Below are positions 1 through 64,000 of a stretch of DNA of 64,000 bases, piece by piece (within the stretch, counting starts at the first letter, position 1; each line of letters starts with the position of its first letter). The notes beneath the pieces were generated by a model. The model saw nothing but the letters and a program-made list of their open reading frames with translations, did not search any database and had not been told where the DNA came from. Origin of the DNA: a virus; IMG/VR virus record IMGVR_UViG_3300042554_002903, positions 2,773-66,772 of that record; one strand, 5' to 3'. The translations under genes and the position numbers were made by a program.

Positions 1-113
1 GAGTAAAGCTATCGCTCAGGGTATGTGTGAGGCCGATCTCAATGAGGACTGGCACGTCGATGCCGAGCAAGCCGATTGTATTATGCAGCTCGCAGTGTTT
101 GATGAAATAATGT

Positions 114-389
114 ATGGATGATATGACACAGAAGAATTTTCCCAACGGTTTCACCTCATGGTATGAGACCCATTTCGAAATCTCGGTAGCGATTCATAAG
201 CTATTCGACAGCGAGCACTACCCGGATAAGATCAGAGAGAGATATGAGGAGAGCGGATACGGTGCACTGTATGAACTGAGCGAGGAGTTGACCGACAAGT
301 TTGAAAAGAAGTACGAGCACAGGGTGTGGGAAGGTTGCGACTACTACGAAACCCTTAACGAATTCATTGCTGAAGAATTTACACAATAA
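114..389 (+). CDS. hypothetical phage protein
   Basis: 91-aa ORF in a tightly packed + strand operon; no recognisable motif. Confidence 0.6.
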   Translation: MDDMTQKNFPNGFTSWYETHFEISVAIHKLFDSEHYPDKIRERYEESGYGALYELSEELTDKFEKKYEHRVWEGCDYYETLNEFIAEEFTQ

Positions 390-395
390 AAAAGT

Positions 396-962
396 ATGAA
401 CAGAAAACAAATGCAGGATTACATCAGCATGTACAATACGTACCTGTCTGATAACGAACTCATCTCTATAGTGGGTATGATCGCAAGCGAGAAGTTAAGA
501 CGTGACGGTATACACCTATATCAAGGTGTCCCCGCCGGCTTGCGTAATTTTCACCTCAGTACCAAAGAGGGATATGCAGCAGCGATTGATCAACTCGAGG
601 AGCAGTTGGATAAGATGGGCCTCACACTTGATGAGTACGTGCTATACAGCAGGTATTATGGTCTCTTCGACTCCCACTTCTTCCAGGTCACCGAGCCAGG
701 TAAGGCAAGGGTAAGTGAGTACGGAGTGAGGACTACGGTAGACTTCCTTCTGTATCTCGTGACGGGTAAGTCGAATGAGGACATGTATGAGGCCGTCTCG
801 ATTCTGAAGGACCAACCCAAGTGGCCCAAGGATCTGGATGTAATGGGCCTCACTGTCAACTTCTACCAGAACGGTAACGTAAAGATCAAGGGATGGAACG
901 ATGACATGCAGCGCAGATACCTCGAGTTCATGGAGATAAGAAGAAAGGTTAAAGCAGTATGA
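396..962 (+). CDS. hypothetical phage protein
   Basis: 188-aa ORF with A-rich leader; carries two TGGGCCTCAC copies, both encoding MGLT. Confidence 0.7.
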   Translation: MNRKQMQDYISMYNTYLSDNELISIVGMIASEKLRRDGIHLYQGVPAGLRNFHLSTKEGYAAAIDQLEEQLDKMGLTLDEYVLYSRYYGLFDSHFFQVTEPGKARVSEYGVRTTVDFLLYLVTGKSNEDMYEAVSILKDQPKWPKDLDVMGLTVNFYQNGNVKIKGWNDDMQRRYLEFMEIRRKVKAV

Positions 963-1144
963 TAAACCAAAGAGTTACATTCGTCCGCTTCCGTTCTCAG
1001 TTGAGAATGACAGGCGTTATCGTAGAGCAAAAGCACGACAACCATACCGGTCGGCTCTACTACAAGATCAAGGGAGACGATGGCATCTCCTACTTCAGGT
1101 ACCCTAACGAAATAACAACAGATGATAAAGTACGTGTTCAGTAA
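959..1144 (+). CDS. small hypothetical protein (SH3-like beta-barrel candidate)
   Basis: ATGA overlap with the previous gene; TGVIVE...YYKIKGDDG pattern. Confidence 0.55.
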   Translation: MINQRVTFVRFRSQLRMTGVIVEQKHDNHTGRLYYKIKGDDGISYFRYPNEITTDDKVRVQ

Positions 1145-1394
1145 GAAGAGGGATGAGGCCCATCAGTTTGAGACGGTCTCACACCTACCCGATGAGCAAG
1201 TCTTACGAGGCTTGGTACCGGATGGTCACTACTCAGACATTCAAAAGATCATGCATAAAGATGACGGTACCCGCTACTTCTGCTCCAGTCAGGAAGAAGT
1301 AAGGGACACACCTGAGTTGTATGCTGCCATCAATTCCCACCCCTACGGGAAGCTTGCTTTCCATAATGTAACCTTTATACCGCAGGAACTATGA
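1122..1394 (+). CDS. hypothetical protein
   Basis: ORF chained by overlaps on both sides. Confidence 0.55.
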   Translation: MIKYVFSKKRDEAHQFETVSHLPDEQVLRGLVPDGHYSDIQKIMHKDDGTRYFCSSQEEVRDTPELYAAINSHPYGKLAFHNVTFIPQEL

Positions 1395-1672
1395 CACCAC
1401 AGGAAATATTGCACAGCATCTTACTTGATGCTAAGGCAAGGATTAAGGATGGGGAGTTGAGAGATGATTATGGTGGGCTAAGTATTGGGATATGCTCGTT
1501 CTGTCATTATCATAAAAATAGAACAAAACTTTCTCATTTTTTGCTTCTTGAATTGATGGACGAACACAGAGAACTAAAGCAATGGGGAGAGTTTATCGCA
1601 GATGAATACGACTTCACAGACCCCAAACGCCTCGCACTACTCGACTGGCTCATTGAAAGGACTAAGCCATGA
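1391..1672 (+). CDS. hypothetical protein
   Basis: ATGA overlaps at both ends. Confidence 0.6.
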   Translation: MTPQEILHSILLDAKARIKDGELRDDYGGLSIGICSFCHYHKNRTKLSHFLLLELMDEHRELKQWGEFIADEYDFTDPKRLALLDWLIERTKP

Positions 1673-2193
1673 GAGAGATAATATTTCGCGGTAAGCGTGT
1701 AGATAACGGTGAGTGGGTGTATGGGCAGTATGTATTTGCGAATGGTAATTCAAAAATGCTTATTGACAGAACGTCATCAAAACCAAGTGAATGGGTTTAT
1801 GAAGATATTTGTATAAACAACCACTTAATAGTAGTATTCACCCCACCTGACAGACAAGGTTGGGATTACGGAACTCAATTTGACTTTTATAAATGCGACC
1901 CAGACACCATAGGACAGTTCACCGGACTGCTCGACAAGAACGGCACAAAGATTTTTGAGGGGGATATAGTGTTTAATTCAAATAGAACACTGCTTACACT
2001 AAAAGAAGACACAAGAACTTATTTGGTTAGATGGCTCAATGGTAAATACGACAAAGAAAACACTTGGTTGCAAACTAAACCGTCCTTTGAGTTTGAGAAA
2101 ATTAATCCCGATGGTAAAAACTATATGAGCCTAATTTTCAATCAGTCTCAAATCGAAGTCATCGGCAACATACACGAAGGAGGTCATCCATGA
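1669..2193 (+). CDS. YopX-family phage protein
   Basis: MREIIFRGKRVDNGEWVYG ... TIGQFTGLLDKNGTKIFEGDIV ... EVIGNIHE signature. Confidence 0.9.
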   Translation: MREIIFRGKRVDNGEWVYGQYVFANGNSKMLIDRTSSKPSEWVYEDICINNHLIVVFTPPDRQGWDYGTQFDFYKCDPDTIGQFTGLLDKNGTKIFEGDIVFNSNRTLLTLKEDTRTYLVRWLNGKYDKENTWLQTKPSFEFEKINPDGKNYMSLIFNQSQIEVIGNIHEGGHP

Positions 2194-2384
2194 AACAGAT
2201 AACAGATAAAACAAAATTAAAACAAGGTGATATTGACATCTACATCTTGTTGTTGTATATTTGCATCGCGTCTGCCGGTTGTGCTACCCGTGTGATCTCA
2301 CACGACGGACCCATCAAGAAGGTTAAGCACAGAGGTAAGGTGTACACAACCGATTCACCACGAACAATTAAAAGGGATATATGA
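2190..2384 (+). CDS. small hypothetical protein
   Basis: ATGA overlaps; one hydrophobic segment. Confidence 0.45.
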   Translation: MKQITDKTKLKQGDIDIYILLLYICIASAGCATRVISHDGPIKKVKHRGKVYTTDSPRTIKRDI

Positions 2385-2749
2385 ATACTAAACACACACC
2401 GGAACCGTGGATAATTAGCCCTATGGACCCATACTGCGTCACAACACAAGACCAGAATGAAGATATTTGCACAGTATTACTAAAGGAAGACGCAGCCCGC
2501 ATCGTCGCCTGCGTGAACGCCTGTGCAGGGCTTACAGATGAACATCTGTCCAATATTGCACGCGAAATAAATCTCGGCACAGCAGCTATGATGGAACGCG
2601 ACCGGCTGCTTAAGCTGCGCGACGAACTGCTGGCAGCCTTAGAAGAATATCAGCGCATGTATATTACCATTGAGCCAGCCGGTGGATGGCAGGGCGTTTA
2701 CGAGCAGGGAAAAGCCGCCATCACCAAAGCGAAAGGAGGTCAGTCATGA
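2381..2749 (+). CDS. hypothetical phage protein (KHTPxPW...ARIVACVNAC type)
   Basis: Common phage accessory pattern KHTPEPW, DAARIVACVNACAG, AAITKAKG. Confidence 0.7.
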   Translation: MNTKHTPEPWIISPMDPYCVTTQDQNEDICTVLLKEDAARIVACVNACAGLTDEHLSNIAREINLGTAAMMERDRLLKLRDELLAALEEYQRMYITIEPAGGWQGVYEQGKAAITKAKGGQS

Positions 2750-2773
2750 GCAACACAACAAAATAAAACAGGG

Positions 2774-3268
2774 ATGAACAATAAACTGAGAGACATCAAG
2801 GAGATCCGGGGTGACGAGAGCAGGGTGATCGTACCCACTACTATGGTCGTGCACCATCGCCTTCTCGGTCGCAAGATGGACCACCGCTTCGCCGGCTTCA
2901 TCGTCACGGGTCAGAACAAACACGGTGATTACGTCACGCTACCGATCATACCCGAACATCAGAGAGGTGTACCGGCACGCAGGTTGAAATGCCTGGAGAT
3001 GGAAGTCACGTTCTCACCACAGGATGTAGACGGTAAGCACTACGTATGGGGCAGGGCCTTTCCGGAATTAAATTATCCACCGGGATGGGACTACGACCTC
3101 GAGAAATTGGTGATGCCCGATGGGTCTCACATCGAGATCGAGAAGATTAAAGAAGACCGGTACATGTACAGCTACGATTCTCTTCTATTCTACCACAGAA
3201 CTTCGGCACTATTTTATTTGTATGACAAAAAGAAAGCAGTCCAAACCGGAGGAATCGTTTATATCTGA
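2774..3268 (+). CDS. hypothetical protein
   Basis: 164-aa ORF. Confidence 0.6.
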   Translation: MNNKLRDIKEIRGDESRVIVPTTMVVHHRLLGRKMDHRFAGFIVTGQNKHGDYVTLPIIPEHQRGVPARRLKCLEMEVTFSPQDVDGKHYVWGRAFPELNYPPGWDYDLEKLVMPDGSHIEIEKIKEDRYMYSYDSLLFYHRTSALFYLYDKKKAVQTGGIVYI

Positions 3269-3405
3269 GCACGGCTTCGAGCTACTCACACTGGTATCAG
3301 TCATAGGCTTCTGTATCTTCCTGCATTACTTCTATGCATGGAGCGAGAAGAAGATGTTGAAAGACATACTCGGACCCTATCATTACGAAAGGCAGTACGG
3401 TAGAT

Positions 3406-3801
3406 ATGAGAAATAAAAATTTCAACAAGAGGGAGAAGTTGAATAAGGAAGGGCTTGATGTCCACACTTTTCAGGTCGGTCTCCCTCAATCAGCTATGAA
3501 ATTCTACCGGGCCATGATAGAAGAGGAAGGGCTTGACAGAGTAGAGGATGTCATCGAGATCTATCTTGATGAGTATCTCAAGTCCATGGCTAACCAGGTA
3601 CGTAAGAGGGTGAGTGGTACAGGTGAGGTCAACGTAACCATCAACGTACTCGGTACCAAGTATAAGACACTCAAGTTTGTGTGCAATATGCTGGGTATGA
3701 GTGAGCCCCAATTCATCCAGTACGTAGCAATCAATATCGCCAGGCGTTATCGCAGTAAGAAAAGACTGCCGGCCAGAATCTATTTAGCTAAGGACAGATG
3801 A
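3406..3801 (+). CDS. putative DNA-binding protein (tandem ribbon-helix-helix-like)
   Basis: Two beta-alpha-alpha-like units (TFQVGLP...; VTINVLGTKYKTLKFVCNMLGMSEPQFI); basic. Confidence 0.45.
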   Translation: MRNKNFNKREKLNKEGLDVHTFQVGLPQSAMKFYRAMIEEEGLDRVEDVIEIYLDEYLKSMANQVRKRVSGTGEVNVTINVLGTKYKTLKFVCNMLGMSEPQFIQYVAINIARRYRSKKRLPARIYLAKDR

Positions 3802-4490
3802 GAGCAGTAATTTATACCCGGGTTTCCTCTGCAGAACAGGCAGACAATGGTCACTCCCTTACGGTACAGCTTGATAAGTGCAGGTCGTACTGCGTAAGTC
3901 GGGGTTGGAAAGAGGTAAGGCATTACTGCGATGCAGGTATATCTGGCCGGCGCTTCGACAACAGACCCGAGTTGCAACGCATGTTATCCGATACGGATTA
4001 CGACGTCATCGTTGTGGCCTCGCTATCCCGCTTCGGTAGGAATACCAGAGAGATACTCAACTCCGTAACCAGTAAGAAGGGTACCGACTTTGTCTTCCTC
4101 GACCTGCAGATCGATACCTCAACACCGATGGGTAAAGTGATACTCACTATGATGTCAGCACTGGCCGAGCTCGAGAGTGATCAGATCGGTATCCGAACTA
4201 AGGAAGTGATTAAGTACCGGAAGGGTAATAAGCAGAGCTACTGCGGCAATACTCCACTGGGTTACCGCAACAATGGGAACGGAGATATGGTAGTCATACC
4301 TGCAGAGATGTTCACGGTCCAGTCCATCTTCCAGATGTACAAGGATGGCAGGACATTAACCAATATAGCAACCACGCTGAACCGTAAGGGTTTGAAAGGT
4401 AAGAATGGCGGACGCTTTGCCGCCGCAACAATTAAACAAATAATTAACAATCCAATTTATGCAAACGATATCAGGGAACAATCTGAGTAA
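3798..4490 (+). CDS. serine recombinase (resolvase catalytic domain + recombinase domain)
   Basis: RAVIYTRVSS with catalytic Ser10, DAGISG, RPELQRML, SLSRFGRN, LAELES, PLGY and a C-terminal IATTLN...NPIY recombinase domain. Confidence 0.93.
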   Translation: MRAVIYTRVSSAEQADNGHSLTVQLDKCRSYCVSRGWKEVRHYCDAGISGRRFDNRPELQRMLSDTDYDVIVVASLSRFGRNTREILNSVTSKKGTDFVFLDLQIDTSTPMGKVILTMMSALAELESDQIGIRTKEVIKYRKGNKQSYCGNTPLGYRNNGNGDMVVIPAEMFTVQSIFQMYKDGRTLTNIATTLNRKGLKGKNGGRFAAATIKQIINNPIYANDIREQSE

Positions 4491-4869
4491 ATTAATTCCC
4501 TCTCTCAGGAGAGGTGACAGGAAGGCCATCTACCTCGGTAGTGGCGAGATCATGAAAATATTTGAGGAGCATGGACGGGAAGTCCTTGAGGAATTCTGCT
4601 TCCTTGCCGACGTCACGACATCACCAGCCGGTGCTAAATATCTGTCGGACTTCGGTATAAATGTTGGTGTCATGGAACGTAAGGTTGGTTACATCGGTAT
4701 TGTCCTGCGCTACGCTGATGGTACCAAGAGTGAGGCCATCCGTACTAAGGAGTGGGACAGGGTAGGACAGACCCTGCGAATCAAAGGTGTGGATGATGAC
4801 ATACAGCATGTCTCTCTTTCCGGTGTTGTATCCATTGTTGAAAACAAAACGATATACTACACCTTATGA
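4459..4869 (+). CDS. hypothetical protein
   Basis: ORF filling the gap between the recombinase and the next gene. Confidence 0.6.
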   Translation: MQTISGNNLSKLIPSLRRGDRKAIYLGSGEIMKIFEEHGREVLEEFCFLADVTTSPAGAKYLSDFGINVGVMERKVGYIGIVLRYADGTKSEAIRTKEWDRVGQTLRIKGVDDDIQHVSLSGVVSIVENKTIYYTL

Positions 4870-5381
4870 GCGAGATAGAAGCAGCAATGCAGACCCTGGC
4901 CCAGAAGGACAGGATTATAAGCAGCCTCAAGGTTGCCAACCGGAAGCTGAGAGAAGAGATCGAGAGGTTGAACATTACCATCAAGCAGGAGAGGAAGGCT
5001 CATGTCCGTGAGATAACCGAGCTCAAGAGTATTAAGATGGGAGAGTATAACCCGGAAGATCTGCACACCCTATTGCTTGTACTGTTCTCCCATACCTATG
5101 GTATTGGAGTGGAAGACATACGGTCTAAAAGCAGGAAGAGACCCATCCCGCAGATCCGGTTCTCAATTGGTCACTACATGGTTACGTCATACCCCCTTGT
5201 CGCACTTAAAAAATTAGCCAAGATCCTTGGCTATAAAGATCACACAAGTGTGATGCATGCCAGAGACAGGGTCAATGAATGGTTCGACATGCCGGTGATG
5301 TACAGAGAAGAGCTGGTCAGTTACAATAAAGTAAAGAAGCACATTGAAAACATGATTCAAACAGGAGAAATAAAGATATGA
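4866..5381 (+). CDS. coiled-coil + DnaA domain IV-like HTH DNA-binding protein
   Basis: YGIGVEDIRSKSRKRPIPQIR ... LAKILGYKDHTSVMHARDRV matches the DnaA C-terminal signature (SKxR...R...G.RDHTTV). Confidence 0.8.
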   Translation: MSEIEAAMQTLAQKDRIISSLKVANRKLREEIERLNITIKQERKAHVREITELKSIKMGEYNPEDLHTLLLVLFSHTYGIGVEDIRSKSRKRPIPQIRFSIGHYMVTSYPLVALKKLAKILGYKDHTSVMHARDRVNEWFDMPVMYREELVSYNKVKKHIENMIQTGEIKI

Positions 5382-5605
5382 TAGGTCAAGAAGTAATCGG
5401 CCTCGTGCCCTCAATTGTTCTCAGTGGTAAAGTCAGGGAGGACTATCGTAACATTGCAGCAGTCATTGTAATGGTGCACCACAGAATGTGTATAGTCAAA
5501 TGGCCATGTGGTACAACAGATGTTAAGCTGGTAGATAATATCGGCAAGTATTTAGTTGATAAACCCGGTCGTGCGCCGAGAGAGGAGATGCAGAATGGCA
5601 GATAA
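5378..5605 (+). CDS. hypothetical protein
   Basis: ATGA overlap. Confidence 0.5.
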   Translation: MIGQEVIGLVPSIVLSGKVREDYRNIAAVIVMVHHRMCIVKWPCGTTDVKLVDNIGKYLVDKPGRAPREEMQNGR

Positions 5606-5969
5606 AAATGGCAATGGTGTCAAGCATGGCGTTCTTCAGGCTCTCTTCCTACGTATCTGTGAGGATATGTATGGAGGAGATGTCCCGGAGGATATCGTCT
5701 TGATGATTGAAAATATAGAAGAGGTTGCGCTACGTAAGTTTCGCATACCCTCACACCAGGAAGTTAAGGAGTATATGGAGTCCCGCTCCTTCCTTGATGC
5801 CGGTACCATGGCTTCCAAGTTTCTTAACCACTATCAAGCAAGAGGTTGGAAGTATGCAGGTAATACCTCACTGAAAGACTGGAAGGCAGCGGTTAGAACG
5901 TGGGAAGATAAGGGAGCCCCAAAGAAAATGGAAGTTAAACAAGAACAAGAAAGTAAAAGATACATATGA
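5595..5969 (+). CDS. phage replication-initiator C-terminal-like domain protein
   Basis: FRIPSHQEVKEY...KFLNHYQARGWK...KDWKAAVRTWE pattern; start re-called at ATG 5595. Confidence 0.65.
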   Translation: MADKNGNGVKHGVLQALFLRICEDMYGGDVPEDIVLMIENIEEVALRKFRIPSHQEVKEYMESRSFLDAGTMASKFLNHYQARGWKYAGNTSLKDWKAAVRTWEDKGAPKKMEVKQEQESKRYI

Positions 5970-6457
5970 CACAAGAAAATAAAGATTATACTTACCTGAT
6001 TGGTAAGAAGATGAAAGCCTTTAAGTTTTACCCGGACATCCACGATTGCGGTTTCGTAGAAGAGATGGAAGCACTTGCCTTAAACCAAGAAGTAGGTGTG
6101 ATAAAAAGGATTCTTACAACTAAGGTTCTTGCGTCTTTTCCTGAACTTGGAACTTGGTGGTATCCCTTAGAACAAGCTATTGAACATCTGGTAGAAGAAG
6201 AACAGGTAGAAGAAATCGAGATACCGGAGTTGGGAGAAGGGGTGTTGATGGAAGTAAGTAACTTTCAAGACTTCCGTGTTGTTTATAAACGAATGGTGTA
6301 TGGTAAGCTCCCTAATGATACATTTGTAGCATCTAATACCTTCGGCGGAATTTGTGCCTGGCAATGTGCCAGACCAATACAACACAAGGAGATCAGTAAG
6401 GAAGAAGCCGAGCAGAAGTTAGCGGAGTTAACCAAGGAGAAATGGAAGATCGTATGA
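5966..6457 (+). CDS. hypothetical protein
   Basis: 163-aa ORF, ATGA overlap. Confidence 0.65.
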   Translation: MTQENKDYTYLIGKKMKAFKFYPDIHDCGFVEEMEALALNQEVGVIKRILTTKVLASFPELGTWWYPLEQAIEHLVEEEQVEEIEIPELGEGVLMEVSNFQDFRVVYKRMVYGKLPNDTFVASNTFGGICAWQCARPIQHKEISKEEAEQKLAELTKEKWKIV

Positions 6458-6651
6458 AAGCGTTCTCACCGGACGAAGAGGAGTTGAGTCAACCCTTGAG
6501 CTTACAAAAAGAGAGGGATCGTCAGCCCATACCCTCACTACCTGATTGGGGATGGCAGCACATGGTCATAACAGCCATGATTTCTTTCGGTGCCCTCTTG
6601 TTTTTGCTACTGGCTTGCCTTATATTTGCACTCTTTTATGTACTCTACTGA
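6442..6651 (+). CDS. small membrane protein
   Basis: C-terminal hydrophobic helix. Confidence 0.5.
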   Translation: MEDRMKAFSPDEEELSQPLSLQKERDRQPIPSLPDWGWQHMVITAMISFGALLFLLLACLIFALFYVLY

Positions 6652-8338
6652 ACTAATTAAACTCGGAATCGACCTCAAAGGTAAATTTAGTGGTAAGTTA
6701 AAAACGACTTGCCCTAAATGTTCCCCGAGTAGGAAGAAAACCAAGGAACCCTGCATGCTTGTGGATATCGACAACGGTATCTACAAGTGTTGGAATAGTC
6801 CTTGTACCTTTAAGGGTACGGTTGCGCATCAGGACGCCTTGAAATATAAGAGACCCAACCCCAACGATAGAGTAGAGGAAGGCAAGCATGAAGGCGTGTT
6901 CTCGTACTTCGAGTCACGTAAGATAGACCGCTCAACTGTGATCTCTTTTGGGGCTCAGATAGGTTACACAAAAAGTATCTTCTTCCCGAACTGTGCACAG
7001 AAGAAACCGGCGGTGTGTTTCAATTATATGCTTGGTGGTGAACACGTCAGGACCAAGTATAAATCCAGGGAGAAAGATTTTACGTCAGACAGCGGAGGTA
7101 TGAACATACCTTTCAATGTTGATAGCTGCATCTACTCGCCTTACGTCATCATCACCGAGGGTGAGGAAGAATGTATGGTCTGGCATCAGTGCGGTAAGAC
7201 AGCCGTTATCTCCGCACCCAACGGAGCCAATGAGAATCTCGAGTGGTTGGATAACGTGTATGAATTACTCGAGGACAAATTGATCTACATCGCAGTGGAT
7301 ATGGATGAGCCCGGTTTGAAATTAAAGAATGCACTGAGTCGGCGCTTCGACCGCGACCGTACCTTTATAATCTCCTTCCCTTTTAAGGACGCCAATGATA
7401 CCCTTAAGGAGAACGGAGAGGAGTACTTGGTACATCTGTTTGATACAGCAACACCGGTACCCATACCTGAGATCGCCGATCTCGATAACCAATTCGCTTT
7501 GGTTCGCTACTACCAGCAGAATGGTTTCCCTTCTGGAGCCAGGACGGGATTACAATACACCGATGACTACATTCAGATCGCTCACCGGGATCTTGTTGCG
7601 CTTGTTGCCACACCGGGAGCAGGTAAGACAACATGGTTGAGGTGGTACATGATGAATCTCGCAGCATATACCGGCTGGAAGTTCGGCATCTTTACCTTTG
7701 AGAATCCGGTTGAGCTATGGATTGCGGAAGCAGTTGAAGTACTCAGCGGTAAATCATTGGACCGATGCAATCAAATGGAGATGGAATCAGCCGAGGCTTT
7801 CATTCGGGCTCACTTCCTGTTCTTTGATATAGCAGTTGACACCGACTACTCCCTATCCTCTATTTTCAATATCAGCAAGAGCATGATCAAGAGGAAAGGG
7901 GTTGACTGTATCGTACTGGACCCATGGAATTATGTCTCAATAGAACAGGGGGAGTCGACTACTGAAAGCATAGGTGAGGCCCTTCGTAATACCAAGAAGT
8001 TCTGCAACCTCAACGATGTCGCAGTCATTGCCGTGGCCCACCCCAGGAAGATGGATAAGGATGGTAATGGTAATTACAAAATACCTACACCCTATGACAT
8101 ACAAGGTAGTAATGCCTGGTTTAACACCCCGGATTTCTGTATCGCGCTGGGTAGGAATTATATGGATGATCACGCACCTGTTGACATGTACGTGCAGAAG
8201 GCTAAGTACAAATTCAGAGGTAAGCTCGGGAGTGTGCAATACACCTTTGACCCCTTGACCTCAAGATACACAGAGCTGGGCCAGAAGGCCGGTGGTAGTA
8301 TGTTAGCGGCATCGGTACAGGAGAGTCTTGCCTTATGA
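6638..8338 (+). CDS. bifunctional DNA primase-helicase (T7 gp4/Twinkle-like)
   Basis: N-terminal Zn finger CPKC..C..C; TOPRIM ITEGEEE and VDMDEPG; Walker A ATPGAGKTT; VLDPWN; VAHPRK; start at 6638 follows TATATTTG at 6621. Confidence 0.92.
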   Translation: MYSTELIKLGIDLKGKFSGKLKTTCPKCSPSRKKTKEPCMLVDIDNGIYKCWNSPCTFKGTVAHQDALKYKRPNPNDRVEEGKHEGVFSYFESRKIDRSTVISFGAQIGYTKSIFFPNCAQKKPAVCFNYMLGGEHVRTKYKSREKDFTSDSGGMNIPFNVDSCIYSPYVIITEGEEECMVWHQCGKTAVISAPNGANENLEWLDNVYELLEDKLIYIAVDMDEPGLKLKNALSRRFDRDRTFIISFPFKDANDTLKENGEEYLVHLFDTATPVPIPEIADLDNQFALVRYYQQNGFPSGARTGLQYTDDYIQIAHRDLVALVATPGAGKTTWLRWYMMNLAAYTGWKFGIFTFENPVELWIAEAVEVLSGKSLDRCNQMEMESAEAFIRAHFLFFDIAVDTDYSLSSIFNISKSMIKRKGVDCIVLDPWNYVSIEQGESTTESIGEALRNTKKFCNLNDVAVIAVAHPRKMDKDGNGNYKIPTPYDIQGSNAWFNTPDFCIALGRNYMDDHAPVDMYVQKAKYKFRGKLGSVQYTFDPLTSRYTELGQKAGGSMLAASVQESLAL

Positions 8339-8586
8339 TATCCTTCGCTCGTTCAATAGCTGAGATCAGAGTTGTTGTATCAGCAATGCATAACGCAGGT
8401 AAGACCGTGAGGGTTAACGTATGTCCGGAGATCTATGCCTTACTTAAGAACAAGAGGGTGTATGATACACACAGCGGAGCATCTGCAGAATTGTATAGTC
8501 AGGGCTGGGTACTCTATGGGCCTCGCCACGTATACATACAGAACGGAATGATAATTAACGGATACTATTTTGAGGAAGTAATATGA
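8335..8586 (+). CDS. hypothetical protein
   Basis: ATGA overlaps. Confidence 0.55.
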   Translation: MISFARSIAEIRVVVSAMHNAGKTVRVNVCPEIYALLKNKRVYDTHSGASAELYSQGWVLYGPRHVYIQNGMIINGYYFEEVI

Positions 8587-9029
8587 TAGGAAAGAAAGTA
8601 CAATACGAAGAAGGTAGAGCGTACCATATCGGTACCATAGTTGATAAGATACGTGTCGGCAATATAGAAAATGTGCGACAACCTTATGCTCACCAGGATC
8701 ACAGCAGACAAGATGACTGGAATGTAAAGCTGACTCCGGTATCCTACAGCGAAGACTGGTATTTAATAGCGGATGAGAAGGGGAAACTTGCAAGTGTACC
8801 TTGTCGTTTTGTTATCAGGATAGTCGAGGGTGAGGCCGAACCGGCAGGTCATCTTATTTATATGACCGTACCCGATATTGTAGAAAAATTTGGAGAACAA
8901 CTTTCATCTGAGCAGATTGATGAGTTAAAAAAACTGACTCATTATGAGAAGCAGGAGTATGAAGTACCCCAGGAAGAAGAGAAGGAGTACAGGCCGGCAG
9001 AGTTGCTGAAAGAAAGGGGTGTGATATGA
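8583..9029 (+). CDS. hypothetical protein
   Basis: 148-aa ORF, ATGA overlap. Confidence 0.6.
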   Translation: MIGKKVQYEEGRAYHIGTIVDKIRVGNIENVRQPYAHQDHSRQDDWNVKLTPVSYSEDWYLIADEKGKLASVPCRFVIRIVEGEAEPAGHLIYMTVPDIVEKFGEQLSSEQIDELKKLTHYEKQEYEVPQEEEKEYRPAELLKERGVI

Positions 9030-9190
9030 GCGCAACAGACTGGTGGATAATAGGTGTTTCAATCTTTGTCTTTATGATATCCCTTGCACAAGACAACGAA
9101 CCCATGGATGGTCCACCGCCTGTTCATCCCGATTAGGTTTTAACCTGATAGTGGATGATTATTAGGTCTGAGACCGTTTGAAAAAAAGAG

Positions 9191-9221
9191 TTGACAACAA
9201 AAAGAAAAAAGAGTACATTTG
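9191..9221 (+). promoter_or_regulatory. Bacteroidota sigma-70 promoter
   Basis: TTGACA at 9191, TACATTTG at 9214, ATG at 9227. Confidence 0.8.
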
Positions 9222-9226
9222 CAGAC

Positions 9227-9517
9227 ATGAACGGAATATACTTAACCGAACAAGGTAAAGAGGAGATTGAAGCTAAGATACAAGAGCTTAAAAAAGGATT
9301 TGCTCTTCTTGGTGACAACGAAGAATTAACCAAGGTACTGTTTAATACTACTCACGGTATTTATCATAGAATACTATCATCAGCAACAGTACTACCAGTT
9401 GAAGAAACTTGGGAATTAATATGTAACTCAAGCTTTGTAGATAAAATTAGTCCTATTACAATAAATAATTTTGATACTGCATATTCAAATGGAGTAATCA
9501 TTCAACCTAAACAATAA
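9227..9517 (+). CDS. hypothetical protein (AT-rich insert)
   Basis: ATG just downstream of the promoter. Confidence 0.6.
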   Translation: MNGIYLTEQGKEEIEAKIQELKKGFALLGDNEELTKVLFNTTHGIYHRILSSATVLPVEETWELICNSSFVDKISPITINNFDTAYSNGVIIQPKQ

Positions 9518-9595
9518 AATTATGTGGATAAGAACAATTAACGGTATAGAATTTATACCAGTAAAACAAACATTACAAGGATTATTGATAAAACT

Positions 9596-9850
9596 ATGAC
9601 AACAGAACATATAACAGTACTCTCTATTTTTCTTATAGGAGTTTTCCTTATAGGAATATATTGTATTTTTAAAACTGCAACAACTAAAGATTACGATATC
9701 AAATCTGCTTATGGCGGGTTTGCTACAATTTTGTACGGAATAGTTTGTGGTCTTTTATTCATAATACTTAACGACTTTGCTGAACTAAAGAAATCTAAAA
9801 ACTGTCCTGAGTATGAAAAAGTTGAAAATGTTTATCGCTTAAAGAAATAA
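9596..9850 (+). CDS. two-TM membrane protein
   Basis: Two hydrophobic helices. Confidence 0.6.
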   Translation: MTTEHITVLSIFLIGVFLIGIYCIFKTATTKDYDIKSAYGGFATILYGIVCGLLFIILNDFAELKKSKNCPEYEKVENVYRLKK

Positions 9851-9856
9851 AAAACT

Positions 9857-10075
9857 ATGAAGAAGATAGCTATAATAATTGCATTGGGTCTCACATCATG
9901 TGGAATACCCAAGAAACCCTGGGTAGTAACCCAGAAGTATGTAGGTACGGGAGACACATGTGGTCTATCCCTACCTTTTGGAACCGCACTATACGTGTAT
10001 AAAACCAAGAGAGGTAAACAGGTTGAGTTCATTGACCTCTATGATCGTTATGAAATAGGAGATACACTGCGATGA
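9857..10075 (+). CDS. small lipoprotein
   Basis: MKKIAIIIALGLTSC lipobox-type signal. Confidence 0.65.
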   Translation: MKKIAIIIALGLTSCGIPKKPWVVTQKYVGTGDTCGLSLPFGTALYVYKTKRGKQVEFIDLYDRYEIGDTLR

Positions 10076-10506
10076 AAGACTGGGTAAAAGGCTGCGACAT
10101 GGGGTTCTATGTCGGGCAGAAGGTGAATTCAGCAAGAGGTAATGGGGTAGTTATTAAAATATGTAGTGAAAATAATTATCCTGTTCATGTAATGTTTAGA
10201 GGATTTGAAGAAACTTATATGATTGACGGTAGGTTATTTCTTGAACACGAACTACCTTCCGTCTACCCCATAGAACTAACCCCCAAATTCTATCAACCTG
10301 AATGGCAGCCGAAAGAGGGGGAGTGGTGCTGGTTTTGGGACAATACACATGAAAATCACATACGAGTAGTAGCAAAGTATTTAGGTATGACAAGGGATAA
10401 AAGGTACATCTGTAAAGTAAAAGATGACGATGATCTTTTCTATGAGAACTGCGCCCCCTTTGACGGAAAGATGACCCCACCTTGGGAGAGAGGAGAGGAG
10501 AAATGA
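10072..10506 (+). CDS. hypothetical phage protein
   Basis: FYVGQKV...WQPKEGEWCWFWD pattern. Confidence 0.65.
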   Translation: MKDWVKGCDMGFYVGQKVNSARGNGVVIKICSENNYPVHVMFRGFEETYMIDGRLFLEHELPSVYPIELTPKFYQPEWQPKEGEWCWFWDNTHENHIRVVAKYLGMTRDKRYICKVKDDDDLFYENCAPFDGKMTPPWERGEEK

Positions 10507-10913
10507 ACAAGTGGGTAAGATTATACATCCAGATATTTGTGGTGTTTATCGTGATGTTCTTGGTCTCCTTTATTCCGGAGTTATACCCGGAGGTTTTCGG
10601 GGACTGGAAATGTGGCGGGTACTATAAAGAGTACATTAACGGTGTGTACAGGATTGTTAATGACAAATGTCTATACACAGAGGGTAATCATAATCCCACA
10701 TACCATTGGGGCTGGAGGCACTGGTTACTCTTTGTTTCAGGTTGGGTCTATACTATTGTTTCAATTACCAAAATGATAGAAGACTTTGATAAGAAAGAAG
10801 AGGAGAAAGCTCCGCTGAAATGGTACGAGAAACCGGCAGCTGATGTTCCTATCAGGGTGTCGCATACCGATCCGGAACCAAGGCGCTACGTAACGGGACC
10901 AATGGGGGAATGA
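10503..10913 (+). CDS. membrane protein
   Basis: Two hydrophobic segments. Confidence 0.6.
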   Translation: MNKWVRLYIQIFVVFIVMFLVSFIPELYPEVFGDWKCGGYYKEYINGVYRIVNDKCLYTEGNHNPTYHWGWRHWLLFVSGWVYTIVSITKMIEDFDKKEEEKAPLKWYEKPAADVPIRVSHTDPEPRRYVTGPMGE

Positions 10914-13021
10914 GTATGACGAAGTTTGAAGATATAGTAAGCAAGGATAAAGTAAGTGGTTTCTGGGAGACCGAAAGAAAGAGGCAGGAGATCGAGAGCA
11001 AGAAAGGGTTGTGGGTATATGACGTCGAGTCCTACCCGAACTTCTTTTCCTACACCGCAATTCGTACCGACTCGCATCAGTACGTATGCTTCGAGTTATC
11101 TCCTTGGAAGGATGACAAAGAAGCGATGCTGGTACATCTTAAGACACAGGTCAGCGGTATGGTTGGTTTCAACAACGTGCACTACGACCAGTACTTGATC
11201 CAGGCTTTCATGGAGGAATTTGTCATGCCTGGTATTCAAGTCAGCCCCGGCGATATGATCGCACGTAGACTGTATGGTGTTTCGCAGGGTGTGATAAATA
11301 CCAGGAAACATCCTTACAGTGCGTGCTCGATACCGCAGATGGACCTGAGACTACTCAACCACTTCGACAACAAATCCAAGATGACTTCTTTGAAAAGTTT
11401 AATGGTTCGTTTCAAGTGGAAGAATGTAGAGGATCTACCCTACCACTGGTCCACCGAATTAACAAAGGAACAGGTGGATAAAGTAATGGAGTACAACCTC
11501 AACGATGTCCTGTTCACAAAACATTTCTACATTCTTTGTAGTGAGAGGATAAAGATGAGGAAGGATATCGGTAAGCGAATCGGTAAGAATCTGATTAACT
11601 TCTCCGATGTAAGGATAGGTGAGACAATTGTATTGAAGTACCTTGCCGACAACATGAATGTACCAGTTGGTGCATTGACATCGCCGGGTTACTCCAAGAT
11701 AAATATACCTCTCAAGGAAATAATATTTCCGAACATCGAGTTCACCACACCTGAGTTTAAAGATCTCCTTCGTAGATTGAACGATACCCAGGTTGGCCCA
11801 GAAGTAATCAAAGAATATCTTGAGAACGCTGCTGATATAGCAGGTGAGATGGATACCAACACTCTAATCGAAATGCTTGAGGACAAGGGTCTGGGTAATA
11901 ATCGTTCAGCTAAGAAAGGTAAGAAGAAAAAAGGTGGAGCCAAGAAAGGATTTTCGTACCGTGTTATGTGGGGTGACTTCGCTTTCGAGTACGGTATAGG
12001 TGGTATACACGGATGTATAAAGCCGGGGGTATATGACAGCGATGATCAATGGATCATTGTCGATACCGATGGTACATCATTCTACCCTATGATTATATTC
12101 AACGGTGAGTTGCATCCAAGACAATTCCCGAAAGAAGTATTTATTAAAACGGTTGAACAGATGGTTGATGAAAGGGTGGAGGCTAAGGATAGTGGTGTTA
12201 TAACCATATCCGATGGTTTGAAACTCGGTCTTAATGGGGGTATTTTTGGTAAGAGTGGAGAACAATGGAGCCCCATGTATGACCCACGTTACTTCACTTC
12301 CATTACGATCAACGGTCAACTCTTATTGACAATGTTTGCTGAAAGGATTCTGACTCACATAAAGGACGCTCAGATCCTGCAGATAAATACCGATGGTGTT
12401 ACATTCCGGGTGCGTAGATCTGATTACCATGAGTACATGCAGCACGCCGACTGGTGGACTGAGAAGACAGGTATCCGCCTTGAACATGTTGAGTACAAGA
12501 GAATGGCGATACGCGATGTCAACACATACATTGCGGTTAAACCAGATGGAAAAGTAAAACCGAAGGGTTTCTTCGAGAGTGATAATAACCCAATGACATG
12601 GCATAAGGATAACTCTTTTGCTATTGTCAGAAAGGCTGCTCTCAATTATCTGGCTTTCGATAAACCTATCCTTGAAACATTCGCCGAAGAGCAGGACCTT
12701 CATGACTACTGCGGTAGATACAAGGCGACATCCGGATGGCATCCCCAGTACGTTTATCTTTCAGAAGATGAGCATGGTAATGCTGTTGAGAAGAGATCTG
12801 AGTTTGGTAAAACACTACGCTTCATACCGGTTAAGAAAGGCGGGGTATGTGTTAAGAAGCACGACGACGGCAGACAAATAGAATTACTTGCTGGCTGGAG
12901 AACGATGCCGTACAATAAAGCTGTGGGTATATCTCATAGTGATATCGATATGAATTTCTTCTATGCTCGCACGATTGCAAAAATAGAAGAGGTACTCGTA
13001 CCACAGACTTCTTTGTTCTGA
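10910..13021 (+). CDS. DNA polymerase, family B
   Basis: Exonuclease motifs YDVES, GFNNVHYD, YNLNDV; polymerase motifs DTDGTSFYP, KLGLNGGIFGK, QINTDG. Confidence 0.92.
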   Translation: MSMTKFEDIVSKDKVSGFWETERKRQEIESKKGLWVYDVESYPNFFSYTAIRTDSHQYVCFELSPWKDDKEAMLVHLKTQVSGMVGFNNVHYDQYLIQAFMEEFVMPGIQVSPGDMIARRLYGVSQGVINTRKHPYSACSIPQMDLRLLNHFDNKSKMTSLKSLMVRFKWKNVEDLPYHWSTELTKEQVDKVMEYNLNDVLFTKHFYILCSERIKMRKDIGKRIGKNLINFSDVRIGETIVLKYLADNMNVPVGALTSPGYSKINIPLKEIIFPNIEFTTPEFKDLLRRLNDTQVGPEVIKEYLENAADIAGEMDTNTLIEMLEDKGLGNNRSAKKGKKKKGGAKKGFSYRVMWGDFAFEYGIGGIHGCIKPGVYDSDDQWIIVDTDGTSFYPMIIFNGELHPRQFPKEVFIKTVEQMVDERVEAKDSGVITISDGLKLGLNGGIFGKSGEQWSPMYDPRYFTSITINGQLLLTMFAERILTHIKDAQILQINTDGVTFRVRRSDYHEYMQHADWWTEKTGIRLEHVEYKRMAIRDVNTYIAVKPDGKVKPKGFFESDNNPMTWHKDNSFAIVRKAALNYLAFDKPILETFAEEQDLHDYCGRYKATSGWHPQYVYLSEDEHGNAVEKRSEFGKTLRFIPVKKGGVCVKKHDDGRQIELLAGWRTMPYNKAVGISHSDIDMNFFYARTIAKIEEVLVPQTSLF

Positions 13022-13485
13022 TGAAGAAACATATCCTATTCACCAATTACAACAAGAAAGAAGTAAAGAAAAAGAAGGAGGACGTGTGGGACAGGCTTGC
13101 TGAATTTATCGAGCGCAGCTCAGATCATTTCGGCCAGCACCCACACTTCTTCACTTTCAGAGAGGAGAAGGTGGACACCAGAAATTATTGTTTCAAGGTG
13201 TATTCACCACTCCTCCCTCTGGAGTTTTCCATCCCGAGATCCAGGGGTTCATACCTGAGCATCATACTCTCGGCTACCCTGGGTTATAAGATAAATAATT
13301 GGAAAGGTAAGGATGGTAAGGTGAGTAAGGCCACGCTTAAATTAATCATACTCATACTCAAGAAGCATTGCTATCGTAAGGACTATCGTTTAAAACAATC
13401 CGAGGAAAAGGTGTTAAACACTATCCGGTTTATGTACGACAATCCTTTCTACGATACGGACATATCTTCCGTTACGGAACTCTAA
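13021..13485 (+). CDS. basic hypothetical protein
   Basis: Last + strand ORF before convergence with TerL. Confidence 0.55.
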   Translation: MKKHILFTNYNKKEVKKKKEDVWDRLAEFIERSSDHFGQHPHFFTFREEKVDTRNYCFKVYSPLLPLEFSIPRSRGSYLSIILSATLGYKINNWKGKDGKVSKATLKLIILILKKHCYRKDYRLKQSEEKVLNTIRFMYDNPFYDTDISSVTEL

Positions 13486-15276
13486 GCGGACCATCTCTTT
13501 GGTTTCGTAGCTCGTCTTGGTATTGGTATCCTTCTTCTGCTTCTCGACGATCTGCTTGTTAAAGATTTCACAACAGATAACGGCATCTACCAAGTCGGTG
13601 TTGTCCACCAGGAATTGTTTACTCTCTTCGATCAGCTCTATGAAATAGATTTCGTCTGAGAAGTTGCGCAGATACTGGAAGAAATATTCGTTACCCCTTT
13701 CACCGGTTGCATCGTTCTTGTAGTAACCGTAGGATTCACTGCCGCTCTTTTTAAAATCACGGGTGAGCAGAGATGGTTTCTTAGCCAGCAGATCCAGCCG
13801 GCCGGCGCTCTTATACTTATCGTATATCACACCGCCCCTGTTTATCTCAAGCATGGCCGGCGCTTTGTTATACCAGTCCTGTAGAGCTATGCTCTGGTTA
13901 ACTATATTAACGGGGTCATCATCTCTGTCCATGTAGAACGCGACATAACGCTGCAGGTCCAGATCTTTGATAGCTATACAGTTTTTAGAACCGGTTGCCA
14001 GCTCCTTACTTATGAAAGGGATGGGGTCTATACCGGCTATATAGGTATGACCTGGGATGGGACGGTGTAAAATGTGTACCAATCCTTCCTTATCTGGTCG
14101 GAATATGGGAGACCCATCGGCGTCGCGGTCCATTCTTCCACGTTCACGTGGTAATTTTTGGGAGACAATCACTCTCTCCCTGGCTTGTATCTTCTGTTTG
14201 ATATCCTCGGGAAGAGAACCCTTGGGATTAGCACTCACGACTTCCTGTACGGTCAGCGGATATTGCTTAACAAATACGTCAAGATAACTTTTATCTTCCA
14301 GGCGGTCCAACTTCTCTCTGGTCTTCTCAATCCATTCGGTCGCGGCTTTCTTATCGCTGTGACCATTGGGACAGAAGTTCAGTATTTTACCTGTAGGTTT
14401 ACCCTTACTATCGAGTTCAGGTGCTTCCATCACGCCTTTCCAACCCGGGATGAATACACATATAATACCTAAGTCCTCGGCATTCTCCCACAATTTAGTA
14501 CCGACACGCTGTCCTTCCATGCTTGACTCACCGGCACTACCACCGAGTACGATAGGTGCGAGCTTACGGAAACCAGCTTTAACACTGGCCTGAGCAGAAC
14601 GCAATACCCTATCTGCTTTGGGGTGCAGGAAGAATTCATCTATGAAGATATGCATGGCACGATACGCCTCGAATGCTGTGGGTTGATCCACTGTCTCCTT
14701 GGTTATGATCTGGGAATCCTTACCGGAATAAGATCCATCAGGATTCTTCTTACCTAAGTGCAGATAACCAGTCTGTCTGTCTGCAATATTTGAGGGTCGG
14801 TAATCCGGATTTAAATTATCATAGATGGGACGCAGCTTATCCTTGAACATAGCCTCGAGCCTGGGTTTATCAGCAGAGGTCATCAGAGATGTACTGCCTT
14901 CCATTGTCAATGCCGTACACATAGGTATTATACCACCGAAGACAGCGGATAAACCTATCTCACGACGTTTAAATATAAGCATGTCCAGGGATTTATCCTT
15001 AGCGTACTCATAGGAGCCGTATATATCTTCTTCGTCCACGTCACGCCATACCGGTCTTATCTTCTTACCGGTAGCATGTTTCATGTGGGCTTGAGTAAGT
15101 GCGAAGTAGTGAGGCCCAACCAATCCGAATCGACCAGTGCGCCAGTAATCCTCTTCTTGTTTCCACCACTTTTTCTTTTCTTCCTTGGTGGCGTTCTCAG
15201 ACAACAGATATTTAGCAGCCCAGTCTTCGTAAACGAATTTGGGAGCTCTGTCCTTTTTACTTTTAAGAATCTCCAA
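13414..15276 (-). CDS. terminase large subunit
   Basis: ATPase motifs FKRREIGLS and IFIDEFF; nuclease motifs YIAGIDPI, MLEINRG, DLVDA; 620 aa. Confidence 0.88.
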   Translation of the reverse strand: MEILKSKKDRAPKFVYEDWAAKYLLSENATKEEKKKWWKQEEDYWRTGRFGLVGPHYFALTQAHMKHATGKKIRPVWRDVDEEDIYGSYEYAKDKSLDMLIFKRREIGLSAVFGGIIPMCTALTMEGSTSLMTSADKPRLEAMFKDKLRPIYDNLNPDYRPSNIADRQTGYLHLGKKNPDGSYSGKDSQIITKETVDQPTAFEAYRAMHIFIDEFFLHPKADRVLRSAQASVKAGFRKLAPIVLGGSAGESSMEGQRVGTKLWENAEDLGIICVFIPGWKGVMEAPELDSKGKPTGKILNFCPNGHSDKKAATEWIEKTREKLDRLEDKSYLDVFVKQYPLTVQEVVSANPKGSLPEDIKQKIQARERVIVSQKLPRERGRMDRDADGSPIFRPDKEGLVHILHRPIPGHTYIAGIDPIPFISKELATGSKNCIAIKDLDLQRYVAFYMDRDDDPVNIVNQSIALQDWYNKAPAMLEINRGGVIYDKYKSAGRLDLLAKKPSLLTRDFKKSGSESYGYYKNDATGERGNEYFFQYLRNFSDEIYFIELIEESKQFLVDNTDLVDAVICCEIFNKQIVEKQKKDTNTKTSYETKEMVRLEFRNGRYVRIVERIVVHKPDSV

Positions 15277-15691
15277 TTGGTCCGTCCACTACTGGGACGC
15301 TAAATTCCTGCGGATATGCCTCGAGCTTGGCCTGACGTACAGATTTTACAACCTTGTCGCCGCTCTCGAGTAGTCTCAGTATCGCTTTGGTATAGGGATC
15401 CTCAGCGTTTAAAGTTCTATTCCTTATTTCCTCATTGATCTGGGCTGCAGCCATGACAATCGTTGCGTATAAATCCTTAGCAGGATCAGCAAACTGAGCT
15501 TCGATACGGGCGATTGCCTCATCCTGTGTGATCTCACGTGCAAGTAATACTTTATGCAGTCTTGTCAGATCGCAAGGCGTTGATGGCAGACCTGATGTCA
15601 CGCTGTTTTCGCTTGAGTTCTTTGGCTTTTTTCCAGGATTCATGTGCTTTCTCTTTGTTATTTTGCCACGTGAAGAATTCGGCATCGGCAA
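15263..15691 (-). CDS. hypothetical protein upstream of TerL (TerS candidate; true start likely near 15550)
   Basis: Helical C-terminal half abuts the TerL start; N-terminal part overlaps ORF 15552-15755. Confidence 0.4.
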   Translation of the reverse strand: MPMPNSSRGKITKRKHMNPGKKPKNSSENSVTSGLPSTPCDLTRLHKVLLAREITQDEAIARIEAQFADPAKDLYATIVMAAAQINEEIRNRTLNAEDPYTKAILRLLESGDKVVKSVRQAKLEAYPQEFSVPVVDGPIGDS

Positions 15692-15755
15692 TTGTCTTGC
15701 GCCTTACCTCAGTTACTTCAATTAATTGTTTAAGTAAGTCTTGTATCTTGCTCAT
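15552..15755 (-). CDS. small coiled-coil protein
   Basis: Chained overlap with the upstream gene. Confidence 0.55.
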   Translation of the reverse strand: MSKIQDLLKQLIEVTEVRRKTIADAEFFTWQNNKEKAHESWKKAKELKRKQRDIRSAINALRSDKTA

Positions 15756-16222
15756 TTTATTTTAGTTATAAATCCACGACCTGCTTTGATTGCTATCAAC
15801 CAGGCTTCGAAAGAGTGGAGCATTTTACGACTGTCGGCGGGATCGGGTACGAGTACACCGAATTGGTGCAATGCCGTGGCATCAATGATTACTTCCGGGT
15901 TTAAATTAATCAGGGAACGGATATCATTTGTCAAGCATCTCAACTGCTCAAACGTACCGGTGTTGGTGTAGCGGTAGTCTCCGTTGACACCGCCGACCAA
16001 TCCGATATTAACTGTGTCCTTCTCGGGTTGCAGTACGAAGAGCTGACCGTCCGGAGTGATGGTGCGGGTAAAGAGTTCCTCTCTGTAACCAAGGCCGCCA
16101 ATGTGGTAGGACCTACCGTCTCCGGATCTGGCTTTGCGTAACTGGTGGGTACGTACGCTGTCGGGTCCTCGATAGTCCTCGATGCGCTGCAGTGTCCAGT
16201 ATAAATTAATCTCTTTTACCAT
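15752..16222 (-). CDS. hypothetical protein
   Basis: 156-aa ORF in operon. Confidence 0.6.
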   Translation of the reverse strand: MVKEINLYWTLQRIEDYRGPDSVRTHQLRKARSGDGRSYHIGGLGYREELFTRTITPDGQLFVLQPEKDTVNIGLVGGVNGDYRYTNTGTFEQLRCLTNDIRSLINLNPEVIIDATALHQFGVLVPDPADSRKMLHSFEAWLIAIKAGRGFITKIK

Positions 16223-16800
16223 TTGATCTGATCATAGAATTCCTGACAGGTAAACAGTTTTTTCTCTGTCTTGCCGTCTTTTGTTATAGAAGCGGTGACC
16301 TGAACGCCATCGTTGACGATAACCACAGCTCGAGAGCCGTCTTTCAAATCACAAGGTAAACCCTCGGGTATGAAATTCATCCACTCATCCGGAGTTTTAA
16401 TCTTCTGTGGAGACTTGGCGTACATCTCGGGATTGGTTCTGGTATTCTTCTGTTCAAGAACAACAGGTTCCTGATCAGGTAAGGCAGGATCAATACCGAC
16501 CACATATTTACTGAATGATTTGTCGGGTTCGCTTTCAAATATACGGAGCAATTCTTCTGTCTCGGCTCTCTTACGTGCGATGGCTTGCTGCTCCACACTC
16601 TCGATCATCCAGTTCATGTACACCTGGGCCTTCTTCAAGTCCTCAGCCGGCTTACCTTTGTGTTCGTAACGCCAGAGATACTTCATGACATTACCTTTAC
16701 AATACCCCTGAAACGCAGAGGGTGAGAGTGAGGCCCGAATCGCCTCGATACATTCAATACCACCTTGGGTATAGTGCTGTGGTTTATTTACGCTGTCCAT
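16216..16800 (-). CDS. DUF3310 (T7 gp1.7-like) domain protein
   Basis: DSVNKPQHYTQGGIECIEAI...GYCKGNVMKYLWRYEHKGKPAEDLKKA. Confidence 0.88.
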   Translation of the reverse strand: MDSVNKPQHYTQGGIECIEAIRASLSPSAFQGYCKGNVMKYLWRYEHKGKPAEDLKKAQVYMNWMIESVEQQAIARKRAETEELLRIFESEPDKSFSKYVVGIDPALPDQEPVVLEQKNTRTNPEMYAKSPQKIKTPDEWMNFIPEGLPCDLKDGSRAVVIVNDGVQVTASITKDGKTEKKLFTCQEFYDQIKW

Positions 16801-17822
16801 TAATATACTTCTCCGTCAATTATTTCGTGATTTCTTACAACAAAGAGACCACCGTCTTTAACATCCACCATTGCGAAACCGAGATTCCATTTGGTGTAAC
16901 CATAAGGTGCGTACTCAGGGCGTAATGTACAGAGCGCACCGGTAGAATAAGCTACGATCTTGTCACCTTTCAGATTACCTTCGCGGTGCTCACTCTTCTG
17001 GTGATGATGACCGATGAGGATAGACGACTTAGCTCTGAGGAATGCACCACGAGCGGGGTTAACCGGAGCCATGATTGAATGGCCGAACTCATGACCATGC
17101 AGGATGGCCAACTTACCGGCCCAGATTATCTCCCGGCCAACCACTTTAATCTTGTACTCGTTGCAACGCAGTTGTTCTTCAAGTTTCAAGCCGTGCATAC
17201 CTTCGATCTCTCTGGCGTTACGCAGTATGAACCGGCGCAAACGCTCTTCATGATTACCGAATTTGAAATAGATCGGGATATCACCGAACTGTTCACGCAA
17301 TAGAGCAAAAAAGTTGCGAGCCATCTCGATCTCTTCCATAATGGTAGGTCTTTGAGTCTCGCGATCAAAAGAGGCGACGCCGTACATATCCAAAAGATCA
17401 CCGTTAAGTACGATACCGGTTATGTTCTGCTCCTTACCGTACTCCAGCGCAGCAGTTAAAGCTACGGCATCGTGTTCCGGGAAGTGGATATCAGATAAGA
17501 TCAACCACTTACCCTTACCAAGACGCACCTCTTTCTGCTTAGGTAAACTGGTCATCAACTTGTACTTCTCGAGTCCTTCTTTGATAGTGGATTTCTGAGG
17601 TACGAAATTCTCTGACTGTTTCAATTTCGTCCCACCTTTTGTTGCACCAGTAAGATTACGTATGTAGAGGCGGACCGCATCCATCGTAGGAAAGAGACCT
17701 ACTTCTTTTTGAAAGATTATACGAGCCAGTGTTTGCTTTGCAATGATCATCTTACCGTCTTTGTCAATGTATTCCGACAAATAGGTAGCTACGATGTCCG
17801 CTTTGGTTGTCTTCTTTGTCAT
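16800..17822 (-). CDS. calcineurin-like metallophosphoesterase
   Basis: SDIHFP, NGDLLD, GNHE, HGH and GHHH motifs in order. Confidence 0.9.
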   Translation of the reverse strand: MTKKTTKADIVATYLSEYIDKDGKMIIAKQTLARIIFQKEVGLFPTMDAVRLYIRNLTGATKGGTKLKQSENFVPQKSTIKEGLEKYKLMTSLPKQKEVRLGKGKWLILSDIHFPEHDAVALTAALEYGKEQNITGIVLNGDLLDMYGVASFDRETQRPTIMEEIEMARNFFALLREQFGDIPIYFKFGNHEERLRRFILRNAREIEGMHGLKLEEQLRCNEYKIKVVGREIIWAGKLAILHGHEFGHSIMAPVNPARGAFLRAKSSILIGHHHQKSEHREGNLKGDKIVAYSTGALCTLRPEYAPYGYTKWNLGFAMVDVKDGGLFVVRNHEIIDGEVY

Positions 17823-17841
17823 AATTTTGTGCGAATATAAA

Positions 17842-18996
17842 CTATTTAAACTCGTTTTGCAAATCAGGGAAGAATTGCAGGTCGCTCCGGTAGGCTTCGA
17901 TACCGTATTTTTTTATCAGCATACGTAACGTGAAGGATGCCGTTGACATATCACCAGTATAGTAGTCGATAAGGTAACTCCACTCCATCACTACCTTATC
18001 TGAATACAGAGAACGCTGGTTCATGTAGAAGTCCCGGTATTTGACCGAATTAAGAGCCGCAAGAATGGGTTCCATATCCTGCCACTTGTTCTGTTCCCTC
18101 ATTACTTCGAGTACACGAAGCCATGTCTCCCTTCTATTAGGTGCGGCGTTGACTGCAAGGAAAGCATGTGCAAGCCTGTATCTCGGAATCTGTATTATTT
18201 TTGATAATAAGATAAGGCTCTCAGATACTTCCATGTCCCAGGCTTCCGGTTGGTCTACGTGCTGCTCAAGTACAGCACGAGCGGCGTGGTTGTATCCGCT
18301 GTAGTACAACTCACGACCGAGGTAATACAGCGTGCGGGTATCGCACTCACTATTCACGTAATCCCGGAGCATACCTGTGAGGTAATTACTCCTGTCGGTC
18401 TCGTGATTCTGACCGTGCTCCAGTAGGACAGCATCTATCGTATGGGTTTGGGTCTCACACTCCGATACCAGTGCTTCATGTACTGTACCCTTCCATCTGA
18501 ACTTGTGCTTGTTATAGAATTTATGATGACGGAATTGTAGGTTGGGAGACCCATCATCATTCCTGGCGTATACAAATTCGTACTCAATCCTGTCCACACC
18601 GCCTGCGATTATTCTATTCAACTCGTCAATACAGAACTCCGTGGTAACGAATTCATCACAGTCCGGCATGAATACAAAAGGTTCCCGGACGTACTCATCA
18701 ACAATGTAATTACGAGCAGCAGCGAAATCAAAATAGGTCTGGCCTTCTTTGAGTATGTGGTCACCGAGTACATTATTACAAACCTCTTCCTCTCTTTCTG
18801 TTATTGTTTTCCGGAAGGATGTGTTCTCGACAACATGGGTAGCACCGGCTTTAAACGCTGCACCTACTGTATCATCTGTTGAACCCGTATCGAGTACGTA
18901 TATGTTTCCGGTAAAGCCTTGGTTGCGTAAGGACTTGATTAAACGAGGTAGAGTCTTCTCCTCATTGCGTGCGATTACTGCGACTGCAAAATTCAT
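17842..18996 (-). CDS. GT2 glycosyltransferase with TPR-like C-terminus
   Basis: IARNEEKTL, VLDTGSTDDT, DFAAARN, DCDE, WKGTVHE, YYLGREL. Confidence 0.9.
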   Translation of the reverse strand: MNFAVAVIARNEEKTLPRLIKSLRNQGFTGNIYVLDTGSTDDTVGAAFKAGATHVVENTSFRKTITEREEEVCNNVLGDHILKEGQTYFDFAAARNYIVDEYVREPFVFMPDCDEFVTTEFCIDELNRIIAGGVDRIEYEFVYARNDDGSPNLQFRHHKFYNKHKFRWKGTVHEALVSECETQTHTIDAVLLEHGQNHETDRSNYLTGMLRDYVNSECDTRTLYYLGRELYYSGYNHAARAVLEQHVDQPEAWDMEVSESLILLSKIIQIPRYRLAHAFLAVNAAPNRRETWLRVLEVMREQNKWQDMEPILAALNSVKYRDFYMNQRSLYSDKVVMEWSYLIDYYTGDMSTASFTLRMLIKKYGIEAYRSDLQFFPDLQNEFK

Positions 18997-19028
18997 AGCC
19001 GCGAATATACGACACTAAAACAAAGAAA

Positions 19029-19481
19029 TCAAATATTTTTTATAGTGAAGCGGTGCTTTAAAGCAAGAACAAGTAAGAGGAAGAGTGCGATAATACCCCC
19101 GATCAGGTACGAATCTACCTTATTCTTCTCGGTATATACCCGCACGGGTACTGTTGTCTCTATCTTTATTGTATCTCTCTGCAGGAAGGTGTCTGTTTTA
19201 GTATGTGCTGAGACCCATCCGTTACGGGAAGTAATTGTTATCCTACCTTGCTTGAAAACGGTATCTCTCTTGATGACGTCGACCGGGAATAAGAGGGTGT
19301 CACCAGGTACAATAAATGTATCGATCTCGGTATGAGTAAGAGTAAAGGTGTCAACAACCGTAGTTAAATATTTAGATAAATATTCCGGATGTTTCTTAAC
19401 TACACGGTCGAATGTACGCTGGGAATTACACGCCAGCAGAATCAGGGGGAGTAGGAGTATTGCTATCTTTTTCATGTCCAA
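19029..19481 (-). CDS. lipoprotein with C-terminal TM helix (unimolecular spanin-like)
   Basis: Lipobox LLAC, beta-rich DT repeats, C-terminal TM; in the lysis cluster. Confidence 0.6.
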   Translation of the reverse strand: MDMKKIAILLLPLILLACNSQRTFDRVVKKHPEYLSKYLTTVVDTFTLTHTEIDTFIVPGDTLLFPVDVIKRDTVFKQGRITITSRNGWVSAHTKTDTFLQRDTIKIETTVPVRVYTEKNKVDSYLIGGIIALFLLLVLALKHRFTIKNI

Positions 19482-19677
19482 AAAATGAGGTGATCAATTT
19501 ACCAGCGAAGCCGACATACATAAATATCTCAGCAGTCTTGGCGTCATTCTGCAGGACAAATGTCCAGGTTGCCGCCATGGCTGCACTGGCTGTGAATAGG
19601 GCGTAACCCAAGAGGCGCAAACGCCGGGGTGTCTCTGCCCAGAATTGTGAGGTTCCGAATTTAATTTTCTTCTGCAT
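19426..19677 (-). CDS. small two-TM protein (holin/antiholin candidate)
   Basis: Two hydrophobic helices. Confidence 0.5.
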   Translation of the reverse strand: MQKKIKFGTSQFWAETPRRLRLLGYALFTASAAMAATWTFVLQNDAKTAEIFMYVGFAGKLITSFFGHEKDSNTPTPPDSAGV

Positions 19678-19969
19678 AGGGTGAGTTGTAATACGAGCTT
19701 ATCTTCTTGTCCCAGAACGCTACCACCCCCATAACTATAATAGCACCGACAAGAAACATGTTCAAATGGAAAAATGAGAAAGCCTTACTGAAATAAATAT
19801 TCAGAGCGGATACCTCAATCCACATCAGACCCAGCATGTAAGGCCAGCGATGCGCTCTGGGTAATTTGTAAATTATATTATTGTGATGGGAAAAGGAAAC
19901 GATCCAGTATATTGCTGTTGCCAGGAATACAAAGAAGAAGAACAGGCGTGTGACGACAAAACTATCCAT
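19661..19969 (-). CDS. three-TM membrane protein
   Basis: Three hydrophobic helices. Confidence 0.55.
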   Translation of the reverse strand: MDSFVVTRLFFFFVFLATAIYWIVSFSHHNNIIYKLPRAHRWPYMLGLMWIEVSALNIYFSKAFSFFHLNMFLVGAIIVMGVVAFWDKKISSYYNSPYAEEN

Positions 19970-20313
19970 TACTTTTCGTCTACTTTTTTGTTGATTATTT
20001 TTTGGATGAGTTCCGGGGAGTAGTCAATCAACCACGGTATTATTTTGTATCCGCCCATGGTACCGATAGGTACGATGTAGCCCATCTGATTCCACCAACC
20101 CAGACTTTTACATATATGGAAAGTCAGGAAGCCACTGATGAGACCGAATGCGGTTGTTATCACCGCTTTCTTAAAGCTTAGTTCATTCTTCCTGTAGAGA
20201 TCTACAAGCACGGCTCCGAGTCCCATCAGGGAGTACGCTATCCAGATCGCGATGTCGTGCAATCTTTCATCAAGCCATAATAACCACCCGGGAACTTCGT
20301 GTTGAGAAGGCAT
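19969..20313 (-). CDS. putative holin
   Basis: Three TM helices with a basic C-terminus; own promoter TATCTTTG immediately upstream. Confidence 0.6.
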   Translation of the reverse strand: MPSQHEVPGWLLWLDERLHDIAIWIAYSLMGLGAVLVDLYRKNELSFKKAVITTAFGLISGFLTFHICKSLGWWNQMGYIVPIGTMGGYKIIPWLIDYSPELIQKIINKKVDEK

Positions 20314-20336
20314 ATTACAAAGATAAGAAAATTTTT

Positions 20337-20687
20337 CTAAAACGGTTTCTTAGGTTTAGGTGCACTAACTTCCTGTAAGCCGTTGGGCACGAGCTCTAAT
20401 ACGTTAGCGGATCCCGTCCTTAATTGCCGACCTATCCTATTACCTTCCTCTTGTGTTAAATACCCGTTTAATGTTGCTGCGAGCTGGTTTAGTATTTCTT
20501 CAAAGTTAGCCTTAAAGAAAACAGGTATAACAATATCGGGAACCTGAATTTTAAAGATACCGTCCTCGATGCAATCAAATAGTCGTTCTGTGCCAACTTC
20601 CACACCATCGGGGTAGCACAATTGCCACAGTTCGCATCCCAAATCTTCGCCCTGCTGTTTGCTATCGACCTTAAAATATTTATACAT
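20337..20687 (-). CDS. hypothetical protein (tail fibre-associated candidate)
   Basis: Directly downstream of the fibre genes. Confidence 0.55.
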   Translation of the reverse strand: MYKYFKVDSKQQGEDLGCELWQLCYPDGVEVGTERLFDCIEDGIFKIQVPDIVIPVFFKANFEEILNQLAATLNGYLTQEEGNRIGRQLRTGSANVLELVPNGLQEVSAPKPKKPF

Positions 20688-21482
20688 TAGCGTAATAAGA
20701 TTGTATATTCCCTTCTATTGCCGAAATGTTTGCACTTTGGTCACTGTCATAACATACCCACTCCAACAAGTCACCACCAAACGTATCACCGAAGTCACCA
20801 CCGCCGAGATAAAAAGAACCCGTAGGCGTTATCATCGAACTGTTTGTTCCTGAATATGTTTGTGTTCCATTTAAACGAATGGTTAAATCACTATCTGATT
20901 TACGACAAAGTGTAATCAATACAGTATTGGTGGAATACGCACCCGTTCCGAAATCTGCAACACCTCTATTGAATGGTTTCCATTGACCGCCTTGCGTGTA
21001 TAGTCCGTAACCGCTGGCTGTTCCATTTAGATGCAGTACATAGTTATCCTGTGCTGTTGCTAATTTACACACAGCGAAAATAGTGTAGACCTTACTTGTA
21101 GAGAGAATGTTGCCGGTCATTATATCGGCGTCTGTCTTAACAAAGTTAACAGCGTAATCAGACCCGTCCGTTTCAATACTACCGGATGTAACTATTCGCG
21201 GCTGTTTACTTGCTGTGGATTGGCTTACATCGTTACTGCCAATTTGATTGAACCACGTTTTTACATCACCGTTTGTACCGCTGGTGAATGAGGTAAGTGC
21301 ACTCGCATCTATTATATTGCTTGAAAAACCAAATGTCTGCTCTGTGTTATCGCTTGCACGTCTGACCGTTACACAGTTAGTCTGTGCCGTCCGTAGTTGA
21401 CGAAGTGAAAACGCACCTACTGCACCAGGGTAGGCGTCAAGAAGTAATCCTCCAGGAGAGGGTGCTTTGACGAATATCCAAA

Positions 21483-21486
<4 letters not shown>
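20680..21486 (-). CDS. virion beta-sandwich (LamG/ConA-like) protein
   Basis: [18 protein letters not shown]...VRRASDN..Q.FGF...WFNQ...QPRIV, common in Bacteroidota phage fibres. Confidence 0.7.
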
Positions 21487-22654
<1,168 letters not shown>

Positions 22655-22655
<1 letters not shown>

Positions 22656-22999
22656 TACGCTGTTACGTCTGGGGTTACAACTATCTTACCTGTTACCACG
22701 GTGGTTACCGCACTACCTACGGTGTACTGCAAATCAAAGAAGTACACACCTGAGAGTGTAGCTGTATCGGAAGCCGGGACAGTTATGGTTGCTGTGGTTG
22801 TACTGATGGAAATTCCGGAAGACGGGGTTTGATACGTGAACATGAGATTACCCTCGGCGTCACGTATCTGCATTTTAAAATTGTTACCTGTGAAGTCTGT
22901 GTATACTCCGAGGCTGTTTTTTATTCTGTACTGCCACTGCCAGGTGTCTCCCTGTACTATGCGACTTAATCTGTTGGGGAATTTTGCTGGGAAGGTCAT
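22655..22999 (-). CDS. BppU-like Ig-fold fibre adaptor
   Basis: IVQGDTW...KMQIR...YFFDLQ...[10 protein letters not shown]. Confidence 0.7.
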
Positions 23000-23355
23000 G
23001 TAATAGATGCGATTAAGTGAGCCCCATCCGAAGTCGCCAGGTAGGCTGATGCATCGGAATCACTCACGGTTGAAGGTAGTACCCCGTTGGAAGCCCAACG
23101 CGATAGACGAGATAGTACAGTATTCTTATCATCGTCGTTGTCGAAGAGGTCGAGATTGGCGGACACGAATAACAGGAAGAGACCTTTGGATTCAGCCGTG
23201 TCGTACTTCGAGCAGGGCTTGTCGTACTTCTGCTTATTCAACTTCTCCTGTTCCAGATCTACAACGTAGCGCTCTGAAGCCAGGATTATTTTAGCAGCGG
23301 CGGTAGTCGTGTACTTAACAGCCACAGTCCAGACCGTAGATATTGGTATCACCAC
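22996..23355 (-). CDS. virion structural protein
   Basis: Position in the tail module; true start probably the GTG overlapping the upstream stop. Confidence 0.55.
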   Translation of the reverse strand: MVIPISTVWTVAVKYTTTAAAKIILASERYVVDLEQEKLNKQKYDKPCSKYDTAESKGLFLLFVSANLDLFDNDDDKNTVLSRLSRWASNGVLPSTVSDSDASAYLATSDGAHLIASIT

Positions 23356-23866
23356 TCAGACAGTCATCGAGATCAGAAGATAAGTCTTCCATGATTTCCT
23401 GTACTGTGGTGTACTCACCTTGTTCAAAGGCCAGGAGTAGAATCCTGTATCGTCTGTCGTATTCTGCAAAGTCGTTACTCTCGAGATCACCAAGTGCGAG
23501 CTGCGCAAGCTTGGTCTTGAGTTCGATATCGCGCAAGCCGTAAGCAGTAGCTGCTGTATCTGATACTCCGGTAAGGGAGAACTGAAACTTCCATACGCCA
23601 TCACTCAGTGTCGATTCTGTTTCGATGTAAGTGGTTAAGTCGAAGGTAGTACCTGGGTTAAACAGAGTTACTACATCTTCGGGGTTAGCCAATACACTAC
23701 CGTCAGGACTCGTTACCGTTACGGTAGATGCTGATACGCTTGATCTCAGACTGTTGGGTGAGCCCCATCCGCCAGGATTTGATATCGCATTGTACACACC
23801 GGTGGTATCCTCAAGGATTACAGAATCTTTGGTGTTGGTTATACTTACTGAAATTTCGAGTGCCAT
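23315..23866 (-). CDS. virion tail/hub protein
   Basis: DTTGVYNAISNPGGWG, DGVWKF and a C-terminal DCGC, reminiscent of crAss-like tail hub proteins. Confidence 0.6.
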   Translation of the reverse strand: MALEISVSITNTKDSVILEDTTGVYNAISNPGGWGSPNSLRSSVSASTVTVTSPDGSVLANPEDVVTLFNPGTTFDLTTYIETESTLSDGVWKFQFSLTGVSDTAATAYGLRDIELKTKLAQLALGDLESNDFAEYDRRYRILLLAFEQGEYTTVQEIMEDLSSDLDDCLSGDTNIYGLDCGC

Positions 23867-23891
23867 ACTTATTTATTCAAAGTTACGAAAT

Positions 23892-26800
23892 TTACCTGTA
23901 TTTATCGATATCGACACCAGCGGCATGCAATCTGTTATTCATCTCGGTGTTGTTTGCACTAACCAGTTTGCGAATAACTTCATCACTCAACCTTTTAGCT
24001 CCGGCTTCTTGTGCGAAGTAATCCAAGGTCTTGGTGTACATCTCTGTTTTGTAAGAGTCGTATACGCGATCAAATACTTCTTTGTGCTGCATTATGATAG
24101 CGTTGTACTGATCCTTGAACTCATCAATCTTTCTACTCTTCTGTTCCGCAGTTAAAGTAGGGTCTTTCTCTATCAGACTGATTTCATATTCGGTTCGAGT
24201 AAGCTGTGAGTCGAATGTCTCGTAGTCAAGCGAAGCCATTACTCTCTTACCGACATCTCTTTTGAATTCCAACAGAAGATCAAAAGGTACGGGAAGAGAA
24301 GCCTCGCTTTCGTTATCGATAATCATCTCACGTTTTGAACCAGAAGCTATTGCAAACTTAGGATCTGGTCTCATCAGTGTGAGGAATGACATATTAGGAA
24401 TTACCTGAAGGGTACGGGTACCAAGGCGTGCTGCATCCTCAAGTCTTGACGCATACTTAACCGCACGACTTCTCTCGTCCTCATTGTCTCTTCTGATTCC
24501 GAAACCAAATGGGTCAATAGCGGCTTGAAGTATAGCCAGAGCTGAAGCAGTTTTTGGGTCAGCAAATGTTCTGCCGGTGTATCCGTTGGGAGCCCCAAAG
24601 TTATTGTACATCTCTTTGTAATACTTGCTCTCAAGGAAACCAAAAGGAGTTTTAACACTCATCTTCAACCTGGCCTGTTCTGCGTTACGACTGAACCAGT
24701 CACCACCGTAGTTGATGAATACCTCACGCAACTCCGTTGTAGTAGGTGATCTCTCACCCTCTGCTCTCTTACCTGCAGACAAAGTGTTGTTGTAAATCGG
24801 AGACATCATAGACGAGAAGAATTGTGTGAGTACGGGGTCAAGTGGTCTCTCTTCCCCCTGTGCCATAAGTCTGAGGGTTTCCAAAACGTCACCTGTGGAT
24901 TGCAGGAATGCGAGGTTATCACCAGCGGTACCGACAGCAGAGACCGCAAGTTGAGACCAGGTTATAGCATCGTCAAGCGATTTTTGAAATACGGACTGGT
25001 TACCGTTAAGGTTATACATACGAGCATTTTCTCTATGACTCTTATGTAAAGCAAATACGTAACCGAGCATACCCATGTTGGTAGTGCTGAAACCAAAACC
25101 GGTTTTCCTGTCTTCAACCCTACCGAGACTACCTATGATACCCTTAAGTTGTCCCTGCTTAACCAGTTTTCTATTGTAACCCTCGTTAAACATAATACCT
25201 TTTTGTACACGCACAAGTTTATCGCCTTGATTTGGATCCACATAGTATTCATCCTCGTCGTCGTCAAATGCATTTAACATCACACGACTGATGGTACCGA
25301 GAATAACAGAGATAGCCAATAGGTTAACCCTTTTCTCCAGCATGCTATTACTATAGAACAGGTCCTCTTCTGCTTTCTGTATTCTCTTTTCAAGTACTTC
25401 ATTACGTTTACCTGGAACCCTTTCGGCGTACAATGACTTCAGTTTCTTATTACCTGTAGCCACACCTACTGATCTATGTACTACTTCAGCCAGAGCGAAA
25501 GAAGGGTGTGCATATAGGAGACCCTTGTAAATCACGTTGGTCGGTACGGTTACGAAAGGTGACAGGCTGAATACAAACATATCAAGCATACCGGTAACGT
25601 GCTGCATTGCGAAGTCGAGTTGTGCTTTAAGCCTGTGATGGAATTTATCACCGGATTTAACTGACATCAGAGCTTGTCTTCTTTGCTCATTAGCCATGTT
25701 GTAATAATTACGAGGTAATTTGTCAGCACTGGTGCGTAATTTAAGTGCGGCTTTCTGTACCATGTTCTCACCCATGAAGATGGCTTCCTGTCCTAATTTG
25801 TGCCAGGGTTTATCTGAGTCCGTTCCGACAGCAGTTAACGCCATTATGCGGAAAGCTTCTTCGGGTTTCAACCCTTTAGCTGATGCATAATCACTGATGG
25901 CCTGATAAATCACGGCGTTCTCAATTTGACGGTCGAGTGAAAAAGCCAAGGCTCTGATGTTGACTTGAGACATACCCATTATAATTGGGTTGGCTGCAAT
26001 TAATGTACTCAGGAAGTCTTTCCATTTCGGATCTTGCAATCCAATTACAGTACCGTCTTCATCAACCATGAGTACCCGATCTATTTCCTCAGCCCATTGT
26101 TCAAAGCTGACATTGCGCAAACCAATCATTTTAAATAAGCGATGTGCATCTTTGAGTGGCTGGTTGGCCATGTTCAAGTCCTGCATCTTACTTATGTCAG
26201 TAGCTGCTGTGCTGTGACCATCTCTGATAATCTGCTTAGTTTGTTGCCATGATGATTTCCAAGCCAGGGCGTCACCGAATGATTCAACGGTACCCTTACT
26301 CTTATTGACCATTTTGGATATCTCGTTTATGAGATTCTTCTTTGTCTTGGTCACCATGTTAACACCAATCTTCTTAAGTAGGTAACGGGTTGCATCTGTG
26401 AGACCCAACCAATCCCCTATCTTAGCCAAATATTTATTCTCAAGGTTACCCCAAGCACCAACCGGAGTAGATCGTGTCGATAACAGGGCCCCGATTATAG
26501 CCGTCTTGTACCTATCACTCCATATCCAGTTCCCACCTTTGTAACGCATAGCCAGATCGGCATACTTCTGCTTGTATCTGTTATGTTTAGCCTGGGCGTC
26601 GAGTACGGTAGTGATGAATTGTTTATCATTTATAAGGCCGGGATCTGCTTTGAGTCGGTCGAGTATGTTCCGATAAGCCAATGCGCTATCCGCTACATCT
26701 TTCGCCAGTGCACGCAACACGCGCTTGACTCCCTCTGGTATACGCATACCTTTAGGTAATGTCTTTTCAAGGGCAGCTACCGCCAGGTCTTCGAGTACAC

Positions 26801-29800
26801 CTTGAGGTCTGCTCTCTGCAAGTACTCTGTTGTACGCGAGTATGCGACCGGCAAATGAGGCCATACCTTTAACCGCAGCCAGTGCGTTCACCTGCTGTGA
26901 ATCAGCCGTGGTGGGATCAAAATTAGTCAAGGCTATGATAGCTGAGGCATAGTACTCCGTCAGTCTGGCGTCGAGTATGTTCTGTGAAAAGTATTCAATT
27001 ACTGTTTTCGCGTCTATACCTAAGCCGGCGCTGTCAACAAGTTCTGCAGCCTCAGCCAGGGTATAGGTAACGGAGTAGCTACGACTGTCTGCATTAACTG
27101 CAGCTCTGAGGTGAGCCGGAGTGTTGGGGTTCTCAGCTATCTTACCCATGGCTTTAGCGTAGGGTTCACCAAATGCTGTAGTCAGTTCGTCAATATCTAT
27201 ACTGTCAAGTAGGGTATCGAAGATGACGTAATCAGAAAAAACCTCACCACTTGGTGTGTTACCTTTTTGTAAGTCCTCGATGTATTGTTCAAGTGGTACG
27301 CTCGGAGAGGCTTGTTGTAATAACTGGAACTCCTTCCTCAGTCTTACCTGGAGGTCGTGATAGACTTGAGGAGCAGTAGTGGTAGCAGTCATTACCTTCG
27401 TGTACTCCGCATCAATGTGAGCTTCAATGAAAGGTTTAAAGGATGGGTCTCCTATGAAAGCCTGAGTCATTACACCTCTAAGATATCCTTTGTCGAGCAT
27501 GCTCTTCCAGACATCTTCTTTGGTTTTCTTTGGATCATTCTTTAATTCGGTATCGAGCTCCTGGGTAATGTCTACCGGGTTTTGGTTGGCGAGAGTCTGG
27601 TAACGTATATCAGGATTCTGTGAGGTAGTGGGAGACCCATCCGTATTCACTCCTGTCACACCCACGGCTTCCGGACTTAACATCGCACCGGCTACCAGAG
27701 CTGTGTACTTCTCGAGTGTCAGGGACCGGAGTGCTTCCGGGTCCATAGTGAGACCCAATGTATTGCCGATAATTTTCCACAAATCCTTCAGCCATTTCAT
27801 CAGCGGAGAAGTTTCACGAGCAAGTAATTTCTCACCTTTGTCCGAGATCGCCCAAGTCAGAGCTTCTTCAAGCAGGGCTTCACCTTCCAGGTTGGGATAA
27901 TTTTTCTTGACCTCATCAATGTAAGCCTGACCTTCTTGTTCAATCAATTCTAAACCGCGAGCATAGAACTCAGGGTTGGTCTGTTTAATGAATGAGTTCC
28001 AGATGTGACCGAACTCGTGGATCGGGGTATCCGGACGTGCAGTGCGGGGGTCGATGTATACCTTACCGTCCTTTACGAAACCGAGTACTTTGTTTTCACC
28101 TGTGGTTTGAGTCAGACCGGCCTCACTCAGTACTCTATCTATCTCAGCAGTATCAGTAATAACTTCTGTGGGAGACCCAAAGAGAGTCTGGAAATTAGTA
28201 CGCAATCTGTCAATGAGGGGTTGGAGAGGAGTGGGTCGAGCAGGTTCGGCAACCTGATACATTGTATTCCTATCGGTATCACCGTACTCTTTTTTCAAAC
28301 TACGACTCTCGTTGTAGATCTGTCTGAACTCCGGGTCGGATAAATTCTTAACACCTTTGTAGTCGTTTATCATAGCCTCACCGGTAAACGTACCGGCATC
28401 GGTATGTAAAGCTTTACCGTCTTTGTATCCCCAGTTTCTATTTGCCGTAAAATCGTTCCAGAGAACATTATAAGAACGAATATCATCGAAGCCATATTTC
28501 CTAAGAGTATCTTGTAGCGCTGAATTGTTGTTGTCAAAATCTATAGGAGAGAATCTGGACAACTCCTTCAACATAACACCGAAAGTAGTAGTCCCGATTT
28601 CATCGCCTGTTTCGAGATCGAACACGGGAACAACATCAGAAGACTTAGCTCTGGGTACGTTATCAACAACCACATAGTTGAGACCGACTTCGTGTGATTC
28701 AGGGATAATCGACCCCGCGATGTAGTTGTCACCTTCTGCGGAGTTCTGTCTCAAACCCCTTGCGGTCTTGGCAACCTTCAATACTTTTCCATCGCCGATA
28801 TCATACACATCTCTATCACTTCCGCTTCCTATCTTCTGTAGATTTGAGAAGTCGAAACGCTCACGAGCTACTTGTTCGGTATCGTAACGGAAGCCTATCT
28901 TCTCATCTGTTCTAAGACCGAAGATAGGTTTTACATCTTCTGCTACATCAGTAGTTGAAACAGGTTGAGCTGCTAACTGGAACCTTATTTCTTCTTGCTT
29001 TTGTTCGGCAGTTTTTTCAGGTCCTGCTTGGGGCTGTCCTTCCTGATTTGCTTGGCCACTTCTGGTTTCTGGCTGTACAGGTACTTCTGTTGTTTCTTGC
29101 TTTTGAATGGCATTATTTTGAGGGCTTGTTTGTTCTATTGTGGGAGGCCCAATGACAGGGCCTTCACCAGGAGCTTCTGCACTCGGCTCTTCTGTCATGG
29201 CTCCACCGGTAGCAGGAGGTTCTTCTGCAGGAGGTTCGTTTGAGGGAGGCCGTTTCAAATCGGGTTCAGCCGGGTTGGCGGCATCTATATTCTGCAACTC
29301 AACCAGAGCTTGATCCTGCATGTTAACCGCACCTCGCGCTGCTTCTCTAACCGCTACGGGTTGACGAGGGTCTTCAGCTACACGCTCGAGTAGTGAGCGT
29401 ACTTCATCATATCTGGTACCTTGTTTGAATAGTTCGGGTGTGTTAAACGCAGATGACATGAGACCCGATGTGGTTGCAATAACCAACAACTGCCTGATGC
29501 CCTGGTCGGTATTCTCACCGAATGTTGTACGCGATGCCTTGTCCCAATCGAATCCGGATTCAACAAGTGCGTCAAGATACATACCGGAATATTCTTCAAA
29601 GGTTTCACCGGTTGTACCGAGAGCTACCTTAGTAAGGAATGTTCCGAGCTTACCCCACTTACCTGTGAATTTGTCAAGACCGAGCTTATCAAATACCATA
29701 CCGCTACCCAGGGTTTCACCCACACCGGTAGCCGCACTCTCAGATGTCGGCGCATAGACCATGGCTCCGTGAACAGCATGTGCTGTAAAGTCGGTAGCGA

Positions 29801-31595
29801 ATGAGGCAACAGATCTACTACCTGTTAACTTCAATACACCGCGAGTCAGAGGGCGCAGATATTTACTTGAACGAATTGCTTCTACACCACCTATAATATT
29901 ACGGCTCACCATGATCTCAGCCATGATGGGTACCATAGCTACCATACTACTGGCTACTTCTTCACCGAGAGTTGCTTCCTGTTTGTCTATCTCTTCTTGT
30001 TTGAGTTCGATATCGGTACTACCTACAGCATCAACATATGCACGGAACATCTCCCTGCTATTGTTATACTTACTTACGAAATCCGAGCCCGGTAATATAT
30101 TCTTAGCAGAACTCATAGCCGCTCCGGCTATATCGTTTTCTTCCGGTTCGATATCCACGTTAGCCATCAGCCTGATGTTCAGGGCCGTGAGCTGTGCTCT
30201 GTATTTATCAAGCAGGGTGAATACATCTTTATATGCTTCTTTCTGTTCAGGAGTTATGTTACCCTCGAGACCCTGCAGGTACACGTTGCGGGTTTTACCA
30301 TACACCTTCTCCAGGTGTTCTACTTTCTTAAACAGTTTGTCGCGGACCTGATACAATTTTTCAACAGGTTCTTTACCGTACATCTGCAGGGCGTCATCAA
30401 CTTGTTTCTTGTAGGCGACAGCCTCTTTGGGTGCATCTTTTGCATCGCTCAACTTACCGGTAGCTGGGTTGTATAACATGCGAGACCCACCCACTTTGCG
30501 CATCAATTCAAAGCGCATTGATAGGGCCTCATCTCCACTTACCTTACCGGTGTTCAGTTTATTAATCATCTCAGCTACTTCATAGCCGTACTGATCGGTG
30601 ATGAGGTCCATCCCTTTCTTGTCGTACTGACCACGTAACTCAGATATCTTCTCGAATTTGGTAACCCCTTTTGCTGTTTGAATATCCTGGTTTGTCAGTT
30701 CATCAGCCACATAGTCCAACCACTTCTCTTTGTACTTGAGTATTTCAGCGTCGGCTCCTTCCTCACTCATACCTTTGTACATAAGGTACTGTTTGAAGTT
30801 ATCTTTATTTAAAACAAAGGTACGACCGTTAACCAGACTCTGAGCCTGATTCTTTGTAACTCCATTGCTCATTGTTACGCCGCCAGCAAAGACGGGGTCG
30901 AATAGTATTCGAGAAAAGAATATGGGATCGCTACCGTCAACTTCTCGTACAACAGGATTACCCTGCATGTCGAGTTCTGCTGTTGGTATTGTATACCGTT
31001 GACCGGTTATGAAAGGGTTCTGTTCTTCTATGCTCTTAGCAAGATAAGCTTCCTTAGCAGAAGGAGATGTAGCAGCAGTAAAGATCTCTTTAGTCTGTTT
31101 AGCATCAACAGCTTTCTGAGCAGGAGTACGGGTATCTGCGTAATTAGAGAAACGAATAGGTTCGGGTTGCTTGATGGGAGACCCAACCGAACCCGTGGTT
31201 ATTGCTTTCTTTACGTCATCAAGTGAGCGCAGGTTGTACTTTGTAGATAGTACTTCTACATTCTCGGGAGTGAATATAAATTTCTCCAACATGGGCATGG
31301 CTACGAATTGATCGTAGGACAAACCCTTTATCTTACCAGCTACCTGCTCGTCATAGAAACGCTTAAGGAAGGGGGCGGGATCAGATCCAGATGTGGATTC
31401 TAAACCGGTAGATGCTAAGGTAGAATTCGAAAAGCTTTCTGGTTCTAACTTTTTTTTTTCGGTGAGATCAACACCGAGATTACTTAGTTCTTCCTGGTTG
31501 GCTTCATCTGCTGCCCAGGTTTCAAAGAAATCTGCACTCGGGAAAATCTCTTTAAGATTCTCGTTGTTCTCGTATACGTCGCGGTAATTCGCCAT
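23892..31595 (-). CDS. giant virion cargo/ejection protein with kinase-like and zincin metallopeptidase domains (polyvalent-like)
   Basis: 2567 aa; KIGSGSDRDVY...VLKVAK...NDFTANRNWG...TDAG; PDTPIHEFGH...EEAL; follows two cargo genes and the tail gene. Confidence 0.75.
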   Translation of the reverse strand: MANYRDVYENNENLKEIFPSADFFETWAADEANQEELSNLGVDLTEKKKLEPESFSNSTLASTGLESTSGSDPAPFLKRFYDEQVAGKIKGLSYDQFVAMPMLEKFIFTPENVEVLSTKYNLRSLDDVKKAITTGSVGSPIKQPEPIRFSNYADTRTPAQKAVDAKQTKEIFTAATSPSAKEAYLAKSIEEQNPFITGQRYTIPTAELDMQGNPVVREVDGSDPIFFSRILFDPVFAGGVTMSNGVTKNQAQSLVNGRTFVLNKDNFKQYLMYKGMSEEGADAEILKYKEKWLDYVADELTNQDIQTAKGVTKFEKISELRGQYDKKGMDLITDQYGYEVAEMINKLNTGKVSGDEALSMRFELMRKVGGSRMLYNPATGKLSDAKDAPKEAVAYKKQVDDALQMYGKEPVEKLYQVRDKLFKKVEHLEKVYGKTRNVYLQGLEGNITPEQKEAYKDVFTLLDKYRAQLTALNIRLMANVDIEPEENDIAGAAMSSAKNILPGSDFVSKYNNSREMFRAYVDAVGSTDIELKQEEIDKQEATLGEEVASSMVAMVPIMAEIMVSRNIIGGVEAIRSSKYLRPLTRGVLKLTGSRSVASFATDFTAHAVHGAMVYAPTSESAATGVGETLGSGMVFDKLGLDKFTGKWGKLGTFLTKVALGTTGETFEEYSGMYLDALVESGFDWDKASRTTFGENTDQGIRQLLVIATTSGLMSSAFNTPELFKQGTRYDEVRSLLERVAEDPRQPVAVREAARGAVNMQDQALVELQNIDAANPAEPDLKRPPSNEPPAEEPPATGGAMTEEPSAEAPGEGPVIGPPTIEQTSPQNNAIQKQETTEVPVQPETRSGQANQEGQPQAGPEKTAEQKQEEIRFQLAAQPVSTTDVAEDVKPIFGLRTDEKIGFRYDTEQVARERFDFSNLQKIGSGSDRDVYDIGDGKVLKVAKTARGLRQNSAEGDNYIAGSIIPESHEVGLNYVVVDNVPRAKSSDVVPVFDLETGDEIGTTTFGVMLKELSRFSPIDFDNNNSALQDTLRKYGFDDIRSYNVLWNDFTANRNWGYKDGKALHTDAGTFTGEAMINDYKGVKNLSDPEFRQIYNESRSLKKEYGDTDRNTMYQVAEPARPTPLQPLIDRLRTNFQTLFGSPTEVITDTAEIDRVLSEAGLTQTTGENKVLGFVKDGKVYIDPRTARPDTPIHEFGHIWNSFIKQTNPEFYARGLELIEQEGQAYIDEVKKNYPNLEGEALLEEALTWAISDKGEKLLARETSPLMKWLKDLWKIIGNTLGLTMDPEALRSLTLEKYTALVAGAMLSPEAVGVTGVNTDGSPTTSQNPDIRYQTLANQNPVDITQELDTELKNDPKKTKEDVWKSMLDKGYLRGVMTQAFIGDPSFKPFIEAHIDAEYTKVMTATTTAPQVYHDLQVRLRKEFQLLQQASPSVPLEQYIEDLQKGNTPSGEVFSDYVIFDTLLDSIDIDELTTAFGEPYAKAMGKIAENPNTPAHLRAAVNADSRSYSVTYTLAEAAELVDSAGLGIDAKTVIEYFSQNILDARLTEYYASAIIALTNFDPTTADSQQVNALAAVKGMASFAGRILAYNRVLAESRPQGVLEDLAVAALEKTLPKGMRIPEGVKRVLRALAKDVADSALAYRNILDRLKADPGLINDKQFITTVLDAQAKHNRYKQKYADLAMRYKGGNWIWSDRYKTAIIGALLSTRSTPVGAWGNLENKYLAKIGDWLGLTDATRYLLKKIGVNMVTKTKKNLINEISKMVNKSKGTVESFGDALAWKSSWQQTKQIIRDGHSTAATDISKMQDLNMANQPLKDAHRLFKMIGLRNVSFEQWAEEIDRVLMVDEDGTVIGLQDPKWKDFLSTLIAANPIIMGMSQVNIRALAFSLDRQIENAVIYQAISDYASAKGLKPEEAFRIMALTAVGTDSDKPWHKLGQEAIFMGENMVQKAALKLRTSADKLPRNYYNMANEQRRQALMSVKSGDKFHHRLKAQLDFAMQHVTGMLDMFVFSLSPFVTVPTNVIYKGLLYAHPSFALAEVVHRSVGVATGNKKLKSLYAERVPGKRNEVLEKRIQKAEEDLFYSNSMLEKRVNLLAISVILGTISRVMLNAFDDDEDEYYVDPNQGDKLVRVQKGIMFNEGYNRKLVKQGQLKGIIGSLGRVEDRKTGFGFSTTNMGMLGYVFALHKSHRENARMYNLNGNQSVFQKSLDDAITWSQLAVSAVGTAGDNLAFLQSTGDVLETLRLMAQGEERPLDPVLTQFFSSMMSPIYNNTLSAGKRAEGERSPTTTELREVFINYGGDWFSRNAEQARLKMSVKTPFGFLESKYYKEMYNNFGAPNGYTGRTFADPKTASALAILQAAIDPFGFGIRRDNEDERSRAVKYASRLEDAARLGTRTLQVIPNMSFLTLMRPDPKFAIASGSKREMIIDNESEASLPVPFDLLLEFKRDVGKRVMASLDYETFDSQLTRTEYEISLIEKDPTLTAEQKSRKIDEFKDQYNAIIMQHKEVFDRVYDSYKTEMYTKTLDYFAQEAGAKRLSDEVIRKLVSANNTEMNNRLHAAGVDIDKYR

Positions 31596-31603
31596 CTTGT
31601 TTT

Positions 31604-33031
31604 TTACTTTCCTTTATTTAATTCGTCTGCTTTTTTCTGCAACTCCTCTACACCTTTTTCTACGGCTTCGAGTACCTTTGTTCCCCCTTCGAAATCACCA
31701 ACACCGGGTACGTACTTTGTCTTCTCAATATAGTACCCGTTTAAACCTGTCTCATCGGTTATGTAATAAAATACCCGATAAGTAGGTTTCAGAGAATAGT
31801 AATTTGATTTAACGCCGTTGCTCATGAATTTACCTTCCTCATTTATACGAAGTGGTAATCCAGCTACATCAGACGGAAGAACAACCAGCTTTTGTATGAG
31901 AGGTTTTGTAATGGTATTTTTTGGTTGACCGGCTTCCCACGTACTTGCGTTCATAGTTGATGCTCCAAGTTGTACACTTTTGGGACTCACTGCTACATTG
32001 TACTCGTACTCTGTCTTAATCTTAGCAGTAGGATGAGATGCTATCTTGTACTGGTCACCTTCTACAATACGATTGGTCTGAGACCCAACCTCAAGGCCGG
32101 TGTTTACGTTAACGTAATTATTATTTACCCGCTGTAAGTAGAAACGCTGTGCACTCCTGGCTCTTGTGTATTGAGCCATCTCTTCCATCAGGGTCTTCTT
32201 TAATTTTTCGGTATCTTCAAACGGTATATTTCTTACAGCGGCGTATTGTTCTCTAAAGTCTTCATAAGCCAATGTCTGATCAGCAGAAGCCTCTATAGAT
32301 GCAGGAGTATCTCTAAGACCTTTAGCTAAAGCATAAGCTTCTGCGTCTTTTATGGTTACAAAAGGAAGTAGACTTTCTTCCGTAACCTTGCCCCCATTTT
32401 TATCTGTAACCTCGAAGCGCTGCGAGAAATTGGGAAGACTGCTTCCTGTCTTCATGATCTGAGCCTGTAGTGCTATCTTAGGTGGCATGTATAAATGCAC
32501 ATCGCCGGTATCAGCAACAGCCACATAAGGACTCTCAATACCCTTGGCTCTTGTTTTCTCAACAAGATCTTTATAAGTACTGGCTGTATTGTAAATATTC
32601 TGAAACTCCCTCACCTCTGGAGCTACGTACATTGTACGTTCTGCAGCGGGGGTAAGCATCTTATCGATCTCGGCAAAGCGCATACTCTTAGCTGTGAGTT
32701 CGGCCATCTTTGTATTGTAGGTAGTGCGTATATCCCAGAGTTTATTTTTCCAATTGGGATCACCACTGTTCCTTGCTTCCATTGCGGCGTCCTTTGCTTC
32801 AACACTTAATCTCATGGCTTCATCGACAACAAGACGGTGTTGTTTAAACTTACCGTTCAAAGCAAAGTCTTCCATTGTCTTGCGATACTCTTCCTCGTCT
32901 CTCTGTGCTTTCTCTGCACCTATCTTCTGCCTGTTGAGGTCCGCTTGCATGTTCATGCGACCGAGAGTGGCTGCATCATTTAGCTGTGCACTGAGGCCCG
33001 TTCCAAGTCCTACGTCAATACTGTTTTCCAT
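31604..33031 (-). CDS. internal virion (cargo) protein
   Basis: Helical N-terminus; position between the tail and giant cargo genes. Confidence 0.6.
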   Translation of the reverse strand: MENSIDVGLGTGLSAQLNDAATLGRMNMQADLNRQKIGAEKAQRDEEEYRKTMEDFALNGKFKQHRLVVDEAMRLSVEAKDAAMEARNSGDPNWKNKLWDIRTTYNTKMAELTAKSMRFAEIDKMLTPAAERTMYVAPEVREFQNIYNTASTYKDLVEKTRAKGIESPYVAVADTGDVHLYMPPKIALQAQIMKTGSSLPNFSQRFEVTDKNGGKVTEESLLPFVTIKDAEAYALAKGLRDTPASIEASADQTLAYEDFREQYAAVRNIPFEDTEKLKKTLMEEMAQYTRARSAQRFYLQRVNNNYVNVNTGLEVGSQTNRIVEGDQYKIASHPTAKIKTEYEYNVAVSPKSVQLGASTMNASTWEAGQPKNTITKPLIQKLVVLPSDVAGLPLRINEEGKFMSNGVKSNYYSLKPTYRVFYYITDETGLNGYYIEKTKYVPGVGDFEGGTKVLEAVEKGVEELQKKADELNKGK

Positions 33032-33918
33032 TATTTAAAATTGTAAGAACTGGGCTGCATACCATAGAAACCATCAGCTCCTTTAACCATACCTTTCCTT
33101 GAACCATAGAAACCATCGGCTCCTTGCGTTAATCCCGGCATCTTGTTGGGGTCAACCGAAGCGTCGTAACCATAAGGTACATTCCTACCTTGTTCCATAC
33201 CTTCAAATATCGGAGCCATTCCTTGCTGATTGTACGGGTCTAATGTAGAAACAGGGTAGTCCATAGTAGGTTGTGCACCACCGGAATTACCACCGGAGTA
33301 ACCACCGGAGTAACCACCGGAACCGCCAAACATTTTGCGGACTGCCGGCATACCGTAGTCGATAGCCTGAGCCATATTTCCTGTGCCGGCACGCAGTGCC
33401 CCACCAAGGGCTTGTTCCTGCATGAGTCTGTACTGACGACGAGCCTGGGTATCCATATTCATTTGAGACACCAGAGAGCGACGAGCTGATTCTAATTGTC
33501 CCATGGCTGTTCTCCTTTCCTGATCACTCATCTGAGCCAGGCGGAGTCCAAGGTTTGCTGTGTCGACAGATGCTGCACGGGCCAGGTATGAACCCATCCC
33601 GGAACTGCTGTCTGCTATATTACGATAACGGGCGGCCTGTTGTGATTGTGCGGTATTAGTTGCCAGATCGAGATAGGATTGAGGTACTCCTTGTTCCATT
33701 CTTTCCTGGAACATACTCACGTTCTGTTTTAAAGGGTCTAAGTTGTCGCTGAACTGAGCCATCCTTTGTTTGCGTAGCTGATTCAGTCTGTATAGTGATA
33801 CACCAGATTGAACGAGGCCCAATCCAAACTGGGCTGCAGCAAAGGCTGGGTTTGCCATACCTGCAGCAGAGGCAAGGTATCCCATGTTGGCGGCATTATT
33901 TAAAGGTGTAGCCATCAA
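33031..33918 (-). CDS. internal virion (pilot/ejection) protein
   Basis: Ala/Gly/Gln-rich; N-terminal hydrophobic helix; GGYS repeats. Confidence 0.6.
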   Translation of the reverse strand: MMATPLNNAANMGYLASAAGMANPAFAAAQFGLGLVQSGVSLYRLNQLRKQRMAQFSDNLDPLKQNVSMFQERMEQGVPQSYLDLATNTAQSQQAARYRNIADSSSGMGSYLARAASVDTANLGLRLAQMSDQERRTAMGQLESARRSLVSQMNMDTQARRQYRLMQEQALGGALRAGTGNMAQAIDYGMPAVRKMFGGSGGYSGGYSGGNSGGAQPTMDYPVSTLDPYNQQGMAPIFEGMEQGRNVPYGYDASVDPNKMPGLTQGADGFYGSRKGMVKGADGFYGMQPSSYNFK

Positions 33919-33937
33919 CTACAAATATACAACCGTT

Positions 33938-36900
33938 TTAACGATTATACAAACGAGGGCTTGGTCGGACTTTAACTATGTAATTGTTTAATCTCTGATA
34001 CACATTGTTCTCGAATACGAATGTACTCAATAAATATCTACCGAATAGACGTGAGGTATCACCTGTTGTTGATCCCGGTACTCCTGTATTCTGGATGGCA
34101 GCGTAGTGGTAGTCCTCGCGTGTTTCAAAATCTGTATCTTCCAAATCACTCTGATGCGCAGAGGTTGCGAATAAGATTTTGTAGGGTGCAAGGTCTGAGA
34201 CCGATTGAACGGCTTCGTAATACTTGGTAACATTCGGCTCCCAGTTTAACACCGAGGTAACAAATGGTTCATACGTATTACCATAGTACGTGGCATAACC
34301 TGTCTTGTCGTGTACGTATATCTGCTTCTGGTTTGCCGGGTTAGGACTTAAGAAGTTGTTGATATGGGAGATGTACATGTCGGGCCAGTATGAATGCTGA
34401 GATCTCCAGCGGTTAGCCAGTTCATCCCATACGATTGTGATACGAGTATATATAGCAGGGTAGGATTCCACACCGAATGGACCGGTCCAGAAATCTTCCC
34501 AGTCTTCACCTACTCCGGGTTCGTATTCATCGCCGCTTACAGTGAATGTTGACTTAGCTACGTAAATGTAAGGGAGACCGTCCGGACCCTTTGAGTTCAG
34601 GGTGTAACCGAGATCGCCCTGGTTGAAAGCACCTGCCGAGCCCCAGTGACGAACCGCATCGAAGTTGAAAGACTTCATAGTGAAGATGGCTTCGTTGTGT
34701 CTGTCATTCCACACACCGTGAACACCGTAACCCGTGATGGGTTCGCTGTACGATCTCAAGAAGTCGGCATCCTCAAGTAGGAAGGAACGTATACCCATGT
34801 CGGATATCACCTTGGTTCCATCTGCACCGAAGCGGATAATCCTGCGGAGCTGATCGTTGTACCAGTACGCAGTCGTCTTTCCGTTTGGTGTTTTACCTAC
34901 TACTATACTCCACTTCTTATCGGTACCTATGGAGCTTAACTCCTGACCTGTATTTGGGAGTATACCGCCGGTTCCCAACACTACCTCTATTCCGGAAGGA
35001 TCGGTGGTCAGACTTGTTTCGTTGCTGTACAAACGACGGAAGGAGTTTAGTTGCCAACTGTAGAGAGCCCCATTCATTGAAGCTATGTGGGATATGGCGC
35101 CATGGGTGGCATCGAGGTCTATGAAATCTGCGGGTTTGAATATGCGGTAGTTATTTTTTTCTGAGCCCGATTGCTTACGTTGAGAGTAAGCTACACGCAC
35201 GGGATTGTTACCGTCGTAGTCGTCGTTCTCATCGTAACCGGCCTCACTCAGAGGAGGTTTGTTGAAATTGTATCCGGTGTCGTATGCATTCTGGTTTGTT
35301 ACCTCTGGCCATTGTTCAATCCAGTATGCCAAACCGTTTCCAATTGTACCGACAACGTAAGTCTGGGTACCGCTTGTTTGCAGATTATCTACATACTGAG
35401 GGAATAAGTAACCCGGACCGGTGTGAGACCCATCGTGTTCTTTGACTTTACGTAACTGTGTGTTCGCTACGTTCTGAGAGTAGAAAGAAGATGCTATACC
35501 CTCACCGATATAAGAGTTCTGTGCCAATTGGGTATGTGTCTTCTGAGTATACACATCACCATATACATCCAAGGAAGAGGTGGTATAATTATCATCAACC
35601 CTAACTTGTGCATTACACGAGTGGTATTGAGTAAGCTCTTTATTCTTATTATACTTCTGATAACCACCTTTGTCGCGGAAGATAACACCGTAATAGAAAC
35701 CGTTGGTCGGAGGTGTTGTTATAGCAGATGCTAATTCAAATACAACATCGGGTCTCCACTTCAAGTTCCCATCAGCGAGTGAGATTTTATCCGCACCAGA
35801 GGTGGAGAGCTGAGATGCTCCGTCTCTTAACTTGTAATAATCCGTTATTGTTCTACGCTGTAAGGTAGGATAAGCACCATTCACTCCAAAATAACCGTAC
35901 TGGTCACGATAAGAGGAAAAACCTGCTACCTTAGAACGAAGAAAATAATGAGAAGTAGAAGAACGAGCGGGAGCCCCAAAGTAAAACAACTGGTCTCCGG
36001 ATTCGAATTCATAATCTGTGCTTCCAAGCATGATATCAGGACAGAAACCAAATGCAAAGTTAGAAGAGTTTACACGGGAACCTGTAGGGAACGCATTAGT
36101 ACCGCTATACGTATGAGGCCAAACAGTGTTTGGTGTACCTGGAACGCTCTCACCAGGTAGGAATACACCGGTAGCTATCACCTCTCTATCAACATCGGCT
36201 CGTACTATTTCGTAGGCGTCGATCAAGCGGAAGAGCTGCTCGCCGGTTGTGGGTTCTATGTACTGTAAATTGATACCGGCAAACCGAACAAAGAAAGAGT
36301 TGGTCTTGGTATTGGCTGCGTTTGTAAAGTTGAGCTTGACATTGTTCGCAGTCCGACGTCCGGAGTACGAACTCGCTTCGCCATCAATTGTGATATCGTC
36401 TACCCAATATGCACGGCTCCACTTACCGGTATCTTTCCAACGTACTCGTATACCGTAACGATAGGTTTCCATGAACATGTGAGACCCAAAGCGGTTCACA
36501 TTAACCGGGACTTGGTACTCACCGTACTTGTAATCGGCCTCACTATTCGTTAAAGAAGTAATGGTTGAATCCAACACACCAACGGAATCAAGCTCCTTAT
36601 TCTCAAGACTATGGGTAATTGTCTCAGCCCACGTAGTTAAGTCAAGGTCAGCTTGCTCCTTACAGCCGGCAACAAACATGCGACCATGATGTATAGCAAA
36701 TGATTCGATCTTACTGTACTTGACCATGGCTTCGGCTATCTCATTTGTACCCAGAGGTATGTCGTCTTCACCTACACCGGTGTGCTCAAGCTGTAAAGTA
36801 GTTGTTGATTCCGTAAGGTTGTATCTCCTCACTACTTTAGCAGTGAAGGAGTCTCCTATGTACTCAACAGCTACGAGCTCAAAGAATTTATAAACACCCT

Positions 36901-38137
36901 GGGGTATGTTGTCAAGCAGGAGCCTGACACTTTTATCCGTTACCTCGCCGTCAATACCGCCACTTATTTTAGACGGCTTGCTTATTGTAGCGGGGTAAAC
37001 CGGTACGGGATTTGTAAAAGGGATCAGTTCTGTAGCAATCAGGTCCTCAGTTATGAAACGACCTGAGTATCTTTTATTGCCGGAAGACAGACGTCCGCCG
37101 CCTTCGATAACGCTATTGAATTCCAGGAAGCATGCCGGACTTTTAAGGAAGAAGTAGGTTTCAGAATCTATACTCTGGAGATCGTAACGACCACCGTTTA
37201 CAGATAGACATGAATCCTGTACGTAGTGAGACCCAGCTACAGCGGTGTCGAGTCTGTCGACTTCCACAACCCTGGGTTTAGTATTACGGTCAGTCATGTA
37301 CAGGAACACTTTGTTTCCAATTCTTTCAGCACTCATCTGCACGCGAAACTCCTGGGAGAATCCGAGCTGGCGACTGCGCAGTAGACGCTTGTAAGAGTAA
37401 GCTTCTGTATTCTCGTTAAACTCTATGACTCCGATCTCGACAACCTGAGTTGACTGATAGTAATTATTACGAGTAGCGGATACCAGGAAGATTTCTCCAC
37501 CCATGTCTACACTACCTATTGGTTTCAGGTCTTCATCCTTATCGAAGTATTCCTGAATCAATTCTATCCTCTGGATTACATTACCAGTAAAGGCAAGACC
37601 CCAATCGAAATCTACGATAGCTGCCGATGTTACATCGAAGTAACCCGAGTTGCTACCTGTAGTTGTGAGTGTGCTGTATGTAAAAGGTACAGCACCGTAG
37701 TACTGATACAATCCGTTGGTCGCATCGTCGATCAGTAATTTGATCTGAGTAAAGTAGGCCGAGATGGTTGAAAAATTAACAAGAGGTCCACCATAATCAG
37801 TGAAGTCCATTGCGAGCTGGGACGTACCTGCGAATGGTATCATACCCTCGTCTATGATCGTGAGTGTACCAGTCCTTGCATCAGGGTCAATAGCAGGAGA
37901 AGGAATTAAATCCTTCTGTATGTATATCCTGTACTTCCTACCGGTAGTTTGTGTTACTTGCGGTAGCGTGAGGCCCAACCCATTTCCTTTGACCGGTAAG
38001 ACCACATTGTTATCGCTACCGGTATTATCACGAGTGCGTATATCGAAAGCATCCGTATAAGAACCACCACCCACATTGAGCAGGTCATTGTCCATATCCA
38101 GTCCTGCGACTGGTGTTATTCTGATTGGTTGACTCAT
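33938..38137 (-). CDS. tail stabilisation/muzzle protein (crAss-like, P22 gp10-related)
   Basis: 1399 aa; GLDMDND N-terminus, ETYRYGI.W, RVAYS, DLDATHGAISHI, GVWND; follows three ring-sized genes. Confidence 0.75.
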   Translation of the reverse strand: MSQPIRITPVAGLDMDNDLLNVGGGSYTDAFDIRTRDNTGSDNNVVLPVKGNGLGLTLPQVTQTTGRKYRIYIQKDLIPSPAIDPDARTGTLTIIDEGMIPFAGTSQLAMDFTDYGGPLVNFSTISAYFTQIKLLIDDATNGLYQYYGAVPFTYSTLTTTGSNSGYFDVTSAAIVDFDWGLAFTGNVIQRIELIQEYFDKDEDLKPIGSVDMGGEIFLVSATRNNYYQSTQVVEIGVIEFNENTEAYSYKRLLRSRQLGFSQEFRVQMSAERIGNKVFLYMTDRNTKPRVVEVDRLDTAVAGSHYVQDSCLSVNGGRYDLQSIDSETYFFLKSPACFLEFNSVIEGGGRLSSGNKRYSGRFITEDLIATELIPFTNPVPVYPATISKPSKISGGIDGEVTDKSVRLLLDNIPQGVYKFFELVAVEYIGDSFTAKVVRRYNLTESTTTLQLEHTGVGEDDIPLGTNEIAEAMVKYSKIESFAIHHGRMFVAGCKEQADLDLTTWAETITHSLENKELDSVGVLDSTITSLTNSEADYKYGEYQVPVNVNRFGSHMFMETYRYGIRVRWKDTGKWSRAYWVDDITIDGEASSYSGRRTANNVKLNFTNAANTKTNSFFVRFAGINLQYIEPTTGEQLFRLIDAYEIVRADVDREVIATGVFLPGESVPGTPNTVWPHTYSGTNAFPTGSRVNSSNFAFGFCPDIMLGSTDYEFESGDQLFYFGAPARSSTSHYFLRSKVAGFSSYRDQYGYFGVNGAYPTLQRRTITDYYKLRDGASQLSTSGADKISLADGNLKWRPDVVFELASAITTPPTNGFYYGVIFRDKGGYQKYNKNKELTQYHSCNAQVRVDDNYTTSSLDVYGDVYTQKTHTQLAQNSYIGEGIASSFYSQNVANTQLRKVKEHDGSHTGPGYLFPQYVDNLQTSGTQTYVVGTIGNGLAYWIEQWPEVTNQNAYDTGYNFNKPPLSEAGYDENDDYDGNNPVRVAYSQRKQSGSEKNNYRIFKPADFIDLDATHGAISHIASMNGALYSWQLNSFRRLYSNETSLTTDPSGIEVVLGTGGILPNTGQELSSIGTDKKWSIVVGKTPNGKTTAYWYNDQLRRIIRFGADGTKVISDMGIRSFLLEDADFLRSYSEPITGYGVHGVWNDRHNEAIFTMKSFNFDAVRHWGSAGAFNQGDLGYTLNSKGPDGLPYIYVAKSTFTVSGDEYEPGVGEDWEDFWTGPFGVESYPAIYTRITIVWDELANRWRSQHSYWPDMYISHINNFLSPNPANQKQIYVHDKTGYATYYGNTYEPFVTSVLNWEPNVTKYYEAVQSVSDLAPYKILFATSAHQSDLEDTDFETREDYHYAAIQNTGVPGSTTGDTSRLFGRYLLSTFVFENNVYQRLNNYIVKVRPSPRLYNR

Positions 38138-38631
38138 TATACCAGAGCTTGTTTTTGATTGGTGTACTCACGCTTGTACTGATCAATCACGAACTGATTG
38201 AACTTGTCGAAGTGCTTGAGTGTGTACTTCCAACAGAAGTAACCAACCAGCATGCGCTCCCAGTCATCAGGTATAATCGGGTCACCATTGCTATCGGTAG
38301 CGAGAGCTTTGTATGTAACCGATACTTCGTCACCGTCTTCAAGACCGTTGTCGCTGCAGAAGGCGATGTAATTATCCATCACGTCATAATCCCTGCCTTC
38401 GCAGTACGAAGTACATTCCTCACCGCCTACCGAAACAATAGAGATGAAGTCGTCGGGCAGCAGCGCTTTACCGTCGAACAATTCAATGTCGCGAGTCTTT
38501 GTCTTGAATACTTTATAGGACTTGAAAGTCTTGAATACCTGGCGAGAAAGGATCTCGAACCATAGGAAATTCTCCTGGTATGATGCGCCCAACTGCTCAC
38601 ATGCGGAAGCTATTGCGTCATTTAATCTCAT
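38137..38631 (-). CDS. tail ring/tubular protein
   Basis: ALLPDDFISI, VTYKALATDSNGDPIIPD. Confidence 0.7.
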   Translation of the reverse strand: MRLNDAIASACEQLGASYQENFLWFEILSRQVFKTFKSYKVFKTKTRDIELFDGKALLPDDFISIVSVGGEECTSYCEGRDYDVMDNYIAFCSDNGLEDGDEVSVTYKALATDSNGDPIIPDDWERMLVGYFCWKYTLKHFDKFNQFVIDQYKREYTNQKQALV

Positions 38632-39275
38632 TTGAGTTGTGGTTTATCTTGCGAATTTGAAATCAGATCTGCCGGCATGCGCAGTTTACTGAAGAGTGAA
38701 GTAGTAACGAGTTCAATCAATTCCCTTTCAACCGTTGAGTCAACAGGGTATCTATCGGTATCTTTCCGGTAACCCGGTACTTCTGTCGGATCGTTAAAGA
38801 TGGCCTGTACTTTTATCTTCTCGAGCTTTGGATTACCGAAGCAGCGGATAAGAGAACGGTTCTGCAGTGTCACCAGGAATTCCCAGGTGATATCTTTCTT
38901 AATACGGGAACGGAATACGGAGTGCATAGTGAGGCCCGAATAAGAACCGCGATGTCTGATGAATGGTTTTATACCATTGATATGGCCGACATAAACGAAG
39001 CCGTCTATTTGTGAGTCCGTACTGATAACAGTAGGGCATTCGAAATCAACAGCTCCGCAGTCCAGATCTCTTTCGACCTGATCGATGTCCAACTCCTGCA
39101 GCCAGGCATCGTTGATATAATCCCTTCCTTTAGAGAGGAATGTCTGTATGACGATTGCCCTGGCCTGATGTATTTTCCTCTCGAGGTATAAATCATCAAG
39201 CTTGCTTTCATCTGCATTTATACCTGATTGCAGGTCTCGACGTACTACGTCAACTATTTGGCTTAGTGTACTCAC
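38628..39275 (-). CDS. tail ring/tubular protein
   Basis: KVQAIFNDPTEV...YPVD...SNSQD, crAss ring-protein-like. Confidence 0.7.
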   Translation of the reverse strand: MSTLSQIVDVVRRDLQSGINADESKLDDLYLERKIHQARAIVIQTFLSKGRDYINDAWLQELDIDQVERDLDCGAVDFECPTVISTDSQIDGFVYVGHINGIKPFIRHRGSYSGLTMHSVFRSRIKKDITWEFLVTLQNRSLIRCFGNPKLEKIKVQAIFNDPTEVPGYRKDTDRYPVDSTVERELIELVTTSLFSKLRMPADLISNSQDKPQLK

Positions 39276-40075
39276 GGGTTATCTATGATTGCTTTAGTTG
39301 CTATTTGTAATGTACCCATGTCACGAGTTCTTTCACCACCCAGTCTTATGCACTCGTCCAACAGACGGTACATGAACTTGAGAGTGTAATAGTCTTCGAG
39401 CTCTTCGACGGTGTCGTCCACGTCGATGTCCACAGGGGGAGCGGATAAGTAGTCAATAAGTACATAGCTTGGTGTTGGGTATAGAACAAATGTTCTCGGG
39501 TTTATTCCCGATATATCTGCTGTTAATTCATATCTCGGACTGAACTTATCTCCGATTGTAGTAGGACCTTTCTTCCTATCGGGTTCCAGAGGAGAGGCTT
39601 CAGTCTTGGTGCGGAGGTAGAGTGCATCGGCTTCAACGTGAGTGTAACCCGTGATGTATATCTTACTTCCTCTTACCTTACCTACTGTGTACTCGGCATC
39701 CGGACTTCCGTCAACCTTGCAGATGATAGTATCACCTTTACGTACTGAGTGACCAGGTACAGTAACCACACCGTCTACAATTGTATACGAGAGCAGCTCG
39801 TCAAATACAAATGCCATTCTGAGTAGATGCAAGTAGGTGTTAACAAGTCTCTCTACTGTCAGTTTATTTCCTGCAGGGATAGCCTTTTCATTTTTAGTGA
39901 GGCCGAATCCGAGCTCATCGGCTTCCCTTTGTGTATCTGTATTGTCGTAAATAGAAGAGACCAATCTATACATCGCCTCTTTGATGAGTCTATTCTTCTT
40001 CGTGGAATCAATGAAGGCGCTGTACGCCTTGTCCCATTTATCATCGAAGATCTTACCAAATTCTTGACCGGTCAT
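39272..40075 (-). CDS. tail ring/tubular protein
   Basis: MTGQEF..FD..WDK N-terminus; IDYLSAP; position. Confidence 0.65.
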   Translation of the reverse strand: MTGQEFGKIFDDKWDKAYSAFIDSTKKNRLIKEAMYRLVSSIYDNTDTQREADELGFGLTKNEKAIPAGNKLTVERLVNTYLHLLRMAFVFDELLSYTIVDGVVTVPGHSVRKGDTIICKVDGSPDAEYTVGKVRGSKIYITGYTHVEADALYLRTKTEASPLEPDRKKGPTTIGDKFSPRYELTADISGINPRTFVLYPTPSYVLIDYLSAPPVDIDVDDTVEELEDYYTLKFMYRLLDECIRLGGERTRDMGTLQIATKAIIDNP

Positions 40076-40092
40076 ATACTACAAAGTTAATA

Positions 40093-40123
40093 AAAAAACC
40101 CGATACTTTCGCACCGGGTTTTC
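40093..40123 (-). terminator. intrinsic terminator
   Basis: AAACCCG...CGGGTTT hairpin with an A-run on + (U-run on -). Confidence 0.65.
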
Positions 40124-40157
40124 TTGAAATGAAACTATCAACAAACAAAAATGGTTT

Positions 40158-41018
40158 TCAATTTTCAGCTTCCGCTTTTTTACTCGCTGCCTTCTTGCTC
40201 CCGGATGTCGCTGGAAGAAGTTCAAGTGCCGCCTGGCTCAGATCAGATGCATCAAGCGTCTTGATCTTAACCCGGTTCTCCTTGTCGATCTTATCGACTT
40301 CCTGCGCTACGTAGTTGCGGTACAGTTCTTCATTACCCAACAACAGGTTGGCAAGTGTCTTCTCGCTTGAGCCACCGTTCTGGCCGGCGATCATGTACAC
40401 ACCGTGCTCGTATGTAGCCAGCCCGTAGCGGATAGCTTTGGATGCATACACAGCGGCTTGCTTTTCCTTCTCGGTCATGCGACCATAAGCGATAACATTG
40501 CCGCGATCAAGCACCGCTTTACCTTCAAGGTTGGAACCAAGGAGTTCGAGGATCATCTCTTTCTCGCTCATACCGGTAGGGTTAATACCCAGGCTCCAGC
40601 ACAGGTCCAACTTCTTATCGACTTCCATACGCAGTACGTCGGATACGATCTCCAGTTTTTCCATGAGGTCTGAAAAGTTCGCGTTGATCTTCTCGCTCTT
40701 GTACACCACCTCAACCAAAGGATTGGTCGAATTAGCGTTGGTCACACCTTGAGCAAAGCACAACGGGTGACTCTTCAGGAAGCGCATTACCTGCTGGCCG
40801 TCTTCGGTGGTCAGGTCGAGCATGATGTCCAGACTTCTACCGCCTACGAAGTTGTGTTTGAACACGACATCGTTTGATGACAGGTTGGTAACGATGCGAT
40901 AATGACCGCTACTGAGAGCGATCATATAATTTTCTTTCCCCGAAGCCTTGTCCTTATAAGACCCGGGGAACAAAAGTCCGCCTTTGCGGCTGACAGGGGA
41001 AAGTGTTATTTTATCCAT
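40158..41018 (-). CDS. head-module protein of unknown function
   Basis: 286 aa; FLKSHP; position between capsid and tail genes. Confidence 0.65.
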   Translation of the reverse strand: MDKITLSPVSRKGGLLFPGSYKDKASGKENYMIALSSGHYRIVTNLSSNDVVFKHNFVGGRSLDIMLDLTTEDGQQVMRFLKSHPLCFAQGVTNANSTNPLVEVVYKSEKINANFSDLMEKLEIVSDVLRMEVDKKLDLCWSLGINPTGMSEKEMILELLGSNLEGKAVLDRGNVIAYGRMTEKEKQAAVYASKAIRYGLATYEHGVYMIAGQNGGSSEKTLANLLLGNEELYRNYVAQEVDKIDKENRVKIKTLDASDLSQAALELLPATSGSKKAASKKAEAEN

Positions 41019-41065
41019 AATGGTGGGCGAATATAATACAAAAAATCAGAGAATGCAAATTAAAC

Positions 41066-41100
41066 AAATAACCCCGGTCGAAACCGGGGTTATTATTTTG
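41066..41100. terminator. bidirectional-type intrinsic terminator
   Basis: AATAACCCCGGT-CGAA-ACCGGGGTTATT perfect hairpin. Confidence 0.8.
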
Positions 41101-41105
41101 TATAT

Positions 41106-41241
41106 GCGGTGTAGGCGTGTAGTGACGCCTCGTTTTTAACTTGCCCAGCGACCATACAGAGCGGTGTTCATCCGCTCTGGGCAGCTCAGGACTTGCCCGC
41201 ACCATCTGTAACTTACTACAAGTACCGAACAAGCTCACCGC
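41106..41241 (-). ncRNA. candidate structured small RNA
   Basis: GCGGTG/CACCGC closing stem enclosing several hairpins, between two terminators. Confidence 0.45.
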
Positions 41242-41351
41242 TTTATACATTACAAATTAACAATAATATTTCTTTTTGTTAATCACAAGTTATCCACAAA
41301 CAGAAAAGCCCCAGCAATAAGCTGGAGCCTTCCTGTAGGGGGCAGATTGGG

Positions 41352-42113
41352 TTACGCCAACAGGGTAACTGCTTCCTGTAACTCCTGGCTGATAACACCG
41401 GTTCCGTCGATAGAAGTATCTACCGGGGTCTTGATGATCTTTTCCAGAGCGGTTATAGTAGCGGATTCGCCAGCGTCAATGAAGAGTTCAAACTCAACAA
41501 CTTCAAAGCTACCGGTACCGGCCAGGGTTCCTGCCAGAGGTACAGACATCAATCCTTTGTAGGAAGTGTAAGTACGACCAGCAACAGGTCCGTCGTAACC
41601 GGCAGCCAGCAATTTAGCAGCAGTGTTAACCGCTTCAACACCCGCAGTGGTGATTGCACGGCTAAGGTTTGTAGTAATTGCTTTGCTTACGATACTTGGA
41701 TAACCGGCGTCAGTAGTGATAGTGAAAGTTGTGTCCGAAGCGTAAGCTGCGGTGAACTTGAAACGACCAAGTGCGTTCAGAAGTGCTACGATTCCGTCAA
41801 CAACTCCGCGACCGCTTGCGCCATTCGCGTCAGATGTGTAACGAACTACAGCATTTACGAAAGCGCCGCTGAAGTCATCTACCTTCTGGCTAATGCCGAG
41901 CTGGTAGACAGCACCTGCGGCGCGAGTTACCGTTACGGTGTGAACCGCAGCAGTCTCTGCTACAGCAGCCTGTTTGGTCAGGGTCTGAATGTTCTTCAGG
42001 ACAGCTCCTTTGAAGGTGTTGTTGTAGCTGCTACCGATGGTTAATACACCACCAGCTACTGCTACAGAACCGCCAAAAGAAGCGCGGAAGAAATGTGATT
42101 GCTTTTGTGCCAT
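41352..42113 (-). CDS. capsid auxiliary/decoration protein
   Basis: Ala/Thr/Val-rich beta protein directly downstream of the MCP. Confidence 0.65.
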   Translation of the reverse strand: MAQKQSHFFRASFGGSVAVAGGVLTIGSSYNNTFKGAVLKNIQTLTKQAAVAETAAVHTVTVTRAAGAVYQLGISQKVDDFSGAFVNAVVRYTSDANGASGRGVVDGIVALLNALGRFKFTAAYASDTTFTITTDAGYPSIVSKAITTNLSRAITTAGVEAVNTAAKLLAAGYDGPVAGRTYTSYKGLMSVPLAGTLAGTGSFEVVEFELFIDAGESATITALEKIIKTPVDTSIDGTGVISQELQEAVTLLA

Positions 42114-42126
42114 TGTTGTTTATTGA

Positions 42127-43467
42127 TTAAGAGGTGAACTCGATGAGACCCAATTTGTTTGGAACGCAGTACAAACCGCAGTCAGAGAGAATCTCGAACT
42201 GAGTAGAATCCACGTCACTTACAACCATAGAAGCATTAGCACCGGCAATAGCTGCTTTAACAGAAGATGGATCAGCGTCAACAGTCAGACCAGTCATACC
42301 TGGCAGGTAGCCGGCAATCAGTTCGTCGTTGTTGAAGTGATACTTCTGAAGAGGAGACATGCTACCACCACCGCTTACGCTTGGGACAGGGCTAAGGTCC
42401 ATGAAGTAGATAGAGTTGGAACGGATAGGAGTACCGTTGATAGAACTCAATTCGGCACGGAATGATTCGTCATCCAGCAAGCCCCAACGTACAAACTCTA
42501 CGCTCAAGCCGAGGTAGTTGTATTTGTAAACGTCGATACCCTGAACAGCGGTTCCACCGAAAGTGTTTGTATTACCAACAGGAGTGATGTATTTATCACC
42601 TACCAGATCCTGTAAACGCCTAAGTGCAGCGAGACCCATCAGACAAACAAGACGACGACCATTCTCAGCAGACACTTGGGCCATCTGATAAAGCATATCG
42701 TTGAAGTTGTCAAGAGTCATTGCAGAGCTCAAAGGCATGTACTGACCACCGTTGTTGATGATAGACCAACGCAGACCACCGGTAGTGTATGTCTCATTGT
42801 TTGCACCGGCATTCAATACCGCACGCTCAGAGAAAGCATATTTATATTCCAGGGTTTTAGCGAAGGCACGCATAGTCAACTCATCGTAAGAGGTATACCA
42901 GTAGTCACCAGCCCACATTACACGGCTGGCAGATCTGTCCCTACGGCTCTGTGCGCCACTTTCACGAGTTACAGCAGTGTAACCGTAGTCGGTGTCAGGA
43001 GTGTAGTTCAGGCTTGCGCGACCACGAGAGCCTTTGTTAGCAGATGCATCGAACAGAACACGAACAACAGCGCCGGCAAGGAAGTGAGTACCTGCAGCCA
43101 GGGTGGTGTTAACAGACTGAACTGTTACAGTACCTGAGCCAACAGCCACGACGTGACCTTGTACGTTGTTTGATTCAACGATGTCATTCACACGGAAACC
43201 TTCAGAAGAAGGAACAGGGATAACAAGGTTAGAACCGCTTGTGGTTGCGTTGCTTGAGATGGTCTGGTACACAGACAAGTTGCCCATGCTCGCTACTTCA
43301 AACCTTGCCAGAGGCGTAGATTCTGAAGAGCCGAGTTGAGAAATAAGCTGTGTCATAACATTGTAGCCGAAGTCGGTGGCGTAAACCATCTCGATTTTGG
43401 CTGGCGATTGAAGACCTTTTAAATAAAGGGATTTGTCAATCGGCAGGGTGGTAACTGGGGATGCCAT
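42127..43467 (-). CDS. major capsid protein
   Basis: 446 aa; follows portal and scaffold; TTGGLRWSI P-domain-like motif; strongly biased codon usage. Confidence 0.8.
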   Translation of the reverse strand: MASPVTTLPIDKSLYLKGLQSPAKIEMVYATDFGYNVMTQLISQLGSSESTPLARFEVASMGNLSVYQTISSNATTSGSNLVIPVPSSEGFRVNDIVESNNVQGHVVAVGSGTVTVQSVNTTLAAGTHFLAGAVVRVLFDASANKGSRGRASLNYTPDTDYGYTAVTRESGAQSRRDRSASRVMWAGDYWYTSYDELTMRAFAKTLEYKYAFSERAVLNAGANNETYTTGGLRWSIINNGGQYMPLSSAMTLDNFNDMLYQMAQVSAENGRRLVCLMGLAALRRLQDLVGDKYITPVGNTNTFGGTAVQGIDVYKYNYLGLSVEFVRWGLLDDESFRAELSSINGTPIRSNSIYFMDLSPVPSVSGGGSMSPLQKYHFNNDELIAGYLPGMTGLTVDADPSSVKAAIAGANASMVVSDVDSTQFEILSDCGLYCVPNKLGLIEFTS

Positions 43468-43495
43468 GTTTTACTTGTGTTTTTTGGTTTAGTTT

Positions 43496-44482
43496 TTAGC
43501 GACCGCTTTTCTTCTTATCAAGGTACGCTCTAACAGCATCATCAGGGGTATTTGTGGTAGGTACCACACTGGCCGGGATGTTCGGGCTCGGGTTGTGAAC
43601 CTGTGCCAGTACTTCCTGCCTTCCCTGATTCTTAGCTGCTGTAACATTGGCCCGAACAATATCTTTCAAATACCGGTTCGCGAAAACAGCATTGAATATT
43701 TTTTCGGTGTCAAATGTTCCATCGGGTCTCACAACTCCAAAGTCTTTCATGTCCTTGCGAACCTGGTCTACCATTTCAGTACTAACCTTTAGTCCATACA
43801 ATTCCTGATCAACAAGAGGGGTAACAAGAGACTCGATGTCGTTATCAAAACGCTCAACTACTTTGGCGAAATTCTCCTCATTCTGCTTTCTCATCGTTTC
43901 GATGGGGTTGATAAGCTCGTTGAGTTTTTTAGAATTTTCATCCTCGTAGCGTTTGCGCAGTTGATTCTCATACTCAATCTTTTGGGTCGGGCTCAGAGTA
44001 GAGTATCTTACAATCTCTTCTTCAAGCGCATCACCTTCAAGATTGTAGAAGTCTTTCAGTGCGTTCTGTACCAGCTTCTCGCCTTCCAGTTTACTTACGT
44101 CCTTCACCTTGTACTCGCTTATCAAGTCAGCCAGGTTCTTACCTGCTTCTTTGAATTTCTTGAGTAACTGGAAGTCCGGGTCTTCTGGGAGTTGAGGTGA
44201 GACCGGTTCATTCTTTTCATTCTTCTCTACCGGAGTAGGAGGAGTTTTGGTCGTGTCCGTGGCGTCTTCATACCACGGTTTCTGTGCCGCTGCTTCTGGG
44301 GTTTCTACCGGTTCGGCCGGTACAACAGGAGCTACTGGAGCTACTGGTTCCGGAGTCACTGGTGGAGTTGGCGCAGAATCCACGACAGGCGCAACGGGTT
44401 CCGGAGTCACCGGTTCCACGGGTACAGCCGCAGGGGTTTGATTCCCGATAAGCTGTGCGATCTGATCTGCGAATTTGCTCAT
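43496..44482 (-). CDS. capsid scaffolding protein
   Basis: Pro/Glu-rich disordered N-terminus and acidic coiled coil; between portal and MCP. Confidence 0.7.
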   Translation of the reverse strand: MSKFADQIAQLIGNQTPAAVPVEPVTPEPVAPVVDSAPTPPVTPEPVAPVAPVVPAEPVETPEAAAQKPWYEDATDTTKTPPTPVEKNEKNEPVSPQLPEDPDFQLLKKFKEAGKNLADLISEYKVKDVSKLEGEKLVQNALKDFYNLEGDALEEEIVRYSTLSPTQKIEYENQLRKRYEDENSKKLNELINPIETMRKQNEENFAKVVERFDNDIESLVTPLVDQELYGLKVSTEMVDQVRKDMKDFGVVRPDGTFDTEKIFNAVFANRYLKDIVRANVTAAKNQGRQEVLAQVHNPSPNIPASVVPTTNTPDDAVRAYLDKKKSGR

Positions 44483-44509
44483 ATATCTTTCAAAGTTAGT
44501 GTATTACAA

Positions 44510-46672
44510 TTACATCTCCAAATCAGGCTCCTGCTGCTCCTGGCCTTGGGGCGGCATCTGGCTGGCGACTTCCACTTCTTTTCGATAGTTTGCGCCTTCC
44601 TGCCTTAATTGTTCCGGAGCCACACTTGCCTGGAGTTGAGCTTCTTGCTGCATCTGCATCATCTGCATTTGCATCTGTTGCTGCTTCTCTGCATCCCTTA
44701 CACGTTTGCGCACGGCATACATTAATTCTGCTCTGAGTTCTGTGAAGGTTCTGCATTGCTCTATATTTAAGTAGTCTTCGAATGTAATGGCCTGGTTCTG
44801 AGCAAATGCTTGTGCCATGTTCAGTAACCTTTCTCTTGCCTGTTCGTCGATGAAGTCGCGTATCTTTATATACGTACCGATCTCTTCGAACTGGAAGTCC
44901 TTCATTATTTTCAGGTAGCGTATACCATCAGTACCTACTACCGGTATGTCGTTCTCGTCTTCTGAAATGGCTCCGAGTTTATATTGGTTGAGGGCGTGCC
45001 TTAACTGGTGCTCTATGAAACCTACGAATCCCTGGTAGAGTGAGGCCGTTCCGAGATTGGACTGAGCAATTGTGCCGGCCTGTGTTTTCGCACCGACATA
45101 TCCGCTCTGTTGACCGAGTGCGATCTTGGGTATGTTCACGATCTCTTCCATCAGTCTCTCTTCTTCCCGGCGCAGCGCAATTAACTGCTGTACGTTTGGA
45201 TCGAGAGTCATGTCAACGACGTCAACCAATCTTTTATACTTGCTGTCGTCATCCTCGCCGCTGGCTGAGTTAATCGTGCTTATACCCCAGAGTTCAAAAT
45301 CCTTAAGTATAGATGAAGGTGTCTTACCGCCGGCCTTGTCTTCGTTGAATACGAAGTTCTTACCCTTGGCCTTATTGACCATCTTGGTGATCTCGTTGGT
45401 GAAGTAGTCGATCCTGTCCTGGTGGATATGCAGACGTGATACAACCGAGCGGTTATCGCCGCCGATCATGTTCGGTACGAATACCTTAATAGGTAGTTCA
45501 ACCTCACCTGGATTGTCATGCTTACGAACTATGTTCGTGTCCTCACCGTAGTTGACCAGATATTTATCTCCGATCAGCGTGCCTTTATATACGGTCTTTA
45601 CCCAGTACTCGCCGGCTTTATTCTTCTTGCGAATCTTGGCGTAGTGTGTATTACCGTACTTATCATTTACCTTTTCCATGCGTAGGTCTTTCATACCTAC
45701 CCAGTATACTTCAGCAGCAGCCATCAGTGGCATACCTTGGTATGTTTTGTACCAGTGAGCTGAATAAGGTACATTGGTGAGACCCAACCGATCCATCGAT
45801 CCCGATCCGGTCATATTTTTCAACTCAGCTATTTCTTCCATTGAGAGTTGATGACCATGTTGTTCCATGATATCGGAAGGCGTCATCCACTTAACTTCCC
45901 CTACGAAACGGGCCTCACTGTTGAAATCATTATCTTTCGCGTTATCCCAGATCAGAGCCCAGGGTTCAACAACCGAGAAATACTCCCGGCCATTTTCCAT
46001 TCTGTTTTTAATACCGGCTTTACCGGTAATGAGAGCATAGTGCAGGGCGAGCTTGTACTTCTGACGGGCCTCATTACGAAGTAGGATATCCTCACACATA
46101 CGCTGCGCAATAATATCACCCTTCTCTTTATAGTCATACATCATGAAGCGCTCGATATCCTGCTCGCTTTCAAACTCGTCTTCCTGTCCACCCATGGGTG
46201 AGAATTCAATACCATAAGAAGACATATCGGCAAATAGCTCGGCGGCTTGTTTCTTAAGCAGCAGCTTCTCGAGCATGGTAGTCTTACGATTCACCGCAGC
46301 TTTACTATTCAACCGGACCGATGGTTCGATATTATCTACCATCTTGACTCCGGTACCCAGCATGAAGTCAATCAAGCCGGTCACCTTCTGTCCGGATATC
46401 CACACCGTAGGTAGAGGGTCGCATCCGTCTGCTGTCTGAGTTGTGTAGTAGTAATCCCGGTTACTCTGCTTACCCATATAGTAAGAGACCATGCGGATCA
46501 TTTCATCGACCGGAGTTTCGTATGCGTTTTGTGAGTTACCTTGATTCTGAGGACGGGCGTCAAGCAATGTACGTTTCGCATTGTAGTGCGAGTATACAAA
46601 GCGGACGTTCTCCTTGTACCAGTCGATGCCTTTCGCTGTGTCAAACTGGGACGGTTGAGTGTGTACTGCCAT
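44510..46672 (-). CDS. portal protein
   Basis: 720 aa; first gene of the head module; Gln/Met-rich C-terminal barrel. Confidence 0.82.
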   Translation of the reverse strand: MAVHTQPSQFDTAKGIDWYKENVRFVYSHYNAKRTLLDARPQNQGNSQNAYETPVDEMIRMVSYYMGKQSNRDYYYTTQTADGCDPLPTVWISGQKVTGLIDFMLGTGVKMVDNIEPSVRLNSKAAVNRKTTMLEKLLLKKQAAELFADMSSYGIEFSPMGGQEDEFESEQDIERFMMYDYKEKGDIIAQRMCEDILLRNEARQKYKLALHYALITGKAGIKNRMENGREYFSVVEPWALIWDNAKDNDFNSEARFVGEVKWMTPSDIMEQHGHQLSMEEIAELKNMTGSGSMDRLGLTNVPYSAHWYKTYQGMPLMAAAEVYWVGMKDLRMEKVNDKYGNTHYAKIRKKNKAGEYWVKTVYKGTLIGDKYLVNYGEDTNIVRKHDNPGEVELPIKVFVPNMIGGDNRSVVSRLHIHQDRIDYFTNEITKMVNKAKGKNFVFNEDKAGGKTPSSILKDFELWGISTINSASGEDDDSKYKRLVDVVDMTLDPNVQQLIALRREEERLMEEIVNIPKIALGQQSGYVGAKTQAGTIAQSNLGTASLYQGFVGFIEHQLRHALNQYKLGAISEDENDIPVVGTDGIRYLKIMKDFQFEEIGTYIKIRDFIDEQARERLLNMAQAFAQNQAITFEDYLNIEQCRTFTELRAELMYAVRKRVRDAEKQQQMQMQMMQMQQEAQLQASVAPEQLRQEGANYRKEVEVASQMPPQGQEQQEPDLEM

Positions 46673-46678
46673 TTCCTA

Positions 46679-46709
46679 CAAAGTTAGCGAAAAAATAAGT
46701 GAGGCCCAA
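46679..46709 (-). promoter_or_regulatory. portal promoter with its -33 element inside the repeated motif
   Basis: Minus strand reads TTGGGCCTCAC-N12-TAACTTTG-TAGGAA-ATG. Confidence 0.7.
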
Positions 46710-47394
46710 ATCGGAGCGGCGGGCCTGAAGGTGTTTATACCGAGAAGTAGGTTTAATGCGGCGGGCCTGAAAGCCTTTTTGAATTTTTAGACCGGACTTT
46801 TGAGAATATGGACCTGCGTTTGCTGCGCTATTCTGTTCACCGGTTCGCTCGACAAAAAATTTTTGCGAAATCCGCTTAAATATATTTATTTCTGTTCTCT
46901 TGGTGGTAATGATTGAGGCGATCAAGCACACTTCCTCTAATCCTAAAGGTCACTTTAAAAAAAGGCCCTTTAAGTTAGAAGTGTGCTTAATTGGTCTCCA
47001 GTACGGTTAACGACATCGGCAGACCAAGCAATCAGAGTAAGCGCTGCGTTCTCTGACCTGTGAACACCTTTGAGGAACAGCCCTCGTTTTTACAGCTTGT
47101 TTCACTTTACTTCTAAGCTTTCGGTTTATGTAAAATCCCCCAGTAACCGACAGCTACCATATCTTTCAATGGTAACCTTTTACAATTCCAACCCTGGTGC
47201 CAACCTTCTGGTTTCTCGTCTGCTGGAAAGGGACCACCTAAGTGATCGGTGCAAAGGTACAAAGAACGAAAAGAAAAGTCAACTTCTTTTTTAAAGCAAC
47301 CACCCGCCATCTTGCGATGACGAGTGGCCGGATTTAGGGAGAAGTATTACAAAGATAATACATTTGAAAACAAAATGCAAATTTGAAAAAGTAC

Positions 47395-47425
47395 TTGACT
47401 TCTGTTGGGTCTCACATTACCTTTG
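47395..47425 (+). promoter_or_regulatory. sigma-70 promoter with the motif in its spacer
   Basis: TTGACT 47395, TGGGTCTCAC 47406, TACCTTTG 47418. Confidence 0.85.
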
Positions 47426-47439
47426 TACGAATTTACAAT

Positions 47440-47631
47440 ATGCATATAAAATCAAAATACATTAATGCGGTAGAAGATGCTATTGATTTCATCCAACATA
47501 ATATTGATGGGGTATCTGATGAGCAAAACGAAAAGGAAACACTTAATGTACTTCGAGAGCTTGTTAAAAAAATGCAAGAAAGTCAGCACAAGAAATTGGT
47601 CAGTTACTTTGTCCGCAAAAACGGAAGATAA
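47440..47631 (+). CDS. hypothetical protein
   Basis: ATG downstream of the promoter. Confidence 0.55.
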   Translation: MHIKSKYINAVEDAIDFIQHNIDGVSDEQNEKETLNVLRELVKKMQESQHKKLVSYFVRKNGR

Positions 47632-47647
47632 TTGTTTATAAAACAAA

Positions 47648-47923
47648 ATGAAAGCATACAGATTAAAACACAAACCAACTGGTTTATTTTATCAACCATC
47701 AAGAGGTAATGGTAATTTATCAAAGTTCGGTAAACCCTATGTTTCAACGAAACCGAAAATAGAATGGGCTCTATGTTTAAGGATCAGGTTCTATTCTGTA
47801 AAGTCAGAACCCAAGGGACATCACAAAATAATTTGTGATCATTTCAACATTCCTTTTAAGAACGGGTTTGTAGACACGTACGTAAAAACACAACCTGAAG
47901 ATTGGGAGATTATCGAAATATGA
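47648..47923 (+). CDS. hypothetical phage protein
   Basis: YRLKHKPTGLFY...NLSKFGK.Y pattern. Confidence 0.65.
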   Translation: MKAYRLKHKPTGLFYQPSRGNGNLSKFGKPYVSTKPKIEWALCLRIRFYSVKSEPKGHHKIICDHFNIPFKNGFVDTYVKTQPEDWEIIEI

Positions 47924-47937
47924 TCTGGATATTACAA

Positions 47938-48312
47938 TCACTCCAAAATCTTGATGGTCACGTCGACGTAATCCTCACCTTTTGGTACCAGTACTTTCTT
48001 AATATGCATGGACCATATTGACTTATCATTGAAGCCGTACTTCTTCTGTAGTACATCCAGTGTTGGTTTAATAGGGTTGTCGATATCGGAAGCACCATTG
48101 GAGAATCCGAATTCCAACCAGACCTCAAGCTTATCTGCTTTCTTCAGGTCCTTCTTCCAGGAAGGTAGGTTGTACATCACCTCGATTTCCCAGTTTTTAT
48201 ACTCCGGTGTTTTAAAGCGCCGGCCCTGCCATGCTTTATTCACACTCAGTGGTTTTATATTCACCTTGCTATGCAGCAGGATTGCCGGTATCTTACTTTT
48301 TCTAAGAGTCAT
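47938..48312 (-). CDS. RusA-like Holliday junction resolvase
   Basis: KPLSVNKAWQGRRFKT, SDIDNPIKPTLDVL, FNDKSI. Confidence 0.85.
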   Translation of the reverse strand: MTLRKSKIPAILLHSKVNIKPLSVNKAWQGRRFKTPEYKNWEIEVMYNLPSWKKDLKKADKLEVWLEFGFSNGASDIDNPIKPTLDVLQKKYGFNDKSIWSMHIKKVLVPKGEDYVDVTIKILE

Positions 48313-48724
48313 ATCTTAATTTCTTTAGCAATTCATTGGGTCTCACATCATCTCTCAACTCCAAATCCCTGAACATTATATCCTCAACACTCACCCCATA
48401 GAACTCAGAAGCTATTATAGCTATCTTAGTCGAGAACATAAATGTTTCGCTATCGGTAAGGAAGTCACGGACACCGACATCAATCGTGATACCCATGTGT
48501 TCGATTATATTATCGCAGGTCATCTGCCGGCCCATCACCAATTTGAGATGGTGCAGATTCTTACGTACCCTCTGGCTTATTGTTCTGAGCTGCTCTTTAA
48601 CATTCTCGTTAAAGTATAATCTTTTCGCATTTGATATCCTGGCCTTACGTACAGGTATGGACGGCTCCTTCTTTTTTATTTCGCTGATCTCTGCCAGCAG
48701 TATGTCTTCTCGTGATAACGCCAT
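48302..48724 (-). CDS. XRE/Cro-like HTH transcription regulator
   Basis: VRKNLHHLK...IIEHMGI...IASEFYGVSVEDIMFRDL resembles the XRE C-terminal signature; transcribed from a divergent promoter. Confidence 0.55.
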   Translation of the reverse strand: MALSREDILLAEISEIKKKEPSIPVRKARISNAKRLYFNENVKEQLRTISQRVRKNLHHLKLVMGRQMTCDNIIEHMGITIDVGVRDFLTDSETFMFSTKIAIIASEFYGVSVEDIMFRDLELRDDVRPNELLKKLRYDS

Positions 48725-48742
48725 GAGTTCTGTCTTCTGTTA

Positions 48743-48793
48743 CAAAGTTAAATAAAAAATGCTTGACTTTCATTCGGTCTCACTTTATCTTTG
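48743..48793. promoter_or_regulatory. back-to-back promoters with an operator-like motif
   Basis: Leftward TAACTTTG (48750-48743); rightward TTGACT 48763, CGGTCTCAC 48775, TATCTTTG 48786. Confidence 0.8.
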
Positions 48794-48810
48794 CAGAAAT
48801 ACCCAATAGA

Positions 48811-49083
48811 ATGAAAAAGTTTAAACTTAGTACAGTAGCCGCTATTGTCGTATATGCGATGTTAGTGGCCGGGCTTTCGTCTTGTTCAGGTGAATTTAAC
48901 GATACCGACCAGAGCAAATTTGTAGTTAAAGAAGTTTTAGAACGAAGAGGAATGTCAAAAATGACAACATATAAAGTTTTAATGTTAGACGCTTCTGGTT
49001 TAGGAGCAACGTCTTTCTGGATGGTAGATAGTGTTGGTAAGTATAACGTTGGTGATAGGTTGTGGTTGCAGCCTTGCCGGTAA
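48811..49083 (+). CDS. small lipoprotein
   Basis: MKKFK...LSSC lipobox. Confidence 0.65.
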   Translation: MKKFKLSTVAAIVVYAMLVAGLSSCSGEFNDTDQSKFVVKEVLERRGMSKMTTYKVLMLDASGLGATSFWMVDSVGKYNVGDRLWLQPCR

Positions 49084-49134
49084 CTAATGGCTACACGAAA
49101 CAATAGATAAAACACTTTTAGAATAAATAAAATC

Positions 49135-49506
49135 ATGAGCAATAAAAAAGAAACGGCGTTAGACTGGGTAATTGGAAACCTGGAAACACAAATCAACATG
49201 TCAATACAAATTGACGGACAAACTCAAACAGCAGAAGAGTATCGAAGAGGGTTACTCCAAGCTATAAGTTTTTGCAAACATGCCAAGCTGATAGAAGAGG
49301 AACAAATCGAAGATGCTTATAAGCAAGGTGTTATTGATGAATACGGCGACGCTTTGGATAAAAAGAGTATAGATTGTGACTACTACATGAAGACATTTAC
49401 TACAGATAGTATCAATAAAAACAATGCGATTGCGGTAGCCGAGAGATTATACTACGAAGAAAATGCTGAAATGTTTGCTGATGCTGTTTCTCGAAATGGC
49501 TTATAA
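49135..49506 (+). CDS. hypothetical phage protein
   Basis: KETALDW...AKLIEEEQIEDAY pattern. Confidence 0.65.
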   Translation: MSNKKETALDWVIGNLETQINMSIQIDGQTQTAEEYRRGLLQAISFCKHAKLIEEEQIEDAYKQGVIDEYGDALDKKSIDCDYYMKTFTTDSINKNNAIAVAERLYYEENAEMFADAVSRNGL

Positions 49507-49556
49507 CGTTTTGCGGCTTTGCGTAGGGCGATTTTTTAACGATAAACACCGATACA

Positions 49557-49796
49557 ATGACGGAAGAAACTTTAGAAACAATACTGTTGGGTCACATAAC
49601 CAAGGAATTAAAAGACGAAATAGTAATAAGCCGACAAGTAAAGTTGGCTAAAACGATAATGCAAGCCTTACGTATACACGATGTTGTAGGTCAAAGCGAA
49701 CAATCATCTAAAATTATTGATGACGAATGTATGATATGTGGTGATGTTGCAGACACAAAAGATGGTTGGATTTGCGCAGATTGTAGAAATTTTTAG
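49557..49796 (+). CDS. small Zn-ribbon protein
   Basis: ALRIHDVVGQSEQ; CMIC...CADC. Confidence 0.6.
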   Translation: MTEETLETILLGHITKELKDEIVISRQVKLAKTIMQALRIHDVVGQSEQSSKIIDDECMICGDVADTKDGWICADCRNF

Positions 49797-49858
49797 AAGA
49801 TTATGTATAACGTTGAATACTACTTAAAGACATTCGGAAAAAATTCTGAAAAAAAAGA

Positions 49859-49889
49859 TTGACTTTATTTCAAAACCACTTTATATTTG
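49859..49889 (+). promoter_or_regulatory. sigma-70 promoter without the motif
   Basis: TTGACT 49859, TATATTTG 49882, ATG 49895. Confidence 0.8.
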
Positions 49890-49894
49890 CAATC

Positions 49895-50188
49895 ATGAAC
49901 GAAGGAGAACTGAAGATACAGTTTAAAAAAGCAACCGACTATCAAGAGGCCCTTACTATAGGATACAAGACAATAGCTCTTGGATATCCAGGTGTAGCCT
50001 TTGAGATGGCTCAGACATTACTGCAGGAGTTAGCTAATGATCCCGAGCCAGAGAAGTTCCGCCCGTCACAGTTCGGACAGACCAGACATAAGAACTGGTT
50101 TCTCCGCCGGTACTATCACAAGCCAGGTAAGAAGACCAACGATATCAACGAGTTCTACTTTATAGCTAAGGAGAGTGTTGAGAAATGA
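49895..50188 (+). CDS. hypothetical protein
   Basis: ATG after the promoter. Confidence 0.6.
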   Translation: MNEGELKIQFKKATDYQEALTIGYKTIALGYPGVAFEMAQTLLQELANDPEPEKFRPSQFGQTRHKNWFLRRYYHKPGKKTNDINEFYFIAKESVEK

Positions 50189-50604
50189 GTACTCGTAGAC
50201 AGAGAAGGGAGACCCAACAGGAAGAACTTGAGACCAATCAGCGACTTGCACGATGGGGCTCATCACCAGATGGTCAGAAGCAATTAATCCGCTACAGTAA
50301 AACATTTGCCTGGGCTCTCAGACGAAGCAGGAAAGAGCTGGAGAACACGCTGGAAAGCAAGGTGATGTGCGAGTACCCTGTTGAGTCCCGGGATCTTAAA
50401 GAAGCTATCGCTCAGATGGATGACCAGATGTGTTTCACAAGTAGTGGTGTAAGTAATACAGACAAGTACGCCATCGAAGAAGCACTCAGACACGTAGACA
50501 AGCAGACAGCCAAAGAGCTGGTCTACAAAACAAGTGAGAAGGAGAAAACACTGTGGGATAAGATCCGCTACTTCTTCTATCTGCTATTTAGAAAAACCAA
50601 TTAA
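50185..50604 (+). CDS. hypothetical protein
   Basis: ATGA overlap. Confidence 0.6.
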   Translation: MSTRRQRRETQQEELETNQRLARWGSSPDGQKQLIRYSKTFAWALRRSRKELENTLESKVMCEYPVESRDLKEAIAQMDDQMCFTSSGVSNTDKYAIEEALRHVDKQTAKELVYKTSEKEKTLWDKIRYFFYLLFRKTN

Positions 50605-50621
50605 ACCAGAATAATAAAAAC

Positions 50622-51257
50622 ATGCCAGCTTACAAAAATTACGGTGGCGGTAACCGAGTTTACCTATCCGTGCGCAATGGAAAATTAATGCAGTCTGCAA
50701 AACAGGATACCCCTGGAGCAGAACCCGTGAAGAACAAAGAAGGTGAAGTTAAATACTTCATCGTCTATGACGCAATCGAAGGCAAGATCACTGGCTTCGG
50801 AACTAAGGAGAACGAGTACAATGGTCAGAAGATCAAATCATTCTACTTCGACGTGACCGATTCCGAAAATACGTTCCGTATTGAGATCAACCAGGACAGT
50901 GGTAACTTCGTTTCGGTAGCAACCCGTTTCCCCAACATCGATTTCGATAAGAATGTTGTTGTACAACCGGCGGTATTCCCTACTGACAAAGGTGGTAAAT
51001 CCTACTTCGTCTTCCTTAAACAGAACGGAGAGAATTTGAAATCCGCTTTTGAAAAAGAAGTCATGCCGAAGTGGGAAGCCATTACGAAGAAGAACGGTGA
51101 TTTTTTATCATGGGATAAGACCGAGCAGACAACCTTCCTGCTCAACGAGATCAACAAGCTGACAGAAAAACTGCCGTCAGCCCATGGCGCCGCACTCAGT
51201 GCTGTACCGAATGAGCTTGAAGGTACAGAAGGTGGAGATGACGATTTACCATTCTGA
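50622..51257 (+). CDS. single-stranded DNA-binding protein
   Basis: OB-like beta body; acidic tail ending DDDLPF. Confidence 0.75.
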   Translation: MPAYKNYGGGNRVYLSVRNGKLMQSAKQDTPGAEPVKNKEGEVKYFIVYDAIEGKITGFGTKENEYNGQKIKSFYFDVTDSENTFRIEINQDSGNFVSVATRFPNIDFDKNVVVQPAVFPTDKGGKSYFVFLKQNGENLKSAFEKEVMPKWEAITKKNGDFLSWDKTEQTTFLLNEINKLTEKLPSAHGAALSAVPNELEGTEGGDDDLPF

Positions 51258-51514
51258 TGCCAAAGGTAGGTAATCCGGATTTGGCAAGTAAGATTGCCGG
51301 TAAGGTTAATGAGGCCAAGGATAAAACCTTGGCTTCACCACCTGTCCACATGCAGCACCACGGTAAGGAACAGCGTTCCATCATCAGACAGGTGTGTATT
51401 AAATCGGCCTCAGAAGCGGTATCGCGTATTCGCCCTGCAGGTTATACAATCAGCTCACTATCAAAAGAAATTATTACTCTGGCCGAAGAGCTGGAGAACT
51501 GGATAACACGATGA
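51257..51514 (+). CDS. hypothetical protein
   Basis: QRSIIRQVCIKSA...AEELENWI. Confidence 0.6.
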   Translation: MPKVGNPDLASKIAGKVNEAKDKTLASPPVHMQHHGKEQRSIIRQVCIKSASEAVSRIRPAGYTISSLSKEIITLAEELENWITR

Positions 51515-52542
51515 AATTACAAGTAGTAGACATAGACAAAGAGACCAGTTATCAGGACTGGTTGAATTACAGACAGAACGGTATCGGTGCTTCTGAAGTA
51601 GGAACCATACTCGGACTCAACCCGTGGAAGTGTGCGGCCGAGCTGTACTACCAGAAGATTGGCGCCATGTCCATGGGACAGGATGAGAAGGTCGCCATGC
51701 TCATGGGTAATGAATTGGAGCCGTTGGTCCGGAGTATATACTCGTACTGGAACCACGAGATCGTTGATCAGAAGGAGGCCCATCTGCAAGCCCTCATTGA
51801 ACGCAAGAGCGGGATGAATCCACGTCACTATGTCTACGAAGCAACCGGTTTCGTATTGAATCCGGAATTCCCACATTTGTTCTTCTCACCTGATGGTCTC
51901 GTGCTTAAAGATAATAAGTACAAGACCAGTGTGTTGAGGAGTGGTTTCATCAACACCGATCACATCGACCACGTAATCGAGGTCAAGACGATTTCCGGAT
52001 GGGCCGCTAAACAATGGGATGGTGGAGTACCGCCTTCCTACTACGCACAAATCACAACCTACCTGCTTGGGATGGGTCTCCCTTATTCCTACCTCGTATC
52101 TATGGAAGACGGTAGAAATATAAGCTGCCTCAGACTCGACTTCGACCAGGAGTTCGCAGACCAGATTGTACAGATGACATCTGAATTCTGGCAGAGAGTA
52201 GAAGCTGGTCGGGAAGCCATTGAAAACGGAGAGGATTACGAAGAGTATTGCCCACCACCTGACGGAACTCAGGCATACGAAAACTTCTTGAAGAAGAAGT
52301 ACGCCAATCCGGAAGACACCACTATCTTCAATCCCGATCCCGTGGTTGTGGAAATGGCTCGTCGCCACATCGAAGCCCAGAAAGAAATCAAGAAGCTGGG
52401 AGAGGTTGAGCTCGAGCTTAAGAATAAGCTGCGTGACTACATGGGTAACCAGAGTACAATCGACCTCGGACCAAACGGTAAGATAACCTGGAGACAGGAT
52501 TCCCGGGGTACCAGAATTTTCCGTAATGGCTACAAAGGATAA
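51511..52542 (+). CDS. YqaJ/lambda-exonuclease family nuclease
   Basis: WLNYRQNGIGASE, GNELE, SPDG, EVKT, YYAQ. Confidence 0.92.
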   Translation: MKLQVVDIDKETSYQDWLNYRQNGIGASEVGTILGLNPWKCAAELYYQKIGAMSMGQDEKVAMLMGNELEPLVRSIYSYWNHEIVDQKEAHLQALIERKSGMNPRHYVYEATGFVLNPEFPHLFFSPDGLVLKDNKYKTSVLRSGFINTDHIDHVIEVKTISGWAAKQWDGGVPPSYYAQITTYLLGMGLPYSYLVSMEDGRNISCLRLDFDQEFADQIVQMTSEFWQRVEAGREAIENGEDYEEYCPPPDGTQAYENFLKKKYANPEDTTIFNPDPVVVEMARRHIEAQKEIKKLGEVELELKNKLRDYMGNQSTIDLGPNGKITWRQDSRGTRIFRNGYKG

Positions 52543-52729
52543 GATATTCGATATGGACAAGTACGTCGGGATTGTCAAGTTGATCGACACCCGGGTAGTA
52601 TTCCAGAAGAAGCACAAAAAGTTGCCGGTTATAGATAAGCAAGTCGAGGTAGCCTTCAAGATCAAGAGGAGCGCTCGCAATTATTTCCGATCGGTCTCAG
52701 AAAAAATATGCCTGATGGCACTACAATGA
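52526..52729 (+). CDS. small basic protein
   Basis: Overlap chain. Confidence 0.5.
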   Translation: MATKDKIFDMDKYVGIVKLIDTRVVFQKKHKKLPVIDKQVEVAFKIKRSARNYFRSVSEKICLMALQ

Positions 52730-53133
52730 CAGAAGATAAAATACTTGACGACTTGTACAGGGCCGCAATCCGAGTGAGGGATATAGACATCCCGTTCTGC
52801 CCTATATGTAAGCGGGAGTACAACTCCTTTCGCTACCCGGAGGTTGCACACTTCCGTAAGCGCAGATACCGTAACACCAGATGGGATGTAGACAATGCAG
52901 TCCTGGCTTGTGCTTTGTGTAATCACGAGGACGACGATCACAAGATGGAAGCCGTCATGCTTTCTCGCGGGGTCGATATAGAAGCCATGAGAAAGAAGTC
53001 GCTGTCTTACGATAAGGTAGATATTGATGAAGTACGCGACGAATTGATCGCTTTCATTCGGGCTCACTACAAAAAGAAGAACGAGTACTGCATACCCCAG
53101 AGTGTTAAACCACTTCTTAATCTTGAACCATGA
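52726..53133 (+). CDS. NinG/Rap-like HNH nuclease
   Basis: IRVRD..CPIC..AHFRKR..RWDVDNAVLACALCN. Confidence 0.85.
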   Translation: MTEDKILDDLYRAAIRVRDIDIPFCPICKREYNSFRYPEVAHFRKRRYRNTRWDVDNAVLACALCNHEDDDHKMEAVMLSRGVDIEAMRKKSLSYDKVDIDEVRDELIAFIRAHYKKKNEYCIPQSVKPLLNLEP

Positions 53134-53678
53134 TAGGTAGAGTAATAATAAGCATCGGCCATGGAGCCGGAGATCCTGGAGCAGTTAACTCCAGAGGAGA
53201 CAAAGAGAACACAGAGGTAACGCAGATCGCCGCACTGCTCATGCCTAAATTGAAAGCGGCTGGCATCAAAGCTGTACTGATTCCGGATATCGGATACGTA
53301 CCGAGTATTCAGATGGTTAATCAGATGTATCAACCCGGAGACTGGGCTATTGAATTACACAAGGATTCCTTCCCAAATTACAATCCCCACACGATGAGAC
53401 GCCGGTGTGGAGCCTACTACTTCCATAAGAGTACAGTAGGTAAACAGGTGGCCGAAATTCTCAAGACCGAATTTATTCGTAATGGGGCTCACTTGACGAG
53501 CTGGGCACGACCTGACAACTTTTCAAACCATGGCGGCTTGGGTTGGAACTCCATGACCAGACCGTTGGCTCACATCCTCGAGCTCGGCTTCATGCAGGAT
53601 TCAACCGGTCCGCAGGATGACGAGTTCTATGCCGAGGTAACCGCTCGCGGGATTATCAAGGTTGTAGAAGATTTTTAA
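53130..53678 (+). CDS. N-acetylmuramoyl-L-alanine amidase (Amidase_3)
   Basis: SIGHGAGDPGA, KE, ELHKDS, ILELGF. Confidence 0.85.
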   Translation: MIGRVIISIGHGAGDPGAVNSRGDKENTEVTQIAALLMPKLKAAGIKAVLIPDIGYVPSIQMVNQMYQPGDWAIELHKDSFPNYNPHTMRRRCGAYYFHKSTVGKQVAEILKTEFIRNGAHLTSWARPDNFSNHGGLGWNSMTRPLAHILELGFMQDSTGPQDDEFYAEVTARGIIKVVEDF

Positions 53679-53686
53679 AAATTTAT

Positions 53687-53717
53687 TTGACTTCTGATCG
53701 GTGACGTACTATCTTTG
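53687..53717 (+). promoter_or_regulatory. sigma-70 promoter
   Basis: TTGACT 53687, TATCTTTG 53710, ATG 53722. Confidence 0.8.
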
Positions 53718-53721
53718 CAAT

Positions 53722-53943
53722 ATGGAAATACTAATAACCTTTTTCTTCGGCCTTGCCGTTTTATACTACATCAGCCTGAAGATTGATAACAAGATGGACC
53801 AAATGATTGGGCCTCACATCCCATACTTCCGTCTATATCCCAGACTAAAGAGGAAGATGTTACAGGAGATAGGTTTCTATCTTGCCGTTGCGTTCATCCT
53901 GGGTTCAACCATAACACACATTGGGTATGTTATTGCCAGATAA
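53722..53943 (+). CDS. two-TM membrane protein
   Basis: Hydrophobic ends. Confidence 0.6.
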   Translation: MEILITFFFGLAVLYYISLKIDNKMDQMIGPHIPYFRLYPRLKRKMLQEIGFYLAVAFILGSTITHIGYVIAR

Positions 53944-54142
53944 GGTTACACTCAGTTACGACGACGGTGATAAAAAGATCACTTTTGAATTCACTGAGGA
54001 CATCAGTACCAGTACAATCGTGGAACATGCAGCGAAATTATTGATCGCTTCCGGACATCACCACGAGAACGTAGCCAAAGGTATGAATGAATACCTGTGG
54101 GACATTGGTTTCTATAAGAATACTGAGGAGGAAGAACAATGA
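53921..54142 (+). CDS. hypothetical protein
   Basis: Overlap chain. Confidence 0.55.
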   Translation: MGMLLPDKVTLSYDDGDKKITFEFTEDISTSTIVEHAAKLLIASGHHHENVAKGMNEYLWDIGFYKNTEEEEQ

Positions 54143-54345
54143 TAATCACAGTAGATAACTCAAACACTGAGCGTCAACAAGCAGTTGTAACCATTGACAC
54201 AAAACATTGTATTTACCCTTATGCTATCCGCGAGGCAATAGAGGTAGCTCTACGTCTTGATGGTTATTCGGAAGAATGTATCGATAGTGTATTTGGTAGG
54301 GAAAGAGATGCAAAGGCCAACGGAGAGGTAACTCAATCGGGTTAA
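54139..54345 (+). CDS. hypothetical protein
   Basis: ATGA overlap. Confidence 0.55.
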   Translation: MIITVDNSNTERQQAVVTIDTKHCIYPYAIREAIEVALRLDGYSEECIDSVFGRERDAKANGEVTQSG

Positions 54346-54401
54346 CCCATTTGTTTATTTCCAGCATATTTCATAACTTTGAAGTACCGCTGTCTTCTTC
54401 G

Positions 54402-54436
54402 CTCCCGGTATGGTTCGCCCAGCCGGGATTTTTTTT
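54402..54436 (+). terminator. intrinsic terminator
   Basis: TCCCGG...CCGGGA followed by a T-run. Confidence 0.7.
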
Positions 54437-54445
54437 AGAAGATAT

Positions 54446-54476
54446 TTGACTTTCATTCGGTCTCACACTATCTTTG
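54446..54476 (+). promoter_or_regulatory. sigma-70 promoter with the motif in its spacer
   Basis: TTGACT 54446, CGGTCTCAC 54458, TATCTTTG 54469, ATG 54482. Confidence 0.85.
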
Positions 54477-54481
54477 CACAA

Positions 54482-54871
54482 ATGGAAAACATGTACATAG
54501 ACGAACTCATTGACATGAGAGAGCAGCTCCGTAACAATAAGAACTGGAAAGCTGCAGATGAGATACGAGATTACCTCGACACCAAGGATGTTTACATATT
54601 CGATACAGTTCATGGTCAAGTAACATTACACCTCAACAATAATTTCTTCAAAGAAAAAGACAGAAAGGAAGAAACAAAAAGTATGACCAGAAGAAAATAT
54701 ATTGAGTATCTTGAAAAACAAAGCATAAACGCAGAGAAAAGATTGGCCCACTGGATGTATGTGAATACACCCAAAGAAAGGAGGGGAGAACTTGGTTCAG
54801 CAGATACATATATAAAAGGATGGGTAAAAGACATGTTCGTACCTTTTGATTTTTTTAAAAAAAATGCTTGA
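54482..54871 (+). CDS. stand-alone CysRS anticodon-binding (CysS C-terminal) domain protein
   Basis: IDELIDMREQLRNNKNWKAADEIRDYL..KDVYIFDT matches the CysS C-terminal pattern R..AR..KDW..AD.IRD.L...G..L.D. Confidence 0.75.
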   Translation: MENMYIDELIDMREQLRNNKNWKAADEIRDYLDTKDVYIFDTVHGQVTLHLNNNFFKEKDRKEETKSMTRRKYIEYLEKQSINAEKRLAHWMYVNTPKERRGELGSADTYIKGWVKDMFVPFDFFKKNA

Positions 54872-54898
54872 CTTTTTTTGGGTCTCACATTATCTTTG
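54868..54898 (+). promoter_or_regulatory. sigma-70 promoter with the motif in its spacer
   Basis: TTGACT 54868, TGGGTCTCAC 54879, TATCTTTG 54891, ATG 54904. Confidence 0.85.
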
Positions 54899-54903
54899 CA
54901 ACT

Positions 54904-55146
54904 ATGAATCCGGAATTAACAACAGGAGAAAAGATGGTAGGTATTGAATTCAATCCATCCAACAACAGCAGAGTAGCTAAAGTTAAACAACTTTATGCCG
55001 AGATCATTAACGAGCTCGAAGCCGAGTTCGAAGAAAGAGTCGAGAACGGACCGACGGCACTGAGTGAATTCTTTCACACCTTTGCAAAACAACAGGCGGT
55101 TACTGCCCAGATGGCAGCAGTTAAATTTTTTACCTGGGGTAAATGA
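54904..55146 (+). CDS. Acb2/Tad1-like helical-hairpin protein (candidate nucleotide sponge)
   Basis: GEKMVGIEFNPS...VAKVKQLYAEIINEL...AKQQAVTAQMAAVK; 80 aa. Confidence 0.55.
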   Translation: MNPELTTGEKMVGIEFNPSNNSRVAKVKQLYAEIINELEAEFEERVENGPTALSEFFHTFAKQQAVTAQMAAVKFFTWGK

Positions 55147-55547
55147 ACAAGTGGGTTAATTTGTACGTGAGCGTAAAAGGAGAGGTGAAGCAAGGCGGAG
55201 CTTTCTTTGAAAGCAAAGAGGCTGCGCAGTCAAATGCTACTGACCATATCGGTCCTTCGGATGGGCCTCACTTCTACCACTCAACTATTGATGTCAAACT
55301 ACATGTCCGTAGTCATGATCTCAAGATAGCGCCTGCTTATTTCGCAGCAGTAAGTAGTGGTGAGAAAACTTTTGAAGTCCGTAAGAATGACAGAGGTTTC
55401 CGTCTCGGTGATGTTCTTGTCCTGAGAGAGTACGAAGAGAAAGGTTACACCGGTAGCGTAGTGTACAGAAAAGTTGGATACATCCTTCCCGGCGGACAGC
55501 ACGGCATCGATCCCGAGTACGTCGTCCTGGGTTTGAAGGAGTTGTAG
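55143..55547 (+). CDS. ASCH/DUF3850 domain protein
   Basis: HDLKIAPAYFAAVSSGEKTFEVRKNDRGFRLGDVLVLREY...YVVLGL. Confidence 0.88.
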   Translation: MNKWVNLYVSVKGEVKQGGAFFESKEAAQSNATDHIGPSDGPHFYHSTIDVKLHVRSHDLKIAPAYFAAVSSGEKTFEVRKNDRGFRLGDVLVLREYEEKGYTGSVVYRKVGYILPGGQHGIDPEYVVLGLKEL

Positions 55548-55697
55548 CAGAAAGAGCGTACCAGATACAACAGTAAGAATGACGGACGTGTTGTATGAGA
55601 TGGTTGTCCGTATCTAAACGCTACAGATCGAAGGAGGGTTAAACAATAACTCCAGCAAGCGTAAAAAATAGTGACGATCCGGAAAGACGGGTAACAT

Positions 55698-55769
55698 ACC
55701 GGAGTGGCGGAAATGGAACGCCCAACACGGCAAATGTTGGACATGCAGGTTCGAGTCCTGTCTCCGGTG
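55698..55769 (+). tRNA. non-canonical tRNA-Cys(GCA)-like
   Basis: Acceptor ACCGGAG/CTCCGGT; D-arm TGGCGGAAATGGAACGC; anticodon stem CAACA/TGTTG with loop CGGCAAA; T-arm GCAGG-TTCGAGT-CCTGT; G33 instead of U33; no encoded CCA. Confidence 0.6.
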
Positions 55770-55980
55770 CAACGAGTAAGGAATACTCAGCAGTCTTTGA
55801 TCCAAGACTCATTTAACAATGGATTCGCTTCAACCAAACAGCGTGAATGGTGGTTCGGGAGATCAATGGAGCCAGACACCTCCTCTCTCGCAGTCTGACT
55901 AATTAAGCAGTAAGATGCGCAGGGTTATTGAATAGCAAGAAACCGGGAATATCTACTCACCTGTAATTCCAAGGTGGGGC

Positions 55981-56079
55981 GGTCATGAGCGTAATGAGGA
56001 GTGGCCATCCGAGTCCTCTATAAGGTAGAGCTCCTTATGGAGGTAGCAGATTGTGGGTTCGAATCCCACCATGACCCCA
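55981..56079 (+). ncRNA. tRNA-like element with an extended central hairpin
   Basis: Acceptor GGTCATG/CATGACC; perfect T-arm GTGGG-TTCGAAT-CCCAC; no normal D or anticodon arms. Confidence 0.5.
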
Positions 56080-56224
56080 ACCACACAGTACGTAAGTACC
56101 TTTTGCGGGTGGACCAATACTGACATCGAATGTCCAAAGTTCACCGTCAGACTACGGAGCCGGGGAACCGAGCCGAGAGCAGTATCCGTTAAGATTGGTT
56201 GTGTGGGAGACCCAACGGGGTCGT

Positions 56225-56388
56225 ATCGGAGTGGCGGAATTGGCAGACGCTAATTGAAATGCACATTATAGAGTAAGATAGATACCAGCTAAGTAGTGTC
56301 TTATGCCTTCGGGTACTGGGTCTTAAATAATGGAGATTGTAGAAATACAAGTATGTTACTCTTACAGGTTCAAATCCTGTCTCCGGTA
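56225..56388 (+). ncRNA. tRNA-like RNA with a ~110-nt structured insert
   Basis: ATCGGAG/CTCCGGT acceptor; Leu-type D-arm TGGCGGAATTGGCAGACGC; T-arm ACAGG-TTCAAAT-CCTGT. Confidence 0.6.
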
Positions 56389-56421
56389 CGATCCCAAATG
56401 GGTCTCACTTTAAAAAACAAG

Positions 56422-56859
56422 ATGATAAGAAAAGAGATACATACCAGAAGTGATTGGGCAGCTAACGAAGTCAAGCTCTGGAATCAAGTATTGGAGCAAG
56501 CATTGAAGTCCGGTAGTCTTGCCGGATACAGAACACGCAGAGCGATTCAGAAATTGAATCAGGCCCTGCGGATATACGACCATTATGTCGCGGAGTTCGG
56601 TAAGGCAGTCCGTGCTATGAGGGGAGAATGTCCAGTTAATGATGTAAAAAACTGGACATCGGATGGGTCTCACACCGTGCTGCACATTACTCTTCGGGAA
56701 TACTGCGACAGTTGTGCTGATGACTGCTGTACTGATTATGGTACAGAAGTTAGGGTGAATGGAGAGGCGTTGGAGTGTAATAATCAAGATACCGCCACCA
56801 TACTTCAAAAAGTGCTGGAGCATCTGGGCTACGATGCCGTGGTCGAGGACATCTTTTAA
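56422..56859 (+). CDS. hypothetical protein
   Basis: Start re-called at ATG 56422, downstream of the RNA; CDSCADDCC. Confidence 0.6.
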   Translation: MIRKEIHTRSDWAANEVKLWNQVLEQALKSGSLAGYRTRRAIQKLNQALRIYDHYVAEFGKAVRAMRGECPVNDVKNWTSDGSHTVLHITLREYCDSCADDCCTDYGTEVRVNGEALECNNQDTATILQKVLEHLGYDAVVEDIF

Positions 56860-56893
56860 TATCGAATGGGTCTCACATAAATTAACATAATAA

Positions 56894-57130
56894 ATGATTA
56901 AGAAACTTTTTTTCACAGATCTTGGTTTTTACGAGACATCACCTGAGCCGTTGTATAAACTTCCGCTTCCCACTGTAGGTACTTATCTAATAGCGAGTGC
57001 TTACGGTTATTTATGGCTCGAGGTGTACGACGAAGATAATGGAGATCATTACAGGCAGAGTGTTGGTTTCGGATTATTCAACGAGGAACAGATTACCGAA
57101 CTCGTAGCTCTACTCACAAGTTGTCGTTGA
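56894..57130 (+). CDS. hypothetical protein
   Basis: A-rich leader; flanked by motif copies at 56867 and 57138. Confidence 0.6.
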   Translation: MIKKLFFTDLGFYETSPEPLYKLPLPTVGTYLIASAYGYLWLEVYDEDNGDHYRQSVGFGLFNEEQITELVALLTSCR

Positions 57131-57190
57131 TATCGGTTGGGTCTCACATCAAGTCTTGCAACAGCAGGACTTTTTTTGTATCTTTACATC

Positions 57191-57451
57191 ATGTTAGAAC
57201 CCGGGGACATGGCAATAACCAGAGTAGACCTGTACAGCAGTAATCCCGTTACCGTGTTCATACCCAAGGGGACCAGAGTCAAAATATTCCGCAGACTGCA
57301 TCACTACTACGAGGACGACTTTGAAGTCATCACCTACTCCATCTCGGTGTACGATACATACGGACTTGATGTCGACTCCGTCTTTATCGAGAAGGTCGTA
57401 CCGATCAGGATCTGCGATGGGGACATAGGTGAGCCCCAACAAGCAGGATAG
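57191..57451 (+). CDS. hypothetical protein
   Basis: ATG after TTGCAA-N17-TATCTTTA. Confidence 0.55.
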   Translation: MLEPGDMAITRVDLYSSNPVTVFIPKGTRVKIFRRLHHYYEDDFEVITYSISVYDTYGLDVDSVFIEKVVPIRICDGDIGEPQQAG

Positions 57452-57512
57452 TGCGGGTTAACCCCTGATTTGATATCTAACCTGCAAGATAATGCTATAT
57501 GCTATAAAATAT

Positions 57513-57537
57513 AAAAGGCCGGATAAATCCAGCCTTA
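57513..57537. terminator. terminator between convergent genes
   Basis: AAGGCCGGAT-AA-ATCCAGCCTT hairpin. Confidence 0.55.
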
Positions 57538-57567
57538 TATTGATTCGCGTATAAAAGTTAGGCTCGT

Positions 57568-57735
57568 CTAACTTTTTTCTTTAGGTGACTTATCTCTTCT
57601 ACAGAACCGGATAAAGATCCAGGCGGGTCCGAGATCTATTGAGAAGATGTACTTCCAATCTACATTGTAGCTCGTCTTACTTATTCCAAAGCCTACTTCA
57701 AACTGGGACCAGTCATAACCGAAGCTGATATTCAT
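57568..57735 (-). CDS. 55-aa hypothetical protein (not in ORF track)
   Basis: MNISFGYDWSQFEVGFGISK...; its ATG comes from GTGAGGCCCAATG overlapping the upstream stop. Confidence 0.5.
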   Translation of the reverse strand: MNISFGYDWSQFEVGFGISKTSYNVDWKYIFSIDLGPAWIFIRFCRRDKSPKEKS

Positions 57736-58013
57736 TGGGCCTCACTTTCATTAAACCAAGCCACGACCTGATCAAGACTGATGCCCTCAACAGTAAGAGA
57801 GCGCAGAGAGGATGGACTCACTTCAATCACCACCCTACGAGAAGCATCTCCATGAACAGAGTAAGCCAGTACAAAGGACTGCGTCCGTACCCACACACCT
57901 CTGACCAGATTATTGGAAACGGTCTCAATCCTTTGACCACCGGATCTGGCAATAATAGCGTTCTGCTCCTTGATCACATAGGAGACCACGTCTTCGATGT
58001 TTGAAAATTTCAT
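57732..58013 (-). CDS. hypothetical protein
   Basis: 93-aa ORF. Confidence 0.55.
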   Translation of the reverse strand: MKFSNIEDVVSYVIKEQNAIIARSGGQRIETVSNNLVRGVWVRTQSFVLAYSVHGDASRRVVIEVSPSSLRSLTVEGISLDQVVAWFNESEAQ

Positions 58014-58059
58014 GCAGTATTGTTTTTGATTTTATCCTTTAACTCGTCGAGTTCACGCA

Positions 58060-58410
58060 TTAGCTTACCAAGCTCACACATCTTCTTATCGAAGAGTATT
58101 TGTGTGCGGATCTTTCCTGGTTATTGCGCCTCCTGTAGTCATCGCAATATCCTTTAACATATTCCATGACTTCATCTACTTCTTTGTTATGATTGATAGT
58201 GATGAAGAACTCACAATCACCGATTATATGAGCTATCAACATCGGTACCAGTGTACCTGGGCGATTGACTGTTAGTGTTACGAAGTCCCCGCACTTAACA
58301 CTGATAGCACGCCCTTTGGCGTCTATTGTTGCCGGTAGTGATTCGGGACGGTCTTTCTTGATCATCACCAGTGTTTCCTTGATGTAGTCTAATTTTTCCT
58401 GTAATTCCAT
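58060..58410 (-). CDS. hypothetical protein
   Basis: Own promoter TTGACT(58445)-N17-TATCTTTG(58422) just before the ATG. Confidence 0.65.
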   Translation of the reverse strand: MELQEKLDYIKETLVMIKKDRPESLPATIDAKGRAISVKCGDFVTLTVNRPGTLVPMLIAHIIGDCEFFITINHNKEVDEVMEYVKGYCDDYRRRNNQERSAHKYSSIRRCVSLVS

Positions 58411-58441
58411 TATGCAAAGATAAGAGCTTGCGCCCCATAAG

Positions 58442-58681
58442 TCAAGCTTTTTCTTCAGTTTCTTCCGGGCTTTGGATGGGCCTCACACTAAGGAGAACCG
58501 TACCTATCTCAGTAGCTGTAACTCGAGTAGACGCTATACGCTCAAGAAGAGACATAATAGCGTGGTAATGCTTCCAGCGATAGAAGTTAAAAGGGCTTAC
58601 ACCCAGTGTTTCCGCCACTTTCTTCGCGGTGTATCCCAGGGAGTAGAGGTGGGGGTACTCCTTTTTGCTTTTAATACGCAT
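58442..58681 (-). CDS. small HTH protein
   Basis: GYTAKKVAETLGVSPFNFYRWK classic HTH; TATATTTG just upstream of the ATG. Confidence 0.7.
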   Translation of the reverse strand: MRIKSKKEYPHLYSLGYTAKKVAETLGVSPFNFYRWKHYHAIMSLLERIASTRVTATEIGTVLLSVRPIQSPEETEEKA

Positions 58682-59120
58682 ATTCAAATATACAAATATT
58701 GTAGGTATAATACAAATGGGATGTCGTTTTTCCCGAGGAAACACTTTTTGGTGAGGAAGTAAGGGTGCTGCCTAAAAAAAGGCCCGGGGGTAGAAATGAG
58801 CCGGCCCCCTTTTTTTACCGGGGGGTGTGGGAAGAGGATGGCTGGGAAAGAATGCCTGGAAATAAAAAGTCCTGCGGGAGTGAGTGGTAAACGATATAGA
58901 TCATGGCAGTTCGGCTCCGGTTAAAAATAGCCCCGGCCCGATTCGTTCAGCCCGTCACACAATACGCGACGCAATACAGCGAGCCTACATACATACACAT
59001 TACGAATTGAAACCCGTTAACAATCGAACCACCATTTACATCTAATTAATTGATTTAAAACAAGTTAGCGAAGCGCAGCCAGCGAATAAAACTTAAATAA
59101 TTACTGTAAGTAACCCCCTC

Positions 59121-59410
59121 TAACTCATTGATTACCAACGACTTACACCAGCGATTCGATGAAAATTTTTACCCGATTTTTGAATAAAAAAAGGGAAACT
59201 ACAGAAACGTTTTTTATATCCGCACCTTAAAAACCGCGCTATCATTGGCTTATAAGGAAACTCATTGAAAACCAACACTTTACATACATAGCAAAAAAAG
59301 ATATAAAGCATTGAAAACCACCACTTTACACTATTTCACATTTTACATATATAAGGAGTAAACAAAACAAGTAAACCCGAAAAAATTAAAAGCCTTGCTA
59401 CCATTGGCTT
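59121..59410. repeat. imperfect direct repeats in an AT-rich non-coding region
   Basis: CATTGA(AA/TT)ACCA..ACTT(T)ACA at 59121, 59259 and 59309; GCTA(T/C)CATTGGCTT at 59238 and 59397. Confidence 0.7.
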
Positions 59411-59519
59411 TAGTCGTTTGTAAACACTTATCTTTAATTTTTTATAAAAATAATTTGCTTTACCCATTGCCATATCAATCGGCTGTATTAATATTGCAGC
59501 ACCATTTAATATTTACACA

Positions 59520-60137
59520 ATGAAAAATTCAAACATTCAAAAGGCGCAAAATGAGACAGCGCAAAAGTCTCAATCCATTTCGCTGATGGTATTAATCGAC
59601 TGTGAAACCAATCATGAAACTAAAGAAGTTGCGCAATTCGTAGCTATTGCCAATACTACTGAAACGGTGAATCAGCAAGCGGGCAAAATCTTTACCGCTG
59701 CAAGAGTAGCGGCACGCAATGCCATTCAATCCGGTTATAAAGTCAAGGAACTGAAAAAGGTAAAAGATAGTGAAGACAGTCAAGTAATTGCGCGCAAAGT
59801 CCGCGAATCAGATTTTCGCATCACCATTGCACTGAATTACAGTACCGATGATGAGCAAATTTTGGGTAAAATTGTATCTTTGCCCTTTGCATTCACGGAC
59901 GGGCAAAAGGTGCGGAAATCGGCTATTGACTTTATCAATGCTCTTTTATCGGCTCCCATTGACAGGGCGCACGATGAATTAATTGAATCTTCTCTATTCA
60001 CTGACAACCTGAAAGTAAAAGAAGTTCCGACGGTAACAAAGGACGGTAAGCAAACGGTTCGCAAAGTGGCGGACGTGCCTCAATTGGCTGACTTCCGTCG
60101 CTTCCTTGACTCTCCTTTGTCAATTGCGCTGAATTAA
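59520..60137 (+). CDS. hypothetical protein (first gene of the rightward early-type block)
   Basis: 205-aa ORF with an A-rich leader. Confidence 0.7.
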   Translation: MKNSNIQKAQNETAQKSQSISLMVLIDCETNHETKEVAQFVAIANTTETVNQQAGKIFTAARVAARNAIQSGYKVKELKKVKDSEDSQVIARKVRESDFRITIALNYSTDDEQILGKIVSLPFAFTDGQKVRKSAIDFINALLSAPIDRAHDELIESSLFTDNLKVKEVPTVTKDGKQTVRKVADVPQLADFRRFLDSPLSIALN

Positions 60138-60688
60138 GGCGCGACGGTGCAACGTGCTGAAATAAGGCACTGACTGCGAAAGTATTGCACCGTGCAAAAT
60201 TAGAGTATTTATACTCTTGTTTTACGTTCTTTACAAATACCGTTTCAGAGTGCCTGAATTAAGTTTCACGGGCAAAGAATGCACAAGGCTACAAGGTTTT
60301 AATATCTGCAAAGTGAGTTAAAGTGTAACGGTTAAGGTAATGCCATTCTATTAATGCCATTGTAAGGAGTAAGAAAGACCGTGTGACGGGGTCTGAATCA
60401 GCGATTCGCAAACCGTAATTTATTAAAGAGTCTTATATAAGTCAGGTTGATGAAATTAGGACAGGCGAATTAAAATAGAACGCTAAAGGCATAACGGCAC
60501 TGCAATACCCCGTAATAATGACAGCACGTTGAATAGGCTAACTTTTATGCCTGATTCAGTCAGCCGTCCGCCCTTAATTCATGTGACAGGGCAGCGCAAA
60601 ATAAGATATAAATAAGCGCAATAAAAGCAAAAGGAGCTTTTAAAAATGTAAACAAAAAAATAAGAGTCTATATTATACCATTACATTT

Positions 60689-60720
60689 GGGGGCTGGCTT
60701 TAATTAGTCAGTCCCTTTTT
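60689..60720 (+). terminator. intrinsic terminator
   Basis: GGGGCTGGCT...AGTCAGTCCC followed by TTTTT. Confidence 0.75.
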
Positions 60721-60924
60721 GTGTGGTATCTCTACTACTCATGTGAACCATACATGAGGTGCAATATATGTGAGACCCATCGCAAAAGTTAAAACGTGTA
60801 TGCGTTTACTTTGCGCCCGTCTCATAGGTTGTGCAGGTTTGCCCGTTATGCTTGACACCATTGCGGACGGTTTCAATTGCCGTGCAGCCACTACGCCCAT
60901 CACTCAAATGTGGTGGGCTTTTTT

Positions 60925-61113
60925 ATGCAGAAAAATATAACAATCGAGATTCCAGAAAGTGTGGATATCTCACACATGGTGCAAGTCATTGCTTTTGCTT
61001 GTCTATACTCAGATCATGTTACACCTGACGAGTATGAAGTTCTTTGTGACATACTTAAACAATTAACTGATGAGCCTGTGGAAATACCTAATGCTATGTT
61101 TGAAAATAAGTGA
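60925..61113 (+). CDS. hypothetical protein
   Basis: MQKNITIEIPES...; its stop is the TGA of the motif. Confidence 0.6.
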   Translation: MQKNITIEIPESVDISHMVQVIAFACLYSDHVTPDEYEVLCDILKQLTDEPVEIPNAMFENK

Positions 61114-61119
61114 GACCCA

Positions 61120-61311
61120 ATGCGATTAATAAAATTAACCAATGACGGCCCAGATAAAACATGTAATGTATGGGTCAATCCTGCTGAAATTGTGTGGATT
61201 CGTAAACATTCTGAATCCGTTACTCTTTTGTGTATGACCTTTGGACTTAAGGTCTATGTTCAGGAGACTCCAGAAGAGGTGTGTGCTTTAATAAGCTTTA
61301 ATAATAAGTGA
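61120..61311 (+). CDS. FlbD-like small phage protein
   Basis: MRLIKLT...VWVNPAEIVWI...VQETPEEV; both ends lie in motif junctions. Confidence 0.65.
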   Translation: MRLIKLTNDGPDKTCNVWVNPAEIVWIRKHSESVTLLCMTFGLKVYVQETPEEVCALISFNNK

Positions 61312-61317
61312 GACCCA

Positions 61318-61497
61318 ATGCAAGTAGTAAATATAACCGTAAACGTACCCGAAGGTACGGACATGGACCACATGTTTGAAGCCGTGTGGGGTGCCATGTG
61401 TCTGAGTACTAAGGTAACACAACAAGAGACGGACTTCGTACTGAGTCTGATTACTAAAGTGGATGCAGAACTAAAGTTAAATAAAAATCCGAAATGA
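61318..61497 (+). CDS. 59-aa hypothetical protein (not in ORF track)
   Basis: MQVVNITVNVPEGTDMDHM...; starts at the motif ATG; resembles 60925-61113. Confidence 0.6.
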   Translation: MQVVNITVNVPEGTDMDHMFEAVWGAMCLSTKVTQQETDFVLSLITKVDAELKLNKNPK

Positions 61498-61718
61498 AAG
61501 GTGAATTATTCCAATTTGAAGACCCAAAAGGTAACGAAAGCGGTCTGTTTTACACAGAAGATAGTGTGTTATTTAGTGGTACTTTACTGCCCGAATGGTA
61601 CAGACTGTACACAGCTTCTGAAGAGTATGACATCGACGGTGAAGACGGCTTTGTGGACTTTGTAGCCGAGCGTGGCTACAGTATTGAACGTGTGTATATC
61701 AATCCGATTTGTATATGA
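61494..61718 (+). CDS. acidic hypothetical protein
   Basis: ATGA overlaps. Confidence 0.6.
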   Translation: MKGELFQFEDPKGNESGLFYTEDSVLFSGTLLPEWYRLYTASEEYDIDGEDGFVDFVAERGYSIERVYINPICI

Positions 61719-61813
61719 AAATCTTTAACGCCATCGGTAACGCACTGGGAGTAGTGTGTGCCGTCTTGTTTATCCTCATAGCTTTACGTATCCTATGGGG
61801 TTTATTAATGTGA
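61715..61813 (+). CDS. 32-aa membrane peptide (not in ORF track)
   Basis: MKIFNAIGNALGVVCAVLFILIALRILWGLLM; stop in the motif. Confidence 0.5.
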   Translation: MKIFNAIGNALGVVCAVLFILIALRILWGLLM

Positions 61814-61830
61814 GACCCAATGTAAAACGC

Positions 61831-62172
61831 ATGTATAACAAAGAAAATTTAATCAGTTTCCTGTCAGCCAAGGCTGCACAGAAGAACGTGGACATCAATG
61901 ATGTACCAGGTTGGGTGTATGACGCAGTAATTGCGTATCTCGGTTGGTTAGAACCGCTTACTAACTTATCCAAAGTTGTGAGTAATGACCCGTGCGAACT
62001 ACCATTTATACTTGAATGGTTGGAAAATACAGACTTTGATGACGGTTCTGGAAGTTTACCTGCGCATGGTACTACATTCACTACCAAAGACGGTAATGAA
62101 ATCGAGATAGTAATGTGGGAACCCCATGTGTACTGGGAGCTTAACCAATTGGTTGAAGAAGTTTATAATTAA
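61831..62172 (+). CDS. hypothetical protein
   Basis: Start re-called at MYNKENL. Confidence 0.6.
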   Translation: MYNKENLISFLSAKAAQKNVDINDVPGWVYDAVIAYLGWLEPLTNLSKVVSNDPCELPFILEWLENTDFDDGSGSLPAHGTTFTTKDGNEIEIVMWEPHVYWELNQLVEEVYN

Positions 62173-62177
62173 ACAAT

Positions 62178-62387
62178 ATGATAACAATAATTTCAATCGT
62201 AGTGATATGCATCATATTGGTGGTGTCCTACTTTCTTGCTGTTCTCGTTTGCGGAGAACCTCTCTATGACGGACTTGAATACATCATTGGTTATATTCTG
62301 TTAGGTCTACTCTTATTTTGCCTGTTTGGTATTCTTTTCTGGGCTTGCTTCATGTTTGTACGTGAAGTATTAGTTACTTTAATGTGA
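62178..62387 (+). CDS. two-TM membrane protein
   Basis: Hydrophobic; stop in the motif. Confidence 0.6.
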   Translation: MITIISIVVICIILVVSYFLAVLVCGEPLYDGLEYIIGYILLGLLLFCLFGILFWACFMFVREVLVTLM

Positions 62388-62393
62388 GACCCA

Positions 62394-62771
62394 ATGGAAA
62401 ATTTATTAACTGAAACTCTGTCTGAGCTTTTACGCCGCAATAAAAAGGAAAGTGATATCAGGTGGGTGGGAACTCGTTCTCATAAAATCACATGGGAAAA
62501 CTTTAAAGAGTGTGCCGATATCGAATACGATGAGTCATCATCAATACAAGAGGTAGCCTATGACCTTGTCATTGTTGGTGATGGATGGTGGTTAGAGAGG
62601 TACGAGTGGGATAATTACGGCTCAGAGGCATGGCGATTTGTCAAAGTACCTGTAGAACCAGATGAGACACTACATGTGGACTCCCTGACAAGAGACCAAG
62701 CAGTAAGATTAGGGCGTGACCTCTCTTATTTTGAAAGTCATGACTTAGAAGCGTTAAATGGTATTAAGTGA
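62394..62771 (+). CDS. hypothetical phage protein
   Basis: NLLTET...DIRWVG...DLVIVGDGWWLER; both ends lie in motif junctions. Confidence 0.7.
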   Translation: MENLLTETLSELLRRNKKESDIRWVGTRSHKITWENFKECADIEYDESSSIQEVAYDLVIVGDGWWLERYEWDNYGSEAWRFVKVPVEPDETLHVDSLTRDQAVRLGRDLSYFESHDLEALNGIK

Positions 62772-62777
62772 GACCCA

Positions 62778-62930
62778 ATGAACTTGAAAAAATTACGTGA
62801 GCGCCGCAAGACGTATGCAATTGCTGCGCTGTACGGTACATTAGGTATCGTACTGTGTGTTAACACACCCGCAATCGGCCTGGCTGTATTGTGTGGTGTA
62901 CTTACATTGCTTATTTGTGAGACACGATGA
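62778..62930 (+). CDS. 50-aa membrane peptide (not in ORF track)
   Basis: MNLKKLRERRKTYAIAALYG...; starts at the motif ATG and overlaps the next gene by ATGA. Confidence 0.55.
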   Translation: MNLKKLRERRKTYAIAALYGTLGIVLCVNTPAIGLAVLCGVLTLLICETR

Positions 62931-63412
62931 GAGACCCAATCAATATGATTATGAGTATACCATTTTTAATCCGCAGCAAGAGCACAGTACCTGTGTCTCA
63001 ACGTCTGAATGACTGGATAATTGAGCGCACTAAGCATATCAAACATGAGGTAGTGAGTTACGAATTCAATGACTCCTTCGAAGAATTAAAGCGTACCTAC
63101 ACTGAGACCGGTGTAATTATTGTCAATGATTTACATGGTGACAAAACGATATACGGTGACCGCAGGGTTAACGCATTGGCTCGGGTGTGGCATGACTATC
63201 ATCATGTCATGCTTGATACCCCCTTTGACCAATTAGGTGAGACCCGTACTGCATTCTCTCAGATTGCAGAACTACCTGATGACTGGCATTTTGAACGCAT
63301 GCTTGTGCTCTGTGATATCATAGGTCAGACCACATATCATAGCGTACATGGTTGCTTTGTGGATGACCAACGTAAATTTACGGCTGCACTTATGACAACA
63401 GGTAGGATATGA
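62927..63412 (+). CDS. hypothetical phage protein (WHDxxH motif)
   Basis: KTIYGDRRVNALARVWHDYHH...GE...DIIGQ..Y...F. Confidence 0.7.
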   Translation: MRDPINMIMSIPFLIRSKSTVPVSQRLNDWIIERTKHIKHEVVSYEFNDSFEELKRTYTETGVIIVNDLHGDKTIYGDRRVNALARVWHDYHHVMLDTPFDQLGETRTAFSQIAELPDDWHFERMLVLCDIIGQTTYHSVHGCFVDDQRKFTAALMTTGRI

Positions 63413-63547
63413 ACATAGTCTTCCAAATAATCAGCGCTGCACTGTATGTGTATGCTCTGTATCAAGATGGGTGTGAGGCCCGTCCGTATTTCATCTCGGC
63501 CTACCTCGTACTGATGGTGGGCTTTGTAATTAAAACCAATTTTAAAA

Positions 63548-64000
63548 ATGAAAAAATATAAATTAAGTAAGACCGATTCGATTGAGGTCGATGGTCGTAA
63601 GCTGTACCGCATCATTGCGACACACTCGTTTGGTGATGTAACCAAGGGTGAGACCGGTGGTTACGTGGAGAAAGAAGAGAACCTCAGTCATGAGGGTGAC
63701 GCATGGGTCTGCGGTAATGCACGGGTCTCCGGTAATGCACGGGTCAGCGATAATGCATGGGTCTGCGGTAATGCACGGGTCTCCGGTAATGCACGGGTCT
63801 ACGATAATGCACTGGTCAGCGGTAATGCACAGGTCTACGGTGATGCACAGGTCTGGGGTAATGCACAGGTCTGGGGTAATGCACAGGTCTGGGGTAATGC
63901 ACAGGTCTGGGGTAATGCACGGGTCTGGGGTAATGCACAGGTCAGCGATAATGCACGGGTCAGCGGTAATGCACGGGTCAGCGATAATGCATGGGTCTGC
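63548..64000 (+). CDS. hexapeptide-repeat (left-handed beta-helix) phage protein, truncated by the window end
   Basis: MKKYKLS...LYRIIA..FGDV.KGETGGYVEKEENLS then (G/D)NA(R/W/Q)V(S/C/W/Y) repeats. Confidence 0.85.
   Translation, partial: MKKYKLSKTDSIEVDGRKLYRIIATHSFGDVTKGETGGYVEKEENLSHEGDAWVCGNARVSGNARVSDNAWVCGNARVSGNARVYDNALVSGNAQVYGDAQVWGNAQVWGNAQVWGNAQVWGNARVWGNAQVSDNARVSGNARVSDNAWVC
63696..64000 (+). repeat. 18-bp tandem repeat
   Basis: Repeated g(g/a)taatgcac(g/a)ggtc(tgg/agc/tcc/tac) units. Confidence 0.9.

Follow-up and report, generated by a model that had tools for sequence, protein, structure and literature searches.

Why does a single asymmetric ten-letter word, GTGAGRCCCA, recur all along the genome of a crAss-like phage from lake water, and what could read it? 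The sequence studied was IMG/VR record IMGVR_UViG_3300042554_002903 (66,772 bp), and the window, that is the whole stretch of DNA that was analysed, corresponds to its positions 2,773 to 66,772 (64,000 nt). The crAss-like assignment made in the initial annotation is borne out by virion genes, namely those of a muzzle protein (PF25731, 4e-31) and of ring protein 2. The host is probably a member of the Bacteroidota.

Frequency, form and selection of the word

Exact matches to GTGAGRCCCA number 31 in the window (15 on the plus strand and 16 on the minus strand). Every coordinate given in the initial annotation was recovered and no extra match was found; its expectation of about 0.24 copies was reproduced by 100 dinucleotide-preserving shuffles of the window (mean 0.24, maximum 2). 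The whole record holds 34 copies, 17 per strand, and none of the reversed word used as a control; in this genome the word is about 140 times commoner than chance would give. The top enriched 10-mer is GTGAGACCCA, both in the window (22 copies for 0.09 expected) and in the whole record (24 copies for 0.10 expected). When up to one mismatch was allowed, 69 matches were obtained in the window for 6.46 expected (maximum 15). Near-matches previously named at 27, 163, 1153, 3701, 8830, 48775 and 54458 are indeed within one mismatch, while the one at 1174 has two. Among the 38 one-mismatch variants, positions 3, 4, 7 and 8 are never changed and position 5 is changed once, and the middle position of the word accepts A, G and C; the fixed positions would suit two contact patches of one protein.

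The excess is genuine and cannot be put down to protein sequence. The reverse complement stands 16 times on the coding strand, whereas 500 codon-preserving shuffles of the called genes gave a mean of 1.17 and a maximum of 4; the forward word stands there 4 times for 0.46 in the shuffles. Copies opposite to genes (9-letter form) are distributed among the three reading frames as 13, 8 and 1, the word being written by synonymous codons. Since the excess survives this shuffle and copies occur in several frames, the signal acts on nucleic acid rather than on amino acids, as had been proposed, and selection on the word acts at the DNA level.

Placement and orientation along the genome

Genes contain 22 of the 34 copies, 17 of these on the opposite strand; the 12 others lie outside genes, in a genome of which only 12% is non-coding. 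Gene junctions or promoters hold 12 of the 34, and 12 are located at most 45 nt upstream of a start codon. Considering all 34, 22 are opposite to the genes and 12 on the same strand (binomial p = 0.12). The copies switch strand in four blocks: those in the small-gene block that adjoins the long non-coding region share the strand of the genes, and all others follow the rule of lying opposite to them.

At the beginning of the window, minus-strand copies are found inside the plus gene 396-962 (616-625, GTGAGGCCCA, and 844-853) and the plus gene 2774-3268 (3121-3130), and between ORFs 9596-9850 and 10072-10506 (9885-9894, inside a weak automatic call at 9857-10075), all on the strand opposite to the genes. 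Opposite placement is also the rule for the plus-strand copies in the minus-strand genes that follow: 15109-15118 in gene 13414-15276 (a conserved 620-aa protein with no family match, by its position the probable large terminase), 26398-26407 and 27748-27757 in the giant gene 23892-31595, 35423-35432, 36479-36488, 37226-37235 and 37968-37977 in the muzzle-protein gene 33938-38137, and 45777-45786 in the portal gene 44510-46672. At the latter position of the portal alignment, this phage alone has the word among 72 portal genes. The sole exception in the late block is the minus-strand copy 18449-18458, on the same strand as the glycosyltransferase gene 17842-18996 that contains it.

Promoters also contain the word. 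The plus-strand copy 46699-46708 is part of the portal promoter, whose minus strand reads TTG-GGCCTCAC...TAACTTTG, 26 nt before the portal start. Four host-type plus-strand promoters (47395, 48763, 54446 and 54868) hold (T/C)GGTCTCAC at one register, the word ending 2 nt before the TAnnTTTG box. Their spacers contain the minus-strand copies 47406-47415 (in TTGAC..TGGGTCTCAC-AT-TACCTTTG) and 54879-54888, and the one-mismatch copies GTGAGACCGA at 48774-48783 and 54457-54466. The four are alike and could have been copied from one another.

The other minus-strand copies of this region are found at the 3' end of the minus ORF 48302-48724 (48337-48346, same strand, 24 nt before the start of the minus-strand RusA gene, 47938-48312, identified by family match) and, opposite to plus genes, inside ORF 53701-53943 (53808-53817), the ASCH/DUF3850 gene 55143-55547 (55262-55271) and gene 56422-56859 (56664-56673), as well as 13 nt before the ATG of the latter at 56422 (56399-56408). 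Two more lie between plus genes, 17 nt before ATG 56894 (56867-56876) and 43 nt before ATG 57191 (57138-57147). On the gene strand, 57736-57745 ends the minus ORF 57732-58013 and abuts the ATG of the minus ORF 57568-57735, and 58477-58486 lies inside the minus HTH gene 58442-58744.

The last block is on the plus strand. Copy 60770-60779 closes the long non-coding stretch and precedes the first small plus gene, and 61810-61819 is on the gene strand 11 nt before ATG 61831. At four junctions the word is the entire junction between two genes, with a stop codon inside it and the next start immediately after: the TGA of 61110-61119 is the stop of ORF 60877-61113 and is followed by ATG 61120, while 61308-61317, 62384-62393 and 62768-62777 contain the stops of 61120-61311, 62178-62387 and 62394-62771 and precede the ATGs at 61318, 62394 and 62778. 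The copy at 57736 is a near-equivalent. Junctions could also be the cheapest spot for a word needed for another purpose.

Conservation in related phages

The phage was compared with 11 relatives, giving a set of 12 complete genomes. Relatives with 49-57% portal identity have the same core with C for the first G, CTGAGRCCC, of which 239 copies were found across 76 loci. Motif-rich complete genomes have 11 to 18 copies each, and 5 of the 12 are nearly devoid of the word. The word is thus conserved family-wide with a lineage-specific first letter. In our reading of the map, the orientation plan is repeated in G003, G004, G005, G006, G007 and G012 (the copies being few in G005 and G006): gene-strand copies lie immediately downstream of long non-coding gaps, and opposite-strand ones occupy the replication and structural blocks. 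Copies at gene starts occur in either orientation in the relatives. None of their 11 strict TTGAC-N18-TAnnTTTG promoters holds the word, promoter-spacer placement being found only in this phage. Within the 12 complete genomes, no gene was found to be present in all motif-rich and absent from all motif-poor ones.

Candidate readers and explanations

Three HTH candidates had been proposed as readers in the initial annotation. The one at 4866 is a DnaA-domain-IV protein, present with its signature residues in 12 of 12 genomes, including the five without the word. The ORF at 48302 exists, but it has no family match, and the one at 58442 gave only a borderline HTH_Tnp_1 match. No repressor or other reader of the word was found, and no sign of lysogeny was evident in the phage.

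The main rival readings are priming, nicking and a host signal. The word might be a lagging-strand primer start, a doubtful but serious alternative in which a T7-type primase-helicase reads single-stranded 5'-W-TGGGYC-TCAC-3', with the C after Y as cryptic base and an RNA primer starting with pppRCCC(A). The candidate reader is a T7 gp4-like primase-helicase with an N-terminal zinc ribbon (6590-8338, plus strand); the enzyme is also encoded in all 11 other complete genomes compared, and the ribbon is visible here and in the seven relatives whose called gene retained the N-terminus. The reverse complement of the word contains GGGTC, one of the T7 sites 5'-(G/T)2GTC-3'. In primases, according to PMC5737085, the first nucleotide is determined by the middle base of the trinucleotide, the 3' base being cryptic; the primer would thus begin exactly at the degenerate R. 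Read in this way, three of the four blocks carry the word on the coding strand, the pattern predicted for forks that travel in the direction of transcription. According to PMC12839067, about 10 nt on the 3' side of the site also matter for binding by T7 primase. In this phage, a G-for-C change is found 4 nt on the 3' side of the cryptic base, and the second zinc knuckle is CWNSPC instead of CHHC; these paired changes are a single event, and weak evidence. The same paper proposes about 26 strong T7 priming sites spaced about 1-6 kb apart, and count and mean spacing here are of the same order; the T7 sites as described there are a loose feature set, whereas here one 10-mer is hyper-abundant. Against priming, the primases of motif-poor G001 and G013 share with that of motif-rich G012 the ribbon motif and 66-70% identity over the zinc-ribbon region, so the word does not follow the primase and is missing in sister phages with a very similar enzyme. 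Moreover, GCC replaces GTC in 10 of the 34 copies, with 5 more near-copies having C at the middle position; the spacing is uneven, 19 copies sharing 9 kb at intervals of about 200-600 bp and others standing up to 7.9 kb apart; either two origins or an early block replicated head-on would be needed; and the fit to T7 sites was recognised post hoc. A less probable function is to mark single-strand nicks made at specific sites of packaged DNA, as in T5, tf and Rembedalsseter-like phages. According to PMC11780129, each of the 13 copies of WACTRTGAC in Pseudomonas phage Rembedalsseter is at a strand break, and sixty related phages are enriched in this word despite low nucleotide similarity; it occurs both within genes and outside them, for the most part on the coding strand. 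The words of tf/Rembedalsseter-like, T5 and phiKMV-like phages described in that paper are asymmetric 9-10-mers with a central purine and about 10-30 copies, and the statistics here are similar (asymmetric 9-10-mer, central R, 11-34 copies, divergent family, reverse complement mostly on the coding strand). However, all 13 Rembedalsseter copies are on one strand with a demonstrated physical break, whereas the word here occupies both strands in four blocks. Nuclease matches among the 64 distinct proteins scanned, a part of the gene set, were limited to RusA and a RecE/YqaJ-like exonuclease, with no HNH or GIY-YIG nickase.

It is also unlikely, slightly more so than nicking, that the word is imposed by the host, either as a Chi-like signal taming a RecBCD/AddAB-type nuclease, which the phages of that host would accumulate with a polarity guarding ends and broken forks, or as another host-read word. 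These phages do bear strong host-specific restriction-avoidance marks, and close relatives differ sharply: G012 has 13 copies, and G001, G009 and G013 have 1-3 despite portals 72-74% identical to its own. Three accessory genes, 50-92% identical, and the ...CCCC form are common to G012 and G006, which fits a shared host, and copies are densest on either side of the long non-coding region in mirror orientation, as two-end protection would require. Like Chi, HIP1 and DUS/USS, the word is over-represented, short and kept by DNA-level selection; those words, however, are features of cellular chromosomes, with host machinery as their reader. Chi is asymmetric and polar, and HIP1 is a palindrome. Known Chi sites are 5-8 nt long and in E. 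coli are less dense than one copy per 2 kb; the word is longer, and its density of one copy per 2 kb is higher. The phages moreover have their own RecE/YqaJ-type exonuclease in 12 of 12 genomes. The sole cellular assembly with a relative, a Sphingomonadaceae MAG of 3.4 Mb in which its presence is probably due to mis-binning, has 73 TGAGRCCCA for 11 of the reversed control; many matches are on small phage-like contigs, and large contigs have about 1 per 70 kb. A start-site element of a non-host or modified RNA polymerase, with transcripts from R, gene-strand copies driving early genes and opposite copies making antisense RNAs, is very unlikely. Of the 12 gene-strand copies in this phage, 8 do lie 0-24 nt ahead of a start codon. 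In the relatives, six intergenic gene-strand copies directly follow a -10-like hexamer (TGTAAT, TACAAT, AGTAAT, TATGTT, TAAGGCT), with R about 6 nt downstream, and are followed by an A/C-rich leader and an ATG, which is 18-42 nt away for five copies and 242 nt away for the one at G004 49972; one of them is the sole remaining copy in motif-poor G001. According to bioRxiv 10.1101/2020.03.07.982082, crAss-like phage phi14:2 has a virion polymerase that transcribes single-stranded DNA, and an early promoter motif is not known for it. Nevertheless, a DFDxD-type polymerase catalytic motif was found in none of the long ORFs of 7 genomes, host-type promoters serve the early-looking blocks (58415, 58685 and 60682), in-gene copies have no common upstream element, and 22 antisense promoters would have no evident purpose. 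The least probable alternative, which we hardly credit, places the function in RNA, GUGAGACCCAAUG at early polycistronic mRNA junctions serving in processing, translational coupling or repression and perhaps pairing with the complementary UGGGYCUCAC of middle and late mRNAs. The four stop-start junctions and the near-equivalent at 57736 agree with it, as do the complementary RNAs that the two orientations yield; yet promoter-spacer copies are upstream of any transcript start, start-proximal copies in the relatives face either way, and the Rfam search gave no match.

The explanation that we tentatively prefer, itself short of probable, is that a phage DNA-binding protein recognises the word and, as at stoperators, covers promoters and halts RNA polymerase in one direction. 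In Cluster A mycobacteriophages (L5 gp71, TipsytheTRex repressor), the operators and stoperators described in PMC9283540 are likewise asymmetric sites of about 10-13 bp, dozens per genome, in promoters and short gene junctions, with lineage variants and an orientation tied to genome organisation. The stoperator comparison made in the initial annotation agrees with the four promoters at one register and with the 12 copies at junctions or promoters, but not with the absence of a repressor and of lysogeny signs among what was found, nor with the mixed orientation, which runs against transcription over most of the genome and follows it in the early-looking block alone. Stoperators are described from promoters and short intergenic spaces, whereas genes contain two thirds of the copies here. 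The 8-letter core is, in addition, kept in crAss-like phages across lineages with about 50% portal identity, a much deeper divergence than in Cluster A. Operator-repressor pairs usually change faster than this. Also in favour of such a protein are the orientation plan common to the family, the contact-patch pattern of the one-mismatch variants and, in the relatives, the intergenic gene-strand copies that follow -10-like hexamers; promoter-spacer placement confined to this phage and the lack of a gene that tracks the word count against it.

Under this stoperator-like explanation, a protein, most likely phage-encoded, would read an asymmetric site of about 10-12 bp with core GAG-R-CC, the full site being W-GTGAGRCCCA-W in this phage and T-CTGAGRCCC-A/C in relatives. 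Bound to a promoter, it would keep RNA polymerase off; at junctions and within genes, it would form a roadblock in one direction. Because the orientation plan is common to the family, one direction of polymerase travel would be blocked. Early genes may in this way be shut off, and antisense transcription and read-through between converging modules stopped; or, in the reverse case, the middle and late genes may be silenced.

Abundance and anatomy of the word

All 31 sites of GTGAGRCCCA (reverse complement TGGGYCTCAC) listed in the initial annotation were present in the 64-kb window (bases 2773-66772 of an IMG/VR virus record), and no others were found (+ strand, 15; - strand, 16). Dinucleotide-preserving shuffles of the window gave a mean of 0.24 copies and never more than 2. 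When one mismatch was allowed, the window contained 69 matches versus 6.46 expected. GTGAGACCCA was the top enriched 10-mer, both in the window and in the whole record. The record (66,772 bp, 98% complete by CheckV) holds 34 copies of the asymmetric word GTGAGRCCCA, 17 per strand, versus 0 for the reversed control word.

It had been proposed that the signal lies in the nucleic acid rather than in the encoded peptides, and the excess did survive a shuffling of synonymous codons within genes: the reverse complement was found 16 times on the coding strand versus a mean of 1.17 (maximum of 4 in 500 shuffles), and the forward word 4 times versus a mean of 0.46. The same procedure applied to five relatives and their variant of the word gave 3-12 observed copies versus 0.16-0.36. 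Selection acts on the word at the DNA level. Codon usage illustrates this at individual sites. The conserved portal peptide S-E-A-R is spelled TCT GAG GCC C, giving CTGAGGCCC, in 16 of the 22 portal genes having this peptide, and this phage alone spells it AGT GAG GCC C, giving its own GTGAGGCCC. Word sites of the motif-rich genome G012 that are alignable with close motif-poor relatives often correspond there to the same or similar residues encoded by other codons (for example GGG TCT CAG in G012 and in the motif-rich G006 vs GGA AGT CAA in the motif-poor G009).

Among the 38 one-mismatch copies, positions 3, 4, 7 and 8 were never changed and position 5 was changed once (hand count), so that the fixed core can be written GAG-R-CC. 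Changes were distributed over positions 1 (5 copies), 2 (13 copies, mostly GGGAGACCCA), 6 (6 copies, mostly C), 9 (6 copies) and 10 (7 copies). The word is preceded by W and followed by W-Y-S. Ten of the 31 window copies have an ATG directly 3' of them (hand count), the two copies upstream of the window adding one, and six of these ATGs are real start codons by reading of the gene calls. In the intergenic sequence upstream of the window (L002:483-506), two copies are placed face-to-face, forming an inverted repeat of 9 bp around a 7-nt loop (TGGGTCTCA...TGAGACCCA).

Carrier phage, relatives and orientation plan

Virion genes of the crAss type are present in the phage: the 1399-aa protein encoded at 33938-38137 matches the muzzle protein PF25731 (4e-31, 108 bits for a cut-off of 27), and the product of 38628-39275 corresponds to crAss tail ring protein 2 (PF25702, 42 bits for a cut-off of 27). 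PHROGs matches were obtained for the portal, a family-A DNA polymerase and a T7 gp4-like primase-helicase; the last (6590-8338) was assigned to phrog_239 at 1.7e-76 and to the T7 gp4 structures PDB 5ikn/6n7i at 5e-13, and carries an N-terminal zinc ribbon (CPKC...CWNSPC). Further proteins matched a RecE/YqaJ exonuclease, RusA, a serine recombinase (230 aa), a DnaA domain IV and an amidase. No family match was found in Pfam or PHROGs for 43 of the 64 distinct proteins scanned, nor in Pfam for the 2567-aa protein, and a motif search of ORFs >800 aa in 7 genomes gave no convincingly placed D[FYLIVM]DxD that would indicate a giant virion RNA polymerase. About 20 promoters of the form TTG-N17-22-TAnnTTTG were detected, a form which we take to be the Bacteroidota consensus, and from which we infer a Bacteroidota host.

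Several other features of the genome were recorded. The serine-recombinase-like protein (3798-4490, ~230 aa) comprises the catalytic domain and half of the "Recombinase" domain; it is a core gene of the 12 complete genomes (12/12), of ~230 aa in the seven where the gene was measured, and nothing else suggestive of lysogeny was found in the phage family. An early-looking region contains long non-coding stretches (58745-59519 and 60138-60876) on either side of a single gene (59520-60137). These recall the two highly transcribed intergenic regions reported for phage phi14:2, and the Rfam search, which included both stretches, gave no match. The sole tRNA detected by ARAGORN in the window is a tRNA-Cys(GCA) (55698-55770), upstream of which are encoded a protein weakly matching the CysS anticodon-binding domain and an ASCH/DUF3850 protein. 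At 63700-64000, an 18-bp tandem coding repeat (GGTAATGCAC, x11, peptide GNA(R/Q)V(S/W)...) reaches the contig end, and probably caused the assembly break there. The strand switch of the word upstream of the window falls at L002:1429-2507, which encodes a SprT-like metallopeptidase and a DUF7178 protein.

Relatives were collected by a scan based on the portal alignment, which gave 76 related IMG/VR loci (48-57% identity) and one contig in a metagenome-assembled genome (MAG). The portal had no match among GenBank phages; its homologues in a large protein collection numbered 202, nearly all at ~51-57% identity, with one portal (P0002) 68% identical. The sharing of the word by related phages, raised in the initial annotation, was borne out in the form of a one-letter variant, CTGAGRCCC, which is enriched across the 76 loci. 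In these loci (1.1 Mb) it occurs 239 times, versus 8, 16 and 15 times when the first letter is G, A or T, and 42 of the 76 contain 3 or more copies. The letter preceding TGAGRCC is C in 71% of the sites of relatives, and G in 69% of those of this phage. Seven of the 12 complete genomes, this phage counted, are motif-rich, with CTGAGRCCC counts of 17 (G003), 16 (G004), 11 (G005), 14 (G006), 18 (G007) and 13 (G012) in the six relatives, for 0-2 copies of reversed-word controls; the motif-poor genomes have 3 (G009), 2 (G010), 2 (G011), 3 (G013) and 1 (G001). Since the motif-rich G012 is close to motif-poor genomes (portal 70-74% identical, probable major capsid protein 83-87%), the word was gained or lost quickly. 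Searches for closer relatives returned, by a 16-mer scan of viral contigs, only an unrelated contig of 139 kb in which the word occurs once and, by a metagenome scan, two loci (49-50% identity) with 0-1 copies of the word. A candidate second genome-wide word, CAAAGGTT (G001, G009 and locus L080), was rejected, as it corresponds mostly to a coding repeat in one gene.

Scarcity of certain short words was also noted. CTAG is absent from the phage (0 vs 183 expected under a Markov model), AGGCCT and CGAACG have 0 copies and CAGCTG has 2, which is a strong restriction-site avoidance; the set of avoided words differs from relative to relative. The motif-poor G010 and G011 (L115-L122) have 1-2 copies of GACCC/GGGTC vs 26-32 expected, and in the motif-poor G013 (L127-L130) GGGTC is scarce on the coding strand only (7 vs 20.7). 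Because this 5-mer is part of the word, a host enzyme reading GACCC/GGGTC may be involved.

The copies are arranged in four blocks of constant orientation. From 60770 through the contig end to record base 1171, the word is on the + strand, and thus on the gene strand, since the small genes of this block are +. It is then on the - strand in the replication genes (+), on the + strand in the structural genes (-) with one exception at 18449, and on the - strand from 47406 to 58477. Copies are most crowded in the stretches flanking the long non-coding region (58.7-60.9 kb), where 19 fall within 9 kb, and the strand layout of the blocks makes these stretches mirror images. By our own reading, the same layout is found in G003, G004, G005, G006, G007 and G012, copies being few in G005 and G006. 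Gene-strand copies of these genomes are grouped in the block of small genes that comes right after the long non-coding gaps, and copies in the replication and structural blocks lie on the strand opposite to the genes. Six gene-strand intergenic copies in relatives are preceded by a -10-like hexamer and followed by an A/C-rich leader and an ATG, at 18-42 nt in 5 of the 6 and at 242 nt for the copy at 49972 in G004; the sole copy kept by the motif-poor G001 is one of these six.

The word, its family-wide four-block polarity, the one-letter switch between lineages and the existence of sister genomes without the word appear to be new; a full-text search for four forms of the word gave no phage paper among the matches listed.

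Placement of the word and candidate readers

Placement was scored with a curated gene list on the 34 copies of the whole record. Inside genes are 22 copies, of which 17 are opposite to the gene and 5 on the gene strand; the other 12 are at junctions or intergenic, 5 opposite to the gene and 7 on the gene strand. As 88% of the genome is coding, junction and intergenic sites are enriched about threefold. Twelve of the 34 copies precede a start codon by at most 45 nt. At the junctions 61110, 61308, 62384 and 62768, the TGA inside the word is the stop of one gene and the ATG of the next follows immediately, and the copy at 61810 lies 11 nt before a likely start. Two paralogue-like small genes (60925-61113 and 61318-61497) are each next to such a stop-word-start junction, pointing to a duplication or an exchange of cassettes at the word. 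In the promoters at 47395, 48763, 54446 and 54868, (T/C)GGTCTCAC ends 2 nt before the TAnnTTTG box; these promoters are alike and may derive from a single cassette. In the portal promoter the word comes right after TTG. Among strict promoters of the same type in relatives, none of the 11 had the word.

Comparison of gene contents, using three reference genomes, revealed no gene that the 7 motif-rich genomes share and that is missing from each of the 5 motif-poor ones. The DnaA_C helix-turn-helix protein (4866-5381), which the initial annotation had put forward as a candidate reader of the word, is present in 12/12 genomes, motif-poor ones included, with unchanged signature residues, and DnaA boxes are not enriched (23 vs 19 expected). 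The scan of the 64 distinct proteins gave no repressor family, the sole recombinase being the serine-recombinase-like core protein, and no HNH- or GIY-YIG-type nickase, the sole nuclease matches being RusA and the RecE/YqaJ exonuclease. No family match to HU/IHF was found. Among the small core proteins, candidate readers would include, besides the serine-recombinase-like and DnaA_C proteins, a helix-turn-helix protein (58442-58744) and the conserved proteins encoded at 50622-51257 and 51257-51514. The primase-helicase is a core gene (12/12 genomes). Its second zinc knuckle differs in this phage alone, a single event that proves nothing.

Possible functions and significance

We tentatively favour the word being the site of a DNA-binding protein acting on transcription. 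This is what its placement in promoters and at junctions, the most specific of the clues to function, points to. Such a protein would block the travel of polymerases in one direction, which would account for the orientation plan; the blocked direction would provide an early shut-off and suppress both antisense and read-through RNA, or the reverse. The initial annotation had likened the word to the stoperators of mycobacteriophage L5. For the L5-type repressor, orientation-dependent repression is described, with more than 20 asymmetric sites that lie in promoters and in short spaces between genes (PMC9283540). As in Cluster A mycobacteriophages, the site is asymmetric and exceeds 20 copies per genome (34 here). 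Stoperators sit in promoters or short intergenic spaces; here, junctions and promoters (4-5 of the latter) account for 12 of 34 copies, three times what the non-coding share would give, and 22 of 34 are inside genes. Cluster A phages are temperate and have a cognate monomeric immunity repressor; the protein scan of this phage gave no repressor family. Unlike stoperators, which have a single orientation relative to transcription, the word runs opposite to the gene in 22 cases and along its strand in 12, with a polarity set by block. Against a DNA-binding protein stand the two thirds of copies located inside genes, the non-uniform polarity, the very deep conservation of the core and the fact that no regulator was found.

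Another explanation, which we consider unlikely, is that the word would be a start site for a T7-type primase. The phage does encode a primase with the zinc-ribbon-TOPRIM-helicase organisation, the template strand of the word contains GGGTC, and the degenerate base falls at the would-be first primer nucleotide. On the template strand the 34 copies read GGGTC (24/34) or GGGCC (10/34), the T7 site being the trinucleotide 5'-GTC-3' with a cryptic 3' C (rules of primase start in PMC5737085); recent evidence is that the T7 primase picks ~26 extended sites (PMC12839067). However, the copies are crowded, and the word does not follow the enzyme: the motif-poor G001 and G013 have the same ribbon motif as the motif-rich G012, and a zinc-ribbon region 66-70% identical to its own. 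It is still less probable that the word marks single-strand breaks in virion DNA, by analogy with the WACTRTGAC phages. Its statistics closely resemble those of WACTRTGAC in 61 Pseudomonas phages, as given in PMC11780129, and, like the nick-associated motifs of T5, tf, Rembedalsseter and phiKMV, it is enriched across a phage family (here 239 copies in 76 loci); but the known nick words are on one strand, or nearly so, whereas here 17 copies are found per strand, in four blocks.

A Chi-like signal imposed by the host would fit the rapid gain and loss of the word, as well as the fact that G012 and G006 have accessory genes and a form of the word in common, and we regard it as improbable. The sole MAG holding a relative, the Sphingomonadaceae MAG G008, has ~1 word per 70 kb on its large contigs, and the contig holding the phage relative is probably mis-binned because its GC is 0.39. 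Small contigs of this MAG that are dense in TGAGACCCA (C18, C22, C40, C41, C44, C45, C50 and C88) appear to be fragments of related phages that were binned along with the MAG. RNA start at the word, as an initiator, would explain only the copies at gene starts and is very improbable; an action of the word in RNA has the same restricted reach, to copies at gene starts, and appears the most improbable of all.

A more inclusive proposal, possible yet doubtful, is that of a strand-polar code in a freshwater crAss-like family: an 8-10-letter word would be written genome-wide by means of synonymous codons, its orientation splitting the early block from the rest, and a conserved protein of unrecognised family would read it and direct polymerases, in transcription (early shut-off and suppression of antisense RNA) or in self-specific priming of replication. 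In this lineage, a one-letter shift of the reader's specificity from C to G would then have been accompanied by the rewriting of the whole genome.

Few known viruses are as abundant as the crAss-like phages, yet to our knowledge little is known of gene timing and DNA copying in them. For phi14:2, no common motif was reportedly detected upstream of early transcripts (bioRxiv 10.1101/2020.03.07.982082). The word constitutes an easily scored cis-signal that is conserved across a whole family with a fixed orientation plan, for which a natural specificity switch (G vs C) and natural loss-of-word relatives are available, and these properties make its role directly testable. Such words could also mark the lineage or the host of uncultured phages.

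What the first reader, a model, noticed from the sequence alone, without database searches (positions are those of the whole stretch)
61110..62780. Stop-motif-start gene cassettes: gTGAgacccaATG is the entire intergenic region at five junctions
SEEN: at 61110, 61308, 61810, 62384 and 62768 the 13-mer GTGAGACCCAATG supplies the TGA stop of the upstream ORF (ends 61113, 61311, 61813, 62387, 62771) and the next ATG (61120, 61318, 62394, 62778). At 61820 the ATG is followed by TAA and the gene starts at 61831. A sixth case on the minus strand gives the start at 57735. The genes are small and unrelated, and several are membrane peptides. INFERENCE: either a modular array in which crossover at the 13-mer swaps whole genes while keeping stop, start and translational coupling intact (integron/PeSL-like), or stoperator sites placed at gene boundaries.
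Basis: partly seen in the sequence, partly recalled or inferred. Interest (0 to 1): 0.82.

Follow-up and report, generated by a model that had tools for sequence, protein, structure and literature searches.

The report
Genome-wide oriented 13-base phage site
The repeated stop-motif-start junction is real, but it is only the compact-gene version of a directional 13-15 base site scattered some 70 times over this lake-water phage genome, most likely a docking site for a phage DNA-binding protein that controls transcription rather than a gene-swapping joint.

Summary
GTGAGACCCAATG is exact at 61110, 61308, 61810, 62384 and 62768, giving the TGA stop and the next ATG as described.

It is not a junction-specific element. 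The window is nearly all of a 66.8-kb phage genome with Bacteroidota-type promoters and a crAss-type muzzle protein. GTGAGACCCA is that genome's most over-represented 10-mer: 24 copies, or 34 GTGAGRCCCA against 0.23 expected. A matrix built from the sites finds 74 matches against 0-2 in shuffles.

The site is asymmetric, about AWGTGAGVCCCAWYS, with a free middle base. It is selected at the DNA level: antisense copies lie in all three frames and use rare codons.

Orientation is set module by module. It is sense at gene boundaries in the promoter-poor small-gene array (13 of 15) and antisense in late genes (25 of 29).

Best reading (about 0.4): binding sites for a monomeric phage DNA-binding protein that acts on transcription in one direction, like stoperators. 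A DnaA-domain-IV-like protein (4866-5381) is the candidate binder.

Integron or PeSL membership is not supported. However, a sister lineage with a different junction repeat does show cassette gain or loss at its junctions. No close relative of this phage could be fetched.

The parts
61110..61122 (+). Junction site. TGA 61111-13 ends ORF 60925..61113; ATG 61120 starts ORF 61120..61311.
61308..61320 (+). Junction site. TGA 61309-11 ends 61120..61311; ATG 61318 starts 61318..61497.
61810..61822 (+). Junction site. TGA 61811-13 ends the 32-34-aa hydrophobic ORF. The motif's ATG is followed by TAA, and the real start is ATG 61831.
62384..62396 (+). Junction site. TGA ends 62178..62387; ATG 62394 starts 62394..62771.
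62768..62780 (+). Junction site. TGA ends 62394..62771; ATG 62778 starts 62778..62930.
60770..60782 (+). Sense-orientation site GTGAGACCCATCG in non-coding DNA ahead of the array, between two terminator-like hairpins (60689-60716 and 60895-60918).
62929..62941 (+). Variant site GAGAGACCCAATC inside the first codons (M-R-D-P-I) of gene 62927..63412.
57733..57745 (-). Variant GTGAGGCCCAATG at the junction of minus-strand ORFs 57732..58013 and 57568..57735. The stop is the ATGA overlap, not the motif's TGA.
48334..48346 (-). Exact 13-mer near the 3' end of minus-strand ORF 48302..48724, read through as V-R-P-N. Its ATG opens a 3-codon mini-ORF, and the RusA gene starts 24 nt further on.
9882..9894 (-). 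Exact 13-mer antisense inside plus-strand gene 9857..10075, where it encodes A-L-G-L-T of a signal-peptide-like N-terminus.
27748..27760 (+). Exact 13-mer antisense inside the 2567-aa minus-strand gene. It is one of 25 antisense sites in the late module 13.4-46.7 kb.
47403..47415 (-). Site lying in the spacer of a plus-strand Bacteroidota-type promoter (TTGACT..GGGTCTCAC..TACCTTTG). Paralogous promoters with the same layout lie at 48771-48783, 54454-54466 and 54876-54888.
46699..46711 (+). Site (GTGAGGCCCAAAT) overlapping the -33 TTTG of the portal-gene promoter on the minus strand.
4866..5381 (+). 171-aa protein with a DnaA domain IV-like helix-turn-helix (KDHTSVMHA). It is the candidate binder of the site and is absent from the motif-less relative G001.
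3798..4490 (+). 230-aa serine recombinase, conserved (43% identity) in relative G001, which lacks the motif. It is therefore unlikely to be the site's partner.
60925..64000 (+). Array of tightly packed small genes (overlaps or spacers of 6 nt or less). It contains no TTG-N17-22-TAnnTTTG promoter and continues across the contig end into genome bases 1-2507.

Best explanation
The 13-mer is the junction-adapted form of a genome-wide, asymmetric site of 13-15 bp, roughly A-W-G-T-G-A-G-V-C-C-C-A-W-Y-S with a free middle base. The site is maintained by selection on the DNA itself.

The most likely mechanism is that a phage-encoded monomeric DNA-binding protein occupies these sites and acts on transcription in a direction-dependent way, as cluster A mycobacteriophage repressors do at operators and stoperators. 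The candidate is the DnaA-domain-IV-like 171-aa protein at 4866-5381.

In the promoter-poor array of small genes (60.7 kb, across the contig end, to genome base about 2500) the sites point with transcription and sit at almost every second gene boundary. There they would stop or throttle RNA polymerase once the protein is made.

In the replication, structural and lysis modules the sites point against the genes. Sense transcription would pass, while antisense or read-through transcription would be stopped, or the protein would serve a second, orientation-free role.

The stop and start codons come for free. The site contains TGA, and its degenerate 3' end (W-Y-S) can be written ATG. In an array where every junction is an overlap or a spacer of 6 nt or less, embedding the site between two genes is the cheapest way to fit it in.

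Shown: the site, its copy number, its asymmetry, DNA-level selection and module-wise orientation. Inferred: protein binding, the identity of the binder and the effect on transcription.
For: Enrichment:
- GAGACCC is the top 7-mer and GTGAGACCCA the top 10-mer of the genome, at 24 copies.
- GTGAGRCCCA occurs 34 times against a mean of 0.23 (max 2) in 30 Markov shuffles.
- A 17-column matrix gives 74 sites at 14 bits or more against 0-2 in 10 shuffles.

Asymmetry and a bipartite shape:
- The logo from 78 GAGRCCC sites shows information from -4 to +10.
- The middle base runs A 43, G 16, C 13, T 3. That fits a protein reading two sub-sites and argues against RNA-RNA pairing.

DNA-level selection:
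- Antisense copies fall in all three frames, 14, 10 and 6.
- 4 of 4 Gly-Ser-His tripeptides are written GGGTCTCAC (0.03 expected; GGG is 6% of Gly codons).
- 9 of 12 Gly-Leu-Thr are written GGYCTCACN (1.9 expected).

Orientation by module:
- Small-gene array: 13 sense, 2 antisense.
- Late genes: 25 antisense, 4 sense.
- Plus-strand block 48.8-57.5 kb: 10 antisense, 4 sense.
- Replication block, sites of 18 bits or more: 3 antisense, 0 sense.

Other support:
- Five sites overlap Bacteroidota-type promoters, an operator-like placement.
- The array holds no internal TTG-N17-22-TAnnTTTG promoter, so it looks like one long unit where serial blocks would work.
- The candidate binder matches Pfam Bac_DnaA_C at 38 bits (cut-off 31.5) and keeps the DHT(S/T)V recognition-helix signature in alignments to DnaA structures.
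- Relative G001 lacks both this gene and the motif. This is a single comparison.
Against: - No binding, expression or transcript-end data exist. Everything about function is inference.
- In cluster A phages all sites share one orientation relative to transcription. Here two thirds are antisense and lie inside coding sequence, which the stoperator model does not require. My explanations for that (an antisense barrier or a second role) are ad hoc.
- In the replication block, weak and strong sites together are 6 sense and 6 antisense.
- Three sense sites lie in minus-strand genes of the 47-58.5 kb region. One of these genes neighbours a RusA gene, which is not an obvious early gene. A pure strand-by-segment rule fits 45 of 49 strong sites at least as well, and that would point to replication rather than transcription.
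- The phage shows no repressor-integrase lysogeny module beyond a short serine recombinase.
- The link between binder and site rests on one presence/absence comparison and on a recalled similarity between the CACA end of the DnaA box and the reverse complement of the site.
- Attempts to find other genomes with this protein failed.
Confidence: 0.4

Rival explanations
1. The site is a strand-specific signal read during replication or DNA processing: a primase or helicase signal, a nicking site like those of T5 or phiKMV-type phages, or a Chi-like or polar barrier site. Its orientation then follows fork direction, not transcription.
For: - A four-segment strand rule fits 45 of 49 sites of 18 bits or more, without needing gene classes. 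The segments are + from 60.7 kb to genome base about 1200, - to 9.9 kb, + from 15 to 46.7 kb, and - from 47.4 to 58.5 kb.
- Minus-strand genes inside the fourth segment carry the site on the same strand as their plus-strand neighbours.
- The phage encodes a T7 gp4-like primase-helicase. The reverse complement contains GGGTC, which I recall as a strong T7 primase site.
- Two switch points fall in gene-poor DNA, at 46.7-47.4 kb and 58.7-60.9 kb.
Against: - Known primase signals are about 3-5 nt and Chi sites 5-8 nt (recalled), not 13-15 nt.
- The T of GGGTC is the free middle base, A>G>C on the other strand. A GTC-type primase rule is therefore not kept.
- Site density varies fivefold, from one per roughly 340 bp in the array to one per 1.3-3 kb elsewhere. 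A replication signal has no reason to sit at each boundary of small genes.
- Three of the four switch points coincide with switches of gene direction, so the strand rule is not independent of transcription.
- GC skew simply follows gene strand.
- Two origins and two termini would be needed in 66.8 kb.
Confidence: 0.15
2. The site is a promoter or initiation signal for a phage-specific RNA polymerase. In the small-gene array it would give leaderless or near-leaderless early mRNAs starting at the embedded ATG. Elsewhere it would fire antisense into middle and late genes and hold them down early in infection.
For: - The array has no host-type promoter inside it, and the only repeated element there is this site, placed directly at start codons.
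- A copy at 60770 is the only conserved element between two terminator-like hairpins upstream of the first array gene.
- One directional rule (transcription leaves the site in the GTGAG-to-CCCA direction) explains both sense and antisense classes.
- In the crAss-like phage phi14:2, early genes are transcribed by a virion polymerase while middle and late genes use host-type promoters (bioRxiv 10.1101/2020.03.07.982082, passages read).
- This phage has a crAss-type muzzle protein and a 2567-aa virion-type protein.
Against: - No RNA polymerase was found. The 2567-aa protein has no Pfam hit, no DFDxD motif, and only weak atlas neighbours of the 'large polyvalent protein' kind.
- The phi14:2 study found no common motif upstream of early transcripts.
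- About 45 antisense promoters inside coding sequence would be without precedent.
- Half of the array genes have no site in front of them.
- A back-to-back pair at genome bases 485-505 would fire antisense into an array gene.
Confidence: 0.12
3. The sense copies are an RNA-level translation element, like the start-associated sequences of cluster K mycobacteriophages or a target of a RegA/RegB-like factor. The element would promote or regulate re-initiation at TGA-N6-ATG in a host that does not use Shine-Dalgarno pairing.
For: - 7 junction copies keep the ATG at a fixed distance from the TGA.
- No Shine-Dalgarno sequence precedes genes in this phage.
- The motif is unpaired in 4 of 6 minimum-free-energy folds and no fold is unusually stable (z from -1.6 to +0.9).
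- SAS are 13-bp asymmetric repeats 3-7 bp before start codons of non-structural genes, sometimes containing the upstream stop (PMC3203893, passages read).
- A relative has its own conserved junction with a strong SD-like GGAGG before ATG at 8 consecutive small genes.
Against: - It cannot explain the majority of copies, which are antisense, intragenic and under DNA-level selection.
- At 61810 and 48334 the embedded ATG opens only a 1- or 3-codon mini-ORF. At 48334 and 57733 the motif's TGA is out of frame.
- The site has no plausible pairing to the 16S tail beyond GUGA. This is my own inspection; no rRNA was examined.
Confidence: 0.1
4. One reading: the 13-mer is a recombination linker at which whole small genes are gained, lost or swapped while stop, start and coupling are kept.
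For: - In the sister lineage, L048 and L049 are identical at 2963 of 2964 and 7983 of 7986 flanking bases.
- Between those flanks they carry 1737 bp (six further junction repeats) against 252 bp (one different gene).
- The right breakpoint is at the junction repeat and the left one is 27 nt after a repeat.
- Homology of L052 to L048 begins within the last junction repeat.
- Paralogues 60925-61113 and 61318-61497 flank a third gene in this array.
- The phage has a RecE/YqaJ-type exonuclease.
- Cluster O phages show gene indels between copies of a 17-bp repeat (PMC4351075, passages read).
Against: - Thirteen bases are short for homologous exchange. The sister-lineage repeat is 28 nt and differs in sequence.
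- Most copies are not at junctions and are kept antisense within essential genes, where recombination between them would be harmful.
- No site-specific recombinase pairs with the site.
- No relative close enough to test breakpoints in this lineage could be fetched.
- Exchange at the sites may well happen as a by-product without being the reason they exist.
Confidence: 0.08

Closest known systems
Stoperators and operators of cluster A mycobacteriophages (L5 gp71-type repressor)
   Same: - An asymmetric site of about 13 bp present in tens of copies.
- Sites lie in short intergenic spaces that can include stop and start codons, and also inside promoters.
- Orientation is strongly tied to the direction of transcription.
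- The site shape fits a monomer reading two sub-sites (PMC9283540; here).
   Different: - The host phylum is Bacteroidota-type, and the phage is a crAss-related podovirus-like genome with no clear lysogeny module.
- Two thirds of the copies lie inside coding sequence.
- Orientation is sense in one module and antisense in the others, rather than uniform.
- No homologue of the cluster A repressor was looked for or found. The candidate binder here is a DnaA-domain-IV-like protein.
- Function is untested.
Start-associated sequences (SAS) of cluster K mycobacteriophages
   Same: - A 13-bp asymmetric repeat.
- It lies a few bases before ATG starts of non-structural genes.
- It sometimes contains the upstream stop codon.
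- It is found in one orientation in that region.
- Its function is still unknown (PMC3203893).
   Different: - SAS carry the Shine-Dalgarno core and are confined to gene starts in the non-structural half of the genome.
- This site has no SD core.
- Its ATG is part of the site itself.
- Most copies are antisense within genes all over the genome.
17-bp repeats of cluster O mycobacteriophages
   Same: - More than 30 copies spread over the genome.
- About a third lie within coding regions, and copies are denser among small non-structural genes.
- Indels of genes lie between copies.
- A DNA-binding regulator is suspected (PMC4351075).
   Different: - The cluster O repeat is a palindrome, implying dimer binding, with no meaningful orientation.
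- This site is asymmetric and strongly oriented.
PeSL cassettes of T4-type phages and integron attC cassettes (recalled; no paper read here)
   Same: Small, unrelated, often membrane-type early genes arranged in a compact array with a repeated sequence at the boundaries.
   Different: - No stem-loop.
- No early promoter in the repeat.
- No dyad symmetry.
- No tyrosine integrase among the proteins scanned.
- The repeat is not confined to the array.

Membership tests
Stoperator/operator system (cluster A mycobacteriophage type) | Asymmetric site of about 13 bp present in more than 20 copies over the genome | tested here: met
   34 GTGAGRCCCA against 0.23 expected. 74 matrix sites against 0-2 in shuffles. 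The logo is asymmetric.
Stoperator/operator system (cluster A mycobacteriophage type) | Sites lie in short intergenic spaces and in promoters | tested here: inconclusive
   About a dozen sites lie at gene junctions and 5 in promoters. However, most of the 74 lie inside coding sequence.
Stoperator/operator system (cluster A mycobacteriophage type) | One orientation relative to the direction of transcription throughout the genome | tested here: not met
   Small-gene array: 13 sense, 2 antisense. Late module: 25 antisense, 4 sense. Block 48.8-57.5 kb: 10 antisense, 4 sense. The sites are oriented, but by module and not uniformly.
Stoperator/operator system (cluster A mycobacteriophage type) | Cognate monomeric repressor that binds the site and blocks elongation only in one orientation | not testable with these tools
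   Only a candidate exists: the DnaA-IV-like protein at 4866-5381. No DNA-protein modelling or assay was available.
Start-associated sequences (cluster K type) | Repeat lies a few bases upstream of start codons, in one orientation, restricted to non-structural genes | tested here: not met
   True for 7-9 copies, but about 45 copies are antisense and intragenic, including in structural genes.
Start-associated sequences (cluster K type) | Contains the Shine-Dalgarno core | tested here: not met
   No GGAG or AGGAG in the site. Genes of this phage lack SD sequences altogether.
Integron cassette array | Tyrosine integrase (IntI) next to the array | tested here: not met
   Pfam and PHROG scans of about 60 proteins found only a serine recombinase at 3798-4490. 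Not every small ORF was scanned.
Integron cassette array | attC-type imperfect inverted repeats that fold as hairpins at cassette ends | tested here: not met
   The 13-mer has no dyad symmetry, and the six junction folds share no structure (z from -1.6 to +0.9).
PeSL-type mobile regulatory cassettes | Early promoter plus stem-loop flanking each cassette | tested here: not met
   The array contains no host-type promoter, sigma-70-like matches are not enriched (18 against 13.7), and there is no common stem-loop.
Activator box of middle promoters (MotA-box-like) | Box at a fixed distance upstream of the -10/-7 element | tested here: not met
   3 of 91 GGGNCTC sites have TAnnTTTG within 55 nt downstream, against a background of 2.3%. 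The spacings are 2, 2 and 12 nt.

The most novel reading that the evidence does not exclude
A virulent, crAss-related phage of Bacteroidota organises its whole transcription programme with one polar DNA site. A small stand-alone DnaA-domain-IV protein would bind about 70 asymmetric sites whose orientation is set module by module. The same protein would then shut off the promoter-poor early gene array (sites facing the polymerase) and insulate middle and late genes from antisense or read-through transcription (sites facing the other way). The early-array sites would double as the stop and start codons of the genes, and incidentally as crossover points for gene shuffling.
Probability: 0.25. Interest if true: 0.8.

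Novelty: new variant of a known kind. Interest (0 to 1): 0.6.

Why it matters
Short oriented repeats that organise phage genomes (stoperators, SAS, cluster O repeats) are known almost only from actinobacteriophages. A full-text search that paired 'stoperator' or 'start associated sequences' with crAss-like, Flavobacterium or Bacteroidetes phages returned no paper joining them, other than the cluster K paper itself.

This case has three useful properties:
- The selection on DNA is unusually clear, shown by rare codons and over-used tripeptides.
- The orientation flips between gene modules.
- A candidate binder comes from a family of small DnaA-domain-IV proteins with no known role. An exhaustive search found 159 distant representatives.

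If the site is a polar transcription barrier, it would offer a handle on how crAss-related phages time their genes, which is poorly understood. It would also provide a compact orientation-dependent regulatory part for Bacteroidota.

The sister-lineage comparison also gives a clean natural example of gene-cassette turnover at conserved junction repeats in near-identical phages.

Tried and rejected
Searches for close relatives that found nothing useful:
- DNA search of phage records with the array: no match.
- Protein-guided scans with the 161-aa array protein: none.
- Scans with the portal in viral, metagenome and genome collections: only relatives at about 50% identity.
- Scan of viral contigs for AGTGAGACCCAATG: 40 stretches with a single hit each, which is chance level.

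Tools that failed or were closed:
Population variants in the four lake or freshwater runs found were therefore not seen.

Ideas rejected:
- A peptide motif as the cause. Antisense copies fall in three frames.
- RNA-RNA pairing between early starts and late mRNAs. The middle base is free.
- A MotA-like activator box.
- An analogous genome-wide motif in relatives. There is none in G001, L046 or L047, and 0 of 37 loci L048-L084 hold GTGAG[ACG]CCCA. The CAACCTTTGGTTG repeat of those relatives is a coding KQPKV repeat.
- A virion RNA polymerase in the 2567-aa protein. No evidence was found.
- The serine recombinase as partner of the site. It is conserved in motif-less G001.
- TGA read-through fusing the in-frame ORFs. 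All long genes are intact under the standard code and the only tRNA found is Cys-GCA. This was not tested further.

The link between binder and site could not be tested in other genomes. A literature search for the motif letters returned only unrelated primer sequences (listing only). Rfam at gathering threshold gave no match in the window.
Full report
**Observation**

The 13-mer GTGAGACCCAATG occurs exactly at 61110, 61308, 61810, 62384 and 62768 on the plus strand. It also occurs at 27748 (+), 9882 (-) and 48334 (-). With up to two mismatches there are 36 matches against 1.31 expected.

Reading the sequence and ORFs confirms that the motif's TGA ends the upstream ORF at all five array junctions. 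Its ATG opens the next ORF at four of them. At 61820 the ATG is followed by TAA and the gene starts at 61831.

The minus-strand case at 57733-57745 is a one-mismatch variant in which the motif is read through and the stop lies in an ATGA overlap. Two of the 'unrelated' genes, 60925-61113 and 61318-61497, are paralogues.

**Context**

The window is bases 2773-66772 of a single 66,772-bp contig. It is a tailed-phage genome with these features:
- a family A DNA polymerase, a T7 gp4-like primase-helicase and a portal;
- a RecE/YqaJ exonuclease, an endolysin, RusA and a 230-aa serine recombinase;
- a 1399-aa protein matching the crAss-virus muzzle family, and a 2567-aa protein of unknown nature.

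Genes have no Shine-Dalgarno sequences. Many are preceded by TAnnTTTG with an upstream TTG. I recall this as the Bacteroidota promoter consensus. The sequence is held by lake and freshwater metagenome runs.

The last ORF runs off the contig end and continues in frame at the contig start. The small-gene array at 60.9-64.0 kb therefore continues into genome bases 1-2507.

**The motif is genome-wide**

- GAGACCC is the commonest 7-mer and GTGAGACCCA the commonest 10-mer of the genome, at 24 copies.
- GTGAGRCCCA occurs 34 times against 0.23 expected.
- Aligning 78 GAGRCCC sites gives an asymmetric logo, about A-W-G-T-G-A-G-R-C-C-C-A-W-Y-S.
- The middle base is free: A 43, G 16, C 13, T 3.
- A matrix built from these sites finds 74 matches of 14 bits or more against 0-2 in ten shuffles. 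The matrix was trained on sites with the fixed core, so the count shows enrichment rather than independent discovery.

**Selection acts on the DNA**

Intragenic antisense copies fall in all three frames, 14, 10 and 6. All 4 Gly-Ser-His tripeptides in genes of 450 nt or more are written GGGTCTCAC, where 0.03 were expected; GGG is only 6% of Gly codons. Nine of 12 Gly-Leu-Thr are written GGYCTCACN, where 1.9 were expected. Both tripeptides are themselves over-used.

The free middle base argues against RNA-RNA pairing and for a protein that reads two sub-sites.

**Orientation**

| Module | Sense | Antisense |
|---|---|---|
| Small-gene array (60.7 kb, across the contig end, to genome base about 2500) | 13 | 2 |
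| Late, minus-strand module (13.4-46.7 kb) | 4 | 25 |
| Plus-strand block 48.8-57.5 kb | 4 | 10 |
| Replication block, all sites | 6 | 6 |
| Replication block, sites of 18 bits or more | 0 | 3 |
| Minus-strand genes of the 47-58.5 kb region | 3 | 0 |

A rule by gene module and a rule by DNA strand in four segments (45 of 49 strong sites) fit about equally well. Three of the four switch points coincide with switches of gene direction.

**Why stop and start are in the site**

The site contains TGA, and its degenerate 3' end W-Y-S can be written ATG. Every junction in the array is an overlap or a spacer of 6 nt or less. Embedding the site between two genes is therefore the cheapest placement.

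Several exceptions show that the site does not exist in order to supply the codons:
- the mini-ORFs after the ATG at 61820 and 48334;
- the out-of-frame TGA at 48334 and 57733;
- the copy inside the first codons of gene 62927;
- the non-coding copy at 60770.

In antisense copies the preferred 3' end is A-[A/T]-C-[C/G]. The junction copies depart from that preference to make ATG.

**Other placements**

Four paralogous plus-strand promoters carry the reverse complement in their spacer, in the form TTGACT..GGGTCTCAC..TAYCTTTG. The portal promoter's -33 TTTG overlaps a copy.

The reverse complement is not a general activator box. Only 3 of 91 copies have a -7 element downstream, which is the background rate.

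A back-to-back pair, ATGGGTCTCA-N7-TGAGACCCAT, lies in an intergenic gap at genome bases 485-505.

The junctions share no RNA fold. The array has no internal host-type promoter and is preceded by two terminator-like hairpins with a site between them.

**Candidate binder**

The 171-aa product of 4866-5381 matches Pfam Bac_DnaA_C above threshold. It aligns to DnaA domain IV of solved structures and includes KDHTSVMHA against DnaA's RDHTTVIHA.

DnaA domain IV binds an asymmetric 9-mer as a monomer. The box is TTATNCACA with a free middle base, and the reverse complement of the present site ends in CTCACA in 41 of 78 copies. The DnaA box sequence is recalled, not checked here.

The gene is absent from relative G001, which also lacks the motif. 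That is a single comparison.

The protein has one 93% homologue in the word-indexed search and 159 distant small relatives in the exhaustive search. No genome context could be fetched for any of them.

**Relatives**

Only genomes with about 50% portal identity were reachable: G001, L046 and L047. None has the motif, and none has an analogous genome-wide word.

G001 does have its own conserved junction in the syntenic small-gene array. Eight copies of (GGAGGTAAC)AATGAGCAACAATAAACAA encode a GGNNEQQ tail overlapped with an MSNNKQ start on otherwise unrelated small proteins.

Contig L049 is identical to G001 at 2963 of 2964 and 7983 of 7986 flanking bases, yet it carries 252 bp where G001 has 1737 bp of array. 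The right breakpoint lies at the junction repeat and the left one 27 nt after a repeat.

In L052 the homologue of the last array gene starts at its own ATG without the MSNNKQ prefix. Junction repeats in this phage family therefore spread and mark sites of cassette turnover. A single relic of the G001-type junction lies in the window at 2735-2766.

**Interpretation**

The best-supported statement, which I hold with high confidence, is that this is a genome-wide, oriented, DNA-level site of protein-binding type.

The mechanism I think most likely, at about 0.4, is stoperator-like: a monomeric phage protein whose bound site acts on RNA polymerase in one direction only. It would face the polymerase in the promoter-poor array and face away from it elsewhere.

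The main rivals are:
- a strand-specific replication or nicking signal (0.15);
- a promoter for an unidentified phage polymerase (0.12);
- an RNA-level start element like SAS (0.10);
- a recombination linker as the primary function (0.08).

**Comparison with known systems**

It works most like cluster A stoperators (PMC9283540), but fails their uniform-orientation feature. It resembles SAS (PMC3203893) only in its junction copies. It resembles the cluster O repeats (PMC4351075) in distribution but not in symmetry. It is not an integron or PeSL system.

A full-text search joining these terms with crAss-like, Flavobacterium or Bacteroidetes phages found no such report.

Noticed in passing
window 56220-56395 and 55975-56085: Two tRNA-like stretches that ARAGORN did not call; it called only tRNA-Cys at 55698-55770. 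The first has tRNA-like 5' and 3' halves (GGAGTGGCGGAATTGG ... GGTTCAAATCCTGTCTCCGGTA) separated by about 100 nt, as if it carried an intron or insert. The second has a 7-bp acceptor-like stem, a GGGTTCGAATCCCAC T-arm and a CCA end in about 100 nt. Rfam at gathering threshold reported nothing in the window, not even the tRNA.
   Followed up: partly
L044:6273-8259 (G001 46273-48259); L048 against L049: A relative phage has eight consecutive small genes joined by a conserved 28-nt junction with a strong SD-like GGAGG, although other genes of these phages lack Shine-Dalgarno sequences. A contig with near-identical flanks has one different gene in place of the block.
   Followed up: yes
window 2735-2766: Single copy of the relative's junction type: GGAGGT-N5-ATGAGCAAC. 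It forms a 6-codon mini-ORF (MSNTTK) overlapping the stop of 2381..2749, just before gene 2774..3268.
   Followed up: partly
window 3798-4490 (and 4459-4869): A 230-aa serine recombinase with a resolvase domain plus only the start of the 'Recombinase' domain. It is conserved at the same length (43% identity) in G001, next to the small-gene array in both phages. Its role in an apparently virulent phage is unknown.
   Followed up: partly
genome bases 485-505 (L085:485-505; just left of the window): A perfect back-to-back pair of the site, ATGGGTCTCA-N7-TGAGACCCAT, in an intergenic gap of the small-gene region. It could bind two monomers or form a 10-bp hairpin.
   Followed up: no
window 63548-64000, continuing at genome bases 1-54: A gene with YdcK-type beta-solenoid repeats (GNA[RQ]V[SWY]) runs off the contig end and continues in frame at the contig start. 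The assembly probably broke inside this repeat, so some units may be missing.
   Followed up: partly
window 46720-47400 and 58750-59500, 60140-60900: Three stretches of 0.7-1.2 kb without convincing ORFs. The first contains a repeated GCGGCGGGCCTGAA. The last contains two terminator-like hairpins, which might bound a small RNA of about 140-200 nt that carries a copy of the site.
   Followed up: no
L063, L057, L059 (viral contigs related to G001): A similar word, TGAGACCCCA, recurs: 8 GAGACCC in the 12.7 kb of L063. There it is mostly in frame as Glu-Thr-Pro in (S)ETP(S/T) peptides, so it may be a peptide motif rather than a DNA site.
   Followed up: partly
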